Assembly: GCA_015485895.1 (NCBI GenBank)
Contig: WFSR01000062.1
Coordinates: 1 to 40,726, forward strand
From: Candidatus Microgenomates bacterium
GTDB taxonomy: Bacteria > Patescibacteriota > Microgenomatia > UBA12405 > UBA6130
Length of the DNA stretch: 40,726 bases
Reading direction: 5' to 3'
In this document: in pieces, positions 1 through 40,726 of the stretch
Layout: the number at the start of each line of letters is the position of its first letter
Position numbering within the stretch: position 1 is the stretch's first letter
Notes under the pieces: model-generated
Database searches by the model: none
Seen by the model: the letters and a program-made list of their open reading frames with translations, nothing else
What the model was told of the DNA's origin: nothing
Translations under genes and position numbers: made by a program

Positions 1-125
1 AATGATCCCAACGACCGGGCTTTGGCGGAAAGAGCGGGGATTAGTATCAGCACCGATCCCCAAGGCGATAATCGGGCTAAATTTCAAACCACAGCACCTT
101 TGGAACAAGGCGGCTGGGAGGTGCT

Positions 126-1256
126 TCAACTTTTAGCCAGGCTGGCAAAATAGCGGGAAAGGCTGGGGGCGAGAGCCTGGCGATAATGGGAAGTAGCCCG
201 GCGGTCGTAAGTGGTCGGCGTCGGTGCTAAAAGGCGGTCCCAGCTAGCCTTGACGATAGGTTGATTATGGGTCAAAAAAACGTTCTCGAAAGGGCGCAGT
301 TCTAAGGTTAACGGCCGACCAAAAGGCATTCCCTCTCCCCAGCCAGGATCAATAAACCCGGCATAATGGCTGCGAAATTCACCACTGTAGGTATCAACGG
401 TCGAAAATTCCACTGCCCAATCGGCTGGCAAACGGAGTGCTTGCCGAGTGCCCAGGAGATAGAAGCCATTGGCCCGGACAAAGAGAAGACTGTGGTCGAG
501 ATTGTCTCGATAAATAGGCATAAAATAAGATGAGTAGGGAAGAGGCTTAGTTTGGGCTTGGGCTAAATCTAAAATTGGTGTTGGCGAACGAGCTTGCCAG
601 GCAACTAAATCCTGGTCAAGATTAAGGGTTAAAACAAGCTGGTTGTCGTAGTCGGTAAACCGGAGATCGGTGATAGATTGGGGCTTTTGTTGACAGAAAA
701 TAAAATGGTGTTTTTGCAACAATTTCTGTAACTGGCGGTAAGTCCGCAGGCGAGGGTCGCCAGCCAAAAAGCGCAGTTGGGTAATGGCTAAGCCTGGTTG
801 AAGGCGCACTGGAAAAGAGCGGCTGGTTAAAAAAGCCCAAAGTTGACCCTGGTAGCCAAAAGCAAAAGAGTCAAAGCGACCCTGTTGAGTGTTAAGAAGA
901 CGCACATGAATGTCGAGGCGGCCAATGCTTGATTTGGGACTAGCCAAGGCCCGGAGGTGGGGAGGAAGGTGTAATGTCTCCCGGAGACGGAAAAGGTAAA
1001 CTTCGCCGGGTAATAATGGCTTTTCCCAGTTTATAGGCTTTTTTATTAAGCCGCGCCAGTGGAAAATTTGCCGGGGATTTTTCTGGCCGCCGGGCAGAAA
1101 AAAACCGCCAAGAAGATAGCCTTCGTCGCTAAGGGTAAGATCAAGGGAAGCAGGCCCGACATTAGCAGGATTAGCCTGGAGATAACCAGCTTGAATAAGC
1201 GCTTTAATTTCCTGACCATTAAGAACGCCAGCTTTTGCTGCCCTTTTAACTACCAT
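126..1256 (-). CDS. long-form dCTP deaminase-like protein (DCD family-like)
   Basis: 376-aa ORF. The N-terminus (GVLNGQEIKALIQAGYL...GPASLDLTLSDEGY) resembles the start of dCTP deaminase/dUTPase-fold enzymes. The length fits the ~360-aa DCD family rather than the ~190-aa Dcd. Assigned by eye. Confidence 0.6.
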   Translation of the reverse strand: MVVKRAAKAGVLNGQEIKALIQAGYLQANPANVGPASLDLTLSDEGYLLGGFFLPGGQKNPRQIFHWRGLIKKPINWEKPLLPGEVYLFRLRETLHLPPHLRALASPKSSIGRLDIHVRLLNTQQGRFDSFAFGYQGQLWAFLTSRSFPVRLQPGLAITQLRFLAGDPRLRTYRQLQKLLQKHHFIFCQQKPQSITDLRFTDYDNQLVLTLNLDQDLVAWQARSPTPILDLAQAQTKPLPYSSYFMPIYRDNLDHSLLFVRANGFYLLGTRQALRLPADWAVEFSTVDTYSGEFRSHYAGFIDPGWGEGMPFGRPLTLELRPFENVFLTHNQPIVKASWDRLLAPTPTTYDRRATSHYRQALAPSLSRYFASLAKS

Positions 1257-1262
1257 GCTTCA

Positions 1263-1271
1263 AGTGTAGCA
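1263..1271 (-). promoter_or_regulatory. extended -10 like box (TGcTACACT) 6 nt upstream of the dcd-like ATG
   Basis: The minus strand reads TGCTACACT, then 6 nt, then the ATG at 1256. This geometry places +1 on or next to the start codon. Confidence 0.45.
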
Positions 1272-1331
1272 TAAAGCTAAGATTAGAATATCAGCTAATT
1301 TAGTAGTTTTTGGCACTCAGTGCCCAATTTA

Positions 1332-1340
1332 TGCTATAAT
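1332..1340 (+). promoter_or_regulatory. extended -10 box (TGcTATAAT) 8 nt upstream of the secE ATG
   Basis: TATAAT lies at 1335-1340 and is preceded by TGc. The ATG is at 1349. No Shine-Dalgarno sequence lies in between. Confidence 0.5.
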
Positions 1341-1348
1341 CAACAGCG

Positions 1349-1537
1349 ATGGGGGAAATAAAACAATTTTTGGTGGAAGTCAATGAACAACTGCACCAAA
1401 TTACCTGGCCTACCCAAGAAGAAATTATCCGCTTAACAAGCGTGGTTTTATTTGTTACAATTATCGCCAGTATAGTTTTCGGTGGTATTGATCTATTGTT
1501 AACTAAGCTAATGGCAGTTTTAACACTATGGCAGTAA
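1349..1537 (+). CDS. secE: preprotein translocase subunit SecE
   Basis: 62 aa with a single C-terminal TM helix ([23 protein letters not shown]). It sits immediately upstream of nusG, the conserved secE-nusG-rplK-rplA order. Confidence 0.8.
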
Positions 1538-2130
1538 AAAAAGAAGAAAAAATTAAAAAAACTAAGCAACGTCCAATTCATTATCAAATTGGCAATAAAG
1601 ACACTTCTCCAGGAGCAGCGTGGTACGTGGTGCACACTTACTCCGGCCACGAATATCGGGTGGTCAAACTATTAAAACAGCGCATCAAGACTATGCATAT
1701 GCAAGATCGTATCTTTCGGGCAGTTGTGCCAGCACGGGAGAAGATGACTATCCGCCGCGGTGAGAAATACCAAACGCAAGAAAAGGTTTTTCCTGGTTAT
1801 ATTCTAGTTCAGATGATCTTAGATGATAATTCTTGGGTCTTGGTGCGCCGGACCCCAGGGGTAACTAGTTTTGTCAGTAGTGGCGATCGCCCTTTACCCA
1901 TTCACGATGAGGAAGTAGAAAAAATTCTCAAGCAAACGGAGAAAAAACCAAAATTCGAGACTAAATTTAGTGTTGGTGAGGCTGTCAAAATTATCGACGG
2001 GCCCTTTACTGATGCTCTGGGTAGCATTAGCGAAATTGACGAAAAGAGAGGCAAACTAAAAGTTTTAGTAAGTATTTTTGGCCGGGAAACTCCAGTAGAG
2101 TTAGATTTCTTACAAGTTCATAAAATCTGA
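1528..2130 (+). CDS. nusG: transcription termination/antitermination factor NusG
   Basis: NGN-domain start ([15 protein letters not shown]) and a C-terminal KOW-like segment ([22 protein letters not shown]...[17 protein letters not shown]). Confidence 0.93.
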
Positions 2131-2558
2131 TGGCGAAAAAAATTAAGGCAGTCATTAAATTAAATCTACCAGCTGGAGCAGCCACCCCCGGGCCACCAGC
2201 TGGACCAATTTTAGGGCAACACGGCATTCCTATTATGGATTTCATTAACCAATACAATCAAGCCACGCAGAATCAAAAAGGGAGCATTGTTCCAGCGGTA
2301 ATCACTGTTTACGAAGACCGCACTTTTACCTTCGTAACAAAATTACCACCAGTTTCTGATTTGATTAAGAAAAAATTAGGATTAAAGAAAGGGGCGAAAG
2401 AGCCCAGGAGAGAAACGGTTGCTAAATTGTCAGCTACCGACCTAGAGGTTATTGCCAAAGAAAAATTGAAAGATCTAAATACTAACAATTTAGAGGCGGC
2501 TAAGAAAATTATCGCCGGCACTGCTAAAAGCATGGGGGTGGAGGTAGAAAATGGCTGA
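2130..2558 (+). CDS. rplK: 50S ribosomal protein L11
   Basis: [29 protein letters not shown] is the L11 signature region. The ATG overlaps the nusG TGA stop. Confidence 0.96.
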
Positions 2559-3201
2559 GGGAAAAGAAAAAGTTACTTTAGCAACCAATTCAAAAGCAAA
2601 GAAAAATCACGGTAAACACTATCGCAAGGCAGCCAAATTAGTCAAAAAGGGCCGTTATTACCCTTTAGCCGAGGCTGTTGCTTTAGTTAAAAAAACATCA
2701 ATTTCTCATTTTGTTGGTAATCTTGAAGCTCATTTCGTCGTTCGTCAGGTGGGCAAATTAGGTGAAGTAAGGTTGCCTTTTGCCGGCGGTAAAAAGAAAC
2801 GAGTAGTAATCGCCGACGACAAAGTTGTCGCCGCTATTAAAGCTGGTAAGTTAGACTTTGATATTCTTCTCGCCAATCCAAAAATGATGCCCAAATTATT
2901 GCCCTTCGCCCGTGTCCTTGGCCCGCAAGGGCTGATGCCTAATCCCAAAAATGGAACTCTAACCCCCGATCCGGAAAAAGCCAAAGAGAAATTTAATCAG
3001 GCTGGGTTAACTTTAAAAACTGAAAAGAAAGCTCCCGTTCTGCATTTAATTATTGGTAAATTGGACCAACCGGATAAAGAATTAATTGCCAACCTTGAAG
3101 CAATTATTAATACTTTGGGGAAGAATAATATTCAAAAATTAGTTCTGACAGCAACCATGGGGCCAGGAATTAAAGTAACTGTTAATCAAGAGGCAAAGTA
3201 A
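2551..3201 (+). CDS. rplA: 50S ribosomal protein L1
   Basis: L1-like motifs ([28 protein letters not shown]). GGAGG lies 6 nt upstream of the ATG. Confidence 0.94.
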
Positions 3202-4186
3202 AACCAGTTTTTTTAGCTACCAACCGCCAAGTCTCCTGGGCATGTTTTTTAGCTTTCCGATTACCTTCTTCAAGAATAGCAGCAACCGCTTTTGGCTTTT
3301 TTTGCCAAGCTTGATAACGCTGTTGGAAATCAACCAAAAAGCGCCCCACGACCTGGCTAACAATCTCTTTAAGATGAACAAATTGCAGAGTGCCCTGAAA
3401 ATATTCCTGGCGCATGTTGGCCAGTTGTTCTTTTTCCTGTTTGTTGGCAAAACTTGCGCCAAGCAAGAAAAGGCTAGCTATCTCATCGCCCATTTTTTTC
3501 GGCGGCCGAGTTAAGGTCTCGGTCACCGCCCGACGGATTTTTTGTTGGGCCTGGACAGGACTGTCGTTAAGGAAAATTGCTCCTTGGGGACGGGACTTGC
3601 TCATCTTTCCCTGACCATCGAGAGCCATAATCTTAACTCCCCGGGTATGGTAAGGGTGAGGAATAGAAAAAAGGTGGCCAAAATGACGATTGAATTGACG
3701 AGCTAACAATTGACTAACCTCGAGATGAGCATCCTGGTCTTTGCCAACTGGGATATGAGTAGCCCGCTGAATAAGAATGTCGGCGGCCATTAGGGTAGGA
3801 TAACGAAGTAAAAAAAGAGATGCCCGACGTGGCTGGCGTACCTTTTCTTTTAAGGTAGGCACTCGTAATGCCTGAGCCACAGAAAAGAAACGGGAAAGAA
3901 AAATTTCTAACAATAAAGTTTTTTCGGCCAAAGCAGATTGGTAATAAATAATTGTCTTTTGGGGATCAACGCCGGCAGCCAAGTAAGTAAGGAGAATTTT
4001 CTCCCGATTAGCGGCTACTTTTTGGGGATCCTCAGTAGTAAGGCCATGGAGATCAGCAACAAAAAGAAAAAAAGGGTCGCCTTTCTCTTGAATAGTTAAA
4101 ACATCACGGATAGCACCAAGATAATTGCCCAGATGAAGAGCCTCAGCAGTAGGGCGCAGACCGGTGAGAAAAATATGCTTGGCCAT
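3182..4186 (-). CDS. trpS: tryptophanyl-tRNA synthetase
   Basis: Class I HIGH-type motif (LHLGNYLGAI) and KMSKS motif (GKMSKS). The start is taken at MAKHIFLTGLRPT because the longer ORF (to 4273) runs through a tRNA gene. The 3' end overlaps rplA by 20 nt. Confidence 0.9.
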   Translation of the reverse strand: MAKHIFLTGLRPTAEALHLGNYLGAIRDVLTIQEKGDPFFLFVADLHGLTTEDPQKVAANREKILLTYLAAGVDPQKTIIYYQSALAEKTLLLEIFLSRFFSVAQALRVPTLKEKVRQPRRASLFLLRYPTLMAADILIQRATHIPVGKDQDAHLEVSQLLARQFNRHFGHLFSIPHPYHTRGVKIMALDGQGKMSKSRPQGAIFLNDSPVQAQQKIRRAVTETLTRPPKKMGDEIASLFLLGASFANKQEKEQLANMRQEYFQGTLQFVHLKEIVSQVVGRFLVDFQQRYQAWQKKPKAVAAILEEGNRKAKKHAQETWRLVAKKTGFTLPLD

Positions 4187-4188
4187 AG

Positions 4189-4262
4189 TGGACCCGGTGG
4201 GATTTGAACCCACGATCTCCTCGATGCCATCGAGGCGCTCTAGCCAACTGAGCCACGGGCCC
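4189..4262 (-). tRNA. tRNA-Ala (anticodon GGC)
   Basis: The reverse complement folds as a 74-nt cloverleaf: GGGCCCG/CGGGTCC acceptor with G3:U70, anticodon loop AUGGCAU, GTTCAAATC T-loop and A73. No CCA is encoded. Confidence 0.9.
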
Positions 4263-4273
4263 TTGGGCATCAA

Positions 4274-4282
4274 AGTATCGCA
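4274..4282 (-). promoter_or_regulatory. extended -10 like box (TGcGATACT) 11 nt upstream of tRNA-Ala
   Basis: The minus strand reads TGCGATACT followed by 11 nt before G1 of the tRNA. Confidence 0.4.
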
Positions 4283-4337
4283 AAAATTTACTTAAAAATC
4301 AATGGGGATTGGGGCTAAGAACTAGGTCAAAAAAGCA

Positions 4338-4605
4338 CCAAATCCCAAATCACAAATTCCAATAACCAACCCCCCTTCTGTAGGGGCAGGCAAATCCTAA
4401 TTACCAAAATCCTAATCCGCCAGCTGGCGGACTAAACAAATTCAAATGACCAAAATTCAAATATTCAAAACATTTCTTTTTTCTTTATCTTTATTTTTGC
4501 ATTTTGTTTTGGTCATTTGGTCATTTAAATTTTGAACATTGTCTAGGATTTGGGTCATTAGGATTTAGGATTTGTGTGGGATTTGGAATTTGTGATTTGG
4601 AATTT
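4338..4605. repeat. AT-rich, strand-skewed imperfect palindrome built from degenerate 7-mers (AAATCCN / NGGATTT)
   Basis: The left arm is nearly G-free on the top strand (aaatcccaaatcacaaattcc..., caaattcaaatgaccaaaattcaaat). The right arm is its imperfect reverse complement (ttggtcatttggtcattt..., ggatttggaatttgtgatttgg). Positions 4413-4473 match 40319-40379 at 60 of 61 nt. Confidence 0.85.
4417..4430. repeat. perfect 14-bp GC palindrome CCGCCAGCTGGCGG
   Basis: An identical copy lies at 40323-40336. Variants CCGCCAGTTGGCGG (9459-9472) and CCGCCAACTGGCGG (40710-40723) also occur. Confidence 0.9.
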
Positions 4606-4724
4606 ACCCCAGCTCCGCCGGATGGTGGACATCGGAGTTTTGAATTTGGGTCATTAGAATTTAGAAGTTTAATAGGATAATGGAACGATGATAAGCTATC
4701 ATAGCTGGATGCTTTCAATTGCGC

Positions 4725-4730
4725 TATAAT
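4725..4730 (+). promoter_or_regulatory. -10 box TATAAT 8 nt upstream of the GT4 GTG start
   Basis: The sequence gcgcTATAATcaatcacgGTG shares the context gctataatcaa with the secE promoter. Confidence 0.45.
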
Positions 4731-4738
4731 CAATCACG

Positions 4739-5848
4739 GTGAAGAGACAAAAAGTTGCTCTCGTCCATGATTACCTCGTCACTTTCGGGGGTGCCGAAAG
4801 AGTTCTTCTCGCTCTTCATGAAATCTGGCCCCACGCCCCTGTTTACCTAGCTATTTATAATCCCCAAACTTTAGGTCGCCACTGGCATAAATTCCAGCAC
4901 TGGGATCTTCGCCCCTCCTGGTTCCAAAAACTTCCCTTCGCTAACCGTCTCATCTCCCCTTTCCGCTTTCTCCTTCCTTATATTTGGGAAAGTTTTGACC
5001 TTTCTTCTTATGACCTAGTTATTTCTTCTTCCGCTTGGGCCATGAGCAAAGCCGTTCTCACCCCCTCTACCAGCAAGCACGTTTGCTACTGTCACACTCC
5101 ACCTCGTTTTCTCTACGGTTACCCCGGTGCCCGTCCCTGGCAACATCACAAATTGGTAAAATTATACGCTCACTTCATTAACCACCATCTTCGCATCTAT
5201 GACTACCTCAGCAGTCAACGGGTAGATTATTTCATCGCCAACTCTCAAGAAGTTGCCCGGCGGATCCAAAAATTCTGGCGACGCCAGGCCCAGGTTATTT
5301 ACCCCCCGATTGATATCCCTGCTGTATTACCTTCTTCCCCTAAGCGTAACTTTTATCTTTACGTTAGTCGACTGGTATCTTACAAACATCCCCTCTTGGC
5401 TGCTAAAGCTTGTCACCATCTCCGTCGTCATCTAACTATAGTTGGCCAGGGTCCACTTGAAAAGAAAGTAGCTCACTTTGCTACACAAAGTCCTTATATC
5501 CATTATTTAGGCCATATTTCTGATCAAAGACTTCATCATCTCTACCAACAAGCCAAGGCTCTCATTTTCCCAGCCGAGAGCGAGGATTTAGGTATGGTTC
5601 CTCTCGAAGCAGCCGCCTGGGGAACACCCACCATTGCTTACTATTCTGGTGGCGCTAAAGAAACTGTTCGACCACAAAATACTGGCCTCTTCTTTTCTAA
5701 ACTTACCCAACCATCTCTCATTCATGCTATTCTAAAGTTTGAAAAAAATAATTGGTCAGCCAAAATTTGCTATCAATGGGCCCGCCGGTTTCGAAAAGAG
5801 AACTTCCAAAAAGCTATCCGTCGCTTTGTTGCCCAGCATCGGGCTTAG
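4739..5848 (+). CDS. glycosyltransferase, GT4-like (GT-B fold)
   Basis: 369 aa with a C-terminal EX7E-type region (PAESEDLGMVPLEAAAWGTPTIAY). GTG start. Confidence 0.78.
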   Translation: MKRQKVALVHDYLVTFGGAERVLLALHEIWPHAPVYLAIYNPQTLGRHWHKFQHWDLRPSWFQKLPFANRLISPFRFLLPYIWESFDLSSYDLVISSSAWAMSKAVLTPSTSKHVCYCHTPPRFLYGYPGARPWQHHKLVKLYAHFINHHLRIYDYLSSQRVDYFIANSQEVARRIQKFWRRQAQVIYPPIDIPAVLPSSPKRNFYLYVSRLVSYKHPLLAAKACHHLRRHLTIVGQGPLEKKVAHFATQSPYIHYLGHISDQRLHHLYQQAKALIFPAESEDLGMVPLEAAAWGTPTIAYYSGGAKETVRPQNTGLFFSKLTQPSLIHAILKFEKNNWSAKICYQWARRFRKENFQKAIRRFVAQHRA

Positions 5849-7694
5849 GAGTATGCTGCTCAGGGGATTTTTTAGCCGTTTTCTCCCCTTGCTGCCTTTT
5901 CAAAAGATCGGCTGGGTTGGTAGTAATTAACTTATATTCATCGGGCGAGGCTACCACTCGAATGGCCACATGATTATTACCAGCAAAGAAAATGCCCTCA
6001 CCCACATTAGCGGCTAATAGATATTGCTTTTCTCCCTCAGATAGGTAAAATGTCTTCCCCACTAGGTCAATAGCCGCTGGGTGCTGTTTCAATAAAATTT
6101 GGATGGATGAATTTTTAATAATTGCCGGCCCTTCTCGAGTGCCCAAGAAATCATCTACATCTTGAGTAATCGTAGTCAAACCTAGGTAATACTTACGGGC
6201 CCGTTTGGCGATACCATGAAGGAAAAGAGCCGAGTCAGGGTATTGCATTAAATACCAGGCCTCATCAACAATAAGAATGCGCTTTTTTAGCTGGCCACGA
6301 ATTTTATTCCAAACAAAATCAAGGATAATATGCATAGCAATCGGCCGTAATGCATCTTCTAGATCACGAATTCCAAAGGTAATAAATTTATTATTAAGAT
6401 CAATAGTTGTTTGGCTATTGAAAATACCAGCAAAAGAACCGCGGATAAATCGTTCTAATCGCGCTGCTAAACCGGCCGCCTGAGGCTCTTCCATTCCAAT
6501 CAACACCTTATAAAGATCTTCTATCAACGGCATTTCTTTCCCTTGCTGAGTTGTCGGATCGGGGGTGATACCCCTGTTATGGTAAGTTGTTACCAAGGCT
6601 CGATCTAAAATTGCTTCCTCCTGAGGTGTCATTTTCCCCATAATAATTTTAAAGAGAGCATGTAGGGAGAGGATCTTGCGCCCTAGTTCATTCGCCCCCT
6701 CTTCATCATCTTCTTTAACTAGAGCTAAGTCAAAAGGGTTAATTTTAGCTGGAGAGTTGGCATTAATATCAACATATTGGCCACCGACTGCTTGGGTCAA
6801 CATTTGGTATTCATTCTCGGGATCAATAATTAGAATATCTGTGCCGAACATCAGCGAACGCAGCGCTTCCAATTTGCACAAAAATGACTTGCCAGCGCCA
6901 GCCTTAGCAAAAATTACCGAGTTGTAATTTTCCATAGAAAAACGGTCAAAGATAACCAAGGAACCATTATGCTGATTGATGCCATACATAATCCCGTGGT
7001 CATCGGATAATTCTGAAGAGACAAAAGGGAAAGTTGTTGCCAAGGAAGTGGTATCCATATTGCGGGTGACATTTAGCTTGTCTTGGCAAAGGGGCAATGT
7101 GGTAACAAAGCCCTCTTCCATTTGGAGAGTAGCCGGCTTAGGAATAATCATCAGCCCGCCCAAAGCCCCCTCCAAATCTTTGCTTGCTCGGCGTAATTCT
7201 TCCACGGAATCGGCCGAAAGGGTAATATAAAGCCCCATCTGAAAGAAGCGTTCCGATCCTCGGGCCAACTCCTGTTGTAAGGTAAGGGCATCCTCAAGTT
7301 TAGCTTGGACAGTAGGGTCCACCACTTTCCCCTGTTGGGTAGCTATCGAAATTTCGGCCTCCATTTCAGCAATTTTCCGTTTAAGATTGTCAAGTACTTC
7401 TCTCTCTTCAGACGGATAAATATACATAGCTACCTGAAGAGGTCTATCAAAATTAATAAGCGGGGCTAACCAACTGGGAGAAACATAACGAGGGTAACTA
7501 ATGACATAAAAAGTGCGGTAAAAGCGATTGTTGATCCGGAGATAATTAAAATCTACCTCAATAGCTGCCGGAGCAATAATATCTTTAACCGTAGTTATTC
7601 CAAGATTAAAGTTACGGGCTAAAGGATTGGCCTGATGACCTGATGACGGGACAGCTTTTTTAGCATGGGGCAAGAATCGCTTCAAATTGATCAT
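5814..7694 (-). CDS. VirB4/TraC-like type IV secretion ATPase
   Basis: 626 aa. Walker A FAKAGAGKS at about residue 263, Walker B ILIVDEAW, then GLTTITQDVDDF. The N-domain starts TTVKDIIAPAAIEV. The 3' end overlaps the GT4 gene by 35 nt. Confidence 0.8.
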   Translation of the reverse strand: MINLKRFLPHAKKAVPSSGHQANPLARNFNLGITTVKDIIAPAAIEVDFNYLRINNRFYRTFYVISYPRYVSPSWLAPLINFDRPLQVAMYIYPSEEREVLDNLKRKIAEMEAEISIATQQGKVVDPTVQAKLEDALTLQQELARGSERFFQMGLYITLSADSVEELRRASKDLEGALGGLMIIPKPATLQMEEGFVTTLPLCQDKLNVTRNMDTTSLATTFPFVSSELSDDHGIMYGINQHNGSLVIFDRFSMENYNSVIFAKAGAGKSFLCKLEALRSLMFGTDILIIDPENEYQMLTQAVGGQYVDINANSPAKINPFDLALVKEDDEEGANELGRKILSLHALFKIIMGKMTPQEEAILDRALVTTYHNRGITPDPTTQQGKEMPLIEDLYKVLIGMEEPQAAGLAARLERFIRGSFAGIFNSQTTIDLNNKFITFGIRDLEDALRPIAMHIILDFVWNKIRGQLKKRILIVDEAWYLMQYPDSALFLHGIAKRARKYYLGLTTITQDVDDFLGTREGPAIIKNSSIQILLKQHPAAIDLVGKTFYLSEGEKQYLLAANVGEGIFFAGNNHVAIRVVASPDEYKLITTNPADLLKRQQGEKTAKKSPEQHTPKPDAGQQSDG

Positions 7695-8395
7695 TTCTTA
7701 CGTAGAGTAACCGGAGAAACAAAATCAGCCAGCCCAAAATTTTTAATTCCCGGCGCTTCTTCATTATATATCTGATAAAAAAGGTTTATCAGCTGACGAG
7801 TGCCCAGTTGGTGAATACGCAAACCAAGGCGGCCGAAGGAATGAATAAGCTGATCTCTCTTCGGCTCAAGGTTCGCTTTTGCCCGTTGAATTAAAGTTTC
7901 TCTAGGTAAAGGAAGGGCTGCTTTCTGAGACTGGTGGGTAAAAGAAAAAATACTCGCAAAACCTGCTTTAGCCGACTGGATACCTAGCTCAAAAACAGAA
8001 AATGGAATAACTACATAAAAAGCTTTTGTTAATACATCATTACGCTGAACAAGATCATCAACAAATTTTTTATAACTAATGATTAATTTTTTAATCTGGG
8101 GAGTTTTTTGGCGCTGCTCTTGCATTTGAAGAAGCTTAAGATAGCTGCCAATATTTTTCAAACTGGAACGAATTAAAATTTGAATCGGGAAATTCAAAGA
8201 ATTAAGGAGAGAACCATAGGCATAAATCATGGCCTCTTGCTCCTTTTCAGAAAGAAGATCAAAATTCACAGCTGGCGTCTCTAGAATATAAACTGCTGAA
8301 CCATCTTTAAGGATAACCATATCCTCAGCAATATCTGCAATTAGAAGATGATCTTGGGTGGTTCCCCGGATAGCTATTTGTTTAATGTCCGCCAT
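7691..8395 (-). CDS. hypothetical protein, co-operonic with the VirB4-like ATPase (possible VirB4 N-domain paralogue)
   Basis: 234 aa. Its stop overlaps the VirB4-like start by 4 nt. By eye it has the same pattern as the N-domain of the downstream ATPase (TTQDHLLIADIAEDMVILKDGS... versus TTVKDIIAPAAIEVDFNYLRINN...). No NTPase motifs. Confidence 0.6.
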   Translation of the reverse strand: MADIKQIAIRGTTQDHLLIADIAEDMVILKDGSAVYILETPAVNFDLLSEKEQEAMIYAYGSLLNSLNFPIQILIRSSLKNIGSYLKLLQMQEQRQKTPQIKKLIISYKKFVDDLVQRNDVLTKAFYVVIPFSVFELGIQSAKAGFASIFSFTHQSQKAALPLPRETLIQRAKANLEPKRDQLIHSFGRLGLRIHQLGTRQLINLFYQIYNEEAPGIKNFGLADFVSPVTLRKK

Positions 8396-8404
8396 AATTG
8401 CAAA

Positions 8405-9250
8405 TCAATTTTTAATTGCCTTAGCCACAATTTTTAACGGGGCGATAATTTGACCGTTAACATTTATTTTCATTATATCAAACTGATAAGGCTCTTTTTC
8501 AGTAATAACCAAATAGTTACCTTTAGCCAGGGGAGTAGCAGTTTGGAACTGACCCAAACCATTGGTGCGCATTGCTCGAACTGGATTCCCTTCGGCATCC
8601 TGAATTTCCACAATTGCTCCCTCTACAGTATCACCTTCGCTGTCGACCACCAAACCACTAACAATATTTGGTTGTGTAGGAGTAGCCGGCAGTTTCTGAT
8701 TAACAAATTGTGCTGGAGTTGTATCCTGACGTTTCTTAGTCTCCCAAAGTTGTGATAATTCCTGCCAATTCGGTTCGTTCGCCTTCACACCAGTTGAGGT
8801 AGTAGTTAGTGCCGCCCTTTGGGCCGGAGGCGGTGGCTTACGCTGGGGAAGAGAAGCTAAAAATTCCCGGGCTGCCTGGGCTTGTCCCCCAACGGCAACT
8901 TTTTGAAAAAAACGAGCCCGATGTGCCTGTTGAGCTAAGAGATCCAGATCAACTGCCGCCGGCATCTTTTTCCAAAGAAATATTGTAGGTGAATAAACAC
9001 GCCGCAGAAAGATAAGAAACCAAACCTCAAGAGGGCGACCGTTGACAGGAGCAAAAGCTAAAGCTGCAGCGATAACCAGGGGTAAAAGCGTTAAGAAAAA
9101 GCGTAAAGAAACAGGGAGATGAGAAGTATAAAAAATACCGGCGATAATAACGCCAGCTGCCATTTTAGCGAATTGTTTGAGAGTCATATTACCCACAAGA
9201 CGAAACTCATACGAAGAAATCTCTTGTGGTATTTGATGCTGTCCTAACAT
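8405..9250 (-). CDS. PrgI/VirB3-like membrane protein with a C-terminal beta-sandwich (CarboxypepD_reg-like) domain
   Basis: N-terminus (IPQEISSYEFRLVGNMTLKQFAKMAAGVIIAG) plus two TM helices matches the PrgI-family layout. A Pro/Gln/Thr-rich linker follows, then GLVVDSEGDTVEGAIVEIQDAEGNPVRAMRTNGLGQFQ..LAKGNYLV. Confidence 0.6.
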   Translation of the reverse strand: MLGQHQIPQEISSYEFRLVGNMTLKQFAKMAAGVIIAGIFYTSHLPVSLRFFLTLLPLVIAAALAFAPVNGRPLEVWFLIFLRRVYSPTIFLWKKMPAAVDLDLLAQQAHRARFFQKVAVGGQAQAAREFLASLPQRKPPPPAQRAALTTTSTGVKANEPNWQELSQLWETKKRQDTTPAQFVNQKLPATPTQPNIVSGLVVDSEGDTVEGAIVEIQDAEGNPVRAMRTNGLGQFQTATPLAKGNYLVITEKEPYQFDIMKINVNGQIIAPLKIVAKAIKN

Positions 9251-9257
9251 TTATTTC

Positions 9258-9266
9258 AGTTTAGCA
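9258..9266 (-). promoter_or_regulatory. extended -10 like box (TGcTAAACT) 7 nt upstream of the PrgI-like ATG
   Basis: The minus strand reads TGCTAAACT, then gaaataa, then ATG (9250). Confidence 0.45.
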
Positions 9267-9325
9267 TAAAAGAGAGAGAACAACTAGGGAATTGGAGCTA
9301 GGAATTAGAAACTTAGTAATGCGTT

Positions 9326-9363
9326 ATCCTGACTCCTTGACGTCACGTCGGGAAGTTCAGGAT
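9326..9363. repeat. copy of the nested hairpin module ATCCTGA..GACGTnACGTC..TTCAGGAT
   Basis: atcctgactccttgacgtcacgtcgggaagttcaggat. Related copies lie at 20588-20643, 22072-22113, 30638-30680 and 40690 to the window end. Confidence 0.8.
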
Positions 9364-9456
9364 CTCTGACAAACAGGCTGCCTAAAGACGAAAGCTCTGA
9401 TAAGAAAAAAGAAAAATTAGTATAATGAAGTAAATAGAACTAGAAACTAGGTTCGC

Positions 9457-9576
9457 CTCCGCCAGTTGGCGGAGTCGGAGGAGCTGATGCTGGCGACTCT
9501 AGTAACAATCTGCCATTCGCTGAAGACCCAACTCATGCACGCAAGGGTGAGGTATAAATTAGTCTTAGTTAGATAA
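9457..9576 (+). repeat. GC hairpin plus a conserved ~80-nt element and a 45-nt tail (candidate structured RNA/DNA element)
   Basis: 9472-9552 aligns with 16701-16783 at roughly 80% identity. 9532-9576 matches the reverse complement of 16617-16661 at 41 of 45 nt. Confidence 0.8.
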
Positions 9577-9615
9577 GCCTTTTTTAAGCTGATTTTTATT
9601 GGGGAAGACTTAGCG

Positions 9616-9644
9616 TTGACTTGTTGATCCTCCTGGAGTAAACT
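9616..9644 (+). promoter_or_regulatory. sigma70-like promoter TTGACT-17 nt-TAAACT, 9 nt upstream of the tig GTG
   Basis: ttgact (9616-9621), a 17-nt spacer, taaact (9639-9644), and GTG at 9654. Confidence 0.5.
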
Positions 9645-9653
9645 AAGACTACC

Positions 9654-10508
9654 GTGGAAAAAGATAACATTCAAACTACACTTTCTTGGCCAGAAGAAAA
9701 CATCTTTGAAATTAAGGTTACAGTACCATGGGGGCGTATTCAAGGTGAATACCAAAAGTTACTTGTCGCCTTTGCTAAACAACTGGAAAGTCATGGTTTT
9801 CGTAAAGGTAATGTTCCACCCAAATTGGCTGAAGAGAAAATTGGCAAGGAAAAGCTTTACCAACAATTAAGCAATCAATTATTACCTCTCATCTATAATG
9901 AAGCTATTGCTAAAGAGAACATTCAGGCCATTGGTCAACCAAAAATCGAATTAGTAAAAGCAAAAGAGGGTGAGAATTGGGAACTTAAGATTACCGGTTA
10001 TCGCAAGCCCCAAGTCAACCTCGCCGGTTATAAGGAAAAAATCAAGACCTTAAATGCTCAAAGCAAAATTTGGACCCCTGAAAAAGGAAAATCACCAGAA
10101 CAAACAGCTGCCGAACAACAAAAAGAAAAAGAGGATAAATTCCAAAAGATTATTGCCACCCTCTTAAATAATATCACCGTCAACATTCCTGAACCTATGA
10201 TAGAAACTGAGGTAAAAAGAAAAATGGCCGGTCTTATCGCGGATCTCCAGAAAGCAGGAATGAGCTTGGGTGACTATGCCCAATCACAGGGTAAAAGTGT
10301 CGAACAAATTCAACAGGAATATCGACAGCAGGTCGAGGGGCTTATCAAGCTGGAACTAATTTTGGAAGCTATTGCTAATCAAGAGCACATTATTGTTAAC
10401 CAGGAAGAGATTCAGCAGCTTACCAAAAACAATCCTCAGGTAAATACCTATATCCTAAGCCAACTGCTCCGTCAACAAAAAGTGCTTGAATACCTCAATA
10501 GCCTGTAG
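9654..10508 (+). CDS. tig: trigger factor, short form lacking the PPIase domain
   Basis: Ribosome-binding signature GFRKGNVP in the N-domain. A C-domain-like segment (ITVNIPEPMIETEVKRKMAGLIADLQKAGMSLGDY). Only 284 aa, with a short charged linker where the FKBP domain would be. Confidence 0.78.
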   Translation: MEKDNIQTTLSWPEENIFEIKVTVPWGRIQGEYQKLLVAFAKQLESHGFRKGNVPPKLAEEKIGKEKLYQQLSNQLLPLIYNEAIAKENIQAIGQPKIELVKAKEGENWELKITGYRKPQVNLAGYKEKIKTLNAQSKIWTPEKGKSPEQTAAEQQKEKEDKFQKIIATLLNNITVNIPEPMIETEVKRKMAGLIADLQKAGMSLGDYAQSQGKSVEQIQQEYRQQVEGLIKLELILEAIANQEHIIVNQEEIQQLTKNNPQVNTYILSQLLRQQKVLEYLNSL

Positions 10509-10520
10509 TAAAATCTATAT

Positions 10521-11036
10521 ATGGCACAGAAAAACAACTCAGGTCATCAGCAAGGGGGGCAAAATCAGGTTTCTTTTGAAACCTTAGCTAAACAGCAAAT
10601 CTCAAGAGAACAACAGCGTTTGGAAATTCTTCGCCGGATAGCTTTCTTGCACCAAAAAGAAGCTGTTGAAAAAAAGCCCAGCTACAATCTTCTCTATAAT
10701 GGTAGTGAACGGCAAACAAAAGAAGAAATAATTGCTTTACGTCAGGAAATAAAAAAGCTCGCCAAAAAGGTTGTCCATATCCAAGCTAATGTCGACCGTG
10801 CCGTTAACCAAAGGGCTAGTCGGCCAAGCCATTACGAGTTAAGCTTTTGGCAACATCTTCATCGCTGGGTGCGCCAGCTGGTAGAAAAAGCTGACAAGGT
10901 AGATATTTGGTTACAAGAATGGAATCAACGCCGGCGCAAAAAAGGTGATTTTTGGGGAATCGTTAGCAACAAGAAGCGTGGCGGCGCTCAGTTTCTTCTT
11001 TCATCTGAACATTATATGGCGCGATCAGCAGGCTAA
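10521..11036 (+). CDS. hypothetical protein (basic, coiled-coil-like)
   Basis: 171-aa ORF filling the tig-thrS gap on the same strand. No recognisable motifs. Confidence 0.6.
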   Translation: MAQKNNSGHQQGGQNQVSFETLAKQQISREQQRLEILRRIAFLHQKEAVEKKPSYNLLYNGSERQTKEEIIALRQEIKKLAKKVVHIQANVDRAVNQRASRPSHYELSFWQHLHRWVRQLVEKADKVDIWLQEWNQRRRKKGDFWGIVSNKKRGGAQFLLSSEHYMARSAG

Positions 11037-11057
11037 TTTGACTTTCACCCCGAGAGC

Positions 11058-12842
11058 ATGTTTAATAAAACAAAAGTGAAAAAAACCAAAACAGAAAAGT
11101 TAGCCATTCTACGTCATTCCTGTGAGCATTTACTAATGCAAGCTATGTTGCGTCTCTGGCCGGGGAAAATTCTAATGGCACTAGGACCGGCAACCAAGAA
11201 CGGTTTCTATGCTGACTTTGAAACCCTCGATAATTTAAAAATTACCCCCACTGACTTTCCCAAAATAGAGGCAGAAATGCACAAAATCGTTCAAGAAAAG
11301 TTACTGTTCAAAAAATATATTATTAATACAAAAAGAGCACGAAAATTATTCGCCAATAATCCCTATAAACAGGAGCTTATCGACGATATCGTGCACAAAA
11401 AAGAGCCTATTTCTATTTATTATACCGGCAGAGACTTTGTTGATCTTTGCCGAGGCCCCCATGTACAAAACACCGGTCAACTAAAGCACTTTAAGCTCTT
11501 AAGTGTAGCTGGAGCTTATTGGCGGGGGAGCGAAAAAAATAAAATGCTCACTAGAATTTACGGAACTTGTTTCCCGACTAAGAAGGAATTAGATACTTAT
11601 CTCAAGCAACGCGCGGAAGCACAAAAACGTGATCATCGCCGTTTGGGAGAAGAGCTGGATCTCTTTATTATTGATGAGACAGTAGGACCTGGATTAATTT
11701 TATGGCAGCCAAAAGGGGCTATCCTTCGCAAAATCATTATGGATTTCGCTCTTGATACCTATCTAAAAAATGGTTACCAACTCGTTTTTACCCCCCACAT
11801 TGCCCGGATTAAACTTTGGCAACAATCAGGCCATTGGGACTTTTACCGTGAGTCTATGTTTGCCCCATTCAAAGCCGAAAATCAACTTTATAGTCTAAAG
11901 CCGATGAATTGTCCCCTACACGTTAAAATTTATAATCACAAAATAAAAAGTTACCGCGACCTACCGTTGCGCTATACCGAAATGGGAACGGTTTACCGTT
12001 TCGAAAAAAGCGGCGTTCTCCATGGTTTAACTCGCGTGCGGGGCTTTACTCAAGATGACGCTCACATTATCTGTCGCCGTGATCAACTAGAAGAGGAAAT
12101 TAGTCATGCTTTAGAGCTCACTTTTTATATTCTAAAAACGTTCGGCTTCAACAAATTCAAAGTAAAACTAAGTACTCGCGATCCCAAAGAAAAGGGAAAA
12201 TTTATTGGCAATGATGAAGATTGGCAACTAGCAGAAAAACTACTTCTCCAGTCGCTGAAGAAGAATAAAATTCCTTCTTTAGAGGAAGATCGCGGCGGGG
12301 CAGCTTTCTATGGACCCAAAATAGATGTAACAATCAACGACGCCATCGGGCGTGAATGGCAATTATCAACTATCCAATTAGATTTTAACCTGCCATCTCG
12401 TTTCCAAATGCGCTACATTGACCAAAAGGGGCAGGCTCGCCAACCTTTCATGATTCACCGAGCTTTGCTGGGTTCTCTAGAACGCTTTATCGGCATCTTA
12501 ATCGAACACTATGCCGGTGCTTTTCCACCTTGGCTCGCACCAGTTCAGGTGGTTATTTTGCCCATAACTGAAAAGGAAATAGGACCAGCTAAAAAGATAG
12601 CCGATCAATTATCGCAAGCCAATTTACGTTACGAATTAAGCAGTAGTAATCAAACTTTGAGCTATCGCCTTCGTCAGGCAGAATTGCAAAAAATTCCCTA
12701 TCTACTTATCGTTGGCCAGCGGGAAGTTAAGGAAAACAAGATGGTACTACGCCGGCGGGGCAACAAGGAACAGCGAACCCTTACCATAAAGGATTTCTTG
12801 GCTATCGTTAATAAAGAAATTGCCAAAAAAAAGCTTCTGTGA
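11058..12842 (+). CDS. thrS: threonyl-tRNA synthetase (no N-terminal TGS domain)
   Basis: Editing-domain metal motif LRHSCEHLL..DLCRGPHV. Class II core MNCPLHVKIY, RVRGFTQDDAHIIC, IHRALLGSLERF. The protein starts about 60 aa later than the E. coli-type enzyme. Confidence 0.94.
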   Translation: MFNKTKVKKTKTEKLAILRHSCEHLLMQAMLRLWPGKILMALGPATKNGFYADFETLDNLKITPTDFPKIEAEMHKIVQEKLLFKKYIINTKRARKLFANNPYKQELIDDIVHKKEPISIYYTGRDFVDLCRGPHVQNTGQLKHFKLLSVAGAYWRGSEKNKMLTRIYGTCFPTKKELDTYLKQRAEAQKRDHRRLGEELDLFIIDETVGPGLILWQPKGAILRKIIMDFALDTYLKNGYQLVFTPHIARIKLWQQSGHWDFYRESMFAPFKAENQLYSLKPMNCPLHVKIYNHKIKSYRDLPLRYTEMGTVYRFEKSGVLHGLTRVRGFTQDDAHIICRRDQLEEEISHALELTFYILKTFGFNKFKVKLSTRDPKEKGKFIGNDEDWQLAEKLLLQSLKKNKIPSLEEDRGGAAFYGPKIDVTINDAIGREWQLSTIQLDFNLPSRFQMRYIDQKGQARQPFMIHRALLGSLERFIGILIEHYAGAFPPWLAPVQVVILPITEKEIGPAKKIADQLSQANLRYELSSSNQTLSYRLRQAELQKIPYLLIVGQREVKENKMVLRRRGNKEQRTLTIKDFLAIVNKEIAKKKLL

Positions 12843-12857
12843 TATAGTAAGGAGTAG

Positions 12858-13409
12858 TTGCCTGTGAGAAAGCAAGAAAAGACTATTTTTTATCGAATAA
12901 ATTGGCAAATACGGGCATCGCCCATTCGCGTTATTGACAGTCAGGGCAAACAATTGGGTATCTTAGCTTTAGACAAAGCACGGATTTTAGCTCAAGAGAA
13001 AGGTCTTGATTTGGTTGAGATAGCGCCTAGAGCCAAGCCACCGGTGGCAAAATTAATTAATTATGCTAAATTTAAGTATCAACAGCAAAAAAAGCGACGG
13101 CAAGAACACAAAAAACAGAAAAGGGGAGAAGTAAAAGAATTTCGCTTTTCCCCATTTGTTGAAGAAGCCGATGTTACCAGGAAATTGAAAAGAGCTAAGA
13201 AATTCAGTTTGGCAGGAAGAAGGTTAAAAATTACCGTCCGTTTCCGGGGACGGCAAATTACCAAGCAGAATTTTGGTTATGATTTAATTAATAAAATTGC
13301 TAAAATTCTAGAGGAAAATTATCAACTAGAGGAGAAACCAAAAATTATAGGAAAAAGACTTATTGCTTTTTTTAAACCTATAAAGCATGAAAACGAAACA
13401 AAAAATTAG
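12858..13409 (+). CDS. infC: translation initiation factor IF-3
   Basis: RINWQIRASPIRVIDSQGKQLGI and LDLVEIAPRAKPPVAKLINY. Non-ATG start: TTG at 12858, or more likely GTG at 12864, which lies 9 nt after AAGGAG (12849-12854). Confidence 0.9.
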   Translation: MPVRKQEKTIFYRINWQIRASPIRVIDSQGKQLGILALDKARILAQEKGLDLVEIAPRAKPPVAKLINYAKFKYQQQKKRRQEHKKQKRGEVKEFRFSPFVEEADVTRKLKRAKKFSLAGRRLKITVRFRGRQITKQNFGYDLINKIAKILEENYQLEEKPKIIGKRLIAFFKPIKHENETKN

Positions 13410-13590
13410 AAAAGCCCTTTCAAAACGTTTTAGAATAACGCCGAAAGGGAAAATTTTGCGTCTCCATAGCGGCGGTCGTCACCTTCGCCGGCGAAAAAGC
13501 CGGAAACAAAAACGCCGCCTCAAGAAACCAATAGAGGTAAAAGGCCGTTTGGCTATCAAACTTAGGAAATTGTTAGGAGGTAAAAAATGA
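13387..13590 (+). CDS. rpmI: 50S ribosomal protein L35
   Basis: MKTKQKIRKALSKRFRITPKGKI... In the conserved infC-rpmI-rplT order. Overlaps infC by 23 nt. Confidence 0.9.
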   Translation: MKTKQKIRKALSKRFRITPKGKILRLHSGGRHLRRRKSRKQKRRLKKPIEVKGRLAIKLRKLLGGKK

Positions 13591-13961
13591 GAGTGAAAAC
13601 GGGGTATTCACGACGCCGTCACCATAAAAAAATTCTTCAGCAAACAAAGGGGTACAGAATGACCCACCATCGTCTTCTCAAGGTTGCCCACGAGGCTCTT
13701 CTCCACGCAGGCCAATACGCATTCGCGGGTCGCAAAAAACGAAAGCGAGACTTGCACCGATTATGGATTACCCGCTTAAACGCTGCTCTTCGTCAGGAAA
13801 ATCTCATCTATTCCCATTTTATTCATCTCTTAAAAAAGAGAGGGGTTACGCTGAACCGCAAAATGTTGGCCGAATTGGCTACGCGTGAACCGTTAAAATT
13901 TAAAGCTTTACTCTCTGCGATATTACCACCGTCATCCCAAAATCCTAAGGCTGAGAAGTAG
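13587..13961 (+). CDS. rplT: 50S ribosomal protein L20
   Basis: MRVKTGYSRRRHHKKILQQTKGY...RKKRKRDLHRLWITRLNAA. AGGAGG lies 6 nt upstream. Confidence 0.95.
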   Translation: MRVKTGYSRRRHHKKILQQTKGYRMTHHRLLKVAHEALLHAGQYAFAGRKKRKRDLHRLWITRLNAALRQENLIYSHFIHLLKKRGVTLNRKMLAELATREPLKFKALLSAILPPSSQNPKAEK

Positions 13962-16539
13962 CAGAAGCAGTTGCTGTGGGTATTGGCGTAGGTATTGGCG
14001 AAGGGACAAAATTCCACGGTTTATTTACTCCAATATGAATTATCTTCTCCGCTTTTTGCTGTTTTTCATCTTCTGCCTCGGCTTTAAGCACATAAACACC
14101 ATCGCTCAAAGTAACCGGCTTTTCATAAGGTAAACCTACAAAATGGGCAATTTCCAGATTGTTAGCCAAAACCCTTACTTCTTTTATTTTCTCCAAGCTA
14201 TTGACCCGCAATTTAAGCAAGAAACTATTGCCCACTGTCTCTTCGTCTTTGGGACTCTGAAATTGGAGAGCCAATGGATTACCTTGACAATAGCTATGCG
14301 GGGGATGATAACGAGGATCCGATTGGGTTGCTAACCAGTTTAAAATACCTTCTTGCCAGCGATTTTTACCATCCTTAGAGACAGGATCTTCTTCTTTAAA
14401 AATAAAGAACTCTTTCTCGTCATAATCGCCCGCAGCAATTTGGCCCGGTGTGGCCAACTTATGCTCCTCCCGGCAAAGTTTTAACTTCACATGAATAGGG
14501 TCTTTACCCACTGGTTCGGTTCCTTTGATAAAGTACTCCTGACGCGAAGGGAAACCATCATGAGCCGGATAGCCAGAAACAATATCCACTCCCATTTGAT
14601 GGACATCATCAGGCTTCACAACAGGCTGGTAACCATATCTTTTTAGGGCTGCTAACATAACCCGCCGCCAAATTGGTGTTGCCCCAGAGATACCTGACGC
14701 TACCCTCTTCATCGGACTATTATCATTATTGCCAACCCATACTGCCACCAAAATATTGCCCGTCCAACCAATAGCCCAATTATCGCGCTTATCATTGGTT
14801 GTTCCAGTTTTTACTGCTACTTGCTTACCAGGGATACAAAGACCACTATGAGGACCAAAACTAATTAGTCGTGCCTTATCATCAGACAAAATATTGCTAA
14901 TGATAAAAGCCACTCCTGGTGAAAACACCGTTTTTCCTGATGTTGGTTGAAATTGGAAAAGAATCTTACCAGTTTGATCTTTTACCTGCAAAATCCCTAC
15001 AGGACTCTCCACTCGCCCTTGATTTGCGAAAGCAGTATAAGCACTGGCTAAATCAATCATCCTTATTTCACCGCCGCCTAGAGTTACCGCTAAGCCAAAC
15101 CGACGCAAGTTGTTGGGCGTGGGCGCTAAGGTATGGAGTCCCATTTGATCAGCCTTAGTCAACATGTTCTTCAAACCAACCATAGCTAACATTTTTACTG
15201 CTGGAACATTAATAGAATTACCTAAAGCATAACGTAATTGAAGAGGACCGTGATATTTGCCATCATAGTTAACAGGAACATAATCTGGCTGATTGGACGA
15301 CGAAGACGGAAAAACAGTTTTGACATCCATAAGCAGAGTAGCCGCTGTATACCCTTTTTCCAGAGCCAGGCCATAAGTCACCGGTTTTATAGCCGAGCCG
15401 GGTTGTCTCAATGCCTGAGTAACAACATTAAATTTCCCGTCAATATCTTTAGCAAAATAACTCTTAGACCCTACCATCGCCAGAACATCCCCCCGCCGAG
15501 GATTCAAGACCAAAACTCCGGCATTAGTAATGTGGAGATTTTTTACTTTCGCTAATTCTTCTTTCACGATTTTTTCTGCTTGTTCCTGCAAAGTTTCATC
15601 CAAGCTTGTTTCTACTTCTAGACCACCCTGCTCGACTAAAGATGCCCCATACAGTTGCTCTAATTGCTGCTTTATCCAAAAAACAAAATGGGGGGCTTTG
15701 ATAGAAACACTGGAAGGGGCAAAATGCATCTTTGGCAATTCTTCCCGGGCTGCTTTTTCAGTTTCCCTATCAATATACCCATCCTCCCGCATCCGCCGTA
15801 AAACCGCTTCTGTTCGCTTAATATAGGCTTGCGGATGCACACCATAAGGGGAGTAATATGATGGCCGCTGTGGTAAACCGGCCAGAAAAGCTGCCTCTGG
15901 CAAGTTCAGGTCACTAACTTTTTTATGGAAATATTCCTCAGCCGCCGCTCCCACTCCCCAAGCGTTTCCCCCATATGGAGCTTCGTTTAAATACATCAAA
16001 AGAATTTGATCCTTGGAATATTTTTTCTCTGTTTGAAGGGCCAAAATGAACTCTTTTAATTTTCTAGTTAAAGTACGCTGTGGGTTTAAAAGAACTACTT
16101 TTACTAGCTGCTGTGTCAATGTGGAGCCTCCCTCTAGGCGATGACGAAACGCAATATTATAAACAGCGCGAAGGATGCCTCGCCAGCTGAAACCGGGATG
16201 AGAATAAAAGTTTTTATCCTCGATGGAAATCGTCGCCCACTTTAAATAATCTGGCACCTCTTCCCAATTCACCGGTGTTCGTTTAGCCTGATGATAAACA
16301 TCAAAAAGTAATTGGTGGTTGCGATCATATATGCGAGTGGCAAAACCTTTGCGCCGCACCAAACGGTTTGGCGACGGCAAATCCCGAGCCGTCCAGGCAA
16401 AGGCTATCACCATACTAACAATTCCCACTAACAACAAAATAAAAGTAGCTAAAGAAAGGTAAAAAGCCCAGCGCCCCCAATTACCCCTTGACCGATATTG
16501 AGAAGGATATCGTCCACCACTCCGACGAAACAAAAACAT
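13945..16539 (-). CDS. class A penicillin-binding protein (glycosyltransferase + transpeptidase)
   Basis: N-terminal TM helix. GT51 motifs ISIEDKNFYSHPGF and GGSTLTQQLVK. Transpeptidase motifs SAIKP and KTGTT. A long C-terminal extension ends in a Pro/Thr-rich tail. The 3' end overlaps rplT by 17 nt. Confidence 0.9.
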   Translation of the reverse strand: MFLFRRSGGRYPSQYRSRGNWGRWAFYLSLATFILLLVGIVSMVIAFAWTARDLPSPNRLVRRKGFATRIYDRNHQLLFDVYHQAKRTPVNWEEVPDYLKWATISIEDKNFYSHPGFSWRGILRAVYNIAFRHRLEGGSTLTQQLVKVVLLNPQRTLTRKLKEFILALQTEKKYSKDQILLMYLNEAPYGGNAWGVGAAAEEYFHKKVSDLNLPEAAFLAGLPQRPSYYSPYGVHPQAYIKRTEAVLRRMREDGYIDRETEKAAREELPKMHFAPSSVSIKAPHFVFWIKQQLEQLYGASLVEQGGLEVETSLDETLQEQAEKIVKEELAKVKNLHITNAGVLVLNPRRGDVLAMVGSKSYFAKDIDGKFNVVTQALRQPGSAIKPVTYGLALEKGYTAATLLMDVKTVFPSSSSNQPDYVPVNYDGKYHGPLQLRYALGNSINVPAVKMLAMVGLKNMLTKADQMGLHTLAPTPNNLRRFGLAVTLGGGEIRMIDLASAYTAFANQGRVESPVGILQVKDQTGKILFQFQPTSGKTVFSPGVAFIISNILSDDKARLISFGPHSGLCIPGKQVAVKTGTTNDKRDNWAIGWTGNILVAVWVGNNDNSPMKRVASGISGATPIWRRVMLAALKRYGYQPVVKPDDVHQMGVDIVSGYPAHDGFPSRQEYFIKGTEPVGKDPIHVKLKLCREEHKLATPGQIAAGDYDEKEFFIFKEEDPVSKDGKNRWQEGILNWLATQSDPRYHPPHSYCQGNPLALQFQSPKDEETVGNSFLLKLRVNSLEKIKEVRVLANNLEIAHFVGLPYEKPVTLSDGVYVLKAEAEDEKQQKAEKIIHIGVNKPWNFVPSPIPTPIPTATASATSQP

Positions 16540-16616
16540 AAATTATTATAAACTAATAGACGTCGAAAGACTAGAATTAGTCTTACCTAATCAAAAAGCG
16601 GATTAAAAGAGAATCT

Positions 16617-16661
16617 TTATCTAACTAAGACTAATTTATATTTCGCCCATGCGTGCATGAG
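16617..16661 (-). repeat. inverted 45-nt copy of the tail of the 9457-9576 element
   Basis: The reverse complement ctcatgcacgcatgggcgaaatataaattagtcttagttagataa matches 9532-9576 at 41 of 45 nt. Confidence 0.85.
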
Positions 16662-16700
16662 CAGAATGACAAATACATGGCGCATCCACAATAGAAAGAA

Positions 16701-16783
16701 GAGTCAGATGAGCTGACGCTGGTGACTCTAGCAACAATCTGCCATTCACCGAAGACTCAGTTCTTGCCTGCAAGGGCGGATGG
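16701..16783 (+). repeat. direct copy of the conserved ~80-nt element
   Basis: gagtcagatgagctgacgctggtgactctagcaacaatctgccattcaccgaagac... aligns with 9472-9552. The stem gagtca/tgactc replaces gagtcg/cgactc, one compensatory pair. Confidence 0.8.
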
Positions 16784-16825
16784 CAAAGAAACATATACCT
16801 GAGACCCTAAATAAGGCTTGTTATT

Positions 16826-16864
16826 AATTTCAGTCCGATTTTTCAATTAAGTGGGACTGAAATT
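16826..16864. other. strong 11-bp hairpin upstream of thyX
   Basis: aatttcagtcc - 17-nt loop - ggactgaaatt. No T-run follows. Function unknown. Confidence 0.6.
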
Positions 16865-16979
16865 GCGTTATAACAGCTACGAATTTGCATAACAAACTTT
16901 TCTAGGTCACTAAAAATAACTGAAAGATCACTCTGGCGAGCTCCTTGCAACCAGGGCAGCAATAAGTTATTTTAAGATA

Positions 16980-18590
16980 ATGGAAAATTGGTCGCCAAAA
17001 GAAAAAAAGATTTTGCAAAAATACTTTACAAACACGCAGGCAAATGTTTTTGGTCTGGTTAACCTTCCCGAGGTAATTAAAGGAACTCTCTTTTCTCGTT
17101 ACTCCCGATCGGGTAAAAATTTGCGTCGCTTATTTTTAGACGAATTCTGGCAGCAAGACCAACTACGGCAAATACTTCCCCAAAGGAACAATTATGAAAA
17201 TCTCAACATCAGTCGGGCCGAAAACTTCTACGAACGGGTTCTAATTGGTTACGGTGATGATTCAGTTGCCGAATTGGGTGGAGCCCATATAGCCCTAGAA
17301 AATATTAGTGTTTTAGCTACCAAATCTTTCGAGGAGCATCGCCTTGGCCTTTCGTTTTTAGAGAAATCAACCCGCTATGTTTATTTCGACCAACGGGATA
17401 AAAATGGCCACTATCGTTATTATCGGCCGCCGAAAATCATTAGGTCGCCCTTTGCTCACCTTTATCAGCAAACCGCTGATAATCTTTTTGACACTTATAG
17501 CCATTTAGTCCATGAGCTTCAACCAGCTCTTCGACGTCTTTTTCCTGGCGACGAGAATGATCCTGCTTATCGTTTTTCCATTAGAGCTAAAGCCTGTGAT
17601 TTAGCGCGCCCCCTTTTGCCTCTAGCTACTCTCACCAATATGGGCATTTACGGGAATGGTCGTGCTTTTGAATATCTCATCACCACTCTTTTAGCCTCAC
17701 CGCTTGGCGAAGTTCGTTTATTTACTCAAGCAATAAATAAAGAATTACGGAAAATTATCCCCGCTTTTGTCAAACGGGCTACAAATGAAAAAGGCCAACA
17801 ATATCGCCAATATTTGCAAAAACGGCAACAACGACTGACGCGCTGGCAGCACCAATGGCAAACCAAATCACCTACAGGCAAGGTAGCTGTTCAGTTGGTC
17901 AATTTTGACCATCAAGCCGAGGAAAAAGTGCTTCGGGCTATAGCTTATCCCTGGTCTAATCTTCCAATGCATCAGCTTAAAAGGAAAATTAGCCAAATGA
18001 AGCCAGCTGATCGTCAACGTCTTTTCCACGATTATCTGGCCGACCGCCAAAATCGCTTCCATAAGCCAGGCCGAGCCCTTGAAGAAGCTTATTTCGCTTT
18101 CGAAATCAGCGCTGACTGGGGGGTATATAAAGATCTAATGCGCCACCGAATCCTTAGCCGCTATCACCAAATTTTCAGTAACCAATATGGCTATCGCATC
18201 CCTCCTTATCTCCGCCCAGCTGGTTTACTTGCTCCTTACCGTCGAGCAATGGATCAGGCCCAAGAAGTTCAGGTTAAAATTGCTAAAGAAATGCCTGTAG
18301 TCAGCCAATATCTCGTTACTCACGGTGCTATAAATCATTTCTATATCCGCCTCAATCTCCGCGAGGCGGTGCACTTAGTGGAGCTTCGCAGTCAACGCCA
18401 GGGGCATCCTTGGTATCGTCAGGTTGCCCAAGAAATTGGCCGGCAAATTACCGCTAAATTGCCTCTTTTGGGAAAATATATTTTCCCTTTCTTGGATAAC
18501 CATGATTATAATTTGGAACGATTGGCCGCTTTCCGCAAAGTAATGAAAAAAGCAAGAAATAAAAATATTGTTCCCTTTCCAGAAAATTAA
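16980..18590 (+). CDS. thyX: FAD-dependent thymidylate synthase, long form
   Basis: ThyX motif RHRILS within DLMRHRILSRYHQ. 536 aa, about twice the minimal ThyX size, with a degenerate motif-like segment (LFSRYSRS) in the N-terminal half. Confidence 0.78.
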   Translation: MENWSPKEKKILQKYFTNTQANVFGLVNLPEVIKGTLFSRYSRSGKNLRRLFLDEFWQQDQLRQILPQRNNYENLNISRAENFYERVLIGYGDDSVAELGGAHIALENISVLATKSFEEHRLGLSFLEKSTRYVYFDQRDKNGHYRYYRPPKIIRSPFAHLYQQTADNLFDTYSHLVHELQPALRRLFPGDENDPAYRFSIRAKACDLARPLLPLATLTNMGIYGNGRAFEYLITTLLASPLGEVRLFTQAINKELRKIIPAFVKRATNEKGQQYRQYLQKRQQRLTRWQHQWQTKSPTGKVAVQLVNFDHQAEEKVLRAIAYPWSNLPMHQLKRKISQMKPADRQRLFHDYLADRQNRFHKPGRALEEAYFAFEISADWGVYKDLMRHRILSRYHQIFSNQYGYRIPPYLRPAGLLAPYRRAMDQAQEVQVKIAKEMPVVSQYLVTHGAINHFYIRLNLREAVHLVELRSQRQGHPWYRQVAQEIGRQITAKLPLLGKYIFPFLDNHDYNLERLAAFRKVMKKARNKNIVPFPEN

Positions 18591-18609
18591 AAACGAAGTA
18601 AAATAAAGG

Positions 18610-20391
18610 ATGAAATTTACGAAATTTAATTTCATCCCCTGGCTAATTATTTTTTTGGGATCTTTTAACCTCTGGACAACTTTTTTTCCCACCCAACATT
18701 CCCCCTTAAGTCACTTTTTCGACATCCTTTGGCCATTTTCTAGCACCAATAGTCGGGCTTTCCTAGCTATCGCCGGGCTTTCACTTTTTTACCTAGGTAT
18801 TGGTTTAGTGCAACGCCGTAAGACGGCCTGGCTTTTGGTAGAGATTTTCCTCACCGCCAGTGCCGTGATCCAATTTCGGCATTATAACTCTCTTGAGGGA
18901 GCACTTGCTAACCTATCATTGGCCATTTTTCTCTTTTTCCAGCGCCAGCAATTCTATGGATCTATCCTTTCTCTCAGTTGGTGGCGAGCACTTACTTTTC
19001 TAACCGCGATTAGTTTCCTTCTTTTTCTATATCTGAGCCTCATTTTTTGGCTAGCTAGTCACTATTTTACCACCCCTTATTCTTGGCTTACAATTACTAA
19101 AATTGTTATCGCTTCTTTTTGGCACCTCCATTGGCAAGGACCTAACTTAGGTATTCCACGCCTGAACTGGTTCTTTGCCACTCTTCCCTGTCTTTTGGGT
19201 GTTTTTACACTTTATAGCTTGACTCTTCTTTTCCATATCTCTAGTCAGCAGCAACAACGACAATATTTAGCTTGGGATAAAGCACGAAAAAAACTCTATC
19301 GCTACGGCCACACCAGCGCTGATTTTTTCAAGCTTTGGCCAGCTAATCTTCGGTTCTTCTTTTGGAAACATTCTTTCATCGCCTATTGGATAAAGGGCAG
19401 CAACTACCTAGTGGTCGGCAACCCGGTGGGGCCTAAAACGGAGAGGTTAAAAATCACCCAAGCATTTCTCCATTTTAGCGGCCGACAAAACGCCAACCCT
19501 CTTTTTGTAGGTATTGATGAAGAGAGCCAACGCCTCCTAGAAAAAATCAATCTTAGCAGTATTTATATTAGTGACGAAGCATTTATTGACCTCCGGCGCC
19601 ATCCCGATGACATTAAAGACCTTCGTAATGTAAAAACTAAGCTCGAGAAACGATGGGGATACCACTTTACTATCTGGCGACCACCGTTAACAACAAAACA
19701 GCTAAAACAACTACGCAAGGTTTCGCAATCATGGCTTAGAAGCTTAAACCGTAGGGACGGAGAAGCCATATTCGGATCCGGCTGGCTAACAAATATGGTT
19801 CGCGCCAGTTGGGTACCGGTAGTCTTGAATCCTAGCAATCAATCGGTGGCGTTTCTCACCCTCTACCGTTCATTCCGGCACAAAACTATGGTGGTAGACC
19901 TAATGCGTTATCGCTATCCAGCAAAAAATGGCATTATGGAATACCTCGTCAGTAAAACTTGGGAACAGCTAGGTAACCAAGGTTGGCAATGGCTCGATTT
20001 AGGAGCGGCACCCCGCCAAGGCGCTCGGCTAAAAAAGCCGCCACTTGCTCTCCCTATCCCTAAGGAAGTGCCTAATTTCCAAGCTTGGCGGGAGGCAATT
20101 AAACATCTTCCACGGACAACTCTAGCATTGCCCCAAGCAATCCGCTACCAAGGAGCCAACTTTCTTTACTTCAGTTTCCTGGGAGTTTTGGCTACCAGCT
20201 ATCGTGGCTTGCGGCATTTTAAAGACAAATTCCAACCCCGTTGGGAACCACGTTACCTTGCCTATCTCGATCTCCCAAGTCTCCTTTACACCCTTTGGAT
20301 TTGGCGCTGGCAAAAACCAAAGCCCTTAGGACGGGAGATTACCAACCCAAAATACTATCGAATTCTTCTCCGCCACAATCTAACCAGCTAG
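18610..20391 (+). CDS. MprF-like aminoacyl-phosphatidylglycerol synthase (TM domain + LPG-synthase C-terminal/DUF2156-like domain)
   Basis: About 6-7 N-terminal TM helices, then YGHTSADFFKLWP...IAYWIKGSNYLVVGNPVGP and VVDLMRYRYPAKNGIMEYLV...WLDLGAAP, which are typical of the MprF C-domain. Confidence 0.62.
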   Translation: MKFTKFNFIPWLIIFLGSFNLWTTFFPTQHSPLSHFFDILWPFSSTNSRAFLAIAGLSLFYLGIGLVQRRKTAWLLVEIFLTASAVIQFRHYNSLEGALANLSLAIFLFFQRQQFYGSILSLSWWRALTFLTAISFLLFLYLSLIFWLASHYFTTPYSWLTITKIVIASFWHLHWQGPNLGIPRLNWFFATLPCLLGVFTLYSLTLLFHISSQQQQRQYLAWDKARKKLYRYGHTSADFFKLWPANLRFFFWKHSFIAYWIKGSNYLVVGNPVGPKTERLKITQAFLHFSGRQNANPLFVGIDEESQRLLEKINLSSIYISDEAFIDLRRHPDDIKDLRNVKTKLEKRWGYHFTIWRPPLTTKQLKQLRKVSQSWLRSLNRRDGEAIFGSGWLTNMVRASWVPVVLNPSNQSVAFLTLYRSFRHKTMVVDLMRYRYPAKNGIMEYLVSKTWEQLGNQGWQWLDLGAAPRQGARLKKPPLALPIPKEVPNFQAWREAIKHLPRTTLALPQAIRYQGANFLYFSFLGVLATSYRGLRHFKDKFQPRWEPRYLAYLDLPSLLYTLWIWRWQKPKPLGREITNPKYYRILLRHNLTS

Positions 20392-20395
20392 TTCG

Positions 20396-20497
20396 TAACT
20401 GTTAAGCCTCAAATAAATGTTTCACTTTTAACCTAGCGAGACGCAGGAACTCTAAAAGCTAAGAAACGCTAAATAAAGAGAAGGAAGACTAGAATTT
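20396..20497 (+). repeat. ~100-nt repeat module shared with 21942-22040
   Basis: taactgttaagcctcaaataaatgtttcacttttaacctagcgagac... versus taagtgttaagtctcaaatgaacgtttacacttttagcctagcgaaac..., roughly 80% identity by eye. Confidence 0.8.
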
Positions 20498-20503
20498 GCC
20501 TTT

Positions 20504-20650
20504 CCCCGTCATCCCGCCCTTTCTTATGAAAGAGCGGGGTCTTCAGTGAGTGTCTAATTGACATTGATGGTTCACTACCCACTGAAGATCCTGAAACCCC
20601 AGGCCCCGACGTGACGTCGGGACGGAGCGGGTAAATTCAGGATGACGGGG
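20504..20650. repeat. 147-bp element with perfect 11-bp terminal inverted repeats (CCCCGTCATCC / GGATGACGGGG) enclosing three consecutive hairpins
   Basis: hp1 at 20513-20538 (cccgc-c-ctttc ttat gaaag-a-gcggg). hp2 at 20541-20587 (cttcagtg...cactgaag). hp3 at 20588-20643 (atcctgaa...ccccgacgtgacgtcggg...ttcaggat). Confidence 0.85.
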
Positions 20651-20743
20651 TGTTGATAACTATTGACAGAGGGTGTGAATGTTTATCTGATACTCAACAC
20701 CTAGCAATTGTTTTTAACAACACAAAAATTCTCGCCAATTTCG

Positions 20744-20752
20744 TGCTATTAT
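20744..20752 (+). promoter_or_regulatory. extended -10 box (TGcTATTAT) 10-13 nt upstream of the CBS gene start
   Basis: tgcTATTAT, then aaagaaaagg, then GTG ATG. Confidence 0.4.
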
Positions 20753-20762
20753 AAAGAAAAGG

Positions 20763-21833
20763 GTGATGGAAAAAGTAAAGCAAGTGCTACGGCATCGTGG
20801 TTACAAAAAAATCACCATTACTGCTAATGCTAGCCAGGCTCTTGCCCACCTACAAAGTTCGCATGATGCCCTCTTCGTTTTTCAAAAGAAAAAGTTTTTA
20901 GGAGTGGTAAATCTTTATTACTCTTTTCTTCGCCATCACCCTCAACCTCAAGAGAAAATTGAGCGCCTGCTTTACCATCCACCTTGTTTGGCGCCCCATA
21001 ATTCACTCATTAGGGCAGCTAAATTAATGGCCGAGGCCCGGCTCTATTGGTTACCGGTTGTTGAAAATGGAAAATTCTTAGGAGTAATCAGTGCCACTGA
21101 TATTCTCCGTCGACTAGCATACTCCGCCGCCGCCAGTCGGCCCCTGGCAGCAATAAAACTCTCGCCAGCTATCTATTTAGATGAAAAAGCCACCCTAGCT
21201 CAAGCCCGACAGCTAATGCTTAAACATAGAGCTAGCCGCCTTATTGTTCTCCAACATAGAAAACCAGTCGGCATCCTCAGTAGCTACGACCTCCGCCAAA
21301 AGCAATTAACACCAAGTTGGTCACGGCTCCGTTTAGGCAATCACATCAATAAAGAAAATATGCCAGTTAAGCTGTTTTACCACCACGGGCTAGTTACTAC
21401 TAACGACCAAACTACCATCCGGCAGGCTTTGCGTCAATTATTAGCTAGTAAAACGAAAAGTTTAGTTATTCTTCAAGGGGAAAATATTATAGGCTTAGTA
21501 AGTTACCGTAATTTACTCAAATATTTTACCCAACCCAATTTTTACCCCTTTTGGAATATTAGTTTTCGCCTGAGGCTTCCCTTAGAGGAAAAGATTTTCC
21601 TAGGCAATTATTTTCAACGCCTTTTTCAACGAAAGCCTATCCTTAGGGAAAAAATCCAGCGTCTAGATTTAATCTTCAGCCGCCAAACACAACGCCCTAA
21701 CACCAAAACATATCAAGTAACTACCCGCGTTTGGGCTACTGGGCAAAGAGCGTTTACTCTGGTTATCAAGGGAGGACATTTTCGCCACCTCCTCAGCAAA
21801 GTCAGCCGACAAATAAGAAGACAGCTGAAATAG
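20763..21833 (+). CDS. four-CBS-domain protein with an HPF/RaiA-like C-terminal domain (tentative)
   Basis: Four CBS-like repeats ending GVVNLYYSFL, GVISATDILRRL, GILSSYDLRQ and GLVSYRNLLKYF. The last ~95 aa follow a beta-alpha-beta-beta-beta-alpha pattern like the ribosome hibernation factor. The start may be the ATG at 20766. Confidence 0.7.
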   Translation: MMEKVKQVLRHRGYKKITITANASQALAHLQSSHDALFVFQKKKFLGVVNLYYSFLRHHPQPQEKIERLLYHPPCLAPHNSLIRAAKLMAEARLYWLPVVENGKFLGVISATDILRRLAYSAAASRPLAAIKLSPAIYLDEKATLAQARQLMLKHRASRLIVLQHRKPVGILSSYDLRQKQLTPSWSRLRLGNHINKENMPVKLFYHHGLVTTNDQTTIRQALRQLLASKTKSLVILQGENIIGLVSYRNLLKYFTQPNFYPFWNISFRLRLPLEEKIFLGNYFQRLFQRKPILREKIQRLDLIFSRQTQRPNTKTYQVTTRVWATGQRAFTLVIKGGHFRHLLSKVSRQIRRQLK

Positions 21834-21941
21834 CCAAAATAAGCACCCTCGCCTAATTCGGGGCTAGCTCTCCACCACATTGGCAACACCCAAAATTATT
21901 ATGGGGCTAAGTCCACCAGCTGATGGATTGGAACTAGAGAT

Positions 21942-22040
21942 TAAGTGTTAAGTCTCAAATGAACGTTTACACTTTTAGCCTAGCGAAACATAAAAACTTT
22001 AAAGGTTAAGAAACACTAAATAAGAGAAAAACTTAGGATT
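21942..22040 (+). repeat. second copy of the ~100-nt module (see 20396-20497)
   Basis: Direct alignment by eye, same orientation. Confidence 0.8.
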
Positions 22041-22065
22041 CAAGCCCGTTCTGTTTGTCCTTTCT

Positions 22066-22160
22066 CTTGTCATTCTAAAAACCTCCGACGTTACGTCGGA
22101 GGGGGTTCAGAATCTTCAGCTGGGTGTCCGATTTACATTATTAGCAGTCAACTCTCTGGG
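22066..22160. repeat. reverse-oriented, partly degenerate copy of the three-hairpin element
   Basis: cttgtcattctaaaaacctccgacgttacgtcggagggggttcagaatcttcagctggg... matches the reverse complement of 20588-20650. hp3 is preserved (attctaaa / ttcagaat around cctccgacg tta cgtcggagg). Confidence 0.7.
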
Positions 22161-22221
22161 GATCCTTAAGCCGATTTTTGATTGGGTAAGACTCGGGATT
22201 TTATTTTGCCGCTCATTTGTG

Positions 22222-22227
22222 TATAAT
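22222..22227 (+). promoter_or_regulatory. -10 box TATAAT 9 nt upstream of tRNA-Tyr
   Basis: gtgTATAATtgagactag, then C1 of the tRNA at 22237. Confidence 0.5.
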
Positions 22228-22236
22228 TGAGACTAG

Positions 22237-22320
22237 CCAGGGGTGGCAGAGTGGTCAATTGCAACGGTCTGTAAAACCGTCGGGTTTATCCCTGCGAAGG
22301 TTCGAATCCTTCCCCCTGGA
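22237..22320 (+). tRNA. tRNA-Tyr (anticodon GTA), long variable arm, C1:G72 acceptor end
   Basis: CCAGGGG/CCCCTGG acceptor, U8, anticodon loop CUGUAAA, 15-nt variable arm, GAAGGTTCGAATCCTTC T-arm identical to E. coli tRNA-Tyr, and A73. It is followed by CCg. Confidence 0.88.
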
Positions 22321-22348
22321 CCGAGGTTATTTTTTAAAAAGGCATTAT

Positions 22349-22522
22349 ATGGCTAAAAAAAGCAATCGCATTATGGTTGGCTTAGTCTGCACAGTTTGCG
22401 GGTCCTTTAATTACATTAGCGAGCGCAATAAAGTTAATACTAACGAGAAATTAACTGTAAAAAAATATTGCCCCCACTGCCGCCGCCGGACAATCCATAA
22501 AGAAACACAAAAATTTAAATAA
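22349..22522 (+). CDS. rpmG: 50S ribosomal protein L33 (zinc-ribbon form)
   Basis: MAKKSNRIMVGLVCTVCGSFNY...KKYCPHCRRRTIHKE. The longer ORF starting at 22217 would run through the tRNA-Tyr gene. Confidence 0.9.
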   Translation: MAKKSNRIMVGLVCTVCGSFNYISERNKVNTNEKLTVKKYCPHCRRRTIHKETQKFK

Positions 22523-22525
22523 AGG

Positions 22526-23191
22526 ATGATCACCAACATTCTTAATTTTCTTATCTCCTTCATTACCACCATAATCAGCCATTTTGGTTACTGGGGTATT
22601 ATCTTGGCAATGGCAACCGAATCCGCTTCCATCCCCCTCCCTTCGGAAGTTATTATGCCCTTTGCCGGATTTCTAGTCAGCCAGCAAAAACTTCTCTTCT
22701 GGCCTACCGTTTTTGCCGGAACATTTGGTTGCCTTTTGGGTTCTCTTGCCAGCTGGTTTTTAGGTTGGCAATTAGGCGAGGATTTGCTTCGTCTCGCTAT
22801 CCGCCGCTATGGCCGCTTTCTTCTAATTTTCGAGTATGAGCTTGACGGGGCTATCAAAACTTTTCGTCGTTACGGAAATCAAGTGGTCTTTTTTTCTCGC
22901 CTTCTGCCTGTAGCCCGCACCTTTATCTCTCTCCCTGCCGGCATCGCCGAAATGCCCCTTTTAAAATTTAGTCTCTACACCTTTGGAGGTTCGTTGCTCT
23001 GGACACTGCTGCTTACCTGGTTAGGGGTCCGCCTTGGCGAAAACTGGGCACAATTAGGTATCTGGTTTCATCGTCTTGACGCAATTATTAGCATTGCCTT
23101 AATAGCTCTCATTGTTTGGTACCCTTGGCATAAAATTCGTAAACAAAAGCGCTACCAAAGAGAAAAAGCATCCATGACCAGACAAGTTTAG
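22526..23191 (+). CDS. DedA family membrane protein
   Basis: GYWGIILAMATESASIPLPSEVIMPFAGFL plus RLLPVARTFISLPAGIA. Confidence 0.85.
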   Translation: MITNILNFLISFITTIISHFGYWGIILAMATESASIPLPSEVIMPFAGFLVSQQKLLFWPTVFAGTFGCLLGSLASWFLGWQLGEDLLRLAIRRYGRFLLIFEYELDGAIKTFRRYGNQVVFFSRLLPVARTFISLPAGIAEMPLLKFSLYTFGGSLLWTLLLTWLGVRLGENWAQLGIWFHRLDAIISIALIALIVWYPWHKIRKQKRYQREKASMTRQV

Positions 23192-25212
23192 TTCAAGGTT
23201 ACTTTCTCTTGCCAATCTTGTAAAAATTTTTGCCAACGGGATGCGTATTCACCCGATGGAATATTCACGGCTTGTTGGGCTGCTTGGTGTACCTTAGTCG
23301 CCAACTCCAAGTCGAGCCAAGAAGCTAATTTCAGCTGGGGGTAGCCGTGCTGTTGAGTGCCCAAAACCTCGCCCGGCCCTCTCAATTTCAAATCCGCTTC
23401 TGCTAGCGCCAAACCATTATGGAGTTTAGTAAGTAACCGTAAGCGCCTTTGACTTTTAACACTACTAGTCTCCGAGAAAAGCAAACAGTAACTTTTGCGA
23501 TTATTCCTCCCTACTCGACCACGTAACTGATATAGTTGCGCTAAACCAAATCTTTCCGCATTTTCAATAAGCATAATGCCAGCCCGAGGCAAATCTATAC
23601 CCACCTCAACTACCGGTGTGGTAATTAAAATATCAATTGCGCCTTTTTGCATTTTTTCTAAAATGGCCGCCTTTTCTTGGCTTTTCAAACGGCCATGCAA
23701 AAGGGCAAGGCGAAAACCAGCAAAAATTTTGCGTAAACGGTCAAATTCTTTAGTAGCCGCCCGCACCGATTGCATCGTTTCCGAAATTTCAATAAATGGG
23801 CAAACAACAAAAGCTTGTTCCTTCTTAACCCTAATTTCTTTAGCCACCCAACGATAGGCAGCGGCCCGCTTTCGTGGTGGGACTACAAAAGTTGCTACCG
23901 GTTGACGTCCCGGCAATAGATCAGTTAAACGGGAAACATCTAAGTTTCCCCGGAACACTAAATTCACCGTCCGGGGAATAGGCGTGGCGGTCATCGTTAA
24001 AATATGGGGATAGGTCCCATCCTGGTTTCTCGCTACTAATTGGGCCCGCTGGCTGACCCCAAAACGGTGTTGCTCGTCGATAATGACTAAACCCAAATCA
24101 CCTATTTCCCGGCGGTGATGGAAGAGGGCGTGGGTGCCAATTAAAAAAGGTGCCCGAATATTCTCCCGATATTGGGAAGTCCATATTCCAATAGGGGAGT
24201 GCCACTGGGTAAAAAGAGGTTGAAGACGCTGATAATGCTGCCTGGCTAAAATTTCCGTCGGAGCCATTAAAACCACCCGATAGCCAGCCTTGCTTATCTG
24301 ATAACCAGCAAGGGCGGCAACAATAGTTTTACCAGTGCCAACATCACCCTCCAAAAGCCGATTCATTGGGTAGGGCCGTTGCAAATCTTGGGCAATTTCT
24401 CGAAGCGCTCCTTTTTGGCTAGCGGTCAATCGAAATGGCAAATCTCTCTCCGCCTCTTGTGCTAATGTCCAATTCCATTTTATCGACGGGGCCGGTTTAT
24501 TCCGCTCTTGCTTCTGACGATACAAAAGAGGGAGTTGTAAAAGAAAAAGCTCTTCAAAAGCTAAGCTATACCGTGCCCGCTGCGCTGCCTCTAGAGAACC
24601 AGGGGCGTGGATTTGGCGCAAAGCTTGCCAGCGAGGCAATAATCGGTAATGCTGACGCCAATCCGGAGGGAAATAATCAGGGAATAGATGATCGGAAAGG
24701 TGGGGGAGAAGAGAGGCAATAACTTTCCGCAAGTAGTTCGAGGTAATGCCATCCGTCTCTGGATAAATAGCTAAGAGCCGCCCTGTCTGCTGCCCGCTTT
24801 TTCCCTTTTCCAACAAAGGATTTATAATTTGCCAGCGGCCGAGAGGTGATTTTTTTACCAAACCGGCCACAATTAGTTCCATCCCCTCTTTCAGTCCTTG
24901 AAGGCGGAAAGGTTGATTAAACCAAAGCAATTCTAAAAATGCTCCCCGTTCTTCAATGGTAATTTGCTGCATTGTCTTACCCCGTTTAGTTAGCCGATTT
25001 TCCAATTTTGCAATCTTACCTTTTACGGTTACCGTCTCTCCAAAGTGAAGCCGACGAATTTGTTTCAGGCGGCGAAAATCTTGATAATAACTAGGGAAAT
25101 GATAAATTAAATCTTTAATCGTTTTGATATTTAAACGGGCTAGCCGGGCAGCAGATTTAGGTCCCACTCCTTTAAGGTAACGAATGGGCGTCTCCGGCGC
25201 CAATTTTGCCAT
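23188..25212 (-). CDS. recG: ATP-dependent DNA helicase RecG
   Basis: N-terminus IRYLKGVGPKSAARLARLNI. Wedge/OB region. Helicase motifs LEGDVGTGKT, VIIDEQHRFG, MTATPIPRT and LRGRVGR. The start is taken at MAKLAPE (25212) because the longer ORF overlaps the upstream gene. Confidence 0.9.
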   Translation of the reverse strand: MAKLAPETPIRYLKGVGPKSAARLARLNIKTIKDLIYHFPSYYQDFRRLKQIRRLHFGETVTVKGKIAKLENRLTKRGKTMQQITIEERGAFLELLWFNQPFRLQGLKEGMELIVAGLVKKSPLGRWQIINPLLEKGKSGQQTGRLLAIYPETDGITSNYLRKVIASLLPHLSDHLFPDYFPPDWRQHYRLLPRWQALRQIHAPGSLEAAQRARYSLAFEELFLLQLPLLYRQKQERNKPAPSIKWNWTLAQEAERDLPFRLTASQKGALREIAQDLQRPYPMNRLLEGDVGTGKTIVAALAGYQISKAGYRVVLMAPTEILARQHYQRLQPLFTQWHSPIGIWTSQYRENIRAPFLIGTHALFHHRREIGDLGLVIIDEQHRFGVSQRAQLVARNQDGTYPHILTMTATPIPRTVNLVFRGNLDVSRLTDLLPGRQPVATFVVPPRKRAAAYRWVAKEIRVKKEQAFVVCPFIEISETMQSVRAATKEFDRLRKIFAGFRLALLHGRLKSQEKAAILEKMQKGAIDILITTPVVEVGIDLPRAGIMLIENAERFGLAQLYQLRGRVGRNNRKSYCLLFSETSSVKSQRRLRLLTKLHNGLALAEADLKLRGPGEVLGTQQHGYPQLKLASWLDLELATKVHQAAQQAVNIPSGEYASRWQKFLQDWQEKVTLN

Positions 25213-25313
25213 TCTCAACGCAAAAGATAAACTAAAGGCCAAAAGCTCCCCAAAACCAAAGCCAGAGAGGCAATAATAATGACAATTTTCATTATCTTCT
25301 TTTGTTTCATAAC

Positions 25314-26024
25314 TTATCTTATCACAAATGGCCGTAGCCGGCGAATTCCTATTTTCTCCAACGGTCCATGCACCTTCATTAACAACGGCTGGCCTGTTTT
25401 TAATTTTTCCGGCCAGATTTGCTGCCAAAGGGGAAGATTTGCAGCAATAATTTTAATAACGCCCAAATGAGGGCCGGTAATTTCAGTTCTATTGCTAGAG
25501 TGGGCATAAATTACTTCCTTTTTATCTTTTCCCACAATTACCAAAACATGGTCTATCTTTTTCTCGCCTTCAATTTGGGCAGGGATTATATCACCCTCGC
25601 AAATTTTATTCAGGAGAGGCTCCACGAAAATGGAATTTTTCTTATTAGTTAATGCCCAGGCATTAAGGCGCCGACGCGGATTATGGCTTAATCCAGGGGC
25701 CCATTGAAGGCCTTGCCAAAAGCCAGGCCGTAAAAAGTTTAAAATTTGAAAAGCAAAACCTGAGCAGTCCAAACCAATTCTTTTTTGCTCCATGAAGCGG
25801 CGAATTTCCCAAGCCGACATCTTTTGCCAATTTAATCCGGCTTGGCGCAATTTAACTACCGTTGCCCGGCGAATCTCGGATGGTGAACCTTTACCGCCAA
25901 ACGGCCCTTGGATACGCCGCCCCAACTTTAGAAAACGGTTGCGCCAATAAGGAATTCTCACCGCTTTTTCTCCAAAAGGGAGAGCAAAAAAAGAGTTTAA
26001 AAATCGCCGCAGATTTTCTCTCAT
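25314..26024 (-). CDS. NlpC/P60-like cysteine peptidase-fold protein
   Basis: Catalytic-type Cys in LDCSGFAF and GDIIPAQIEGEKKIDHVLVIVG...VIYAHSS (Cys..His..His order). No obvious signal peptide. The ATG at 26024 is preferred over the TTG at 26066 because a TGtTATTCT box lies 7 nt upstream. Confidence 0.55.
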   Translation of the reverse strand: MRENLRRFLNSFFALPFGEKAVRIPYWRNRFLKLGRRIQGPFGGKGSPSEIRRATVVKLRQAGLNWQKMSAWEIRRFMEQKRIGLDCSGFAFQILNFLRPGFWQGLQWAPGLSHNPRRRLNAWALTNKKNSIFVEPLLNKICEGDIIPAQIEGEKKIDHVLVIVGKDKKEVIYAHSSNRTEITGPHLGVIKIIAANLPLWQQIWPEKLKTGQPLLMKVHGPLEKIGIRRLRPFVIR

Positions 26025-26031
26025 CTCTCTT

Positions 26032-26040
26032 AGAATAACA
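26032..26040 (-). promoter_or_regulatory. extended -10 like box (TGtTATTCT) 7 nt upstream of the ATG at 26024
   Basis: The minus strand reads TGTTATTCT, then aagagag, then ATG. Confidence 0.45.
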
Positions 26041-26060
26041 CATACCAAAAAATACCCAAA

Positions 26061-26205
26061 TTCCAAATCTCAAACTCCAAACAAAACTCAAAGTCCAAAA
26101 TCCTAAATTCTAAACAATGACCAAAATCCAAATGACCAAATACTTAAACAGGATGGTTTTTAGGCTTCTGTGTTTTGGTCATTTGGTATTTGGTATTTAA
26201 TATTG
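26061..26205. repeat. AT-rich strand-skewed quasi-palindrome (same family as 4338-4605)
   Basis: ccaaatctcaaactccaaacaaaactcaaagtccaaaatcctaaattctaaacaatgaccaaaatccaaatgacc..., then ttttggtcatttggtatttggtattt. Confidence 0.8.
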
Positions 26206-26223
26206 CCTGCCTGCGCAGGCAGG
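26206..26223. repeat. perfect 18-bp GC palindrome CCTGCCTGCGCAGGCAGG
   Basis: Self-complementary. It shares the GCCTGCC/GGCAGGC arms with the 40263-40291 hairpin. Confidence 0.9.
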
Positions 26224-26240
26224 GAACTTTGTGCTTCTTT

Positions 26241-26336
26241 AACTTAGTTCCTCCAACCTAGCTCCATTTTTAACTTTTCACTTTCTTCGCCCTTAGTCCT
26301 TAGCCCTTAGCCCCTTTCAACCTAGTTCCTAGTTCC
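26241..26336 (+). repeat. 7-bp tandem repeat arrays (CTTAGYC x3, CTAGTTC x2) and related C/T-rich filler
   Basis: cttagtc cttagcc cttagcc (26292-26312). cctagttcctagttcc (26321-26336). Confidence 0.85.
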
Positions 26337-26411
26337 ATTTATTAACTTTCTAGCTCTTAAGTCATAATCAGCCATAAGAAGATAAAATTTGCATTCTTTA
26401 GAGAAAATAAG

Positions 26412-26417
26412 TAGAAT
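26412..26417 (+). promoter_or_regulatory. -10 box TAGAAT 9 nt upstream of the rpmF ATG
   Basis: gTAGAATacaaccactATG. No Shine-Dalgarno sequence. Confidence 0.45.
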
Positions 26418-26426
26418 ACAACCACT

Positions 26427-26618
26427 ATGGCAGCATTACCAAAACGCAAACCATCAAGCCATCGTCAAGGGCGACGCCGGCGAACACAAAAAATTAGCCT
26501 CCCAAAATTAGTAACTTGTCCCAAGTGCGGTCACAAAAAATTACCCCATTTACCTTGTCCACATTGCGGTTGGCATGAACAAAAAACTAAGCGACCCGCG
26601 TCACCAGCGACGGCGTAA
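26427..26618 (+). CDS. rpmF: 50S ribosomal protein L32 (zinc-ribbon form)
   Basis: MAALPKRKPSSHRQGRRR...CPKCGHKKLPHLPCPHCG. Confidence 0.9.
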   Translation: MAALPKRKPSSHRQGRRRRTQKISLPKLVTCPKCGHKKLPHLPCPHCGWHEQKTKRPASPATA

Positions 26619-26955
26619 AATCATCAAAACTCTCTTTGCGGGCTCTTTTGACCATCTAGCCGGAAGAAAAACTAACCCTGATGACGAAGAAGCAAAATCT
26701 ATCAGTAAACAACAAAAGTTCATCGATAGACACATTGTCCAAGCAGCTTCTCGTTGGCCCTTGGAAAGAATTAATAGAATTGATTTAGCTATCCTTCGAT
26801 TAGCTATTTGGGAGCTCTGTTTCCAGAAGAAGGAACCACCAAAGGTCATTATTGACGAAGCGGTAGAGTTGGCTAAAGAATTTGGGGGTGAGAATTCACC
26901 CAGTTTTGTTAACGGTGTTTTGGGAACTATCTATGAACAATGCCAAAATAAATAA
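26575..26955 (+). CDS. nusB: transcription antitermination factor NusB
   Basis: RHQRRRKIIKTLF...IDLAILRLAIWEL...PPKVIIDEAVELAKEFGGENSPSFVNGVLG. Overlaps rpmF by 44 nt in another frame. Confidence 0.85.
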   Translation: MNKKLSDPRHQRRRKIIKTLFAGSFDHLAGRKTNPDDEEAKSISKQQKFIDRHIVQAASRWPLERINRIDLAILRLAIWELCFQKKEPPKVIIDEAVELAKEFGGENSPSFVNGVLGTIYEQCQNK

Positions 26956-27670
26956 TTCCAATTTGGAAAAACAATTAGGTTTTAGTTTTTATAACCCAAG
27001 CATTCTTCGGACTGCTTTCACCCATCGTTCCTGGCTTAATGAGCATCATCAAATCAAAGCCGTTTCCAACGAACGATTAGAATTCCTCGGTGATGCTGTC
27101 CTGGAACTTTGGAGTAGCGACCGCCTTTTCAACCTCTTTCCGAATTACCCAGAAGGGCAGCTTACCAATATCCGCTCAGCTTTGGTGCGTGGTCAAAGCC
27201 TGGCGGCGGCGGCAAAAAAGCTTAAGCTTGGCACTTATTTACGCCTTAGCCGTGGAGAAGAAAAAACTGGCGGGAGAGAAAATACTTCCCTTCTGGAAAA
27301 TACTTTTGAGGCTTTGCTAGGGGCTATCTATTCCGATCACGGCATTGTTTTTGCTTTCCGTTTCCTTGATCATCATCTCCTTCCAAAATTAAAAGAGCTT
27401 GGCCGTCAAGGCAATATCAAAGATGCCAAAACCCTCTTCCAGGAAATCGCTCAAGAAAAGATGAAAATTACCCCCACTTATCAAGTTCTGAATAGCCAAG
27501 GACCGGAGCATCAAAAACTTTTTATCAGCGGAGTTTTTTTAAACGAGAGGTTAATTGCCAAGGGCCAAGGTCACTCTAAGCGCCAAGCAGAAGAAACAGC
27601 CGCTAAAAAAGCATTGACTATCTTTAGGAAACAAAGTAAAATCAAAATAAAGAAAAATGCTAAAAATTAA
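26933..27670 (+). CDS. rnc: ribonuclease III
   Basis: Signature NERLEFLGDAVLE plus a C-terminal dsRBD (GPEHQKLF...GHSKRQAEETAAKKAL). The start is taken at MNNAKINN. Confidence 0.92.
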   Translation: MNNAKINNSNLEKQLGFSFYNPSILRTAFTHRSWLNEHHQIKAVSNERLEFLGDAVLELWSSDRLFNLFPNYPEGQLTNIRSALVRGQSLAAAAKKLKLGTYLRLSRGEEKTGGRENTSLLENTFEALLGAIYSDHGIVFAFRFLDHHLLPKLKELGRQGNIKDAKTLFQEIAQEKMKITPTYQVLNSQGPEHQKLFISGVFLNERLIAKGQGHSKRQAEETAAKKALTIFRKQSKIKIKKNAKN

Positions 27671-27875
27671 GCTCTTTCAACGAGGGAAAAAACACCAACG
27701 GACTTACCGTATCGTTGTTGCCGAAGCACGTTCTAAGCGGGACGGAAAATTTGTTGCCGATCTTGGTTCCTACGATCCAAAAACGAAAGCATTGAAAATC
27801 AACCAGGAACAACTAGAGAAATGGCAACGGCAAGGGGCTCAATTAAGCGATGGAGTGCGCAAATTATTACTATGA
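27657..27875 (+). CDS. rpsP: 30S ribosomal protein S16
   Basis: MLKIKLFQRGKKHQRTYRIVVAEARSKRDGKFV..LGSYDP. Confidence 0.92.
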   Translation: MLKIKLFQRGKKHQRTYRIVVAEARSKRDGKFVADLGSYDPKTKALKINQEQLEKWQRQGAQLSDGVRKLLL

Positions 27876-28123
27876 AAGATTTAATCAGCTTCCTCCTAGA
27901 CTTTATGTTTGGCGATAAAGGTAAAAGGATTAATGTCCATATAAAAGATCAAGATGAAGAGCAACTAATCACTTTGGCTGCTCCTGAAGATATTCTTGGC
28001 CAGCTTATCGGGCGCAACGGCCAAACAGTCCGGGCCTTGAAAATCCTCCTTTCTCTCCAGAACCGAGGCCAGCGGAATTTTCGCTTAGAAATCCAAAAGC
28101 TACCCTTATCCGCATCAGAGTAA
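27872..28123 (+). CDS. KH-domain RNA-binding protein (UPF0109/YlqC-like)
   Basis: GQLIGRNGQTVRALKILL (GXXG KH motif). Conserved position after rpsP. The ATG overlaps the rpsP stop (ATGA). Confidence 0.8.
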   Translation: MKDLISFLLDFMFGDKGKRINVHIKDQDEEQLITLAAPEDILGQLIGRNGQTVRALKILLSLQNRGQRNFRLEIQKLPLSASE

Positions 28124-28127
28124 AAAA

Positions 28128-28910
28128 TCAAAAAGGATTTTGCCTTCTTACTTCTTGTTTATGTAATGTTTGTTCTAAAGCTTGCACTTTTTCAAAAAGC
28201 GTTTGAGAATGATCAGCAAATGTTCCCAATGATTGGACTGTTTTCATTTCCAAAGGCGAAAGCACAAAAGCCCTAGTCGTCAACCTACCATTTTTGGGGA
28301 GATGCAGCTCGCCCGCAAAATACATCAACAATCTGAGTTGAACATTTACCAAAGAAGGCACAGTATCACCTTGCCGGTGAACCGCCAGACGAGAAATACT
28401 TATCAGGGGCAACCCTTCCTCCAGAGAACGCAAAAATGCTCCTAATTCCTCTTCAGGACCAATCGTATCGAGTTCCACCATTACCGTCTCAGTACCAGAT
28501 CTTTTATGCTGTTTCCGTTGCCCCGCTGCCGACGCCACTTTAACTGCCCCTAAATCGAAGCTTAACTTCTTTACCATAAAATGGTGGCGCTGGGCCGGTT
28601 CCTCCAACGCAAACAATATTAACTGCAAATCACTTTTTTCCGGAAAAGCCTTTTCTGTCAATTGCGCTCGCTGTTTCACTTTTTCCCAATCCCAATTCGT
28701 CAAGATGACTTTTTCTTGCTTTTCCCGTAATAATTCCTGACGCAATTGCCACCAAAGACGCCCCCGCCGGTAAACATGCAACCACCCTTGCCACAAGAAT
28801 CCTCCGCCAATAAAAACCGTTAGCCAAAAAAGGGCAAGGGAGAAAATCGCCTGCCGGGCAACTTTATTTTGCCAAAGCTGTTGGTCTAGAATCAACCATC
28901 CCAGACGCAT
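28128..28910 (-). CDS. PilO-like type IV pilus assembly membrane protein (tentative)
   Basis: A single N-terminal TM helix, a coiled-coil stretch and a C-terminal alpha/beta region. It is the last gene of the pilM-pilN-X operon. Confidence 0.5.
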   Translation of the reverse strand: MRLGWLILDQQLWQNKVARQAIFSLALFWLTVFIGGGFLWQGWLHVYRRGRLWWQLRQELLREKQEKVILTNWDWEKVKQRAQLTEKAFPEKSDLQLILFALEEPAQRHHFMVKKLSFDLGAVKVASAAGQRKQHKRSGTETVMVELDTIGPEEELGAFLRSLEEGLPLISISRLAVHRQGDTVPSLVNVQLRLLMYFAGELHLPKNGRLTTRAFVLSPLEMKTVQSLGTFADHSQTLFEKVQALEQTLHKQEVRRQNPF

Positions 28911-28912
28911 TT

Positions 28913-29455
28913 CTATAAATGAATTAATAAACTAAAACGCATGTTGCCGGGAGCCATTTGGATCGCTTGCACTGTTACCACCGAAAATTGGTCGTTAGGA
29001 AGCCAACGACGATAATGACGAGTGCGGCGGTCAAAATCTGCCCACGCCGACAGAGAACGCCAGTGTCCTTGGATAGCCAATTTATCGCCACGGTATATTA
29101 CTTCATCTAGAACTGCCCCTGGGCCAAGGAATTCTTTCACCTGCTGCAATCGCCTGCTTATTATTTGCCTCTTTCTCAGAACGCTGGCCGCTAATTTTAT
29201 CTTTCCTCGGGCCCTCAATTGTGCTCGCAAATAAGGCAAAAAGGCTCTCAAATCTTCCTTTATAGTCGTCCGTTCGGCAGCAAGCAGTTTTACCCGACGC
29301 TGTAACTGCCAACGAGCCAAAAGAATAAGCAGACCGTTAACGATCAAAAAAATAGCTAGCCATTTAAGATCTCGTTGCCAGCGCCGGATCATTCGCCAAT
29401 ATTGCCAATTAATTTTTGTCCTTGTCGGCAATAAGTTTATTGTTTCTACTTCCAT
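28913..29455 (-). CDS. pilN: PilN-like type IV pilus assembly protein
   Basis: N-terminal INLLP motif (ETINLLPTR) followed by one TM helix. Overlaps pilM by 10 nt. Confidence 0.7.
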   Translation of the reverse strand: MEVETINLLPTRTKINWQYWRMIRRWQRDLKWLAIFLIVNGLLILLARWQLQRRVKLLAAERTTIKEDLRAFLPYLRAQLRARGKIKLAASVLRKRQIISRRLQQVKEFLGPGAVLDEVIYRGDKLAIQGHWRSLSAWADFDRRTRHYRRWLPNDQFSVVTVQAIQMAPGNMRFSLLIHL

Positions 29456-30456
29456 AAACGGAGGGCTGAGCCAATAACACCGCTAAACTCTAATTTCTTC
29501 TCTTCCCAATGCTGCTGACTTGCCAAACTAGGATTTAGAGTAAGACCGGCCAGAGGATCTCCCCATTGCACTTCAACACCTAACTCGCTCACTAATTCAT
29601 CCGCCAGCCCGGGCACTAATGATCCTTTGCCAGAGAGTGTTAAGACTTTTACTTTTTGTTTCCAAACCCCTTCAAAGGCCAAAATGCTCTTGCGGGTTTC
29701 CACTACCAATTGTTGAACCACCGGCAACAAAGCTTGGCGAATTTTATTTTTCCACTGGCCAGCTTTCAGCCCATAAGTAGTTTTATACGCCTCTGCTTTT
29801 TCGAGCGACATACCTAAAACTACACTCACCGCACGGGTAAGGGTATCACCCCCTAATGAGGAAAAATGGCTTAGATAAGGCGCCCTTTGATAGCTTATAA
29901 CCACCGTTGTCTGCATAGCGCCAATATCAACAATAGCAGTGGCCGTCGTTGGTTCGGTGGCAAAGACACGAGTTAAGGCAATACTGTAATTTTCTATTGC
30001 CAAGGGGACCAAACGCAAATTAGTAAGTAGATCAATCAAAGCATCAAGGTAACTCTTTTGAGTAGCTACCACCAGAATCGTCTTACCCTTATCTTTCCGA
30101 TCTTGCAAAACTTGATAATCCATCTGGGCCTTAGTTACCGGATAGGGGATAAACGTTTCTGCTTCATAATGCAAAGCCGAAGCTATTTCCGCATCCTTCA
30201 TCGGAGGAAGATTAACCACCCGGCTAATTACCACCTCCTCGGGGATATTGACCACCACCCGGGGATAATTCTTTCCAATTGTGGTCAGAGCTTTTGCTGC
30301 TGCCGCGGGTAAATTACTCAATGTCAGGGGTGAGGTCGCCGCTGAACCTAAGCCTCGATATTCTTGTAGAATTGCCAACTCTAGTTTGTCATTTTTCTTT
30401 TCTACAGCCGCTAGCTGTACCGCTTCACCGCTTAGGCGCAGAGCAAAATAGTTCAT
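29446..30456 (-). CDS. pilM: PilM, actin-like type IV pilus assembly ATPase-fold protein
   Basis: 336 aa with an actin/HSP70-like layout (VDIGAMQTTVVIS, GGDTLT, LSGKGSLVPGLADEL). Sits upstream of pilN. Confidence 0.8.
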   Translation of the reverse strand: MNYFALRLSGEAVQLAAVEKKNDKLELAILQEYRGLGSAATSPLTLSNLPAAAAKALTTIGKNYPRVVVNIPEEVVISRVVNLPPMKDAEIASALHYEAETFIPYPVTKAQMDYQVLQDRKDKGKTILVVATQKSYLDALIDLLTNLRLVPLAIENYSIALTRVFATEPTTATAIVDIGAMQTTVVISYQRAPYLSHFSSLGGDTLTRAVSVVLGMSLEKAEAYKTTYGLKAGQWKNKIRQALLPVVQQLVVETRKSILAFEGVWKQKVKVLTLSGKGSLVPGLADELVSELGVEVQWGDPLAGLTLNPSLASQQHWEEKKLEFSGVIGSALRLWK

Positions 30457-30465
30457 TCTCCTTTC

Positions 30466-30471
30466 AGTATA
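30466..30471 (-). promoter_or_regulatory. -10 like box TATACT 9 nt upstream of the pilM ATG
   Basis: The minus strand reads ctttTATACTgaaaggagaATG. Confidence 0.4.
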
Positions 30472-30637
30472 AAGAGAGGGGCAAGAAAAATCAATTTAGG
30501 CTTAACTTTTCACTACATTGGCAATTAAAAACCCAAAGCCTGGCCCCTAAAGCTAGGAAATAGCTGAAAGGGGCTAAAAAACTAAGGGCGAAAAGATGAC
30601 CTGCCATCCATATCTTTGTCAAGTTGAGTTTGGCTCA

Positions 30638-30680
30638 CCCTGCCCCGATCTTACGTCGGAGTGAAAATCAGGATGACGCG
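30638..30680. repeat. degenerate copy of the GACGTnACGTC / TCAGGATGACG module
   Basis: ccctgccccgatcttacgtcggagtgaaaatcaggatgacgcg. Confidence 0.6.
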
Positions 30681-30687
30681 TTATTGG

Positions 30688-30823
30688 CCTAATTCCTAGT
30701 TCCATTTACTTCTCACATTAATTCTTCTTTCCTAATAAAAGCTTTAGGCTTTGGGCTTTCAGCTTTTAGCAGCCCTTTAGGACTTTTGCTTTTTCCTAGT
30801 TCCTAGTTCCTAGTTCCTAGCTC
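30688..30823 (+). repeat. ~135-bp heptamer-rich module shared with 40469-40607
   Basis: cctagttccatttact..., aaagctttaggctttgggctttcagcttttagcagccctttagg, then CTAGTTC x3 plus CTAGCTC (30796-30823). Confidence 0.85.
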
Positions 30824-30901
30824 CATTTCCACTTCAACTTCTCTAAGTATCAGATACTAAAGATTTTGAATTTGGAAAATTGGCAAATTCGGACTTATTA
30901 T

Positions 30902-31411
30902 CTAAATTCGTTCCTGAAACAACTTAGTTACCTGGAATATTGCCTCTTTCTTTCCGGGAACAATTTGCAAAGTATTTGCGTTATTGTTAGCAATAGAAAA
31001 GGTAAAAGCAATGTCCACTTGAGGATAAGCCTCTGAAGTAACTTTGCAAGTGGCTGCCAATCTATCGCAGTGCACCCCCTCAGGGCTGAGATAGGCTGAA
31101 TTGGAAGCTAAATGACCATTCCGACAACTAAAGGTAGTGATACCACCATCGTAGCCTAAAAAGGCAATGCTAGAAGCGTCACTAACCGGGCAGGCCAAGG
31201 GGCGATGGGCAAAACGGTTAAGGTAATCTTCCATTGCCAGAGCAGCAGCGCTACCAGCTTGGCGTAATTCTTTACTGGCTAAAGCTTTATCCTGCCCCCG
31301 CAAATTAAAATAAAAAATTGTTGCCCCAATCGAAACAATAACTGCCAGCAGCCCGGTCACCAAAAGACTCTCAAAAAGACTAAAACCTTGCTGTTGCAAT
31401 TTACCGCCCAT
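30902..31411 (-). CDS. prepilin-type minor pilin/pseudopilin
   Basis: Class III signal: MGGKLQQQG|FSLFESLLVTGLLAVIV. Confidence 0.65.
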   Translation of the reverse strand: MGGKLQQQGFSLFESLLVTGLLAVIVSIGATIFYFNLRGQDKALASKELRQAGSAAALAMEDYLNRFAHRPLACPVSDASSIAFLGYDGGITTFSCRNGHLASNSAYLSPEGVHCDRLAATCKVTSEAYPQVDIAFTFSIANNNANTLQIVPGKKEAIFQVTKLFQERI

Positions 31412-31820
31412 TGGTAATTACCGTTTTCAAAACAATAATCGTCCTCGTTCCCCGTAAAACTTTTATAGCTACCGCCGCCCTTTTGTCAGTGTCTCCTAAC
31501 GAACAATCACTAAAACAATCCTGGCAAGAAAAAATATTGCTCCCGTCACAATCAGTTGCCAAACAGCTACCTGTTTGGCAATAAATATTGATCCTCTGCC
31601 ACCAGTCATTGTCAAAACGGTTAGCTTGCAACTCCGACAATTGCCGCTTGGCGACTTGAAGGGCGGCTGTGCGTTGCTGAGCGAACCGAGTTGCTGCCAA
31701 CATAAAGGTCGTCCCCGCCGCTAACCCCGAAAGGAGCAGAGCACTAATCGAAAGAATAAACACCAACTCAACCAAAGTCTGCCCTTTTTTATTATTGTCG
31801 CTATTTTTCGTCATTGACAA
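31401..31820 (-). CDS. prepilin-type minor pilin, Cys-rich
   Basis: NNKKG|QTLVELVFILSISALLL. The C-terminal part has 7 Cys (YCQTGSCLATDCDGSNIFSCQDCFSDC). Confidence 0.6.
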   Translation of the reverse strand: MSMTKNSDNNKKGQTLVELVFILSISALLLSGLAAGTTFMLAATRFAQQRTAALQVAKRQLSELQANRFDNDWWQRINIYCQTGSCLATDCDGSNIFSCQDCFSDCSLGDTDKRAAVAIKVLRGTRTIIVLKTVITNGR

Positions 31821-32302
31821 GAATTAAGGCTTATCGTGCCATTACGGTACATACTAATTTGCCGGCAACGGCTGATTGTCCTTATTTGGAAAAAGGCAGG
31901 GTTGCTGCTCACTCCACTCAAAGCACCGCTCAATGGCAGCCAATTGAAATGATTATTATCATCACCATCAACTAAGTTAATTGCCACCTTTTTCTTTTGC
32001 CAATCACCATTGTAAGTTTGCCATGGTTGTTGCCAGTTGTCGCACACTTGGCGGGCTCTAAGGCTGTAATCAGCTGGCGACCACCAAACTTCGTACCGTA
32101 GCAGAGTTTGGCAATTTTGGCGGTCTTTCACTCCATTACGAGCTTGGCTTCGGAGAAGGGCTAATTGTGAATAGAGACTATTAGCAGCTAAATTAACCGC
32201 CCGTTGTTGATAAAATAGACGATAACCGGCAAAACTTATTCCCGCCACCAAGCTCATAATTGCTGCCGAGACCAAAAGTTCAATTAACGTCAAGCCTTTC
32301 AT
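31811..32302 (-). CDS. prepilin-type minor pilin
   Basis: MKG|LTLIELLVSAAIMSLVAG. An internal start is chosen because the longer ORF overlaps the upstream pilin gene. Confidence 0.65.
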   Translation of the reverse strand: MKGLTLIELLVSAAIMSLVAGISFAGYRLFYQQRAVNLAANSLYSQLALLRSQARNGVKDRQNCQTLLRYEVWWSPADYSLRARQVCDNWQQPWQTYNGDWQKKKVAINLVDGDDNNHFNWLPLSGALSGVSSNPAFFQIRTISRCRQISMYRNGTISLNSCQ

Positions 32303-32303
32303 T

Positions 32304-32735
32304 TTACGGCGGTGAGAGGTGGTAATTGCAAATTGCCCCTCCGCAACTAGGGTGACCGGGACAGCCGTTACGGTCATTGCTAGATTCCAGTGCAGCACAA
32401 AGAGTATAGTCAGTTCCATTACTGGAATGATAATAATAATGCCATCCTTTAGGATCTTGGGGAAATTCATGCATATAAGTAGTCCCGTTGCACACCCACG
32501 CCCCAGATGAAGGCGGTAAGCACGCCTGGCAACTACCACCATCGTAATAAGGATAACAGCCAATATCATTGCGGATCATTTCCAAAACTGAACGGATTTG
32601 ACTGAGATCAGCTTCTCGCTTGTCATCTCTAGCTTTTTTCCCGGCTGCCTGATATGACACCATCGCCGCCGATGAAAGGAGAATTATGATGGTAGTTACT
32701 ACCAAGAGTTCGATAAAAGTAAACCCTTTCTTCAC
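32304..32735 (-). CDS. GspG/PilA-like prepilin paralogue
   Basis: MKKG|FTFIELLVVTTIIILL, then KKARDDKREADLSQIRSVLEMI. Cys-rich C-terminus. Confidence 0.75.
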   Translation of the reverse strand: MKKGFTFIELLVVTTIIILLSSAAMVSYQAAGKKARDDKREADLSQIRSVLEMIRNDIGCYPYYDGGSCQACLPPSSGAWVCNGTTYMHEFPQDPKGWHYYYHSSNGTDYTLCAALESSNDRNGCPGHPSCGGAICNYHLSPP

Positions 32736-33136
32736 TGAAGGTTACTCAAACAAAAGTAATCACCGCTACCATAATGGCAACCGGCAGCCGTCCCTGTATC
32801 CTGGGCATTCCCCCCGCCAGTTTCTAAATGGCCACAGATACAATAACTATTGTCAGCGCATTGCCAAGAATAACTTTGGCCCGGCTTAGGGTCGCTTGGT
32901 AATCCGCCCGGCAAATAAGTATCACCAGGATTGCAACCGGCAGGGTATTTGTTATTAACCGCCCGATATTGTTCAATGGCTTTTTGGACTGCCTTAATAT
33001 CCTGCCGCCGGGTAGCGTCACGGGCCCGTTTTTGGGCCGAAGCATAAGAAGTAGAAACCACCGCTACCAAGGCAGCAATAATCGAAATTACCACCAATAA
33101 CTCAAAAAGGGTAAAGCCAAAATTTTTCCTTTTCAT
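32732..33136 (-). CDS. GspG/PilA-like prepilin paralogue
   Basis: MKRKNFG|FTLFELLVVISIIAALV, then QKRARDATRRQDIKAVQKAIEQY. An internal start is chosen. Confidence 0.75.
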   Translation of the reverse strand: MKRKNFGFTLFELLVVISIIAALVAVVSTSYASAQKRARDATRRQDIKAVQKAIEQYRAVNNKYPAGCNPGDTYLPGGLPSDPKPGQSYSWQCADNSYCICGHLETGGGNAQDTGTAAGCHYGSGDYFCLSNLQ

Positions 33137-33137
33137 T

Positions 33138-33581
33138 TTATTCACTACATACATAATAACAATTTTGCGAGCAATTTGCATGGCAAATATCATCTGGGCA
33201 ACGCTGGCTAGAATTGTTAATATCAATATCACCGCCATTCTCCAACTCTGCCCAAAGCCGAAAACCATCCCTGTCACTACTAACGCAATAGCCATAATGA
33301 TGGTCGCCACCCAAGGGGTCGTCGGGGACGTGCACCATATAGGTTGTCTTCCCTTCTTGCCAACGATTACCGAAAGGGGGAGCTCCAGTCGGATAAGCCT
33401 GGTGATCGTTATAATAAAGGCGTAGGCTATTTTTAACCTGCCAGAGATCTTGCTTCCGCTGGCCATCTCGGGCCCGTTGGCGAGCCGACATCAAATTTGG
33501 CAAAAGCAACCCTGTTAAGATAGCAATAATTGAAAGAACTACCAAAAGCTCAATAAGAGTAAAACCTGATTTTTCTTTCAT
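33138..33581 (-). CDS. GspG/PilA-like prepilin paralogue
   Basis: MKEKSG|FTLIELLVVLSIIAILTG, then RQRARDGQRKQDLWQVKNSLRLYYNDH. Confidence 0.75.
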   Translation of the reverse strand: MKEKSGFTLIELLVVLSIIAILTGLLLPNLMSARQRARDGQRKQDLWQVKNSLRLYYNDHQAYPTGAPPFGNRWQEGKTTYMVHVPDDPLGGDHHYGYCVSSDRDGFRLWAELENGGDIDINNSSQRCPDDICHANCSQNCYYVCSE

Positions 33582-34084
33582 TGGATGCGGACATTGGAAC
33601 TAGCAACACCAAAATTAAACACCTTGTCGTGACAGCGATAGCCTGCAGTATTGAATTTATTATAGTCGGGATCACGGGTATTTTCCAAGACAGAAAACAA
33701 TTTGAAGTAAGTCCCATCAGATTGATAGCAATAATCTAAACCGTGGCTAGGATCTTGGGGCAAGCGCTTCATATAAACTATAGTAGTATTATTAATTGTT
33801 TCCTTGAAAGCATCGCCCCAATTTAAAACAGATAGCTGAGGACAATGACGACTAACGATAATCTTGCCCGTTTCCTGACCGGCACAATCAACACTCAGGG
33901 GATAAGAACGGTGATCGTTATAATACATCTCTAGAGCACGGGCAATGTTGCTGAGATCCGCTTTCCGTTGAGCATCACGGGCCTTTTGCTGACTGGTATG
34001 ATACTGGCCAAATCCCACACCGGCTAAAATGGCTAAAATTGCCATTACTACCAACAATTCTACCAAAGTGAATCCTTGTCTCAT
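33578..34084 (-). CDS. GspG/PilA-like prepilin paralogue
   Basis: MRQG|FTLVELLVVMAILAILAG, then QKARDAQRKADLSNIARALEMYYNDH. An internal start is chosen. Confidence 0.75.
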   Translation of the reverse strand: MRQGFTLVELLVVMAILAILAGVGFGQYHTSQQKARDAQRKADLSNIARALEMYYNDHRSYPLSVDCAGQETGKIIVSRHCPQLSVLNWGDAFKETINNTTIVYMKRLPQDPSHGLDYCYQSDGTYFKLFSVLENTRDPDYNKFNTAGYRCHDKVFNFGVASSNVRIQ

Positions 34085-34085
34085 T

Positions 34086-34796
34086 TTATTGACCGCAACT
34101 AACATCATAGCAACATTCTGTTCCCTCACTATTACATCTATACTCTACACCAGGACAACAAGTGGAGCAAGTATTAGGAAGGCAATAACGGCTCCCTTCT
34201 TCACCACATGTTGCCGGATAACAACCCGACGGGGAAGTGGGAGCTGGCGTCGGTGTCGGCGTTAATTCTACCAAAGGCGAGGTTGGCGACGGAGTTACGC
34301 TAGGCGCCGGCGAACCGATTGCACTACCCACCTGTTCGGGGGGAGTAATATTAGGGCTTGCCACCCCCAATGTATACCGCCGACCATCAATCTGACAACC
34401 TTGGTGGCAATAATCTCCTTTTCGGGGATAAAACAAATTCGTATAGATAGAGAACCAACTAGGACAGCTATCGTCTTCTACAATAATTTTATATGGTTGA
34501 TGACTTCGAGGATCACAGGGCACAGAATTCAGCCAGGGGCGAAAATCGTGGCTATCGCAATGCTGTAATTTGAGCAAATCTTCACCCTGAGGATAACAGC
34601 CATTGTCATTATAATAATCCTCCATCGCCCTTTGGAGCTCATATAAATCACGACGCCGACGGCCATCGTTAGCCTTGCGAATTTGAGCCAGATAATTCAT
34701 CAAAAAAGTTGTTGCCAGCACTACCACGATAGTCATTACAATCACCAACTCCACTAAAGTCAAGCCCGCTGATTTCTTTGTAGCAAATGTTCCCAT
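34086..34796 (-). CDS. prepilin with a Pro/Thr-rich linker and a C-terminal Cys-rich knob
   Basis: KKSAG|LTLVELVIVMTIVVVLA, then IRKANDGRRRRDLYELQRAMEDYYNDN. A linker SPAPSVTPSPTSPLVELTPTPTPAPTSPSG. 10 Cys in the last ~45 aa. The ATG overlaps the pilD stop (TGATG); an alternative ATG is at 34802. Confidence 0.7.
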   Translation of the reverse strand: MGTFATKKSAGLTLVELVIVMTIVVVLATTFLMNYLAQIRKANDGRRRRDLYELQRAMEDYYNDNGCYPQGEDLLKLQHCDSHDFRPWLNSVPCDPRSHQPYKIIVEDDSCPSWFSIYTNLFYPRKGDYCHQGCQIDGRRYTLGVASPNITPPEQVGSAIGSPAPSVTPSPTSPLVELTPTPTPAPTSPSGCYPATCGEEGSRYCLPNTCSTCCPGVEYRCNSEGTECCYDVSCGQ

Positions 34797-35533
34797 CACC
34801 ATGGCAGTCTCGCTAAGATATAATCGCCCCACCACCAACTAACTAAAGCTGCCCCTACTAAAAAAGGACCAAAGGCAAGCCGACTTTTCCAACGAGCCCG
34901 ATGCCGCCAGAGTAAAAACCCAGCCACCAAACCACCGGCGAGAAAAGCCAAATAAAGGAGCAACAACATTTTTGCTAAACCTAGCCAAAGGCCCAAAACA
35001 AAAATTAATTTTGCATCTCCAAGCCCCATACCTTTCCCTTTGGTAACAATATAAAGGAAAAGAAAGAAAAAAAGACCTATAAAAGCCGCCGGGAAATACA
35101 AGTGGGGGAGAAGAAGAATAAAAAATAGGAAAGGTAGTAAAAATACATCGGGAATAATTTGATAATGACGGTCGAAAAAAAATATTGCCAGGAGAAACCA
35201 AGTTAAAAGCAAATATATTCCCAACCATAGCCAGGCTAAGTTTTGTTGTTGCCACCAAAAAAAAGTGACTAGAAACGACAAACCACTCAACAGCTCTAAC
35301 CAGAAATATTCCGGCCTTATTTTAGCCTTGCATGTTCGGCAACGGCCCCTTAAAAACAAGAAAGAGAGCACAGGAATATTTTCCCACCAAGCCAACTGCC
35401 GGCCACAATTATCGCAATACGAACGTCCCCATAAATCAAGCCCGCCCTTTCGGGGATAACGGCTAATCAAAACGCCCAAAAAACTTCCCCCGCTTGCTCC
35501 GAGAGCAAACAGGAGAAGCTCTATCGCTAACAT
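34796..35533 (-). CDS. pilD: prepilin peptidase (A24 family)
   Basis: Cys box CDNCGRQLAWWENIP...RGRCRTCKAKI. Catalytic Asp contexts IIPDV and GLGDAKL. Polytopic membrane protein. Confidence 0.9.
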   Translation of the reverse strand: MLAIELLLFALGASGGSFLGVLISRYPRKGGLDLWGRSYCDNCGRQLAWWENIPVLSFLFLRGRCRTCKAKIRPEYFWLELLSGLSFLVTFFWWQQQNLAWLWLGIYLLLTWFLLAIFFFDRHYQIIPDVFLLPFLFFILLLPHLYFPAAFIGLFFFLFLYIVTKGKGMGLGDAKLIFVLGLWLGLAKMLLLLYLAFLAGGLVAGFLLWRHRARWKSRLAFGPFLVGAALVSWWWGDYILARLPW

Positions 35534-35536
35534 CTT

Positions 35537-36193
35537 TTATTGCGGCACACACTTAAAATAAGAATCTGTCCTATCTGTCCACTTAGCGCTGTCAAGATCG
35601 CTTTGACTTGTCACCGCTACTGCCTGGGTAGGAACACCATCGGCAGTTTTAATCCCCAGATCTTTCAAATTCGAACTCAGTTTTCTGTTAGCTTTAGCTT
35701 TAGGGATAAAACAAACATAAACTGCTCCTCCATTTCCCGCTTCTTTGAAAAGATAAAGCCTATTTAAATCGCTTTTAATGTTATCAGCGAAGGGGTCCTT
35801 TTGGGCAAATGAGGCTTTCAATTCGTCGGTTTTGATAAGCTCGCCATAATTACCATCGGCATCCTTACAGCTAGTCACTTCTTTATTGTAATCACTCCCG
35901 CTACAAACACCAAATCCTGGCATCTTGCTCGTCAGACCTAAGGTTTGCGATTCATCAGCTCCCTTGCCATCACCCCAAACCTCATCATCCCAGGGATAAT
36001 ATTCTTGGGAAGCATAATAGCGTTCCAGAGCACTTAGCGCTTCAGCAGCATCGTTCTGGAATTTAGCATCCCGAGCTTTGTTTGTTTGCTCAATCGGGTT
36101 CAGGGTTGAGAGAACTGCCACCGACAAGATGGAAATTAAGGAAATAACAATGAGCAGTTCTACTAAAGTAAAGCCTTGTTTTAATTGCTTCAT
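35537..36193 (-). CDS. type IV pilin (candidate major pilin)
   Basis: MKQLKQG|FTLVELLIVISLISILSV. Two Cys pairs in the globular domain. It is the first pilin after pilC. Confidence 0.75.
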   Translation of the reverse strand: MKQLKQGFTLVELLIVISLISILSVAVLSTLNPIEQTNKARDAKFQNDAAEALSALERYYASQEYYPWDDEVWGDGKGADESQTLGLTSKMPGFGVCSGSDYNKEVTSCKDADGNYGELIKTDELKASFAQKDPFADNIKSDLNRLYLFKEAGNGGAVYVCFIPKAKANRKLSSNLKDLGIKTADGVPTQAVAVTSQSDLDSAKWTDRTDSYFKCVPQ

Positions 36194-36209
36194 TTCTTCA
36201 CCCCCTTTC

Positions 36210-37412
36210 CTAAAATTGGCTAGTTAAGTTATAAATTGGCATAATCACTGCAAAAACCAAAAAGCCAACTCCGACACCTAACACTATCATAATAAGTGGC
36301 TCAATGGCGCTTGTCAAGGTTTTTACCCGCTGATCGGCTTCCATTTCAAAAAAGTGGGCTAGATGAAAAAAGATCGTGTCTAATTTGCCTGTTTGTTCTC
36401 CGGTAGCCACCATTTCTACCAAGATATCGGGAAATACCATTTGCTCTCGCAGAGCATCCGAAAGAGGAAATCCTTTTTCGACCCGCTGGTCAGCTCGACT
36501 TAATGCTTTCTGATACACCATATTGCCCGTTGCCCGGCTAACAGTGGCTACCCCATCTACCAAAGGTACCCCTGTCCCCACCATCATCCCCAAAGTGCGC
36601 GTTAGGTTGGTTAATAAAGTTGCTTTCAGAAGCGGCCCTAGAATAGGAATACGCAATTTAATTTCGTCATAACGGTAGCGTAAGGCTGGCTGCTGCAAGG
36701 CAATTTTCCAAGCTATTATCGCTACCACTATTAAAAACGGTAAAAGCCAAATTAAAACACTACTCCAACGGGCAATGGCCATTAGAACTCGTGTTTCCCA
36801 AGGCAACCGGGCATTGAATTCACTGTAGAGGCTAGCCATTTTAGGAATTACGAAAGTCACCACAATAAAAATAACGCCGCCCATCCCCACCAAAATAATA
36901 GCTGGGTAAATCATTGCTCCTTTCACCTTAGCCAAAAATTCCTGCCGTTTTTCCAAAGTATCGGCTAATTGCAACAATACCTTCTCCAAAACTCCTGCTT
37001 CTTCACCAGCGCTTACAGAAGCAATATAAATATCGCCAAAGATATTTCGATGTTTCTTCAAAGCTGCCGTAAATGAAGAACCTCCTTCAATTGCCCGTAA
37101 CAAATCGCCAATAACAATGCGCATTTTCCCTTTTTCCTGTTTCTCTAATAGAGACAAAGACTCGGTCAATGGCAAACCAGCTTCGACCATAGTAGCCAAC
37201 CGTCGAGTAAAAGATGCCACCTGCCCACCAGAAACACGGCTAAATAACAAACGTAACCTCTGCCAGAAAGAAAGTTGATAAGGTTTAATGTCTACCAAAA
37301 TGAGCCGGCGCTTTTTAACTAATTTTATTGCTTCGCGGAGATTGCGCGCCTCCACTAAACCTTTATTAAATTTTCCTTGCCAGTCTCGTGCTCGGAATAT
37401 ATATTTTTGCAT
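36210..37412 (-). CDS. pilC: type IV pilus platform protein PilC (GspF family)
   Basis: 400 aa with two GspF-type repeats and three TM segments (AMIYPAIILVGMGGVIFIVV, IEPLIMIVLGVGVGFLVFAVIMPIY). Confidence 0.92.
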   Translation of the reverse strand: MQKYIFRARDWQGKFNKGLVEARNLREAIKLVKKRRLILVDIKPYQLSFWQRLRLLFSRVSGGQVASFTRRLATMVEAGLPLTESLSLLEKQEKGKMRIVIGDLLRAIEGGSSFTAALKKHRNIFGDIYIASVSAGEEAGVLEKVLLQLADTLEKRQEFLAKVKGAMIYPAIILVGMGGVIFIVVTFVIPKMASLYSEFNARLPWETRVLMAIARWSSVLIWLLPFLIVVAIIAWKIALQQPALRYRYDEIKLRIPILGPLLKATLLTNLTRTLGMMVGTGVPLVDGVATVSRATGNMVYQKALSRADQRVEKGFPLSDALREQMVFPDILVEMVATGEQTGKLDTIFFHLAHFFEMEADQRVKTLTSAIEPLIMIVLGVGVGFLVFAVIMPIYNLTSQF

Positions 37413-37413
37413 C

Positions 37414-38502
37414 TCAAATGCCGGTTACCGGCTGACGTTGCTGCTGTAAGTCGCGCATTAATTCCTTAGGGCGAAGGGCATATTCTTTTGCCACTTCAAG
37501 GCTGACAACTCTTTTATTAACCCAACTTGCCAGCGAAGTTTCCAAGAGACGCATCCCTACTTCAGCCGAGGTTTGAATAATATTATCAATCATATGAGTT
37601 TTATCCTCCCTAATTGCCGTCTGCACAGCATGGTTATTGAGCAATAGTTCAATCGCCGGCACTCGCCCTGGTTTAATAGTGGGAATTAAACGTTGGGAAA
37701 TCACTGCCAGCAGACTGTTGGCCAATTGCATTCTAACCTGTGCCTTGGCCCCGGGGGGAAAAACATCCACAATACGATCAATCGTTTCCGCTGCTGAATT
37801 AGTGTGCAAGGTAGAAAAGACTAAATGGCCTGTTTCGGCTACCGTCAAAGCGGCTTTTATTGTTTCCAAATCACGCATCTCGCCAATTAGGACTACATTA
37901 GGATCTTCACGCAAAGTTGAACGCAAAGCATTAGCCCAACTAAGAGTATCGGATCCAATTTCCCGTTGTGAGAAAACCGATTTGTCATCCCTAAAAAAAT
38001 ATTCAATCGGATCCTCAATGGTCACAATGTGCTCGGCACGGGTAGCATTAATCTCTGCCAACATTGCCGCCAGAGTAGTCGACTTACCATGCCCGGTAGG
38101 ACCGGTGACCAAGACAAACCCTTGCCTTTCTTCGGTTAACTTGCGCAAAATGGGTGGCAGATTTAAATCAGCCAACCGGGGCACCTCAGGAGGGATAAGG
38201 CGCATAGCGATGGCTAGCGACTCTCGTTGAAAATACAAATTTACCCGGAAACGAGCTTGGTCCTGAAAAACATAAGAGCAATCCATTTCCCGCCGTTTCA
38301 ACAAAGTCTGATAGCGCTCCTCGCCCAAAATTGCTTTTGCCATTGCAACACTGTCGCTTTTTTCAAGAGGCGTCCCGCCGGGAAACACGAAAAGCTGACC
38401 ATTTACCCGCAAGAATGGTTTCGCTCCCACCAAAAGGTGGACATCTGAAGCTTTATCTTTGATTGCTAAAGCAAGAACTGGTGCTAATTTATCCATGGTC
38501 AA
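37414..38502 (-). CDS. pilT: PilT-type retraction ATPase
   Basis: Walker A GPTGHGKST, Asp box and Walker B LIGEMRD, His box TGHLVFSTLHTN. No N-terminal GspE_N domain. The start may be the ATG at 38496. Confidence 0.92.
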   Translation of the reverse strand: MTMDKLAPVLALAIKDKASDVHLLVGAKPFLRVNGQLFVFPGGTPLEKSDSVAMAKAILGEERYQTLLKRREMDCSYVFQDQARFRVNLYFQRESLAIAMRLIPPEVPRLADLNLPPILRKLTEERQGFVLVTGPTGHGKSTTLAAMLAEINATRAEHIVTIEDPIEYFFRDDKSVFSQREIGSDTLSWANALRSTLREDPNVVLIGEMRDLETIKAALTVAETGHLVFSTLHTNSAAETIDRIVDVFPPGAKAQVRMQLANSLLAVISQRLIPTIKPGRVPAIELLLNNHAVQTAIREDKTHMIDNIIQTSAEVGMRLLETSLASWVNKRVVSLEVAKEYALRPKELMRDLQQQRQPVTGI

Positions 38503-40217
38503 TATTTAGCTACCCGGAGAACTTCTTCCACCGTGGTAGTTCCCTCTAAAGCTTTCAAGTAACCATCTTGCATCATGGTAACCATTCCTTCCTCAACAGC
38601 TGCTTTTTTAATTTCTTCTGCCGGCGCTTGTTTTAAAATAAGCTGCATGATAGTGTTGGTAACCGACAAGGTTTCGAAGATGCCTATCCGTCCATAATAA
38701 CCAGTAAAATTACATCCTTGACAGCCTTTGCCACGGTAAAGCTCAGGTTGATCGCCAGCTTTTGGTGGCCAGAGAGGGCCGAGAATTTTTTTCATATCGG
38801 CAATTACTTTCTCCGGCGGTCGATAACTCTCCCGACAATCATTATGAATCCGGCGGACAATTCGTTGGGCTACTACTGCATTGAGAGCAGAAACCAACAG
38901 AAAAGGCTCAACCCCCATATCAATAAGCCGGGGAGCCGCCCCGGCAGCATCGTTGGTGTGGAGAGTAGAAAAAACTAAATGGCCAGTAAGAGCAGCTTCA
39001 ACTGCCAATTCGGCTGTTTCCTTATCACGAATTTCGCCAACCATAATAATATCCGGATCTTGCCGCAAAAATGAACGCAGGGCCGAAGCAAAAGTCAAAC
39101 CTGCCTGGGGATTTACCTGGACCTGGTTAACACCTTGAATATGGTATTCGACTGGGTCCTCGATGGTCATTACGTTTACTTTAGTAGTATTTATTTTCGA
39201 AAGGACAGAATAAAGGGTAGTGGTTTTCCCAGCACCGGTAGGCCCACAGACAACGATCATTCCATGAGGACGGCTCACCGCTTCCTGTAAATCGCGCAAT
39301 GTCTTCCCCCGTAGACCCAATTCGGGCAGATCGGGTATTTTTTGCGTCTTTTTTAGCAACCGCATCACTACCGTTTCTCCATAAATAGTTGGCGCCGTGG
39401 AGACCCTAACATCAATCTCCTGACTATCGCTCCGAAAAGTAAAACGGCCATCTTGGGGCACCCGCTTCTCATCAATTTTCATACCGGATAAAATTTTAAT
39501 CCGCGAAACTACTGCATCATGAATTCGGCGGGGGAGAATCAATTTTTCCTGTAAAATACCATCAATACGGTAACGAACCCGAGTATCGCCCTCTTGGGGC
39601 TCAATATGAATATCTGAAGCTCGAGCCTTAACGGCAAATTGCAAGATTGTGGAAACTACCTTGGCAATCGGCGCCTCATGAATAACGCTTTCCAAATGAT
39701 TGACATCCAAAACATTTTTTTGGTAAGTCTGCGCTGTTTCCCCCAAAGCCTTCGTCACTTCAGCTGTGATTTCTTGGTTGTAATGTTCATCAATCGTGTC
39801 TTGAATAAGTTTCTTATCAGCTAGGTAGGGCTCGATTGTCAAACCCGTCTTTTCTTCTAAAAATTCTATTGTTTCCAAATCAAGAGGATTGGCCATTGCC
39901 ACCGCCAATTTCTTCTTACCGGGGTCATAACGAAAAGGGACCACCGAATAATATTCGGCCACACTCCGGGGGATAAAAGTGATACTTTGGGGGTCAAAGG
40001 CAATTTCCTCTAAATCAGCATAGGGAACACCTAAAAACTTCGCCTTAGCGGCAAGCAGTTTCTTTTCCGGTAACAAGTTCTCCTCACGGATAATTGTTTC
40101 GCTGTCTTTCCCAGTTTGGATAGCTTTAAGTTTTATTTCTTTTATTTGCGCTGGCGAGAGCAATTTCTCCTTGGCTAAAACATCTAAGAGGGAGTGAGGC
40201 AATTTTTTATCTCTCAT
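38499..40217 (-). CDS. pilB: PilB/GspE-type assembly ATPase
   Basis: N-terminal GspE_N-like domain, Walker A GPTGAGKTT, MVGEIRD, TGHLVFSTLHTN and the tetracysteine-type segment CRESY...GKGCQGCNFTGYYGRIG. Confidence 0.92.
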   Translation of the reverse strand: MRDKKLPHSLLDVLAKEKLLSPAQIKEIKLKAIQTGKDSETIIREENLLPEKKLLAAKAKFLGVPYADLEEIAFDPQSITFIPRSVAEYYSVVPFRYDPGKKKLAVAMANPLDLETIEFLEEKTGLTIEPYLADKKLIQDTIDEHYNQEITAEVTKALGETAQTYQKNVLDVNHLESVIHEAPIAKVVSTILQFAVKARASDIHIEPQEGDTRVRYRIDGILQEKLILPRRIHDAVVSRIKILSGMKIDEKRVPQDGRFTFRSDSQEIDVRVSTAPTIYGETVVMRLLKKTQKIPDLPELGLRGKTLRDLQEAVSRPHGMIVVCGPTGAGKTTTLYSVLSKINTTKVNVMTIEDPVEYHIQGVNQVQVNPQAGLTFASALRSFLRQDPDIIMVGEIRDKETAELAVEAALTGHLVFSTLHTNDAAGAAPRLIDMGVEPFLLVSALNAVVAQRIVRRIHNDCRESYRPPEKVIADMKKILGPLWPPKAGDQPELYRGKGCQGCNFTGYYGRIGIFETLSVTNTIMQLILKQAPAEEIKKAAVEEGMVTMMQDGYLKALEGTTTVEEVLRVAKY

Positions 40218-40225
40218 TACTTTTC

Positions 40226-40231
40226 ATTATA
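40226..40231 (-). promoter_or_regulatory. -10 box TATAAT 8 nt upstream of the pilB ATG
   Basis: The minus strand reads gtttTATAATgaaaagtaATG. Confidence 0.5.
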
Positions 40232-40262
40232 AACAAAATAAATCATAAATCACAAGCAGCCT

Positions 40263-40291
40263 GCCTGCCCCGACGTGACGTCGGGGCAGGC
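40263..40291. repeat. perfect 13-bp-stem GC hairpin/palindrome GCCTGCCCCGACG-tga-CGTCGGGGCAGGC
   Basis: Read directly. It has the same core (CCCCGACGTGACGTCGGG) as 20604-20621. Confidence 0.9.
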
Positions 40292-40465
40292 AATACCAAA
40301 ATTCTAAATTCTAAACTCTAATCCGCCAGCTGGCGGACTAAACAAATTCAAATGACCAAAATTCAAATGTTCAAAACATCCTTGTCATCTTTTTTGTTTT
40401 GGTCATTTAGTCATTTGAATTTTGGGTTTGTTTAGGATTTGGGTCATTAGGATTTAGAGTTTGTT
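40292..40465. repeat. AT-rich strand-skewed quasi-palindrome, near-identical copy of 4413-4575
   Basis: 40319-40379 matches 4413-4473 at 60 of 61 nt. The right arm ttttggtcatttagtcatttgaatttt...ggatttgggtcattaggattt matches 4505-4570 with scattered changes. Confidence 0.9.
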
Positions 40466-40468
40466 TGA

Positions 40469-40607
40469 CTTAGTTCCTAGTTCCTAGTTCCATTTACTCA
40501 AACTTCCTCTTTCTCATATTAAAGCTTTAGGCTTTCAGCTTTTAGCAGCCCTTTAGGGCTTTTGCTTTTTCCTAGTTCCTAGTTCCTCCAACCTAGTTCC
40601 TAGTTCT
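40469..40607 (+). repeat. heptamer-rich module shared with 30688-30823 and 26241-26336
   Basis: cttagttc ctagttc ctagttc, then catttact..., then aaagctttaggctttcagcttttagcagccctttagg, then cctagttcctagttcctccaacctagttcctagttc. Confidence 0.85.
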
Positions 40608-40613
40608 ATCTAT

Positions 40614-40726
40614 CTCGTCATGCTGAATTTAGTTCAGCATCTTCAGCTGGATGGGCAACCACCATTATTGATACAACATCCAGCTGGAGATCCTGAACCC
40701 CCCGACGTTCCGCCAACTGGCGGAGT
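40614..40726. repeat. second copy of the three-hairpin element, truncated by the window end
   Basis: ctcgtcat. hp1 at 40620-40640 (atgctgaa tttag ttcagcat). hp2 at 40641-40689 (cttcagctggatg...catccagctggag). Then atcctgaaccccccgacgt... The order and spacing match 20504-20650, but the hairpin sequences differ. Confidence 0.75.

Follow-up and report, generated by a model that had tools for sequence, protein, structure and literature searches.

A tRNA-Ala Gene Directly Upstream of trpS

The window, that is, the whole stretch of DNA analyzed here (40,726 nt), belongs to a genome of Candidatus Shapirobacteria that comprises 696,737 bp in 76 contigs, has a G+C content of 45%, and is 90.6% complete. 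On the minus strand of the window, a tRNA-Ala gene is followed after only 2 nt by trpS, the gene for tryptophan--tRNA ligase (TrpRS). The features of this region are listed below in the direction of transcription; G001 and G002 denote the two other genomes of the same genus.

4369..4436, minus strand: two terminator-like hairpins (4436-4411 and 4387-4369) within a repeat-rich intergenic region
4297..4302, minus strand: -35-like hexamer TTGATT, separated by a 17-nt spacer from the -10 box, identical in G001
4274..4282, minus strand: extended -10 box TGcGATACT, the presumed promoter element of the tRNA-trpS unit, conserved in G001
4263..4273, minus strand: 11-nt stretch between the -10 box and position 1 of the tRNA
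4189..4262, minus strand: tRNA-Ala(GGC), 74 nt, with G3:U70 and A73 (Rfam RF00005 and ARAGORN)
4187..4188, minus strand: linker from discriminator base to start codon, C74 (C at 4188) and U (T at 4187)
3182..4186, minus strand: trpS, 334 codons plus stop (open reading frame and profile matches)

Both genes are supported by profile matches. The tRNA matches Rfam family RF00005 (66.4 bits, E-value 2e-12, 4262-4189 on the minus strand), and ARAGORN reports a tRNA-Ala with anticodon GGC at 4188-4262. It has a cloverleaf, the G3:U70 identity pair, A73 (at 4189), and an alanine anticodon. The product of trpS matches the TIGR00233 profile (245.9 bits, cut-off 176.75, alignment from residue 4) and PF00579 (E-value 1.5e-49), contains both the HLGN (HIGH-like) and KMSKS motifs, and aligns with solved TrpRS chains over residues 1-330. 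It is the sole TrpRS match in this 0.7-Mb genome. The original prediction, which read A73, then CU, and then the AUG of trpS (4186-4184), is thus borne out by Rfam, ARAGORN, TIGR00233, and the sequence itself, and the abutment of the tRNA and trpS is confirmed.

The position of the trpS start is central to this arrangement. The ATG at 4186-4184 is the true one; the HLGN motif would be lost with any later start. Translation from a downstream codon, which had been considered in the original prediction as an outcome that would speak against it, is contradicted both by this motif and by the alignments that begin at residues 1-4. An upstream start was also considered, in which TrpRS would carry an N-terminal extension read through the tRNA from an in-frame ATG (4270) or TTG (4273). 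The frame is indeed open from 4273 through the tRNA, giving an ORF of 363 aa, and it is also open in G001. In G002, however, the linker is 1 nt longer, which places the tRNA in another frame that contains stops. The open frame through the tRNA is therefore best regarded as a chance effect, and the extension is contradicted by this frame shift. Moreover, only 3 nt separate the ATG at 4270 from the -10 box, which places this codon ahead of the point where transcription is expected to begin, and TrpRS families and solved structures align from residues 1-4 of the short form. We consider such an extension extremely improbable.

The trpS gene is flanked by a convergent rplK-rplA pair and, beyond the repeat-rich spacer, by a divergent glycosyltransferase gene. 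On the plus strand, rplA ends at 3201, and on the minus strand the stop codon of trpS lies at 3182-3184, so that the two genes overlap at their 3' ends by 20 nt (3182-3201); no terminator-like site was found between them. The intergenic region at 4283-4738 is made up of short repeated modules, including AAATTCCAAGCACCAAATTACAA-like and GGAACTAGGAGCTAGG-like runs. The same modules occur in the trailers of several tRNAs on other contigs (C11, C12, C19, C22, C46, and C56), often directly 3' of the tRNA gene. The two hairpins in this region lie upstream of the putative promoter and may insulate the tRNA-trpS unit.

Signals for Transcription and Translation

It had been proposed that the linker leaves no room for a promoter or a Shine-Dalgarno (SD) sequence and that the only plausible promoter lies upstream of the tRNA. 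Both points hold. The 2-nt linker cannot accommodate an SD, and no TAnnnT hexamer is present in the 45 nt before the trpS ATG in any of the three genomes of the genus. The only promoter-like element is found upstream of the tRNA: TGcGATACT at 4282-4274, which is conserved in G001 and replaced in G002 by a perfect TGTATAAT located 9 nt before tRNA-Ala. By our own count, TTGATT and TGcGATACT match 8 of 12 positions of the sigma-70 consensus, which is weak by generic criteria. A generic promoter scan of this region of the window listed no minus-strand site, the pair falling below its threshold, and the promoter call is made on comparative grounds only.

The location of this element is typical of the genome, as a TAnnnT -10 box ends 4-13 nt (mostly 7-9 nt) upstream of the tRNA in 23 of 28 tRNAs that are first in their units. 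With boxes at these distances from tRNA position 1, most tRNA transcripts would start at or near the mature 5' end. For tRNA-Ala, transcription would be expected to start within 4263-4273, leaving a 5' leader of a few nucleotides for RNase P.

The layout of trpS is different from that of a primary leaderless gene, which has a -10 box close to its start codon. Among 26 other trpS loci, 12 have a TAnnnT box 4-9 nt before the start; trpS of this genus has none. One way to supply the missing signal would be a promoter within the tRNA gene, such as the T-loop TTCAAAT, from which trpS would be transcribed directly with only a short leader. The T-loop hexamer TCAAAT (TCAAGT in the congeners) shares four of six positions with a -10 box and ends 15 nt before the ATG. 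On the other hand, it lacks the A at position 2 of the -10 box that is always present in the TGnTAnnnT boxes of this lineage, and this T-loop is shared by many tRNAs. The absence of TAnnnT from the 45 nt before the ATG in all three genomes also speaks against an internal promoter, and the resulting leader of about 9 nt would carry no SD. We therefore regard an internal promoter as improbable.

The original prediction also pointed to a leaderless layout elsewhere in the window, and our counts agree with it. Of 39 ORFs in the window, 13 carry a TAnnnT 5-9 nt from the start and 4 carry an SD 4-mer. Genome-wide, with crude first-start calls, 83 of 585 ORFs have a TGnTAnnnT whose end is 5-9 nt away from the start (7 and 8 at control offsets), and SD 4-mers precede 49 of 585 (22 and 27 at control offsets). 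Judged by these signals, the genome uses leaderless-type starts heavily.

Taken together, it is very probable that trpS is cotranscribed with tRNA-Ala from the promoter of the tRNA. As the genome has only one trpS and the gene is essential, the present layout has to support its expression, and no other signal for its transcription was found in three genomes.

Conservation of the Junction

The tRNA-Ala/trpS junction is kept in all three genomes of the genus with different linkers. In G001, whose TrpRS is 87% identical, the order is A73-CC-ATG, such that an encoded CCA shares its A76 with the A of the ATG. In G002 (TrpRS 67% identical), the linker is 3 nt long (A73-CCT-ATG). The trpS genes have been under strong purifying selection, with pN values of 0.077 and 0.229 in the two comparisons within the genus, and pS reaches 0.72, near saturation, against the pN of 0.077 for G001. 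As synonymous sites are close to saturation and the junction is still present, it has been kept through a long divergence even though its letters have changed. The tRNA-Ala itself is nearly invariant in the three congeners, with a compensatory change of C27-G43 to U27-A43 in G002, indicating that this tRNA is functional and no relic.

Outside this genus, we did not find this arrangement at trpS. We compared 160 other trpS loci, collected by one scan of genome contigs and one of metagenome contigs, among which only the two congeners are close relatives. A codirectional tRNA within 300 nt upstream of trpS was observed at 2 of these 160 loci in public genomes and metagenomes, and both belong to the congeners. 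ARAGORN detected tRNA-Ala(GGC) at 17 loci of the order, the three loci of this genus being the ones that abut trpS; at the other 14 loci, no ORF of at least 100 aa starts within 150 nt of the tRNA. In a member of another family (L019, G007:C5), tRNA-Trp(CCA) and trpS are codirectional and about 40-50 nt apart, the tRNA lying upstream, and a TGTTAAAAT box is found in the interval. This is a neighborhood of a synthetase and its cognate tRNA.

The origin of this trpS gene may be unusual as well. The TrpRS of the genus is only about 35% identical to the usual TrpRS of the order, and its next relative (50% identical) is a second copy in G024. This genome, which belongs to another family, has two trpS genes (L004; G024:C11:186410-187369), one of which is 50% identical to the genus type and the other of the order type (34%). 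Thus, trpS of this genus may represent a gene replacement that landed behind a tRNA.

Other Junctions between tRNAs and Coding Sequences

How widespread such fusions are in this genome was a question raised together with the original prediction. A long ORF begins no more than 7 nt after position 73 in 3 of the 42 tRNAs, the three genes being trpS, dnaG, and a gene for a 239-aa protein. The remaining genes located behind tRNAs in the genome have their own -10 box or SD.

The dnaG gene, identified by its primase domains (Pfam), follows tRNA-Arg(CCG) with a 6-nt spacer (A73-CCGGAA-ATG; G000 C60:15258-15345, L038), and this tRNA has its own TGcTATACT 7 nt upstream in this genome. This gene offers the clearest comparison, made on loci from 30 genomes of the order, 27 from outside the genus and 3 from within it. 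At 26 of the 27 loci outside the genus, the start codon (ATG or GTG) is preceded by a TAnnnT box, often TGnTAAAAT, whose end lies 5-8 nt away, and no tRNA is present within 200 nt upstream. In all three genomes of the genus, the box is gone and tRNA-Arg(CCG) is found in its place. The spacers are 6, 6, and 17 nt, the last one in G002, which indicates that abutment is not strict.

The third gene encodes an Ig-domain membrane protein of 239 aa and lies behind a tRNA-Gly(CCC)-tRNA-Thr(CGT) pair (G000 C12:49510-49680, L039), with a 7-nt spacer after the latter (U73-CTTAGTA-ATG). In G001, the spacer is also 7 nt long and has a different sequence. In G003 and G004, which represent two other genera, the spacers are long, and in G003 a separate TGTATACT precedes the ATG of the gene by 5 nt. 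Neither the dnaG junction nor that of the 239-aa gene contains a promoter or an SD, and both are conserved in G001. These comparisons show that, in this genus, tRNAs stand where relatives have leaderless promoters (dnaG and the third gene). With spacers of about 5-7 nt, the products of the junctions other than trpS would be short-leadered and not strictly leaderless.

Among 43 tRNAs from 59 loci of other relatives, one further case was observed. In a member of another family (L011, G041:C1), a tRNA-Lys(TTT) with an encoded CCA is followed by AC and the ATG of a 205-aa ORF.

The tRNA genes of this genome can also be packed tightly against each other. Arrays with 0-6 nt between genes were found on C12 (61859-62175 and 66415-66876), C56 (3080-3325), C64, and C69; tRNA-Leu(TAA) and tRNA-Pro(TGG) share one base, and C74 of tRNA-Ser(GCT) lies directly against tRNA-Gln. 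In arrays as dense as these, RNase P cuts alone would nearly finish the 3' ends of the upstream tRNAs.

Encoded C74 and tRNA 3'-Processing Enzymes

The observation that no CCA is encoded in tRNA-Ala is correct for this locus, where C74 only is present. C74, however, is encoded in every tRNA gene of the genus, and the full CCA is encoded in tRNA-Ala of G001. We analyzed the encoded 3' ends of tRNAs in this genus and in other organisms, with the following results for C74:

This genome: 42 of 42 (9 CCA, 15 CC without A, 18 C only)
G001: 44 of 44 (10 full CCA)
G002: 29 of 29 (6 full CCA)
Relatives, unique tRNAs at trpS loci: 38 of 38 (6 from congeners)
tRNA-Ala(GGC) loci detected in the order: 17 of 17
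Sample of 29 further genomes of the phylum: 64 of 67 (42 full CCA; 22 of 25 without CCA)
Other phyla (control), tRNAs in the vicinity of trpS: 3 of 14

C74 is thus present in 115 of 115 tRNA genes of the genus; in the window it can be seen at 4188 and 22321. C75 is encoded less regularly (24 of 42 in this genome, 26 of 44 in G001, and 14 of 29 in G002). The universal presence of C74 suggests a noncanonical pathway for tRNA 3' ends. It is possible that the precursor must carry C74 in order to dock to RNase P, whose RNA in this genome keeps a GGGU that aligns with the consensus GGGU. This stretch should contain the GGU of L15 that pairs with the tRNA 3' end (see PMC1874595). C74 is not treated in PMC5143459. 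Alternatively, C74 itself may be the point at which the 3' end is generated, either by a cut or by halted trimming, with CA then added by the CCA-adding enzyme.

We then searched for the enzymes that might process these ends. The endonuclease implied by the mitochondrial analogy of the original prediction is RNase Z, and this part of the prediction was not supported: the RNase Z profile (TIGR02651) gave 0 matches in the genome (90.6% complete), and RNase E/G was not found either. In five relatives of the same family, the profile gave weak matches only, to frames of about 566-618 aa. These look like the RNase J gene, which is a 567-aa frame in this genome. A convincing RNase Z-like match was detected in 7 of 61 genomes of the order, all of which belong to another family (f5). 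A second MBL-fold ORF of this genome (C22, 297 aa, with a hydrophobic N-terminus) was considered as a divergent RNase Z and rejected, as it gave only weak Lactamase_B hits. RNB-type exonucleases (RNase R/II) were not found in the genome. With RNase Z and RNase E/G not found, the proposed cut at the tRNA 3' end is without a known enzyme.

Other components are present. The RNase P RNA gene is located on contig C72 (RF00010, 111.6 bits), and the genome encodes a CCA-adding enzyme with an HD domain, RNase J, PNPase, YbeY, and an S1-like protein. An RNase Y-like gene scored just below the family cut-off. Retention of rnj, rnc, and pnp in CPR bacteria is stated in a review-type analysis (PMC12641178).

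Proposed Expression of the tRNA-trpS Unit

Based on these data, we suggest the following model. The sigma-70-type promoter at 4302-4274 would drive transcription of tRNA-Ala(GGC) and trpS as a single unit. Starting a few nucleotides before tRNA-Ala, this RNA would have its 5' end trimmed by RNase P. An endonucleolytic cut at the 3' end of the tRNA, after A73 or more likely after C74, would part the tRNA from the mRNA, and the CCA-adding enzyme would then complete tRNA-Ala. The trpS mRNA would be left with a leader of 1-2 nt (about 1-3 nt across the genus) and would be translated in a leaderless manner, independent of an SD and dependent on the 5' end, like many genes of this genome are predicted to be. 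Cotranscription, the cut and its position, and leaderless translation are all steps that we infer. On balance, we lean toward an endonucleolytic separation at the tRNA 3' end that yields a near-leaderless trpS mRNA, with less confidence than we place in cotranscription.

The main rival is that no precise cut is made, and the fused RNA, or a form loosely cut by RNase Y, RNase J, or YbeY, is what is translated. In the fused RNA, the folded tRNA would cap the 5' end and keep RNase J from attacking it. The tRNA itself would be obtained only from the spent mRNA, which PNPase would degrade in the 3'-to-5' direction up to the acceptor stem until it stops at C74/C75, followed by repair of the end by the CCA-adding enzyme. 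The enzyme content of the genome fits this scheme, in that RNase Z, RNase E/G, and RNase R/II were not found and PNPase, RNase J, RNase Y, YbeY, and the CCA-adding enzyme are present. So do the encoded C74 (115 of 115) and the frequent C75, which would be expected if trimming stopped 1-2 nt past the helix. In addition, the abutting tRNAs (GGC, CCG, and CGU) are minor isoacceptors, and genes for U34 tRNAs (tgc, tcg, and tgt) are also present in the genome. With a U34 tRNA in the same family, inefficient maturation of the abutting tRNAs could be tolerated. The overlap of CCA and AUG in G001 fits as well, and it is a point against a precise cut: if CCA were the end of the tRNA, the A of the start codon would be removed.

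Two arguments weigh against this rival. Binding of the 30S subunit or the 70S ribosome is poor next to a stable stem without an SD, and an AUG located 2 nt past a G+C-rich acceptor stem would be such a site. Furthermore, a linker of 2-3 nt in three diverged genomes is more easily explained by an AUG at the 5' end of the mRNA. We consider the reading without a precise cut rather unlikely.

Given the universal C74, the frequent C75, and the failure to find RNase Z, it is possible that the 3' pathway is exonucleolytic. Exonucleolytic maturation of the tRNA 3' end would consume the mRNA and release none. A cut by RNase P at a hairpin starting at the AUG was also considered, an idea drawn from PMC4176162 and PMC2811032. 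This was rejected, as the folding energies of the first 60 nt of the coding regions of 8 junction genes are within the range of shuffled sequences, the coding starts being no more structured than the shuffles, and no conserved hairpin was observed. A more specific version, in which an RNase Z-independent activity keyed to C74 matures the tRNA and makes the near-leaderless 5' ends of the trpS and dnaG mRNAs by one and the same cut, is offered only as a tentative suggestion. Such an activity would constitute genuine tRNA punctuation in this lineage of Patescibacteria, and the candidates that the genome offers for it are RNase J, RNase Y, YbeY, and RNase P, besides any unannotated protein.

Comparison with Known Systems

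If our model is true, essential genes of this ultra-small, uncultured bacterium no longer have promoters of their own and rely on a tRNA gene twice, first to be transcribed and then, by way of tRNA processing, to obtain a 5' end that can be translated. The supply of tRNAs would be tied to the expression of a tRNA synthetase and a primase. The model would also point to a missing enzyme, given that RNase Z was not found and that most tRNA genes lack CCA and all have C74. In addition, it would extend the principle of mitochondrial punctuation to bacteria. For the annotation of these genomes, a start codon directly behind a tRNA should not be treated as an error.

To our knowledge, tRNA punctuation is a mitochondrial concept, and the bacterial tRNA-mRNA operons that we know of have long leaders that bear an SD. 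A full-text literature search found no description of a bacterial leaderless mRNA that abuts a tRNA and is made by processing. In Escherichia coli, thrU-tyrU-glyT-thrT-tufB is an example of a tRNA-mRNA operon with a shared promoter. There, the coding sequence is preceded by a long, SD-containing leader, and the transcript is cut by RNase E. By contrast, only 2 nt separate tRNA-Ala from trpS, an SD is lacking, and no RNase E/G was found in the genome.

Leaderless mRNAs can also be produced from other transcripts by endonucleolytic processing, as reportedly shown for MazF in E. coli by Vesper et al. in 2011 (cited in PMC3848588). Our model resembles this system in that a leaderless mRNA would be generated by an endonuclease. 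MazF, however, is a stress toxin that cuts at ACA and leaves a 5'-OH, and it involves no constitutive layout tied to tRNAs.

Primary leaderless mRNAs are described for Actinobacteria, Deinococcus, and Mollicutes in several studies (PMC3848588, PMC4633059, PMC4014445, PMC4007540). The proposed trpS mRNA would share with these mRNAs a start codon at or near the 5' end and independence from an SD, properties that may hold for many genes of this genome. The difference is that the 5' end of a primary leaderless mRNA is the transcription start, with a -10 box 5-9 nt upstream, whereas trpS has no such box. As the box is lacking, the trpS end would be a processed 5'-monophosphate.

A partial parallel for the tRNA side is found in Propionibacterium acnes, which, according to PMC3848588, has no obvious tRNase Z and yet shows 3'-processing sites at tRNAs. 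The cuts reported for it include some between the two Cs of the encoded CCA, that is, after C74 (PMC3848588). P. acnes belongs to a different phylum, and the passages at hand do not link tRNA cuts to mRNA 5' ends.

The punctuation of animal mitochondrial transcripts by tRNAs, reportedly described by Ojala, Montoya, and Attardi in 1981, is a known system that the trpS locus resembles in its layout. The setting is different in several respects. The locus lies on a free bacterial chromosome that has many promoters and in which only 3 of 42 tRNAs abut a coding sequence; RNase Z (ELAC2 in mitochondria) was not found here; and the 5' side of the tRNA is occupied by a promoter and not by a gene. As in mitochondria, the tRNA abuts the coding sequence, with a gap in the range of 0 to a few nucleotides, a single promoter lies upstream, and excision of the tRNA would leave an SD-free, near-leaderless mRNA.

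Follow-up and report, generated by a model that had tools for sequence, protein, structure and literature searches.

Results

Eight long spacers of the window share modules

The window, by which we mean the whole stretch of 40,726 nt analyzed here, contains 3,550 nt of non-coding DNA (8.7%). Essentially all of it lies in nine listed spacers, as a preliminary description of this DNA had claimed, and the two remaining apparent gaps are coding, being accounted for by secE (~1340-1525) and rpsP (from ~27640). The eight long spacers are as follows, with the strand of each flanking gene in brackets:

S1, 4263..4738: tRNA-Ala/TrpRS (-) to a GT4 glycosyltransferase gene (+); heptamer fold-back with nested GC palindromes
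S2, 9251..9653: PrgI-like gene (-) to a trigger-factor-like gene (+)
S3, 16540..16979: PBP1 gene (-) to ThyX (+)
S4, 20392..20762: LPG-synthase gene (+) to a CBS-domain gene (+); hairpins heavily nested
S5, 21834..22236: CBS gene (+) to tRNA-Tyr (+)
S6, 26025..26426: amidase-like gene (-) to rpmF (+)
S7, 30457..30901: pilM (-) to a pseudopilin operon (-)
S8, 40218..40726: upstream of pilB (-); continues past the window end

Each of the eight has at least one gene downstream of it, the five convergent junctions of the window are all without a spacer, and both flanking genes are intact at every spacer. When the nine spacers were compared all-versus-all by blastn-short, 70 matches linked nine different spacer pairs. 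Twenty sets of coding segments matched for size gave 0-3 matches each, and low complexity does not explain the similarities. Modules were common to eight of the nine, with less sharing in S2-S5 than in S1, S6, S7 and S8. The ninth spacer (25213-25313) held no module and had nothing in common with the others in this comparison, so that the earlier claim of a vocabulary common to all nine stands for eight of them.

The earlier description of structured, recombined repeat DNA in a few long spacers was right. The spacers fold far better than shuffled sequence: MFE z-scores against mononucleotide shuffles were -10.5 for S8, -6.0 for S1, -5.8 for S4, -3.8 for S3, -3.1 for S6, -2.6 for S7, -2.2 for S5 and -1.2 for S2, with a mean of about -0.5 in nine coding controls. 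Neither promoter-like sites (28, versus 24.2 in shuffles) nor terminator-like sites (25, versus 21.4) were commoner in the window. A Pfam search of all large ORFs of the window found no transposase, RAYT, cas, Tas or Nop-domain gene, which agrees with the earlier statement that no transposase-bearing IS is present.

Heptamer arrays and fold-back hairpins

We found 14 period-7 arrays in the window, every one inside a spacer, with units that include CCTAGTT, CTTAGCC and GCTTTAG. Array periods are 7-8 nt, and repeat-spacer units are absent, as are cas genes; the sequence was rightly described as not being a CRISPR array. AAATCCN/NGGATTT arms are present in S1, S6 and S8, which also carry heptamer-built, AT-rich fold-backs of ~150-270 nt. 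The features are listed below, with a strand where one applies:

4340..4605: S1 fold-back hairpin, ~266 nt, AT-rich, belonging to the AATGACCAAAATTCAAAT family of fold-backs
4340-4473: its left arm, with AAATCCN, AAATGACC and AAAATTC units
4474-4501: its T-rich apex
4502-4605: its right arm, with complementary TTTGGTCA and GGATTTN units
26045..26200: S6 heptamer fold-back of the AATGACCAAAATTCAAAT family; left arm CCAAATY/AATGACCAAAATCCAAATGACCAAA, right arm TTTTGGTCATTTGGTATTTGG
26250..26357, plus strand: S6 heptamer block of CCTAGCT, CTTTTCA, CTTAGCC (four times) and CCTAGTT (twice)
30743..30824, plus strand: S7 block of 82 nt, GCTTTNG units and a CCTAGTT array
40293..40467: S8 heptamer fold-back of the S1 family, carrying TCCGCCAGCTGGCGGA at 40322-40337
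40471..40606, plus strand: S8 CCTAGTT arrays and GCTTTAG block

The outer ends of the S1 fold-back (4340-4362 and 4583-4605) are 96% complementary. The S8 fold-back matches S1 4412-4473 at 98% identity over 62 nt, although the two spacers lie 36 kb apart, and the S7 block matches S8 40524-40587 at 97% over 64 nt, S7 having one extra heptamer, GGGCTTT. Upstream of rpmF (S6) CCTAGTT reads in the sense direction, but relative to pilM (S7) it is antisense, such that its orientation to the downstream gene varies.

GC mini-palindromes nested in arrays, hairpins and each other

The GC mini-palindromes of the window are perfect palindromes of 16-31 nt from three families (CGACGTnACGTCG, TCCGCCnnnnGGCGGA and CTGCCTGCGCAGGCAG), nested in arrays, in hairpin tips and in each other. 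None of them has a T-tail. Within the window they are confined to spacers (3/3 matches to CCGCCAGYTGGCGG, the variant CCGCCAACTGGCGG at ~40710, and 3/3 copies of CGACGTnACGTCG). We located TCCGCCAGCTGGCGGA at two positions (4416 and 40322) and variants of it at 9458 and ~40710. Palindromes of the CGACGTnACGTCG type lie at 20604, 22082 and 40262-40292; the copies at 9337 and 30643 are degenerate. Hairpins of the form ATCCTGA...TCAGGAT surround a CGACGT palindrome at 9326-9363, at 20588-20643 and at 40690, where the window end cuts the hairpin. The entries at 20504, 30643 and 40690 in the following list were read from the sequence:

4372..4386: small hairpin CCCCTTCTGTAGGGG in the S1 left arm
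4416..4431: S1 mini-palindrome TCCGCCAGCTGGCGGA, in the heptamer arm
9326..9363: S2 hairpin ATCCTGA...TCAGGAT, its tip the degenerate CGACGT palindrome TTGACGTCACGTCGGG
9458..9473: S2 mini-palindrome TCCGCCAGTTGGCGGA
20504..20650: S4 nested hairpins, CCCCGTCATCC ... (CTTCAGTG...CACTGAAG) ATCCTGAA ... (CCCCGACGTGACGTCGGGA, 20604-20622) ... TTCAGGATGACGGGG
22082..22102: S5 mini-palindrome CCTCCGACGTTACGTCGGAGG
26206..26223: S6 mini-palindrome CCTGCCTGCGCAGGCAGG
30643..30679: S7 degenerate CGACGT palindrome CCCCGATCTTACGTCGGAG, then ATCAGGATGACGC
40262..40292: S8 nested palindrome of 31 nt, CCTGCCTGCCCCGACGTGACGTCGGGGCAGG, whose core 19-mer occurs at 118 or more genome loci
40690..40726: S8 end, ATCCTGAA + CCCCCCGACGT + (TCCGCCAACTGGCGGA) + GT..., cut by the window end

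In the last of these, one mini-palindrome is exactly centered within another. Homologous slots of S1, S8 and two copies in a relative (L002, ThyX protein identity 79%) carry differing palindromes or none. The small hairpin of S1 has a counterpart, CCCCTTCGGTAGGGG, at position 3677 of L002 and is missing from the homologous S8 and L002b slots; the slot of 4416..4431 is filled in both L002 copies by another palindrome, CTGCCTGCGCAGGCAG; and in place of the TGTG of S1, L002b carries a nested palindrome of 39 nt. The S6 palindrome is also present in L002 (twice) and in a Gottesmanbacteria locus (L017). The S5 palindrome CCTCCGACGTTACGTCGGAGG was the top minus-strand terminator-like match, and no gene lies upstream of it on that strand.

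The "shuffled vocabulary" of the preliminary description, whose module classes (a to g) were each found at or near their reported positions, can thus be ordered hierarchically into heptamer arrays, the fold-back hairpins built from them and the GC mini-palindromes nested inside.

Blocks present in two copies

Four further blocks occur twice, all on the plus strand except the second copy of the 45-nt block:

9472..9547 (+): block e in S2, 76 nt, with hairpin GAGTCG...CGACTC
16701..16776 (+): block e in S3
9532..9576 (+): 45-nt block that ends in TATAAATTAGTCTTAGTTAGATAA and lies 78 nt before the start codon of the tig-like gene
16617..16661 (-): 45-nt block directed towards the PBP gene, 78 nt upstream of it
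20394..20500 (+): block f in S4, with weaker similarity to the second copy until ~20650
21940..22043 (+): block f in S5
21876..21910 (+): block g in S5, caccacattggcaa...acccaaa
30511..30537 (+): block g in S7

Block e copies are 83% identical, with one compensatory pair (G-C to A-U) in a conserved 7-bp hairpin. Block f copies, ~80% identical with weaker similarity extending to ~230 nt, are direct repeats on both sides of the CBS gene, and their consensus fold is weak (-5.6 kcal/mol). The CGACGT palindrome sits at different positions in the two; CCTCCGACGTTACGTCGGAGG is part of the S5 copy and is missing, as an indel in the alignment, from the homologous position in S4. Neither e nor f had a match in Rfam (E up to 5) or a copy in any retrieved locus of other genomes or metagenomes. 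The two 45-nt copies are 91% reverse-complementary. Because each is directed towards its gene from 78 nt upstream, position and orientation are alike at two different genes, and the block may act as a promoter or leader. Blocks e, f and g, each with only two copies, are explained by a selfish-repeat model no further than as duplicated spacer DNA.

Recurrence in a relative, in other phyla and inside rRNA genes

The modules recur well beyond the window. Over 257 nt, the S1 fold-back shares 77% identity with L002 6076-6329, and S6 26255-26336 is 82% identical to L002 11702-11776, each at a non-orthologous site and the former between other flanking genes. At the junctions orthologous to those 5' of ThyX and 3' of the LPG synthase gene, this relative carries other modules, and its spacers could not be aligned with the orthologous window spacers. 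Metagenome loci matched the S1 core, the S6 fold-back and the S8 fold-back in 69, 30 and 86 cases, respectively. The family has a conserved AATGACCAAAATYCAAAT core spread across many uncultured bacteria, and its 25-mer AATGACCAAAATYCAAATRWYCAAA is present in at least 120 metagenome contigs, at loci with a GC content of 30% to 62%. A complementary arm was found in 65 of 93 non-redundant copies among the matches listed (median arm 73 nt, median apex 28 nt), the arms being register-shifted rather than exact complements. In one related pair (L160 and L211), a 23-nt segment of one arm is mirrored into the second arm in one copy only. Several metagenome fold-backs abut start codons, and often the end of the fold-back precedes a ribosome-binding site or start codon by a few bases (L225, L230, L140 and L240); several fold-back loci lie at contig ends.

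The 19-mer CCCCGACGTNACGTCGGGG was found at no fewer than 118 genome loci, compared with ~9 expected at equal base frequencies, in Patescibacteria, Omnitrophota, Planctomycetota and Elusimicrobia, with 10 copies in one Omnitrophota MAG among the matches listed. Measured against this uniform-composition expectation, the enrichment is in part a weak estimate. It often forms hairpin tips or rRNA helices, and many copies in other genomes have a terminator-like context with T-runs. Viral contigs gave no match (same-composition control palindromes gave 0 and 1), and 7.3 Gb of plasmids of cultured bacteria gave partial, chance-level matches only. Within ~4 kb of the 118 copies listed, no protein family recurred except housekeeping genes. 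Flanking bases lengthen the stem by at least 5 bp in 17% of the copies listed, versus 0.25% in controls; all four outer pairs are kept in 10 of 16 non-seeded copies (chance, 0.4% per copy) as CTCC/GGAG, GTCC/GGAC, TCCC/GGGA or CCCC/GGGG. Palindromy is therefore maintained by compensatory change.

Fold-back copies also lie within 23S rRNA genes (L219 and L226), similar heptamer fold-backs occur at LSU model positions ~283 and ~583 in a Shapirobacteria locus (L039), and module elements were found inside a group I intron. The CGACGT palindrome of L065 and L039 is an LSU helix of native length with no insertion; convergence on a favored hairpin, or conversion to one, agrees with this no less than insertion does. 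Several modules are thus not private to the genome of the window but are common to several bacterial phyla, also inside rRNA genes.

Discussion

The view that these spacers fall outside all standard classes was overstated, as close precedents exist. The closest parallels are the STRR/SDR elements of Nostoc and the GC clusters of yeast mitochondria, whose AT spacers carry such clusters and provide a precedent for the architecture of the window. Fold-back or MITE-like elements and 23S rRNA intervening sequences are precedents as well. Elhai and colleagues are said to have described STRR arrays plus SDR elements in Nostocaceae in 2008 (Genome Res 18:1484). For the same family, heptamer STRR arrays are described in which small palindromic SDR elements sit inside the arrays and inside one another (PMC5861425, PMC4390886), which matches the tandem heptamers with nested small palindromes seen here.

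Because the source is a metagenome assembly, and because such repeats often break assemblies, as the fold-backs at contig starts and ends illustrate, chimeric joins or collapsed repeats had to be considered. We regard an assembly or binning artefact as highly improbable: an independent ENA assembly (L001) agrees indel-free and at 99.8% identity with 9.7 kb of the window (9593-19308), a segment that takes in the whole of S3 and the final 61 nt of S2, the genes flanking every spacer are intact, and the module types recur in MAGs of unrelated studies and inside contigs of up to 260 kb. As far as this second assembly reaches, the spacers are not artefactual. An origin confined to each spacer, by slippage and intrastrand template switching, with likeness due to mutational bias and gene conversion rather than to element transfer, would account for the whole-heptamer difference between S7 and S8, the one-sided mirroring in L160/L211 and the register-shifted arms. 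It sits poorly with the 62-64-nt blocks, partly of non-repetitive sequence, that spacers 10-36 kb apart share at 97-98% identity, with the 257-nt unit shared with L002, with an exact 25-mer in contigs of very different GC and with identical GC 16-19-mers in several phyla, and we consider it improbable.

Another reading is one of functional cis-elements ahead of operons, that is, arrays bound by a nucleoid-associated or RNA-binding protein, or 5'-leaders, with GC palindromes that stabilize or terminate, all recurring by selection rather than by mobility. The placement of the long spacers, the twofold 45-nt block, the fold-backs ending just 5' of ribosome-binding sites or start codons, the 25-nt core kept across host GC contents and the T-runs beside many 19-mer copies are consistent with it. 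Proposals of a like kind have been published for TAACTGA heptamer repeats just 5' of start codons in Beggiatoaceae, Cyanobacteria and Bacteroidetes (PMC4679880) and for heptamer hairpins of Geobacter metallireducens as IHF/HU sites (PMC2700814). We nevertheless think this reading rather unlikely, given the modules found within rRNA genes and within a group I intron, the differing modules at orthologous junctions and differing palindromes in homologous slots, the varying orientation of CCTAGTT, the missing T-tails and the shuffle-level counts of promoter- and terminator-like sites. The position bias itself, of long spacers upstream of genes and fold-backs abutting start codons, is as compatible with function as with tolerance. 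That blocks e and f encode small structured RNAs or serve as UTR elements, and are not repeat debris, is improbable too: their 80-83% identity exceeds what freely drifting spacer would show, given the unalignable orthologous spacers of L002, e retains its hairpin through a compensatory change, and f begins right after stop codons on the sense strand, but with two copies each covariation has no statistical power, and the weak fold of f, the silence of Rfam and the lack of copies in retrieved loci argue against it.

We favor, at somewhat better than even odds (roughly 0.55), the explanation that the spacers are nested, protein-less selfish hairpin repeats that accumulate at operon boundaries and are not gene-specific signals. 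The modules recur in other phyla and at sites that are not orthologous, paralogous copies differ in whether they carry a mini-palindrome, and no linked transposase was found. No target-site duplication could be defined for the modules and no mobility event was caught, the sole second assembly having no indel in S3. Since the hairpins and palindromes occur in many unrelated uncultured bacteria, including in their rRNA genes, they look like very small mobile DNA. Under the selfish-repeat explanation, replication slippage would lengthen and shorten the tandem 7-base arrays; arrays mirrored into AT-rich fold-backs would act as MITE-type dispersed elements; and palindromes of the three GC families would be gained and lost independently in arrays, hairpin tips and each other. 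Spread may occur by transposition-like copying or by template switching at hairpins, at the DNA or RNA level, and effects on expression (cruciforms, RNase III substrates, termination) would probably be secondary. In a compact genome with overlapping convergent genes, only promoter-bearing operon boundaries would tolerate repeat DNA, so that modules would pile up there and be reshuffled by recombination between copies. The organism of the window is not a cyanobacterium but a Shapirobacteria-like member of the Patescibacteria, a candidate phyla radiation bacterium with a tiny genome, and almost all of its non-coding DNA here consists of three nested kinds of repeat.

The repeat-bearing spacers and their surroundings

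The window (GC 43%) is densely filled with housekeeping genes.

Genes of the window
dCTP deaminase; secE-nusG-L11-L1; TrpRS; tRNA-Ala; GT4 glycosyltransferase
PrgI / TraC-like / TraG-like cluster; short trigger factor; ThrRS; IF3-L35-L20; PBP1
double-length ThyX; LPG synthase; CBS protein; tRNA-Tyr; RecG; L32-NusB-RNase III-S16-KhpA; type IV pilus operon

The closest homologues (ThyX) and the gene content and context are those of Patescibacteria / Microgenomates, which rules out the cyanobacterial host that TTGGTCA-type heptamers in the spacers had suggested. A relative labelled 'Ca. Shapirobacteria' (GCA_027039485.1, JALWDZ01) encodes a ThyX 79% identical to that of the window; its locus is called L002 here, and that of a 69% relative L003. 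ThyX itself (16980-18590) is the double-length form of 536 aa common in Patescibacteria, and the trigger-factor-like gene (9654-11036), which is followed by a DUF5660 gene, encodes only 284 aa, with N- and C-terminal domains and no PPIase domain detected. There are no rRNA genes in the window.

Essentially all of the non-coding DNA of the window lies in eight long spacers, S1 to S8, and the remaining apparent gaps encode SecE and S16.

Long intergenic spacers of the window (forward-strand coordinates)
S1, 4263-4738, divergent operon boundary
S2, 9251-9653, divergent operon boundary
S3, 16540-16979, divergent operon boundary
S4, 20392-20762, tandem operon boundary
S5, 21834-22236, tandem operon boundary
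S6, 26025-26426, divergent operon boundary
S7, 30457-30901, tandem operon boundary
S8, 40218 to window end, gene beyond it outside the window

An all-against-all blastn-short comparison of the spacers gave 70 matches in 9 spacer pairs, compared with 0-3 in 20 size-matched coding sets. This bears out the shared repeat modules proposed in a preliminary description of this DNA, and each module class listed there was found at or near the place assigned to it. A ninth, small piece (25213-25313) had also been counted as part of the repeat mosaic; we found no module in it and nothing in common with the other spacers. A small ORF for a membrane protein (MKQKKIMKIVIIIASLALVLGSFWP...) may begin in this piece, running from 25310 downwards on the minus strand, and the true start of RecG is probably near 25212, not at the TTG at 25428. 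When the MFE of the spacers was compared with mononucleotide shuffles, z-scores ranged from -1.2 to -10.5, with a mean of about -0.5 for coding controls.

An independent ENA assembly (L001) reproduced positions 9593-19308 at 99.8% identity with zero indels, and S3 at least is therefore not an assembly artefact. Between the two assemblies there are 19 SNPs, three of which (16728, 16768, 16782) fall within or beside block e of S3, a block with two copies in the window (9472-9547 and 16701-16776). S3 makes up 4.5% of the length compared but holds 16% of the SNPs.

At all five convergent gene junctions the genes overlap or touch (4 nt apart at most) and therefore leave no space for terminators between the two genes of a pair.

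Convergent gene junctions of the window
3182-3201
5814-5848
13945-13961
23188-23191
28123-28128

Long spacers occur in the window only upstream of genes. Each long spacer is DNA that is required to hold a promoter, and the placement of the spacers fits passive build-up where insertions are tolerated. A regulatory model predicts the same operon-boundary placement equally well, and some metagenome copies of the fold-backs described below end directly 5' of start codons. Furthermore, two different genes each have a copy of a 45-nt block (9532-9576 and 16617-16661) in identical orientation 78 nt upstream of them; the block could represent a promoter or leader that was duplicated.

The spacers S4 (20394-20650) and S5 (21940-22175) contain direct repeats of ~230 nt that flank the CBS-domain gene (20763-21833), and the genes around ThyX, LPG synthase and CBS are arranged differently in both relatives (L002, L003). 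Together, these observations suggest that repeat spacers coincide with rearrangement breakpoints. At the two orthologous junctions (upstream of ThyX and downstream of LPG synthase) the module content of the window and of L002 is wholly different despite the 79% identity of ThyX. In L003, no such modules were found in the single long spacer read (11936-12530), which holds a tRNA-like sequence instead.

Heptamer arrays, fold-backs and GC mini-palindromes

The preliminary description had treated the modules as a shuffled vocabulary. The modules are indeed present, but they are organised as a three-layer hierarchy and not as a flat vocabulary: heptamer arrays, fold-backs built of heptamers, and GC mini-palindromes of 16-31 nt.

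The heptamer units are AAATCCN / GGATTTN, TTTGGTCA, CCTAGTT, CTTAGCC and GCTTTNG. All 14 period-7 tandem arrays that TRF detected in the window lie within spacers, and the arrays are likewise intergenic in the relatives L002 and L080. Copies of an array differ by whole units; S7, for example, equals S8 plus one GGGCTTT. The arrays of S1, S6 and S8 are arranged as fold-backs: long, imperfect inverted repeats in which an A-rich arm is followed by a T-rich apex and then by a T/G-rich arm complementary to the first. The outer ends of the S1 fold-back (4340-4605) are 96% complementary, S1 and S8 have 62 nt in common at 98%, and the whole S1 fold-back matches L002 6076-6329 at 77% over 257 nt between different flanking genes. 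The ends of the fold-backs fade into heptamer arrays, so that no target-site duplication is definable, and no transposase was seen among the ORFs adjoining fold-back copies without a second arm.

The third layer consists of the mini-palindromes TCCGCCAGCTGGCGGA, (C/T)CCGACGTnACGTCGG(G/A) and CCTGCCTGCGCAGGCAGG, together with the hairpin CCCCTTCnGTAGGGG. They sit within heptamer arms, at hairpin tips and within one another, and every window copy of both GC palindromes lies in a spacer. ATCCTGA...TCAGGAT hairpins tipped by mini-palindromes were found at 9326-9363 and 20588-20643. As cases of nesting, TCCGCCAACTGGCGGA splits CCCCCCGACGT at its exact midpoint (40698-40726), and TCCGCCGCCTGGCGGA is nested within CCTGTCCCGAC...GTCAGGGCAGG at L002 6331-6369. 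When the fold-backs of S1, S8 and the two copies in L002 were aligned, the heptamer backbone was kept and homologous slots held different palindromes or none. In particular, slot 2 is occupied by TCCGCCAGCTGGCGGA in the window and by CTGCCTGCGCAGGCAG in L002, and a 39-nt nested palindrome in one L002 copy (L002b) corresponds to only TGTG in S1. S4 and S5 carry one CGACGT palindrome each, at positions that are not equivalent. The palindromes are perfect over their whole length, with flanks that vary from copy to copy.

Fold-backs in other genomes

A 25-nt fold-back core, AATGACCAAAATYCAAATRWYCAAA, is common to S1, S6, S8 and L002 and was found on at least 120 metagenome contigs in a metagenome scan. 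BLAST of the three window fold-backs against these loci, as listed, matched 69 with S1, 30 with S6 and 86 with S8. Among the matches listed, the GC content of the fold-back loci ranges from 30% to 62%, and a complementary arm was detectable in 65 of 93 non-redundant copies (median arm 73 nt, apex 28 nt). The contents of the apex vary between copies. A strict scoring of arm complementarity and a strict filter for GC palindromes within metagenome fold-backs both detect less than can be seen by eye. Related arrays occur on a 260-kb Elusimicrobia contig (L018) and, by pattern, in Omnitrophota and Planctomycetota loci. A BLAST of the S1 fold-back against plasmids gave no match, for which low-complexity masking is probably responsible.

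Two of the metagenome fold-backs, L160 and L211, are nearly identical over ~190 nt. A 23-nt segment, cttctgttcaaggcgtcagccgc, occurs in the left arm of L211 but not in that of L160, and it mirrors a segment that both copies have in the right arm; judged by sequence, the difference looks like arm symmetrisation through template switching. In addition, four loci (L125, L138, L213, L224) form a half fold-back subfamily with the left arm only, GCGGCGTAGCCGC 5' of the arm and a conserved non-hairpin stretch 3' of it (agaaaaaga...cgcgaaaat.ttaacaa); no transposase was found near these four.

Mini-palindromes recur across phyla

The CGACGT palindrome, a 19-mer (CCCCGACGTNACGTCGGGG), was found at 118 loci or more, compared with ~9 expected in 596 Gb, in a scan that took a single genome for each GTDB species and with an expectation that assumes equal base frequencies. 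Among the matches listed, its hosts include many classes of Patescibacteria, Omnitrophota, Planctomycetota and Elusimicrobia / Endomicrobiia, and further uncultured Gammaproteobacteria, Chlamydiae, WOR-3 and Desulfobacterota; none of these matches (at least 118 loci) is cyanobacterial. One Omnitrophota MAG holds 10 copies. The 19-mer was found in 0 viral contigs, which is uninformative since two composition-matched controls gave 0 and 1, and BLAST of the 31-nt palindrome against 7.3 Gb of plasmids of cultured bacteria gave only partial, chance-level matches to high-GC plasmids, with no Nostoc among them. A full-text literature search with the literal module sequences returned unrelated primers only.

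The 19-mer frequently forms the tip of a longer hairpin, its flanks lengthening the stem by at least 5 bp in 17% of copies as opposed to 0.25% of controls. It also occurs within other multi-hairpin repeats (gtcattgcgagga...gacgaagcaatc) and nested with a CCGCCA palindrome (L086, L090), and TCCGCCnnnnGGCGGA, TCCGACGTnACGTCGGA and CTGCCTGCGCAGGCAG recur in the set of 19-mer loci, including in 16S/23S variable helices and a group I intron. Among GACGTnACGTC cores outside the seeded copies, all four outer pairs are kept in 10 of 16, with four different flank pairs, and the four central nt of TCCGCC....GGCGGA vary freely, without symmetry. Judging by these base changes, the feature under preservation is the hairpin rather than a double-stranded site for protein binding.

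Another multi-hairpin repeat that is widespread, gtcattgcgagg ... cgaagcaatc ... gattgcttcg ... cctcgcaatgac, was seen in Omnitrophota, Planctomycetota and Gottesmanbacteria (L007, L011, L037, L048, L052, L066, L069, L070, L017, L078, L092, L119 and others). The CGACGT palindrome is often one of its arms, and its gtcatcctga / gaaggatc versions are like the ATCCTGAA...TTCAGGATGAC hairpins of the window.

Repeat modules in rRNA genes

Among the matches listed, the 19-mer lies within rRNA genes at eight loci, and two fold-back copies lie inside 23S rRNA genes (L219, L226). The 23S gene of a Shapirobacteria MAG (L039 4228-7688) is ~536 nt longer than the bacterial model. This gene contains a 161-nt heptamer fold-back at a helix tip at LSU model position ~283 and a second one of ~150 nt at a helix tip at position ~583, the classical site of the helix-25 intervening sequence (IVS); four other helices contain the mini-palindromes CCCCGACGTAACGTCGGGG, TCCGACGTAACGTCGGA (twice) and TCCGCCAGTTGGCGGA. 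IVSs of 23S rRNA, at helix 25 or helix 45, are removed from the transcript by RNase III, which leaves the 23S rRNA fragmented, and they are not known to belong to any family of intergenic repeats. The ~150-nt fold-back resembles them as an extended hairpin at the helix-25 site, a likeness that concerns the related locus L039 only, whereas the window has no rRNA gene.

Other rRNA occurrences were noted as well. TCCGACGTnACGTCGGA stands at the tips of variable 16S helices, in regions that read as V1-like and V3-like, in two unrelated MAGs (L099 484; L118 5170). The 23S gene of an uncultured gammaproteobacterium (L076) has a group I intron (3289-3502) with TCCGCCAATTGGCGGA inside it (3454-3469), and the CGACGT 19-mer (3601-3619) follows ~100 nt downstream of the intron.

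An rRNA copy is not always an insertion. At two loci, L065 and L039, the 19-mer lines up as a native LSU helix of normal or shorter length and takes the place of that helix without added length, and some rRNA occurrences are therefore replacements or convergences. Selection alone would also restrict the surviving rRNA inserts to helix tips.

Comparison with known repeat classes

The preliminary description held that the repeats fit no standard class. This stands for CRISPR arrays and insertion sequences and is overstated otherwise, since close precedents exist. CRISPR direct repeats are ~23-50 nt long and regularly spaced by unique spacers of similar length; in the window, TRF returned periods of 7-8 nt and their multiples with no repeat-spacer periodicity. 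A Pfam search of all large ORFs in the window detected no Cas protein (a Cas3-like_C_2 hit falls under the RecG helicase domain), no transposase or integrase and no RAYT gene. Clustering of the ORFs within ~4 kb of the 118 listed 19-mer copies yielded only housekeeping families and no linked enzyme. In Rfam 15 only two tRNAs passed, and no spacer matched at E <=5 except for a meaningless 21-bit miRNA. Site counts for intrinsic terminators and sigma-70 promoters were not above those of shuffles, and the GC palindromes have no T-tails, so these signals do not explain the window modules. A TIGR-Tas array consists of ~36-nt tandem units (edge repeat, spacer A, loop repeat, spacer B) adjoining a Nop-domain Tas gene (PMC12045711), and neither a 36-nt unit nor a Nop-domain protein is present in the window.

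The closest match in behaviour is the STRR and SDR system of the Nostocaceae. Cyanobacterial STRR were reportedly described by Mazel et al. in 1990, and Elhai et al. in 2008 are said to have described SDR1-8 of Nostocaceae as 21-27 nt long, embedded in heptamer arrays and nested, with compensatory changes and no protein. TTGGTCA, one of the STRR units, occurs four times in the spacers of the window. As with STRR, the heptamer tandem arrays of the window are limited to intergenic DNA, but the STRR host is a heterocystous cyanobacterium and the host here belongs to the Patescibacteria. Compared by description, the SDR likeness extends to small elements of 20-30 nt (16-31 nt here) that sit inside heptamer arrays, inside small transposon-like units and within their own copies, to nesting (40698-40726 and L002 6331-6369), to a hairpin kept via compensatory changes (10 of 16 copies here) and to the lack of an associated protein. 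In contrast to SDRs, which have been reported as Nostocaceae-only (PMC5861425), the elements here are perfect GC palindromes that are common to several phyla and occur also in rRNA helices.

The GC clusters of yeast mitochondria are a second close analogue. These are short GC palindromes in AT-rich non-coding DNA and also in variable regions of rRNA; they are nested or clustered and encode no protein, and their mobility has been inferred from presence/absence differences. Related mitochondrial hairpins are the PstI palindromes of Neurospora and the double-hairpin elements of Allomyces. GC clusters differ in belonging to fungal organelle genomes and in sequence, whereas here the AT-rich matrix is itself made of heptamer fold-backs and the elements span free-standing bacterial phyla.

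MITEs (Correia, ERIC, cyanobacterial Nezha) are non-coding units of 150-270 nt with long terminal inverted repeats, dispersed as non-orthologous intergenic copies that are near-identical within one genome. Both a short non-coding unit bounded by inverted repeats (S1 4340-4605; 65/93 metagenome copies) and several non-orthologous copies (S1, S6, S8, L002 6076-6329 and at least 120 metagenome contigs) are present here. The fold-backs nevertheless differ from MITEs: they have no definable target-site duplication or termini, no cognate IS sharing their ends was found, and their arms consist of degenerate heptamers that are register-shifted rather than exact inverted repeats.

REP elements are palindromes of 20-40 nt with a conserved tag at one end, and in REPIN-RAYT systems they flank the gene of a RAYT, an IS200-like tyrosine transposase. 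The palindromes of REPs are imperfect, their tag is an unpaired GTAG or CGTC, and the base of the stem has AT pairs (PMC3733652). Like REP, BIME and REPIN elements, the modules are small palindromes outside genes, with many copies in a genome, and, as for CGTC-tagged REPs, no dedicated transposase was found for them (PMC3733652, PMC3116915). They differ in being perfect, untagged and nested, with differing flanks, and in that no RAYT gene was seen in the window; the tagged class fails here, in agreement with the earlier view that these are not simple REPs. Intergenic tandem heptamers are further known from TAACTGA repeats, which are patchy across Beggiatoaceae, Cyanobacteria and Bacteroidetes (PMC4679880), and from heptamer hairpins of Geobacter metallireducens termed 'global regulator sites' (PMC2700814). 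These resemble our arrays in sometimes forming two-armed hairpins and in a patchy cross-phylum occurrence that suggests horizontal spread, but they have other unit sequences, and nested GC mini-palindromes and rRNA occurrences are not described there. Taken together, the repeats are a nested small-hairpin type already known, in a new host group; the cross-phylum sharing and the rRNA occupancy were not found described in the literature searched.

Proposed mechanism and implications

We propose a mechanism to which, taken as a whole, we assign a probability of roughly 0.55, slightly better than even. Heptamer arrays lengthen and shorten by slippage, as the differences in unit number among their copies show. 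The arrays would be mirrored into fold-backs, whose arms may be kept roughly symmetric by intrastrand template switching, as suggested by the one-sided 23-nt mirror that distinguishes L211 from L160. Fold-backs and larger blocks are copied into new spacers and exchanged between genomes, as their recurrence at non-orthologous sites and across hosts shows. The GC mini-palindromes would be gained and lost independently, by insertion or else by deletion or conversion, with a preference for AT-rich arrays and hairpin tips; their presence or absence does differ among homologous slots. Effects on expression are plausible as by-products, putatively through cruciforms at divergent promoters, RNase III substrates formed on read-through and occasional terminators.

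A bolder reading, which we regard as tentative and rather doubtful, is that CGACGTnACGTCG, TCCGCCnnnnGGCGGA, CTGCCTGCGCAGGCAG and the AATGACCAAAAT fold-backs represent a hitherto undescribed class of ultra-small mobile hairpins, protein-less and spanning several phyla, that invade hairpin tips. Such hairpins would spread, perhaps by template switching or via an RNA intermediate, by invading or overwriting tips in rRNA helices as well as in AT-rich arrays, terminators and other repeats, and movement would be horizontal among co-occurring uncultured Patescibacteria, Omnitrophota, Planctomycetota and Elusimicrobia. If this were true, they would be to bacteria what GC clusters are to mitochondria and would rank with the smallest mobile elements on record; if they were merely a Patescibacteria version of SDR/STRR, they would be ordinary. 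If the repeats were regulatory, they would point to a heptamer-reading protein common to many uncultured lineages.

The repeats also have practical consequences, as they break metagenome assemblies and generate spurious ORFs, are likely hotspots of gene-order scrambling between close relatives, and could act as strain markers like STRR and REP elements. Genomes of the candidate phyla radiation are among the most compact known, yet nearly 9% of the DNA here consists of nested hairpin repeats. If these repeats are selfish, it would mean that the smallest DNA parasites survive extreme genome reduction, that identical 16-25-nt sequences move between, or convergently fix in, distant phyla of sediment and groundwater, and that such elements can reshape rRNA helices and operon boundaries.

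Follow-up and report, generated by a model that had tools for sequence, protein, structure and literature searches.

The three large palindromes of the window, by which we mean the whole contig of 40,726 nt recovered from a hydrothermal-vent metagenome (it ends at position 40726), belong to a large family of discrete, non-coding, hairpin-shaped repeats. We consider that the window copies are probably short, gene-less, intergenic stem-loop cassettes of the intervening sequence (IVS) type, selfish DNA that would be spread by a trans-acting activity. Their host is a CPR bacterium, Shapirobacteria-like, whose flanking DNA matches a Shapirobacteria MAG at 73-79%.

Three hairpin elements in one contig

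The large imperfect palindromes that an earlier note had described at 4338-4605, 26061-26205 and 40292-40465 (hereafter copies 1, 2 and 3) are real, each with an A/C-rich 5' arm and a T/G-rich 3' arm (none of their parts is assigned to a strand). In copy 1, the A/C-rich left arm (4338-4473) is a composite in which extra outer heptamers and a pair of nested GC hairpins accompany AATGACCAAAATTCAAATATTCAAAAC, the core formed by junction and inner arm; it matches the left-arm HMM at 4431-4470. A T-rich, non-conserved loop (4474-4505) leads to the T/G-rich right arm (4506-4605), which contains right-arm HMM matches at 4506-4555 and 4546-4604 as well as repeats of families D3 and D5. The segments 4340-4362 and 4583-4605 of the two arms are complementary at 96%, and the DNA folds at -55.5 kcal/mol (z -8.47), a value equalled by none of 200 shuffles; the RNA fold reaches z -7.3 against dinucleotide shuffles. 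The nested hairpins are a GC-rich palindrome of GTAG type (4371-4392) and a CCGCCAGCTGGCGG hairpin (4417-4430). A solo right-arm-like fragment adjoins this copy at 4635-4674 and matches 4539-4578 (D3) at 70%.

Copy 3 has a similar layout, with an A/C-rich left arm (40292-40376; left-arm HMM match 40301-40376, E 6.7e-10) whose nested CCGCCAGCTGGCGG hairpin (40323-40336) is identical to the insert of copy 1, a loop (40377-40395), and a T/G-rich right arm (40396-40465; right-arm HMM match 40396-40461, E 4.8e-9). Its fold z-scores are -6.07 for DNA and -7.0 for RNA. Copy 2 is weaker and lopsided: its long A/C-rich left arm (26045-26141), with core AATGACCAAAATCCAAATGACCAAA, an HMM match at 26087-26140 and Tandem Repeats Finder arrays, faces a short, degenerate T/G-rich right arm (26156-26200) containing repeats I13 and D5. 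The segments 26116-26143 and 26156-26183 are 75% complementary, the RNA fold has z -2.9, and a small GC palindrome, CCTGCCTGCGCAGGCAGG, abuts the right arm at 26206-26223. Across the three copies, z-scores from -2.9 to -8.5 support the suggested capacity to form hairpins or cruciforms.

The reported strand skew is likewise borne out. G occupies 14/133, 3/80 and 8/89 positions in the left halves and C 10/135, 5/65 and 6/85 in the right halves, most of the G in the left arms of copies 1 and 3 sitting in the small nested GC hairpins. This G-poverty of the left arm is true in the window but is a variant of the window lineage, as the heptamers of most other lineages end in G. The arms, of ~66 nt and 28-40% GC, are indeed built from 7-mers, Tandem Repeats Finder giving arrays of period 7-8 along their whole length. 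Other heptamer arrays (CCTAGTT and similar) adjoin the window elements.

Anatomy of the family

An element is about 130-170 nt long and consists of two ~66-nt arms round a variable loop. Each arm combines four AAnnnCN heptamers with a junction, CGAAACAA(A/T)T, and with an inner arm; in full, the left arm reads as four AAnnnCN units, then AAACAA(A/T)(A/T)TCN, then a core ending in CAAAAC. When hits were aligned on their core and the information content was read from the upstream sequence, outside the searched core, it amounted to ~0.1 bit up to position -40 and to ~1.0 bit from -39. This sharp end defines the left arm as a discrete 66-nt unit. Among the 109 hits listed (106 core-matched loci listed and the 3 window copies), an imperfectly complementary right arm ending in ...CGGATTT was found within 330 nt in 87; about one fifth have no partner arm within that distance, some of them at contig ends. 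Loops mostly span 0-60 nt; nested small palindromic repeats of other kinds extend some of them to 100-250 nt. The median hairpin fold z of 44 elements is -4.6.

Every outer arm has four units, taken from a small set in which five types (AAATCCn, AAATTCn, AAGCACn, AATATCn and AAATACn) account for 61% of 412 units. The invariant heptamer positions (AA...C.) are common across phyla. The order of unit types differs between otherwise near-identical copies and even between the two arms of one copy. As the seventh base of the heptamer, Desulfobacterota, Aminicenantes and most Planctomycetota have G; some Planctomycetota, Nitrospinota, Nitrospirae and Paceibacterota have T; and most Saccharibacteria and other CPR MAGs, like Bacteroidales, have C. 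This base changes jointly on both arms. The fixed unit number, the shuffled heptamer types and this lineage-specific base may point to a hitherto unknown mechanism of copying or recognition. With RNAalifold, no more than 17 outer pairs are supported, and the three variable positions of the heptamers are unmatched between arms. In Rfam, the window gives just two tRNAs, and the elements of four loci give only sub-threshold matches resembling miRNA precursors. A structured RNA family was consequently rejected, given no Rfam match at the gathering threshold and only those 17 pairs.

Distribution across bacteria

The 25-nt left-arm pattern AATGACCAAAATYCAAATNNNCAAA was searched in one genome per GTDB species and returned at least 106 exact matches where about 1 would be expected by chance according to our own composition-based estimate. 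Among the matches listed, 103 arms have their complete upstream flank; they come from at least 69 species-level MAGs, and the exact core occurs in at least 12 phyla. Carriers outside the CPR include Desulfobacterota (several orders), Syntrophorhabdus, Aminicenantes, Omnitrophota, Nitrospinota, Nitrospirae, Schekmanbacteria, Planctomycetota (Pirellulales, Phycisphaerae, Planctomycetales), UBP18, FCPU426, Bacteroidales and Gammaproteobacteria; within the CPR there are many groups, including Saccharibacteria, Shapirobacteria, Falkowbacteria, Nealsonbacteria and Paceibacterota. Several core matches lie on long-read contigs of 200-545 kb, and three copies are inside rRNA genes (one 16S, two 23S), so that the taxonomic spread is no artefact of binning. 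Viral contigs (IMG/VR), phages (INPHARED) and plasmids (PLSDB) yielded no element match; a phage or plasmid vector was set aside on the same searches.

A second sample was obtained by searching JGI metagenomes with an outer-arm pattern, which gave at least 120 stretches. Among the matches listed, the element has a median length of 147 nt (interquartile range 133-165) and the exact core is found in just 1 of 115 copies. The core therefore marks one subfamily of a much larger superfamily.

Orthologous and sister copies

As the earlier note had pointed out, a single mismatch in 61 nt distinguishes 4413-4473 from 40319-40379. Its conclusion, recent copying or strong constraint, is supported: one composite recurs at these two sites of the window and, in a relative, at the orthologous pilB site. 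Copy 1, copy 3 and the relative's pilB copy all have the CCGCCAGCTGGCGG hairpin in the same position, and around its pilB copy the relative's DNA is only 73-79% identical to the window. Aligning orthologous spacers of relatives, as had been suggested, showed that the left arm of copy 3 is ~91% identical to that of the relative's locus (L068), where the loop carries a nested insert of ~215 nt, and that copy 2 has an ortholog in another locus (L079). A non-orthologous copy of a relative (L079) has the GTAG-type hairpin at the same relative place as copy 1. In the window lineage, then, entire composite variants were copied. Outside this lineage, one Aminicenantes MAG has five copies on different contigs with near-identical inner arms, three of the five with the same 36-nt loop.

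Genome pairs of 73-82% identity have kept copies at orthologous sites. Element positions also differ between the window and its relative. Orthologous copies are ~85-95% identical as against 73-79% for the flanking coding DNA. This higher conservation, together with heptamer positions common across phyla, is more than one would expect of a purely neutral parasite. A clean empty site was sought for the trpS spacer in the relatives and none was found, synteny being rearranged there. Same-species contigs from other samples break inside the elements, at 4496 in the loop of copy 1 and, for copy 3, at ~40402 in the right arm and ~40371 in the left arm, where sister contigs L001 and L002 respectively end.

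Copies inside rRNA genes

Three exact-core copies lie inside rRNA genes of Saccharibacteria-type MAGs, two in 23S (L035, L082) and one in 16S (L085). The L035 copy occupies the apical loop of the 23S hairpin just before GGUAGGGGAGC, which we take, from the E. coli sequence, to be helix 45. Helix 45 of 23S rRNA is a canonical IVS site (PMC4990558). The L082 copy is found at a helix tip near 23S model position 229, and the same 23S gene holds two more hairpins running from A-rich to T-rich heptamers, at helix 9 and near position 286. In L085, the copy forms the tip of 16S helix 6, in place of the V1 tip; metatranscriptome contigs of many other organisms align on both sides with their own V1 loop of 20-40 nt instead. 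The sequencing runs that contain the window sequence are DNA runs only.

Long forms with a PF05635 gene

Among the 120 loci listed from the JGI sample, five are long forms of about 480-690 nt (L197, L198, L175, L135 and L227), in which full left and right arms flank a gene of 112-120 aa in the loop. Its product matches Pfam PF05635, "23S rRNA-intervening sequence protein" (E 7.8e-13), as well as NCBIfam TIGR02436, "four helix bundle protein" (E 5e-16), and PDB 2RLD. Three more PF05635 homologues (L235, L236 and L239) were fetched without regard to their flanks, and all three proved to be bracketed by arms recognized by the arm HMMs of the window subfamily (E 1e-8 to 1e-14), bringing to eight the long forms whose arms flank a PF05635/TIGR02436 gene. 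In L239, the start codon aligns with AAATG of the short-form core, and the sequences fit an origin of the short forms by gene loss. The protein family is very large, with at least 8000 candidates at E 1e-5, many of them on very short contigs; no PF05635 gene was found in the window or in the 106 core-matched loci listed. PF05635 is similar to Avd, which serves diversity-generating retroelements as an accessory protein (PMC10053308); its protein forms a homopentameric toroid and is a relative of Avd, itself associated with nucleic acids (PMC4990558, PMC10053308).

Insertion and mobility

The flanks of different copies are unrelated, not complementary, and do not extend the stem. Direct repeats of 2-5 nt around 45 well-bounded copies are at or below chance, giving no sign of a target-site duplication, and these insertions reveal no target consensus beyond A/T richness and no insertion into pre-existing hairpins. 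The element is inserted in either orientation and in any kind of spacer, and it fills spacers tightly, the median distance being 30 nt from the preceding stop codon and no more than 44 nt to the following potential start. No transposase was detected in or near the copies across ~1.4 Mb of flanking DNA, nor is one enclosed by any inverted arm pair; the genes that arm pairs do enclose encode a TylF-like methyltransferase, MreB or PF05635. An autonomous IS with the same ends was accordingly dismissed, none having been found and the enclosed genes being ordinary or PF05635. Enrichment among neighbour genes was limited to common families (AAA+ activators, kinases, ABC ATPases, FabI, QueE), and the neighbours include no RAYT-like family.

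Gene context

Spacer 1 separates trpS and tRNA-Ala(GGC) on the minus strand from a GT4 glycosyltransferase gene on the plus strand, and spacer 2 separates recG and an amidase-like ORF on the minus strand from rpmF-nusB-rnc on the plus strand. The earlier note saw divergent genes around all three palindromes, which holds for these two. Spacer 3 lies upstream of pilB, its right-hand gene is outside the window beyond the contig end, and in the nearest relative this right neighbour is on the same strand as pilB. The A/C-rich arm does face the minus-strand gene as described, but automatically so, because by palindromic symmetry either strand reads the A/C arm first. Likewise, nothing special attaches to the observation that the T/G-rich array has one orientation as seen from either flanking gene, since any palindrome behaves in this way. 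The proposed spacing of 60-120 bp to a -10 box is approximate only, and promoter distances differ between copies. A conserved rpmF promoter-like site, TTGCAT-17-TAGAAT, is located ~215 nt beyond the right arm of copy 2, and sigma-70-like sites are not enriched in the window elements.

The association with divergent promoters did not survive a census of the core-matched loci and the window (~0.8 Mb, genes called with a simple ORF heuristic). The 82 spacers that contain an element comprise 64 co-directional, 11 divergent and 7 convergent ones, against 368, 70 and 68 background spacers, respectively, in the same loci. Divergent spacers are not enriched (Fisher odds ratio 0.96, p = 1). Where the neighbours are co-directional, the core arm is in sense orientation 32 times and antisense 22 times (p = 0.22), that is, without orientation bias. 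The earlier note had itself stated that a census showing no association with divergent positions would refute its reading, and this is what the census found. Considered as a promoter element, the repeat was rejected for want of sigma-70-like enrichment and divergent-spacer bias. An intrinsic bidirectional terminator was also rejected, the large hairpin being AU-rich, mismatched, and devoid of a GC stem with U-run; only the nested GC hairpins look terminator-like.

Comparison with known elements

IVS are stem-loops with terminal inverted repeats which replace the tip of an rRNA helix; they are cut out by RNase III without religation, and some carry an S23p/IVP ORF (PMC4990558). Their distribution is sporadic and horizontal transfer is suspected, while their origin and function are still called unclear (PMC4990558). 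In the CPR, rRNA genes contain many short ORF-less inserts at IVS sites, as well as some inserts with 23S_rRNA_IVP (PMC11270868). Like the IVS of Salmonella, Leptospira, Coxiella, Campylobacter and Alphaproteobacteria, the element is an extended stem-loop with terminal inverted repeats, richer in AT than its host, exists as ORF-less forms of ~100-200 nt and as long forms of ~430-760 nt with a PF05635 four-helix-bundle gene in the loop, is distributed sporadically across lineages, and has members in 23S helix 45 and 16S helix 6. The likeness to the classical IVS of Leptospira, Coxiella and Salmonella is one of description and not of sequence comparison. Unlike IVS, whose sites include 23S helices 9, 25 and 45 and 16S helix 6, the window copies occupy protein-gene and tRNA spacers rather than rRNA helix tips and number several per 40 kb, and most family members found lie in ordinary intergenic spacers. 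To our knowledge, heptamer-coded arms and a lineage-specific seventh base are undescribed for IVS.

In their dispersal, the elements are akin to MITE-type repeats such as Correia/NEMIS of Neisseria, ERIC/IRU of enterobacteria, RPE of Rickettsia and Nezha of cyanobacteria: they measure 100-200 nt, have inverted-repeat arms, are multi-copy, intergenic and found in either orientation, break assemblies, and mark points of rearrangement. MITE-type repeats are co-transcribed as hairpins that RNase III can cleave, and Correia-bearing mRNAs are cut (PMC10969869). The element departs from them in having neither a target-site duplication nor a related transposase-bearing IS, in that the sole cargo seen is a non-transposase gene for a four-helix bundle, and in its occurrence in at least 12 phyla rather than in one genus or family. 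Judged from sequence, we are therefore dealing with IVS-type elements outside rRNA genes, present as dispersed MITE-like repeats.

REPs are GC-rich palindromes of 20-40 nt. With the RAYT-mobilised REP/REPIN sequences, the element shares a hairpin, the lack of target duplication, an extragenic position and occasional mosaicism with other repeats, but its arms are ~66 nt long and AT-rich and no RAYT gene was seen. The REP-like part of the window copies is their small nested GC palindromes and not the large element. Intergenic heptamer arrays are reportedly also typical of the STRR repeats and SDR of heterocystous cyanobacteria, which Mazel in 1990 and Elhai in 2008 are said to have described, with a TTGGTCA-like unit among the heptamers and small GC palindromes nested inside the arrays. 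Unlike STRR, the element has two inverted arms of fixed length round a loop instead of open tandem arrays, and its host is a CPR bacterium, not a cyanobacterium. A cyanobacterial origin (STRR/SDR/Nezha) was discarded on the 73-79% match of the flanks to the Shapirobacteria MAG. In the literature searched, neither the cross-phylum spread nor the heptamer code nor the link with PF05635 cassettes was found described, and no relevant paper turned up for the element's sequence strings.

Probable selfish DNA and alternative explanations

Taken as a whole, the element is most likely selfish DNA, whose spread would depend on an activity acting in trans. By analogy with rRNA IVS, the transcript of either strand would fold into a long A-U-rich hairpin that host RNase III could cleave. 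The window encodes a candidate cutter in the host gene rnc (26882-27670, plus strand; Pfam Ribonucleas_3_3, Ribonuclease_3 and dsrm), a piece of context outside the element whose putative role is drawn from the IVS literature (PMC4990558). The element would be tolerated because its copies land in spacers and helix tips and because the transcript hairpin would be open to RNase III cleavage. Any effects on neighbouring genes, such as transcript cleavage, punctuation, recombination or assembly breaks, would then be by-products and not promoter control.

The same hairpins could instead benefit the host, having been selected to separate adjacent transcription units: they would serve as sites of RNase III processing, as attenuators or terminators working in both directions, or to stabilise 3' ends, roles akin to those proposed for REP, ERIC and Correia. 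We judge such punctuation unlikely, though we keep it as the main rival because of the persistence of copies at orthologous sites, their conservation and the invariant heptamers. The tight fit in short spacers (a median of 30 nt after the stop and 44 nt or less before the start) would suit it, as would retention in pairs of genomes 73-82% identical with conservation above that of the coding flanks, periodic positions conserved across phyla, and the cleavage of Correia-bearing mRNAs by RNase III (PMC10969869). Even the missing orientation bias is compatible with it, since a palindrome gives the same hairpin either way. It accounts poorly, however, for copies in rRNA helix tips and, at background rates, in divergent and convergent spacers, for the fifth or so of the hits listed that have no partner arm within 330 nt (some at contig ends), for loops that accept nested inserts of 100-250 nt, for positions that differ between the window and its relative, and for an AU-rich, mismatched stem that has no terminator-type GC stem and U-run.

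Two further explanations start from the heptamers themselves. Arrays of binding sites for a regulator or nucleoid protein at divergent promoters, or a cruciform tuning these promoters, are very improbable in our view. The invariant AA...C. positions and the fixed four units per arm do resemble a repeated protein-recognition unit, two of the three window copies lie between divergent genes, and the PF05635 protein, an Avd-related toroid, would be a candidate binder (PMC4990558, PMC10053308). Yet divergent spacers are not enriched (OR 0.96, p = 1), most copies lie between co-directional genes, others are within rRNA genes, no promoter-like sites are enriched and promoter distances vary by copy, and the same-orientation argument is a geometric consequence of the palindrome. 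The census refutes the promoter-specific form of this explanation; together with the unbiased orientation and the rRNA copies, it means that a promoter-specific array of regulator sites does not define the element. A heptamer-binding protein is possible, as a candidate only. Hardly credible at all is local growth of a heptamer microsatellite by slippage, like STRR, with arms palindromic by chance or local inversion and no movement of a unit. Arms made of 7-8-mers, a heptamer order that varies between copies of one genome, and adjoining arrays of CCTAGTT and similar heptamers would agree with slippage, but it leaves aside the sharp boundary, the unit number fixed at four, a non-repetitive 25-nt core common to at least 69 MAGs, loops and nested inserts shared at unrelated sites, and the same element within rRNA helices. 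We retain the selfish stem-loop cassette as the probable explanation of the window copies.

A broader proposal, decidedly speculative and in our opinion rather unlikely, is that heptamer-armed hairpins constitute one pan-bacterial mobile class, in which PF05635 would recognize the arrays and drive their copying, possibly through an RNase III-excised RNA and a host reverse transcriptase. If true, this would account for the sharp ends, the lack of target duplication, the insertion either way and the preference for hairpin tips. Classical rRNA IVS would then be those copies that happened to insert into rRNA genes, and the 30-year-old question of IVS origin would be answered. Should the kinship with IVS described above hold, the IVS of rRNA genes, the orphan Avd-like proteins of PF05635/TIGR02436 and the MITE-like hairpins of uncultured bacteria would become one family, the origin and spread of IVS would become testable, and the four-helix-bundle proteins would gain a candidate nucleic-acid target. 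It would also account for numerous breaks of contigs and wrongly called ORFs in MAGs of groups such as CPR, Planctomycetota and Desulfobacterota. For the window itself, the finding means that the three spacers should be annotated as repeat elements rather than as regulatory regions.

Repeat families in the intergenic spacers

A second repeat module, in which CCTAGTT/CTTAGCC heptamers are followed by CCATTTAYT, was found at 26228-26357, 30688-30831 and 40469-40614; it adjoins the AT-rich palindromes and is also present in the spacer upstream of pilM. A segment of 82 nt is duplicated between 30743-30824 and 40519-40600 with 89% identity. The spacers concerned are mosaics of several repeat families. 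Two divergent spacers share, at 9472-9576 and 16617-16776, a direct repeat of 76 nt (83%) as well as an inverted repeat of 45 nt (91%), and a search of Rfam gave no match for the repeats common to this pair. One of these spacers lies upstream of the gene for trigger factor and the other upstream of that for a class A PBP.

Small GC-rich palindromes of several families, which look like REP or SDR-type mini-repeats, occur within or adjoining the AT-rich elements of the window (4371-4386, 4417-4430, 9336-9352, 9459-9472, 20605-20621, 22084-22100, 26206-26223, 30644-30660, 40255-40292, 40323-40336 and 40710-40723). The families are CCGCCAGCTGGCGG, CCCGACGTNACGTCGGG, CCTGCCTGCGCAGGCAGG and the GTAG-type CCCCCTTCTGTAGGGG, and at 40255-40292 such palindromes are stacked one within another.

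In the related T11 Shapirobacteria MAG, the loops of the elements carry an inserted further palindromic repeat of ~215 nt with the layout GTCATTCTGAGCG...AGCGAAGCCCC ... GGGGCTTCG...CTCAGGATGAC (loci L068 2653-2869, L077, L060 and L109 3350-3508). At L109 this repeat is joined to a right arm that has no left arm.

Copies in other genomes

One Saccharibacteria 23S rRNA gene (locus L082) contains three separate A-rich-to-T-rich heptamer hairpin inserts (205-335, 390-562 and 617-748), all located at helix tips within the first 300 model positions of the 23S rRNA. Only the middle insert contains the core, the other two being built of different heptamers (TGAAAAA, CTGAAAC). Copies within a single genome, Aminicenantes CS4-C025 (L028, L050, L061, L065 and L101), have near-identical inner arms, and three of them share one loop. 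Their outer arms consist of four heptamers each, whose types are shuffled in order from copy to copy and also from one arm to the other of the same copy.

Gene neighbourhood

The tRNA-Ala(GGC) gene (4186-4262, minus strand) directly abuts the trpS start codon, and public gene calls run trpS through it, which lengthens the product from 334 to 362 aa. On the plus strand, the spacer holding the 26061-26205 palindrome has as its true neighbour rpmF (L32), a small gene at 26427-26618 that precedes nusB-rnc and whose promoter-like TTGCAT-17-TAGAAT is kept in a relative. Two further gene groups of the window are typical of CPR genomes. At 5814-9250 lie three genes of conjugation-like or type IV secretion-like character (P-loop TraG/VirB4-like, TraC-like and PrgI-like), and 28128-40217 holds a long cluster for type IV pili (pilB, pilT, pilC, pilins, prepilin peptidase, pilM and others).

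Synteny breakpoints and contig ends

Comparison of the window with two relatives, L110 and L079, revealed that element-bearing spacers (4263-4738, 9251-9653, 16540-16979 and 21834-22236) fall at synteny breakpoints. The trpS segment is inverted with respect to L110, whose TrpS is 67% identical. A three-gene block of 5.6 kb, located between the PBP gene and tRNA-Tyr, is missing from the T11 MAG, which bears a copy of the element at the corresponding junction.

The window is an entire contig, ending at 40726. Other samples contain contigs of this species (L001, L002 and L113) that terminate inside the palindromes, at window positions 4496, ~40371 and ~40402, and many of the GTDB matches to the element lie at contig ends. 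Consequently, the elements break short-read assemblies, and their copy numbers in MAGs are underestimated.

Follow-up and report, generated by a model that had tools for sequence, protein, structure and literature searches.

Previously described relatives of the operon

The closest described systems are the type IV secretion systems (T4SSs) of Patescibacteria. Quinonero-Coronel et al. (2025; PMC12102498) reported a VirB3-TrsD-VirB4 set in 2,417 of 3,035 Patescibacteria genomes, in which it is chromosomal and relaxase-poor. In Microgenomatia, the same survey found that VirB6 was scarce and that VirB3 was rarely linked to virB4 (PMC12102498). As cited in PMC12857230 and PMC12102498, Wang et al. 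(2023) used Tn-seq and found that Ca. Southlakia epibionticum ML1, the one organism for which this requirement has been shown, needs its T4SS for epibiotic growth.

The window analyzed in the present study is a stretch of 40,726 nucleotides, which is a whole contig of the 697-kb MAG of a Ca. Shapirobacteria member, a CPR genome that is 90.6% complete and fragmented into 76 contigs. It encodes a PrgI/VirB3-like protein, a TrsD-type protein, and a VirB4 ATPase. We consider it very likely that this triad is the energizing core of a chromosomal, non-conjugative Patescibacteria T4SS that is derived from MPF_FATA and serves epibiotic interaction. The locus belongs to the Patescibacteria T4SS type that has already been described, does not represent a novel system, and is ordinary for its lineage.

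The locus shares with the Patescibacteria T4SSs a linked core of VirB3/PrgI, TrsD, and an MPF_FATA-type VirB4, its chromosomal position among housekeeping genes, VirB2-like pilin arrays, a T4CP-like ATPase gene distant from virB4, and a peptidoglycan hydrolase in the place of VirB1, as well as the lack of a detected relaxase. However, the pilin, VirB6-like, hydrolase, and T4CP-like genes are unlinked to virB4 here, whereas they are clustered in Saccharimonadia. In contrast to the rare linkage reported for Microgenomatia, PrgI adjoins virB4 in all callable related loci. Further differences are a divergent VirB6-like family that is detectable by synteny and a C-terminal beta-sandwich on PrgI.

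The TrsC-TrsD-TrsE set of pGO1/pSK41-type plasmids and the corresponding set of B. cereus-group plasmids have the same gene order, with a small membrane protein, a TrsD of ~216-234 aa, a VirB4 of ~620 aa, and a 4-nt overlap; in these plasmids, as in the CPR relatives of the window genome, a cell-wall hydrolase follows virB4. However, these sets lie on plasmids, have an association with conjugation, and include a short VirB3-like protein of 142 aa, whereas the core is chromosomal here, no relaxase was found, and VirB2-like pilins are encoded in the genome. The hallmarks of conjugative MPF_FATA systems (pGO1/pSK41 and pCF10), namely, a relaxase/oriT, a coupling protein of the membrane-anchored VirD4/TcpA type, and location on a mobile element, were not detected in searches that covered four relaxase families, PF02534, integrases among the scanned ORFs, repeats, and GC content. 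The R388 Trw and Agrobacterium VirB systems (PDB 7O41 and 8RTB) also pair a VirB3 hairpin with a VirB4 ATPase, and the fold of the TrsD model aligns with the TrwK/VirB4 chains of R388. However, the diderm VirB4 is a single polypeptide of ~820 aa that works with an outer-membrane core, and its sequence similarity to the ATPase of the window is marginal (E about 5e-4).

Operon structure and genomic setting

ORF calling on the window yielded three minus-strand genes (Table 1) exactly as claimed in the original prediction, with a 9-nt gap between prgI and trsD (8396-8404) and a 4-nt ATGA overlap with translational coupling between trsD and virB4 (7691-7694). The 3' end of virB4 runs 35 nt into a convergent GT4 gene.

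Table 1. Features of the operon in the window.
Feature	Position	Strand	Description
prgI/virB3-like ORF	8405-9250	minus	281 aa; Pfam PrgI PF12666
trsD-type ORF	7691-8395	minus	234 aa; NCBIfam NF041427 and N-terminal matches to VirB4 models
virB4 ORF	5814-7694	minus	626 aa; NCBIfam NF045971, PF19044
Candidate leaderless-type promoter	9258-9266	minus	extended -10-like TGcTAAACT; sequence reading

A leaderless-type promoter had been proposed for the operon. The -10-like motif (9266-9258) is located 7 nt 5' of the PrgI start codon, and no Shine-Dalgarno sequence was read 5' of this ATG. The motif was not listed in a scan for consensus promoters because no -35 match accompanies it. The upstream geometry of the PrgI gene thus fits a leaderless promoter, which we regard as a candidate at the level of sequence pattern.

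The operon is flanked on one side by GT4, tRNA-Ala, trpS, L1, L11, and nusG and on the other side by tig, DUF5660, thrS, and infC. These Pfam-scanned neighbors support the earlier description of a T4SS-derived VirB3/VirB4 module among chromosomal housekeeping genes, including GT4 and tig. A Pfam scan that covered the majority of the remaining large ORFs of the 40.7-kb contig, up to ~34 kb, identified no VirB6, VirD4, relaxase, or integrase. Therefore, the statement that no other T4SS genes lie nearby holds for the scanned ORFs, and neither a complete T4SS nor an ICE is adjacent. No direct or inverted repeats flank the operon between its two spacers, in agreement with the proposed lack of an integrase or att-like boundary, and its GC content does not deviate. 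With no integrase among the scanned ORFs, no flanking repeats, and no GC shift, the status of an ICE or genomic island was rejected.

The triad occurs in the same order and with short gaps in 69 of 69 related loci, comprising only those loci in which all three genes were callable; related loci carry Ca. Shapirobacteria in their titles. TrsD was found in 116 of the 121 genomes of the order and in 74 of its 76 high-quality genomes, and almost every genome of the order has the triad genes, in most cases as a single copy. In a comparison with the closest relative, pN was 0.06-0.09 and pS was 0.76-0.88; we present pN << pS instead of an exact dN/dS because synonymous sites are saturated even at this distance. 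The triad is under strong purifying selection, and the operon is chromosomal and vertically inherited in the lineage.

These findings also bear on whether the operon is left over from an integrated conjugative element in decay or was acquired recently as a mobile module. Outside the CPR, its closest homologues lie on conjugative plasmids from Bacillota and Actinomycetota that share the TrsD-TraE layout, and the tRNA-Ala gene is located 1.5 kb from the virB4 stop codon, which would fit such an origin. However, the three ORFs are intact and retain their catalytic motifs, purifying selection is strong, the genes are near-universal and mostly single-copy, synteny is conserved, the GC content is native, and no integrase was present among the scanned ORFs and no repeats flank the operon. 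We consequently regard a remnant or a recent acquisition as highly improbable. On this evidence, the operon is not part of an ICE, and it probably has no role in conjugation.

Products of the three genes

The 281-aa protein matched Pfam PrgI (38.5 bits; cut-off, 27) over aa 6-87. Hydropathy and charge analyses placed a two-helix hydrophobic hairpin at ~aa 28-70 in this N-terminal domain, and the earlier assignment of a PrgI-like protein with two TM segments was thus correct. In the AlphaFold model, the hairpin is followed by an amphipathic helix and a low-confidence Pro/Gln-rich linker of ~100 aa. The C terminus (~aa 197-280) is a transthyretin/CnaB/CarboxypepD_reg-like beta-sandwich; the protein also matched PF13620 (CarboxypepD_reg-like; 4.3e-7), and Foldseek matched the model to 3E8V, CnaB2 (8BDW), and a carboxypeptidase D regulatory domain, each with a probability of 1.0. 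The TM helices and the beta-sandwich were both modeled with a pLDDT >90. The two-helix hairpin and the positive-inside rule predict a cytoplasmic location for the beta-sandwich. The combination of PF12666 and PF13620 is common to most of the best 120 of 317 homologue matches, and a term search of PMC12102498 returned no mention of a C-terminal beta-sandwich on PrgI.

The 234-aa protein had been described as unknown, which requires correction. It is a TrsD-type protein, i.e., the N-terminal domain of VirB4 encoded as a separate gene. It scored 42.8 bits (5e-11) against NCBIfam TrsD and thus fell short of the subfamily cut-off (200), in line with a remote relationship. Alignment by hhalign with a TrsD-like ORF upstream of traE on the B. 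cereus plasmid AP023017 gave a probability of 98%. The protein also aligned to N-terminal positions of VirB4 models (112-233 of NF045975 and 31-136 of NF045971), and the ATPase aligned only to positions 185-751 of the 752 positions of NF045971 and is without its own N-terminal domain. The best 12 PDB fold matches of the TrsD model (mean pLDDT of 79) were all R388 T4SS entries containing TrwK/VirB4, at a modest level of similarity (TM-score, 0.43; E, 7e-3). An alignment profile of TrsD did not match any PDB sequence, and the link between TrsD and VirB4 among PDB entries was obtained by fold comparison. With TrsD as the middle gene, the operon encodes an anchor and a two-piece VirB4.

The original prediction of a VirB4/TraC-like ATPase of 626 aa was confirmed: the protein scored 401 bits against NF045971 (VirB4-like, CD1110 family; cut-off, 325) and matched the TraG P-loop family PF19044 (3.8e-28) and the VirB4 C-terminal domain in PDB 4AG5 (4.7e-54). 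The Walker A (AKAGAGKS, aa 263-270, 6885-6908) and Walker B (ILIVDEAW, aa 473-480, 6255-6278) motifs are both intact. Among plasmid-encoded proteins, its best homologues are VirB4/TraE from Bacillota and Actinomycetota (32-38% identity), and taxonomy and best hits suggest that the ATPase belongs to the Patescibacteria VirB4 clade.

An FtsK/HerA-type DNA pump unrelated to T4SSs would be consistent with the secondary matches of the ATPase to the DUF87/HerA central domain (1.1e-6, 29 bits) and AAA_10. However, every one of the best matches is to a VirB4 family, in one case above a curated equivalog cut-off, a VirB4 structure ranks first among the PDB matches, and the adjoining genes encode PrgI and TrsD. 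Moreover, the true FtsK of the genome is encoded elsewhere (C49:3411-5537), and a weak P-loop match on that contig is this ordinary FtsK. The family scores (401 bits for VirB4 and 29 bits for HerA) rule out an FtsK/HerA identity, and a pump of this type has almost no probability in our assessment.

Dispersed partner genes and the proposed function of the system

The original prediction regarded the module as stand-alone and minimal and suggested that it may be a reduced motor for secretion or uptake. A self-sufficient motor of three proteins that needs no other T4SS component would account for the lack of other T4SS genes among the scanned ORFs of the contig and for the finding that the triad alone is invariably linked across relatives. 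However, none of the three proteins is a channel-forming polytopic subunit, and candidate partners are encoded on other contigs of the same genome. Six matches to PF18895 (T4SS_pilin, VirB2-like), four of which are above the cut-off, lie at C28:125-1579 and C60:18123-18955, unlinked to virB4. Two VirB6-like candidates are located on contigs C39 and C53, a soluble, coupling-protein-like ATPase with TrwB_AAD_bind/TraG-D_C domains, the sole T4CP-like protein, is located on C50, and a large CHAP-domain protein is located on C23. Giant proteins with M23 or CHAP domains are encoded after virB4 in relatives, and in some relatives the partner genes are contiguous with the triad. We therefore consider a self-sufficient motor to be very unlikely. 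Since the partner genes are unlinked in the window genome, we infer their co-function from synteny in relatives.

Homologues of the VirB6-like proteins adjoin pilin arrays and virB4 in five related loci (L049, L060, L071, L089, and L093). No Pfam domain was assigned to these proteins or to their convergent neighbors of ~950 aa, and an alignment profile of the family did not match any PDB sequence. The TrbL match of the genome's own copy had an E value of 0.33, and TrbL matched 2 of the 52 family members scanned singly, with a best E value of 0.0097. The VirB6 identity thus stays that of a candidate, based mainly on synteny. We found no account of this divergent family in the literature searched.

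The genome-wide search that had been suggested accordingly recovered VirB6-like candidates but neither a classical VirD4 (PF02534) nor a relaxase, the latter within the scope of PF03432, PF01076, PF08751, and PF02486. Because the genome is fragmented, a relaxase or classical VirD4 could be located in the missing ~9%.

We propose the following model for the assembly of the system, in which the formation of a pilus, the nature of the substrate, and the transport direction are also conjectural. The vertically inherited core would derive from the conjugation machinery of monoderm MPF_FATA systems. PrgI/VirB3 would enter the membrane as a hairpin of helices and dock the ATPase, the N-terminal domain that is present in cis in full-length VirB4 would be provided in trans by TrsD, and the 626-aa VirB4 would form an ATP-hydrolyzing ring. 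Together with the six pilins, two VirB6-like proteins, the soluble TrwB/TraG-like ATPase, and the CHAP protein, this core would assemble a VirB2-type pilus or channel, which would serve epibiotic interaction with a host bacterium rather than plasmid conjugation.

By analogy with archaeal Ced DNA import, the same machine may instead be an importer, with the VirB4 motor and VirB2-like pilus taking up nucleic acids or macromolecules of the host and no effector secretion. CPR genomes without nucleotide synthesis (PMC12857230), the four relaxase families not found, and a 2026 preprint on a cultivated relative (10.64898/2026.06.21.733656), which describes feeding on host RNA as well as tubular structures, possibly T4SS pili, are compatible with uptake. 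The ATPase also matched CedB (30.5 bits, 1.5e-7) and CedD (23.3 bits, 2.3e-5). However, these scores are far below the equivalog cut-offs of 700 and 600, respectively, and the CedB score thus reflects generic P-loop similarity; furthermore, the direction of transport leaves no sign in the sequence. We consider import to be rather unlikely as the main function. This alternative differs in function alone and does not conflict with the structural identification of the core.

For the secretion-type reading of the core, we also considered a more speculative extension. In Shapirobacteria and neighboring Microgenomatia/WWE3, PrgI may have gained its conserved, tethered beta-sandwich as a new T4SS part, which could, for example, receive or gate substrates in place of the missing membrane-anchored coupling protein, and a divergent polytopic family of ~500-550 aa would be the "missing" Microgenomatia VirB6. 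We hold this combined proposal to be doubtful.

The locus adds no new principle and is a further Shapirobacteria example of the published VirB3-TrsD-VirB4 core. The gains are small: in this Shapirobacteria lineage, the T4SS is completely dispersed across the genome, PrgI has a beta-sandwich at its C terminus in most of the listed homologues, and the synteny-defined VirB6-like family may fill the Microgenomatia gap of the 2025 survey (PMC12102498). The Patescibacteria T4SS is one of a small number of machines that have been demonstrated to be indispensable for epibiotic life in this very large uncultured radiation.

A VirB4 encoded by two genes and its PrgI anchor

The ATPase of the operon (Table) scored 401 bits against the NCBIfam model NF045971 ("VirB4-like conjugal transfer ATPase, CD1110 family"; equivalog cut-off, 325) and matched the structure of the VirB4 C-terminal domain (4AG5) at 4.7e-54. 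Both Walker motifs are intact (A, AKAGAGKS, aa 263-270; B, ILIVDEAW, aa 473-480), and the closest relatives outside the CPR are plasmid VirB4/TraE proteins of Bacillota and Actinomycetota (32-38% identity). The ATPase did not fit FtsK/HerA, an assignment that would have contradicted the original prediction; the only other large P-loop match in the genome, on contig C49, is an ordinary FtsK. In most Shapirobacteria relatives, VirB4 carries a disordered, Pro/Glu/Lys-rich C-terminal tail of 150-400 aa that terminates in a conserved M[DT]Y[DE]KLFG (ORFs of 750-1070 aa, e.g., at loci L021, L024, L026, L044, L053, L054, and L077). Neither the window VirB4 nor those closest to it (606-626 aa) have this tail.

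The ATPase covers only positions 185-751 of the 752 in NF045971. The 234-aa protein, originally described as unknown, is of the TrsD type: it matched the TrsD/TraD family NF041427 (5e-11) and N-terminal stretches of VirB4 models (NF045975, 112-233; NF045971, 31-136). Therefore, the two genes together correspond to one VirB4. An AlphaFold model of TrsD, built from a 71-sequence alignment of its relatives, had a mean pLDDT of 79, and its 12 best PDB fold matches were all R388 T4SS entries containing TrwK/VirB4. The top three (probability 1.00, E 7e-3, TM-score 0.43) suggest a modest but coherent resemblance. The same gene layout is present on the Bacillus cereus plasmid AP023017, in which a 142-aa ORF, a 216-aa ORF, and traE (617 aa, 4-nt overlap) are followed by an endopeptidase gene. 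Since the 216-aa ORF is TrsD-like (3.5e-19; 98% hhalign probability against our alignment), the split is a trait inherited within the pGO1/pSK41-type branch of MPF_FATA, and an origin by frameshift was rejected.

The first gene product matched PrgI over aa 6-87 (38.5 bits; cut-off, 27), as predicted, with only two hydrophobic segments by hydropathy. At 281 aa, it is longer than the PrgI of plasmid systems (~120-140 aa), and Pfam placed a CarboxypepD_reg-like domain at aa 197-255. In the structural model, two hydrophobic helices are followed by an amphipathic helix and then by a Pro/Gln-rich linker of low confidence that leads to a beta-sandwich (aa 197-280, pLDDT above 95) similar to CnaB2, to transthyretin-like domains, and to the regulatory domain of carboxypeptidase D. 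Most of the 120 homologues listed among 317 matches share the PF12666+PF13620 architecture, as does locus L071. Because the two hydrophobic segments are followed by a stretch with a charge of +5/-1, the tail and sandwich are predicted to be cytoplasmic by the positive-inside rule. No mention of CarboxypepD, PF13620, or carboxypeptidase was found in PMC12102498, and the C-terminal sandwich on PrgI may be undescribed.

Features of the operon, its flanks, and candidate partner genes (C-numbers are other contigs of the assembly)
Feature	Location	Strand	Size or number	Domains or remarks
PrgI/VirB3-like gene	8405-9250	minus	281 aa	PF12666
TrsD-type gene	7691-8395	minus	234 aa	NF041427
virB4 ATPase gene	5814-7694	minus	626 aa	NF045971
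GT4 glycosyltransferase gene	virB4-side flank			convergent to virB4, 35-nt overlap
tRNA-Ala, trpS, L1, L11, nusG	virB4-side flank, beyond GT4			
trigger factor (tig), DUF5660, thrS, infC, L20, class A PBP	PrgI-side flank			
Pilin array 1	C28:125-1579		four genes	PF18895
Pilin array 2	C60:18123-18955		two genes	PF18895
VirB6-like candidate	C39:3037-4659		540 aa	polytopic
VirB6-like candidate	C53:96-1748		550 aa	polytopic
Soluble T4CP-like ATPase	C50:536-2674		712 aa	DUF87, TrwB_AAD_bind, TraG-D_C
CHAP-domain protein	C23		935 aa	transmembrane segment, C-terminal CHAP

Layout and surroundings of the operon

The three ORFs lie exactly as originally predicted, with a 9-nt gap between PrgI and TrsD and a 4-nt ATGA overlap between TrsD and virB4. 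The proposed leaderless-type promoter stood in part: TGcTAAACT (9266-9258), 7 nt 5' of the PrgI ATG, fits this geometry as a candidate promoter, and no Shine-Dalgarno sequence lies directly upstream of the start codon; however, it is a motif that was not among the listings of a promoter consensus scan. Gene calls on both sides bore out the housekeeping flanks (GT4, tig). Pfam scans of most other large ORFs on the contig, those at ~34-40 kb excepted, revealed no VirB6, VirD4, relaxase, or integrase, in agreement with the predicted lack of neighboring T4SS genes. The predicted lack of an att-like boundary was also upheld: no repeat pair brackets the block in the window, and GC content is uniform across the contig.

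Other features of the contig were noted. Between tig and thrS lies a gene for a DUF5660 protein (171 aa, 10521-11036), 12 nt past the tig stop. A 536-aa ORF (16980-18590) with two Thy1 (ThyX) stretches in Pfam points to a flavin-dependent thymidylate synthase that was duplicated in tandem and fused. A type IV pilus cluster on the minus strand (28128-40217), ~19 kb from virB4, encodes PilM, a T2SSM_b/PilO-like protein, and several N_methyl prepilins; ORFs of 400, 362, and 572 aa would fit PilC, PilT, and PilB by size alone. When the related locus L010 (83% VirB4 identity) was compared with window 3182-9250, PrgI adjoined trpS in L010, whereas in both the window and L011 trpS is faced by the virB4/GT4 end. 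The operon block thus appears to be inverted between close relatives; comparison of the window spacers on either side of the block revealed no inverted repeats.

Candidate partner genes on other contigs

The assembly, of which the window is the entire contig C62, comprises 696,737 bp in 76 contigs and is estimated to be 90.6% complete. The claim of a stand-alone module holds for the scanned ORFs of the contig, but likely partners are encoded on others. Six VirB2-like T4SS_pilin genes form two arrays, with four of the six above the cut-off. The polytopic proteins of C39 and C53 are paralogues (37% identical). Their likeness to TrbL/VirB6 is weak (own copy, E=0.33; TrbL matched by 2 of 52 family members, best E 0.0097). 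Homologues lie 2-4 kb upstream of PrgI-TrsD-VirB4 in four related loci (L049, L060, L071, and L089) and immediately 3' of VirB2-like pilin arrays in L071 and L093. On this synteny, we consider the family somewhat more plausible as VirB6 than otherwise. On both contigs (C39, 4693 bp; C53, 4784 bp), the gene is convergent with one for a ~954-aa Glu/Lys-rich protein without a Pfam domain. The VirB6-like proteins share the N-terminus MLYGCDKLRKMKRI, and the large proteins are identical over their first ~30 residues and 24-37% identical in their bodies. Two explanations are possible: the contigs are paralogous cassettes whose 5' ends are conserved, or they are divergent alleles of different strains at which the assembly broke.

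The T4CP-like ATPases of C50 and L093 (701-3037) have DUF8128/DUF87/TrwB_AAD_bind and no obvious N-terminal transmembrane segment; the L093 gene lies ~4 kb upstream of a pilin array and VirB6-like gene. VirD4 (PF02534) and the relaxase families PF03432, PF01076, PF08751, and PF02486 had no match in the genome. A conjugative MPF_FATA element was rejected, with no relaxase of these families and no mobile context found.

The peptidoglycan-hydrolase role usually falls to VirB1, PrgK, or YddH. Giant proteins directly follow virB4 in L071 (9764-12463, 899 aa) and L089 (9856-13581, 1241 aa). Each has an M23 or CHAP peptidoglycan-hydrolase domain at its end and no Pfam match elsewhere. The CHAP-domain protein of C23 is their likely counterpart.

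Conservation and relation to known systems

A scan of species-representative genomes identified relatives at 362 loci. Of the 80 best, those with titles mostly belonged to Candidatus Shapirobacteria (class Microgenomatia), at identities of 61-93%. The gene order was retained: PrgI-TrsD-VirB4, with short gaps or overlaps, recurred in 69/69 loci in which all three genes were callable. Of 121 genomes sampled across the order, 116 had TrsD, mostly as a single copy (74/76 high-quality genomes; 42/44 genera). Against the closest relative, L011, non-synonymous divergence was 0.06-0.09 per site and synonymous divergence 0.76-0.88 (saturated), which indicates strong purifying selection. The conserved order, near-universal TrsD, and purifying selection rule out a mobile-element remnant, and the operon is a core, vertically inherited gene set.

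The system itself is not new. Quinonero-Coronel et al. (2025; PMC12102498) found VirB4 in 2,417 of 3,035 Patescibacteria genomes, nearly all of them in a single monophyletic clade within MPF_FATA. Among accessory components, TrsD was the commonest (1,664 genes adjoin virB4); VirB3/PrgI was common, and arrays of VirB2-like pilins were abundant, particularly in Microgenomatia and Saccharimonadia. Most T4CP-like genes lay at a distance from virB4, relaxases were nearly absent, and the authors concluded that a chromosomal system was co-opted for non-conjugative use. Judged by sequence, the present operon has every tested feature of this system; the archaeal Ced system did not fit. In their Microgenomatia, VirB6 was scarce and VirB3 rarely linked to virB4, whereas PrgI was always linked in the callable Shapirobacteria loci. 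As summarized in the 2025 FEMS review PMC12857230, Tn-seq by Wang et al. (2023) found that Southlakia epibionticum requires its T4SS cluster and pilin array for growth on the host, and that this requirement is independent of ComEC. For another cultivated relative, a 2026 preprint (10.64898/2026.06.21.733656) described structures at the parasite-host interface that may be T4SS pili, together with feeding on host RNA.

The data directly support the protein identities, the split architecture, and its conservation. By analogy with established VirB3/VirB4 structures (the R388 inner-membrane complex, PDB 7O41 and 8RTB), the PrgI membrane hairpin would dock the VirB4 N-terminal domain, here TrsD, which would bind the ATPase, and the latter would oligomerize. 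The CHAP-domain protein may open the wall locally, after which ATP hydrolysis would power VirB2-like pilin assembly and substrate passage through a VirB6-like channel. A dedicated import role is improbable.

The results support the original reading of the module as T4SS-derived, chromosomal, and non-conjugative; however, likely partner genes elsewhere in the genome argue against an autonomous minimal motor. The synteny-defined polytopic family may represent the divergent VirB6 of Microgenomatia, a point that may be undescribed.

Follow-up and report, generated by a model that had tools for sequence, protein, structure and literature searches.

What kind of element occupies positions 20504–20650 of the window (the whole 40,726-nt stretch of DNA analysed here), where hairpins follow one another between inverted repeats? 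In the first-pass annotation, this stretch, hereafter element A, was taken for a TIR-bounded three-hairpin element whose architecture, not sequence, is conserved between copies, and hence either for a structured RNA with a function or for a DNA element recognised by its hairpins, for instance a MITE or the ends on which an IS200/IS605-type transposase acts. The second suggestion came close: element A is very probably a head-to-head (HH) dimer of CGTC-tagged REPs (subtype CGTC-2) with a hairpin spacer between them, and would thus be a hairpin repeat of the REP class. The subtype is given as a likely assignment, drawn from the rules in the published text and from one peptide rather than from published consensus sequences.

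The basic geometry of the element stands as first described. Perfect 11-bp inverted repeats, CCCCGTCATCC (20504–20514) and GGATGACGGGG (20640–20650), bracket it, and the 147 nt fold into a closing stem and three hairpins (hp1, hp2 and hp3). Its layout reads CCCCGTCATCC / CGCCCTTTC-TTAT-GAAAGAGCGGGG / TCTTCAG...CTGAAGA / TCCTGAA...CCCGACGTGACGTCGGG...TTCAGGA / TGACGGGG. As RNA, the plus strand reaches a minimum free energy (MFE) of -75.7 kcal/mol (z -7.35) and the minus strand one of -80.6 kcal/mol (z -8.45); folded as DNA, the element has an MFE of -41.7 (z -7.43), and none of 200 shuffles folded as well. A single 11-nt inverted repeat is unremarkable here: a first-order Markov model predicts about three perfect ones within 150 nt in the window, and the abundance of palindromes raises the observed number to 27. 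The significance lies in the recurrence of particular motifs: TCAGGATGAC occurs seven times with at most one mismatch (1.5 expected), CCGACGTNACGTCGG five times (0.04 expected), and TCCGCCANCTGGCGGA has nine strand hits (0.03 expected).

The origin of the apparent TIR becomes clear from a second copy at 40614–40726 (copy B), which is cut by the window end and has, as had been reported, the same order and spacing as A. The hp1 of copy B (TGCTGAA-TTTAG-TTCAGCA, then TCTTCAG), when read on the minus strand, becomes CTGAAGA-TGCTGAA-loop-TTCAGCA-TGACG, and the right arm, CTGAAGA-TCCTGAA-...-TTCAGGA-TGACG, is its mirror image. The element thus consists of two copies of one hairpin unit, in inverted orientation, that flank a central hairpin. 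As the units face each other with their tags outside, they give the appearance of an 11-bp TIR and of outer hairpins; the TIR is the outer part of the two inverted units, and hp1 and hp3 are those units. Both units of A are non-canonical, the left one having a 13-bp stem and a 4-nt loop and the right one a 40-nt loop. The 13-bp stem contains one G-T pair and one mismatch and starts with A-T followed by T-G, and covariance model R1 matches this unit with an E-value of 0.37. The same variant recurs as the left unit of a dimer in a related assembly (L206, 19639–19675; R1 E 0.002), with 93% identity over 41 nt. For the right unit, versions with an empty loop (ACGAG) exist in two loci of a Shapirobacteria genome (L041 and L106). 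The left unit of copy B is the sole strongly scoring uninterrupted canonical unit in the window under model R1.

The remaining copies are real, with one correction. The copy at 22066–22160, previously described as reversed, is a degenerate dimer (copy C, 22068–22169) in the same orientation as A; it seemed reversed because the unit that bears the palindrome is its left one. The partial copies at 9326–9363 and 30638–30680 are each a solo right-type unit. A palindrome of the form CCGACGT-N-ACGTCGG sits in a unit loop of A, B and C and of both solo units, and in the right loop of copy B a second palindrome lies inside it, a double nesting also present in a Shapirobacteria locus (L081). The features are collected in Table 1.

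Table 1. REP units, spacers and nested palindromes located in the window.
Feature	Position	Strand	Description
Composite element A	20504–20650	+	Head-to-head heterodimer (tags outside) of two probable CGTC-type REP units with hairpin spacer; from sequence, folds and alignment with six further copies
Left REP unit of A (hp1)	20507–20543	+	CGTC tag (20507–20510), 13-bp stem ATCCCGCCCTTTC/GAAAGAGCGGGGT, loop TTAT, tail CTT; variant subfamily
Spacer hairpin of A (hp2)	20540–20588	+	Complementary ends TCTTCAG / CTGAAGA; homologous between copies, not covarying
Right REP unit of A (hp3)	20585–20647	-	Tail AAG, stem ATCCTGAA (20588–20595)/TTCAGGAT (20636–20643), tag GACG (20644–20647)
Nested palindrome of A	20605–20621	.	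CCCGACGT-G-ACGTCGGG within loop of right unit; pattern five times in window (0.04 expected)
Left unit of copy B	40616–40643	+	Canonical CGTC-2-type: CGTC (40616–40619)-ATGCTGAA-TTTAG-TTCAGCAT-CTT; R1 match, 41 bits, E 6e-9
Spacer hairpin of copy B	40640–40690	+	TCTTCAGCTGGATG ... CATCCAGCTGGAGA
Right unit of copy B	40687–40726	-	Cut by window end; loop contains CCCCGACGT, interrupted by palindrome TCCGCCAACTGGCGGA (40709–40724)
Left unit of degenerate copy C	22068–22116	+	TGTC (22068–22071)-ATTCTAAA-(CCGACGTTACGTCGG nested at 22085–22099)-TTCAGAAT-CTT
Degenerate spacer and right-unit remnant of copy C	22113–22169	+	Remnant CTGGGGATCCTTAA at 22156–22169
Solo REP unit with nested palindrome	9322–9366	+	CGTT-ATCCTGA..(GACGTCACGTC)..TTCAGGAT-CTC
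Solo REP unit with nested palindrome	30637–30678	-	ACCCTG..(CCGATCTTACGTCGG)..ATCAGGAT-GACG
Free-standing copy of nested palindrome	40262–40292	.	Within 15-bp-arm palindrome TGCCTGCCCCGACGT-G-ACGTCGGGGCAGGCA

The unit itself spans about 28 nt and consists of a (C/T)GTC tag, an 8-bp stem starting A-T/T-A, a 5-nt loop and a 3-nt tail. A census of 92 distinct perfect units, drawn from the window, the Shapirobacteria metagenome-assembled genome (MAG), 22 metagenome loci and 53 viral loci, returned the tags TGTC (42), CGTC (35), AGTC (12) and GGTC (3). The tails are always 3 nt long and begin with C, the commonest being CTC (26), CTT (22), CTA (15) and CCA (14); those of the window are CTT or CTC only. 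The CCA tail occurs mainly in high-GC contigs. Loops are mostly CTTGT, CTCGT, CTTGA or TTTAT. At the first stem position, 84 of 84 units have A-U, and at the second, 79 of 84 have U-A; all eight pairs are kept in these units, which had been pre-selected for pairing. Within the window, the 8-bp stems are ATGCTGAA, ATCCTGAA and ATTCTAAA, and the loop measures 5 nt at 40616–40643 and 4 nt in the left unit of A; most units there have loops of 20–40 nt with a nested palindrome.

Relatives of the complete dimer were sought in genome contigs with the pattern TCTTCAG-N-CTGRAGATYCTGAA, which gave mostly chance matches and a conserved Rhizobium gene, with three useful loci among the matches listed. Among those matches, the Ca. 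Shapirobacteria MAG JALTFB01 carries six full copies on three contigs (L041, L081 and L106), with the consensus tGTCATGCTGAA-attttt-TTCAGCAT-CTTCAG[~35 nt]CTGAAG-ATCCTGAA-acgag-TTCAGGAT-GACgggg. In several of them, the right loop ACGAG is replaced by CTTTTCGACtttGTCGAAAAA, by CTTTCCCCGACtatccGTCGGGAAAAA, or by CTTTCCCCGACtatccGTCGGGAAAAA interrupted in turn by TCCGCCCACTGGCGGA, and one copy has a palindrome in its left loop. Copies A, B and C and these six all have their tags outside and a spacer of about 43 nt with complementary ends. A metagenome scan in which only the right unit was constrained yielded the 22 loci of the census, and a scan of viral contigs the 53. The unit was found both singly and as tight 56-nt dimers, on contigs of 28–71% GC. 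Such tight dimers occur in L118 (for example, GTCATGCTGAACTCGTTTCAGCATCTTCTGAAGATCCTGAATCAAGTTCAGGATGAC), L119, L126, L127 and L131. Partner units that lay outside the search constraint have perfect stems of differing sequence, including ATGCTGAA, ATTCCGAA, ACCCTGAA, ATGCCGAA, ATTCCGGA and ATTCTGAC, among others. A BLAST search of plasmids placed the unit in Treponema saccharophilum, Sphingobium/Novosphingobium and Sulfurovum. The loci of interest, 714 kb in all, contain 217 TGAC-anchored hairpins (8-bp stem, no more than one mismatch), compared with 33 in 844 kb of unrelated control loci, where several are a rhizobial relative with a 9-bp stem, ATCCTCGGG-tcaag-CCCGAGGAT-GAC. On several phage contigs, all units lie on one strand (7/7 in L158, 5/5 in L155, 4/4 in L173, 3/3 in L171 and 3/3 in L157).

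This anatomy matches a superfamily of CGTC-tagged REPs described for other phyla (Di Nocera, De Gregorio & Rocco, 2013, BMC Genomics 14:522; PMC3733652). According to that report, the units have an unpaired terminal CGTC, often TGTC or CCTC, and a stem of 8 bp, or of 9 bp in families 3 and 4, nearly always with complementary A-T residues in its first two positions; loops of 4–5 nt, enlarged in some families only, and a 3-nt tail with the consensus CCA complete them (PMC3733652). The same report describes mostly HH dimers, tags outside, with spacers of 20–100 bp that are conserved and sometimes have complementary ends or small stem-loops, located downstream of ORFs between co-directional or convergent genes. 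The hosts named there are Proteobacteria, Chlorobi, Bacteroidetes, Spirochaetes and Thermotogae, and the sister families include dRS3 of Neisseria and RPE-4 and RPE-6 of Rickettsia (Di Nocera et al., 2013). An 8-bp stem and a 5-nt loop together point to family CGTC-2. In the supplement, a Sulfurovum CGTC-2 repeat is placed in the ferredoxin-like gene SUN_0512, where it encodes RHSELVSGS (PMC3733652). That peptide can be encoded by CGTCATTCTGAACTTGTTTCAGGATC (our back-translation), and a 57-nt dimer query matches the gene of a Sulfurovum mangrovi 4Fe-4S protein with 100% identity over 26 nt.

The correspondence with CGTC-2 extends to the (C/T)GTC tag, the AT-starting 8-bp stem, the HH dimers and their conserved or structured spacers, as well as to the position downstream of ORFs and the lack of a linked transposase in the loci searched; the 5-nt loop, with its occasional enlargement, and the 3-nt length of the tail may be further points of agreement. 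The unit sequence is common to Sulfurovum, Sphingobium/Novosphingobium and Treponema. In contrast to the published families, which come from five other phyla, the host here is of the Patescibacteria, the tails are mostly CTN rather than CCA, most window units carry loop-nested palindromes, and one partner is a variant with a 13-bp stem.

Other classes of small repeat share some of these traits. Enterobacterial BIMEs and the RIMEs of Rhizobium are mosaic intergenic elements built from REP-like palindromes and other short motifs. The present elements are likewise intergenic and modular, with palindromic units and other short motifs, but their units and spacers differ in sequence, and nested palindromes and heptamer repeat arrays such as those found here are not known from BIMEs or RIMEs. 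Bacterial MITEs such as the Neisseria Correia/NEMIS and the cyanobacterial Nezha resemble them in size, terminal inverted repeats, stable secondary structure and intergenic location; those elements, however, are IS-derived, with IS-type TIRs and target-site duplications, none of which was seen here. IS200/IS605 ends and the palindrome-associated derivatives known as PATEs also involve hairpins, recognised in those systems as single-stranded DNA, yet they have unlike left and right subterminal hairpins and no TIR, whereas the present element is symmetric and has no TnpA or TnpB nearby. REPINs consist, similarly, of two inverted hairpin repeats with a spacer between them (Bertels & Rainey, 2011; Nunvar et al., 2010), but their tag is GTAG rather than (C/T)GTC, and no unit-flanked RAYT gene was found in the loci analysed here.

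The host is a member of the Patescibacteria (Microgenomates-like). The threonyl-tRNA synthetase (ThrRS) of the window is 55–59% identical to proteins named after Patescibacteria, Woesebacteria, Microgenomates and Pacebacteria and 84% identical to an NCBI MAG protein; the DUF5660, type IV pilus and ComEC-type genes fit this placement. The cyanobacterial repeats STRR, SDR and Nezha, which the heptamer repeats had suggested, were set aside because gene content and ThrRS homologues point to Patescibacteria. These ultra-small bacteria of the candidate phyla have genomes that usually count as small and streamlined. No report of a REP, MITE or REPIN in Patescibacteria or the candidate phyla radiation emerged from a search of the open literature, and a literature text search with the sequence strings returned chance primer matches only.

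The impression that architecture rather than sequence is conserved has three separate causes. First, two REP subfamilies serve as the left unit, and hp1 of A belongs to the one with a 13-bp stem. Second, small palindromes nested in unit loops account for the differences in hp3. Third, the spacers have diverged and yet are homologous. The interiors of hp2, previously called unrelated, show only a weak direct match between A and B (19/37 identical, z 1.8); intermediates in the Shapirobacteria MAG link them, with 25/35 identical positions between A and L081 (z 6.1) and 24/37 between B and L081 (z 4.9). Retained pairing with changed sequence, which had been read as the mark of a functional RNA, thus fails for the element as a whole, whose framework is sequence-conserved in six full copies. 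The consensus structure of the six-copy alignment is indeed the three hairpins. In hp2, the base is invariant and the inner helix has mismatches and G-U pairs. Only four pairs change on both sides: one lies in the inner helix of hp2 (columns 62–78, two of six copies), and the remaining three all lie in hp1 and are each due to copy A alone. The covariation term contributes -0.39 of -29.6 kcal/mol. Across genomes, compensatory changes affect five of the eight pairs of the REP stem (47 cells), a count that carries some circularity, since a perfect stem was a condition for including a unit, and that shows only which positions vary. Compensatory change is confined to the REP stem, where it is an already known property of REP families.

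Comparison of related assemblies indicates that the repeats turn over quickly. Two other assemblies of the same population (L001 and L193) are 99.8% identical to the window, and L193 spans element A and aligns without gaps, with no SNP in the element. The closest other relative, L206, lacks the whole 5.7-kb block 16473–22199, which contains ThyX, the LPG_synthase_C-like gene, the CBS gene, A and C; there is therefore no precise empty site for A in the related assemblies. L206 has a dimer of its own at 19639–19780, absent from the orthologous region of the window. No unit was found in 21.7 kb of the more distant L208, so copy number ranges from none there through one dimer in L206 to at least three in the window. 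Mobility is suggested by such presence and absence between diverged genomes. L138 differs from L130 by a clean 47-nt insertion in a unit loop, L147 and L165 differ by a loop insertion of the same kind, and L128 has a deletion of one unit by comparison with L132 and L134. In L124 and L129 one unit lies inside another, and L125 and L138 contain nested hairpins. An automated presence/absence search of related phage loci found no clean whole-unit case, with loop insertions and one direct-repeat deletion only.

A cognate transposase was found neither in the window nor in the Shapirobacteria and phage loci, in a search that covered some 80 loci, and no target-site duplication was seen by eye at the flanks of seven full copies. 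No transposase figures among 25 of the 84 Pfam families listed for the window and the Shapirobacteria loci. Ten unit-rich phage loci, with 98 ORFs, code for structural and replication proteins of ordinary kinds; the complete list of 23 families found there contains no Y1_Tnp at E-values up to 1e-5. A phmmer search with E. coli RayT against six-frame ORFs of the window and about 80 loci hit only L133, where a canonical unit lies 13 nt upstream of the ATG of a Y1_Tnp gene (Pfam E 3e-13). This gene, whose family comprises at least 8,000 scored homologues, was rejected as the cognate enzyme: its homologues (the second gene of L195 and L198–L202) are bounded by ends of their own, GGGGTCAGGTC...GACCTGACCCC, and lack a CGTC unit, which marks the association in L133 as fortuitous.

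These results bear directly on the possibility that element A is a REPIN-like element moved by a RAYT or another Y1 (HUH) transposase, for which the CGTC tag and hairpin would act as recognition and cleavage site, as GTAG and hairpin do for RAYTs. The analogous anatomy (an unpaired tetranucleotide followed by a hairpin, in inverted dimers), the recurrence of hairpin loops as insertion sites, which suggests single-stranded DNA chemistry, and the L133 gene all speak for it. However, the L133 association is lineage-specific, the phage loci and the RayT search offer no other candidate, the GTAG tag is absent and (C/T)GTC present in every copy, and Di Nocera et al. likewise found no transposase flanked by CGTC units (PMC3733652). 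We consider an enzyme of this kind unlikely.

Genomic context raises a second alternative, namely that the element is a host-selected cis element, either an intercistronic or 3'-end hairpin that would stabilise the upstream mRNA or attenuate read-through, or a binding site for a host DNA protein. Roles of this kind have been proposed for E. coli REPs. Element A is intergenic between plus-strand ORFs at 18610–20391 and 20763–21833, and the flanking LPG_synthase_C-like and CBS-domain genes are co-directional. By a crude ORF proxy, units lie mostly between co-directional (71) or convergent (32) ORFs, with 14 between divergent ones and 43 scored as 'intragenic'. Many are located a few nucleotides past a stop codon, singletons are strand-biased in phage gene arrays, and Di Nocera et al. 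argue in the same direction (PMC3733652). Against selection by the host, no T-run follows the hairpins, which are therefore not intrinsic terminators; copy number differs sharply between close relatives, from none in L208 to three or more dimers in the window; many copies are degenerate, and the same sequence occurs in unrelated hosts. Such a role seems unlikely as the explanation of the element.

A classical MITE, a deletion derivative of an IS moved by a DDE transposase that recognises ends of 11–15 bp (CGTCATSCTGAA), would share the terminal inverted repeats, the size of about 110–150 bp, the multiple intergenic copies and the lack of coding capacity, but is highly improbable given that the seven full copies show no duplicated target by eye, that the listed Pfam families of the window and Shapirobacteria loci include no transposase, and that the supposed TIRs are also found as single self-complementary units of 28 nt and as tight 56-nt dimers on contigs of 28–71% GC. 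Equally improbable is a non-coding RNA gene or cis-regulatory RNA whose structure, a cloverleaf of some 150 nt, is kept for its fold. In its favour, the fold is very stable (z about -7.4), the unit stem shows compensatory changes across genomes, and phage contigs carry the units on a single strand, immediately before ribosome-binding sites. Against it, the minus strand folds even better, good folding of both strands being usual for DNA palindromes; copies are truncated, nested or solo; hp2 combines an invariant base with a broken inner helix and a covariation term of -0.39 kcal/mol; no promoter-like or terminator-like site was found on element A, and such sites are as frequent in shuffles as in the scanned region; and Rfam gives no hit. 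At gathering thresholds, Rfam recognises two tRNAs only in the window and nothing in ten loci, and up to an E-value of 10 it returns nothing relevant to the element. A hammerhead-like ribozyme, suggested by the three helices and by the resemblance of CTGAAGA to CUGANGA, was also rejected, as no GAAA follows helix II by eye and Rfam again has no hit.

The reading of element A as a CGTC-tagged REP dimer is compatible with a simple account of its behaviour. Like other REP dimers, it would be non-coding and probably non-autonomous repeat DNA that spreads and turns over through a hairpin-forming single-stranded form, with the enzyme supplied in trans. Because it lies within an array of genes on one strand, it is probably co-transcribed, and the transcribed element would form a very stable RNA structure that could buffer 3'-end decay or read-through; such an effect at the RNA level would be a side effect rather than the work of a dedicated RNA gene. 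A more specific proposal, which is speculative and has a small though real chance of being correct, is that the apices of palindromes (the two unit loops and the tail-to-tail centre of the dimer) are landing sites for mini-palindromes, giving 'Russian-doll' hairpins, and that REPs and their passengers spread in this apex-targeted manner without an element-encoded transposase, by means of a host enzyme acting on single-stranded DNA or of template switching, with phages that carry co-oriented units as vehicles across phyla. If true, apex-targeted spread would address a question left open in 2013, namely what moves CGTC REPs.

Element A is ordinary repeat DNA, of a class known since 2013, and the single locus matters little in itself. 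Recognising a CGTC REP dimer nevertheless prevents its mis-annotation as an RNA gene, a MITE or spurious small ORFs. What is new is the extension of the range of CGTC-tagged REPs to Patescibacteria and phage contigs, the strand bias of the phage copies, and the use of hairpin loops as recurrent insertion sites. The loop-insertion polymorphisms, the strand-biased phage copies, and the relatives with or without a dimer at one site thus provide material for the question of how REPs that lack a transposase propagate.

Two of the head-to-head REP dimers of the window, element A and its degenerate counterpart copy C, come after an 88-nt module, whose two copies share 82% identity. The module begins 5 nt 3' of the stop codon of the neighbouring gene at element A and approximately 110 nt 3' of such a stop codon at copy C; no third copy was found in the window or in related loci. 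On the other side of element A, the 56 nt directly outside its right end form a hairpin, GGTGTTGA...TCAACACC, and are 80% identical to a segment of L081, a locus of a Ca. Shapirobacteria metagenome-assembled genome. Because the L081 segment likewise abuts a REP unit, this match suggests that the repeated module at element A may be longer than the 20504-20650 delimited in the first-pass annotation.

Coordinates of repeats, arrays and the block holding elements A and C
Feature	Window	Related loci	Content
88-nt module	20396-20482; 21942-22028		
Hairpin outside element A	20651-20706	L081 168-223	
GAGCTGATGCTGGCGACTCTAG...CTGAAGA family	9472-9576; 16617-16776	L041 7326-7400; L081 85-125	
Palindrome TCCGCCAGCTGGCGGA	4416-4431; 9458-9473; 40322-40337; 40709-40724		
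Intergenic regions dense in heptamer-like tandem repeats	4340-4680; 26056-26360; 30680-30830; 40300-40615		
33-nt motif array	32266-36177		
5.7-kb block	16473-22199		ThyX, LPG_synthase_C-like and CBS genes; elements A and C

A further repeat family, with the core GAGCTGATGCTGGCGACTCTAG...CTGAAGA, is present in the window and in the Shapirobacteria loci L041 and L081. The two window copies are 83% identical over 76 nt, the family includes a 45-nt inverted partner at 91% identity, and in L041 the core forms the spacer of a REP dimer. The perfect 16-nt palindrome TCCGCCAGCTGGCGGA, for which nine strand matches were observed in the window against 0.03 expected, occurs in both the window and L081, either free-standing or nested inside another palindrome in REP loops. 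Heptamer-like tandem repeats of the types CCTAGTT, TTGGTCA/TGACCAA and GGATTT/AAATCC build large imperfect palindromes around tRNA and gene ends; these repeats resemble the STRR repeats of cyanobacteria, although the host genome here belongs to the Patescibacteria.

REP units of the canonical CGTC-2 type were also detected in five IMG/VR phage contigs (L155, L157, L158, L171 and L173), each with three to seven units on a single strand only. Many of these units lie approximately 10-40 nt 5' of a ribosome-binding site and ATG, and they are accompanied by the related hairpins GATTTCTC...GAAATGAC and GATTGC...GCAATGAC; the ORFs of these contigs are ordinary phage structural genes. The Y1 gene of L133, which has a REP unit 13 nt upstream, and those of L195-L202 form a family of IS200-like transposases of approximately 283 aa, labelled 'RayT' in some sources, for which at least 8,000 homologues were scored. 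The inverted repeats GGGGTCAGGTC...GACCTGACCCC flank each of the genes, and the right one overlaps the stop codon.

Elsewhere in the window, a 33-nt motif recurs six times within a run of minus-strand ORFs, at intervals of approximately 400-500 nt except for a final gap of 2,100 nt. Among the ORFs of the window and the Shapirobacteria loci taken together, some carry an N-terminal methylation motif; if they include the ORFs of the run, the run would consist of tandemly arranged pilin-like paralogues beside genes for a type IV pilus ATPase and platform protein.

In L206, the closest relative, the syntenic region lacks the entire 5.7-kb block, the gene order there being a PBP gene, approximately 280 nt of heptamer-type repeats, and then tRNA-Tyr, L33, VTT and RecG. 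The block looks like a lineage-specific insertion flanked by repeat-rich DNA.
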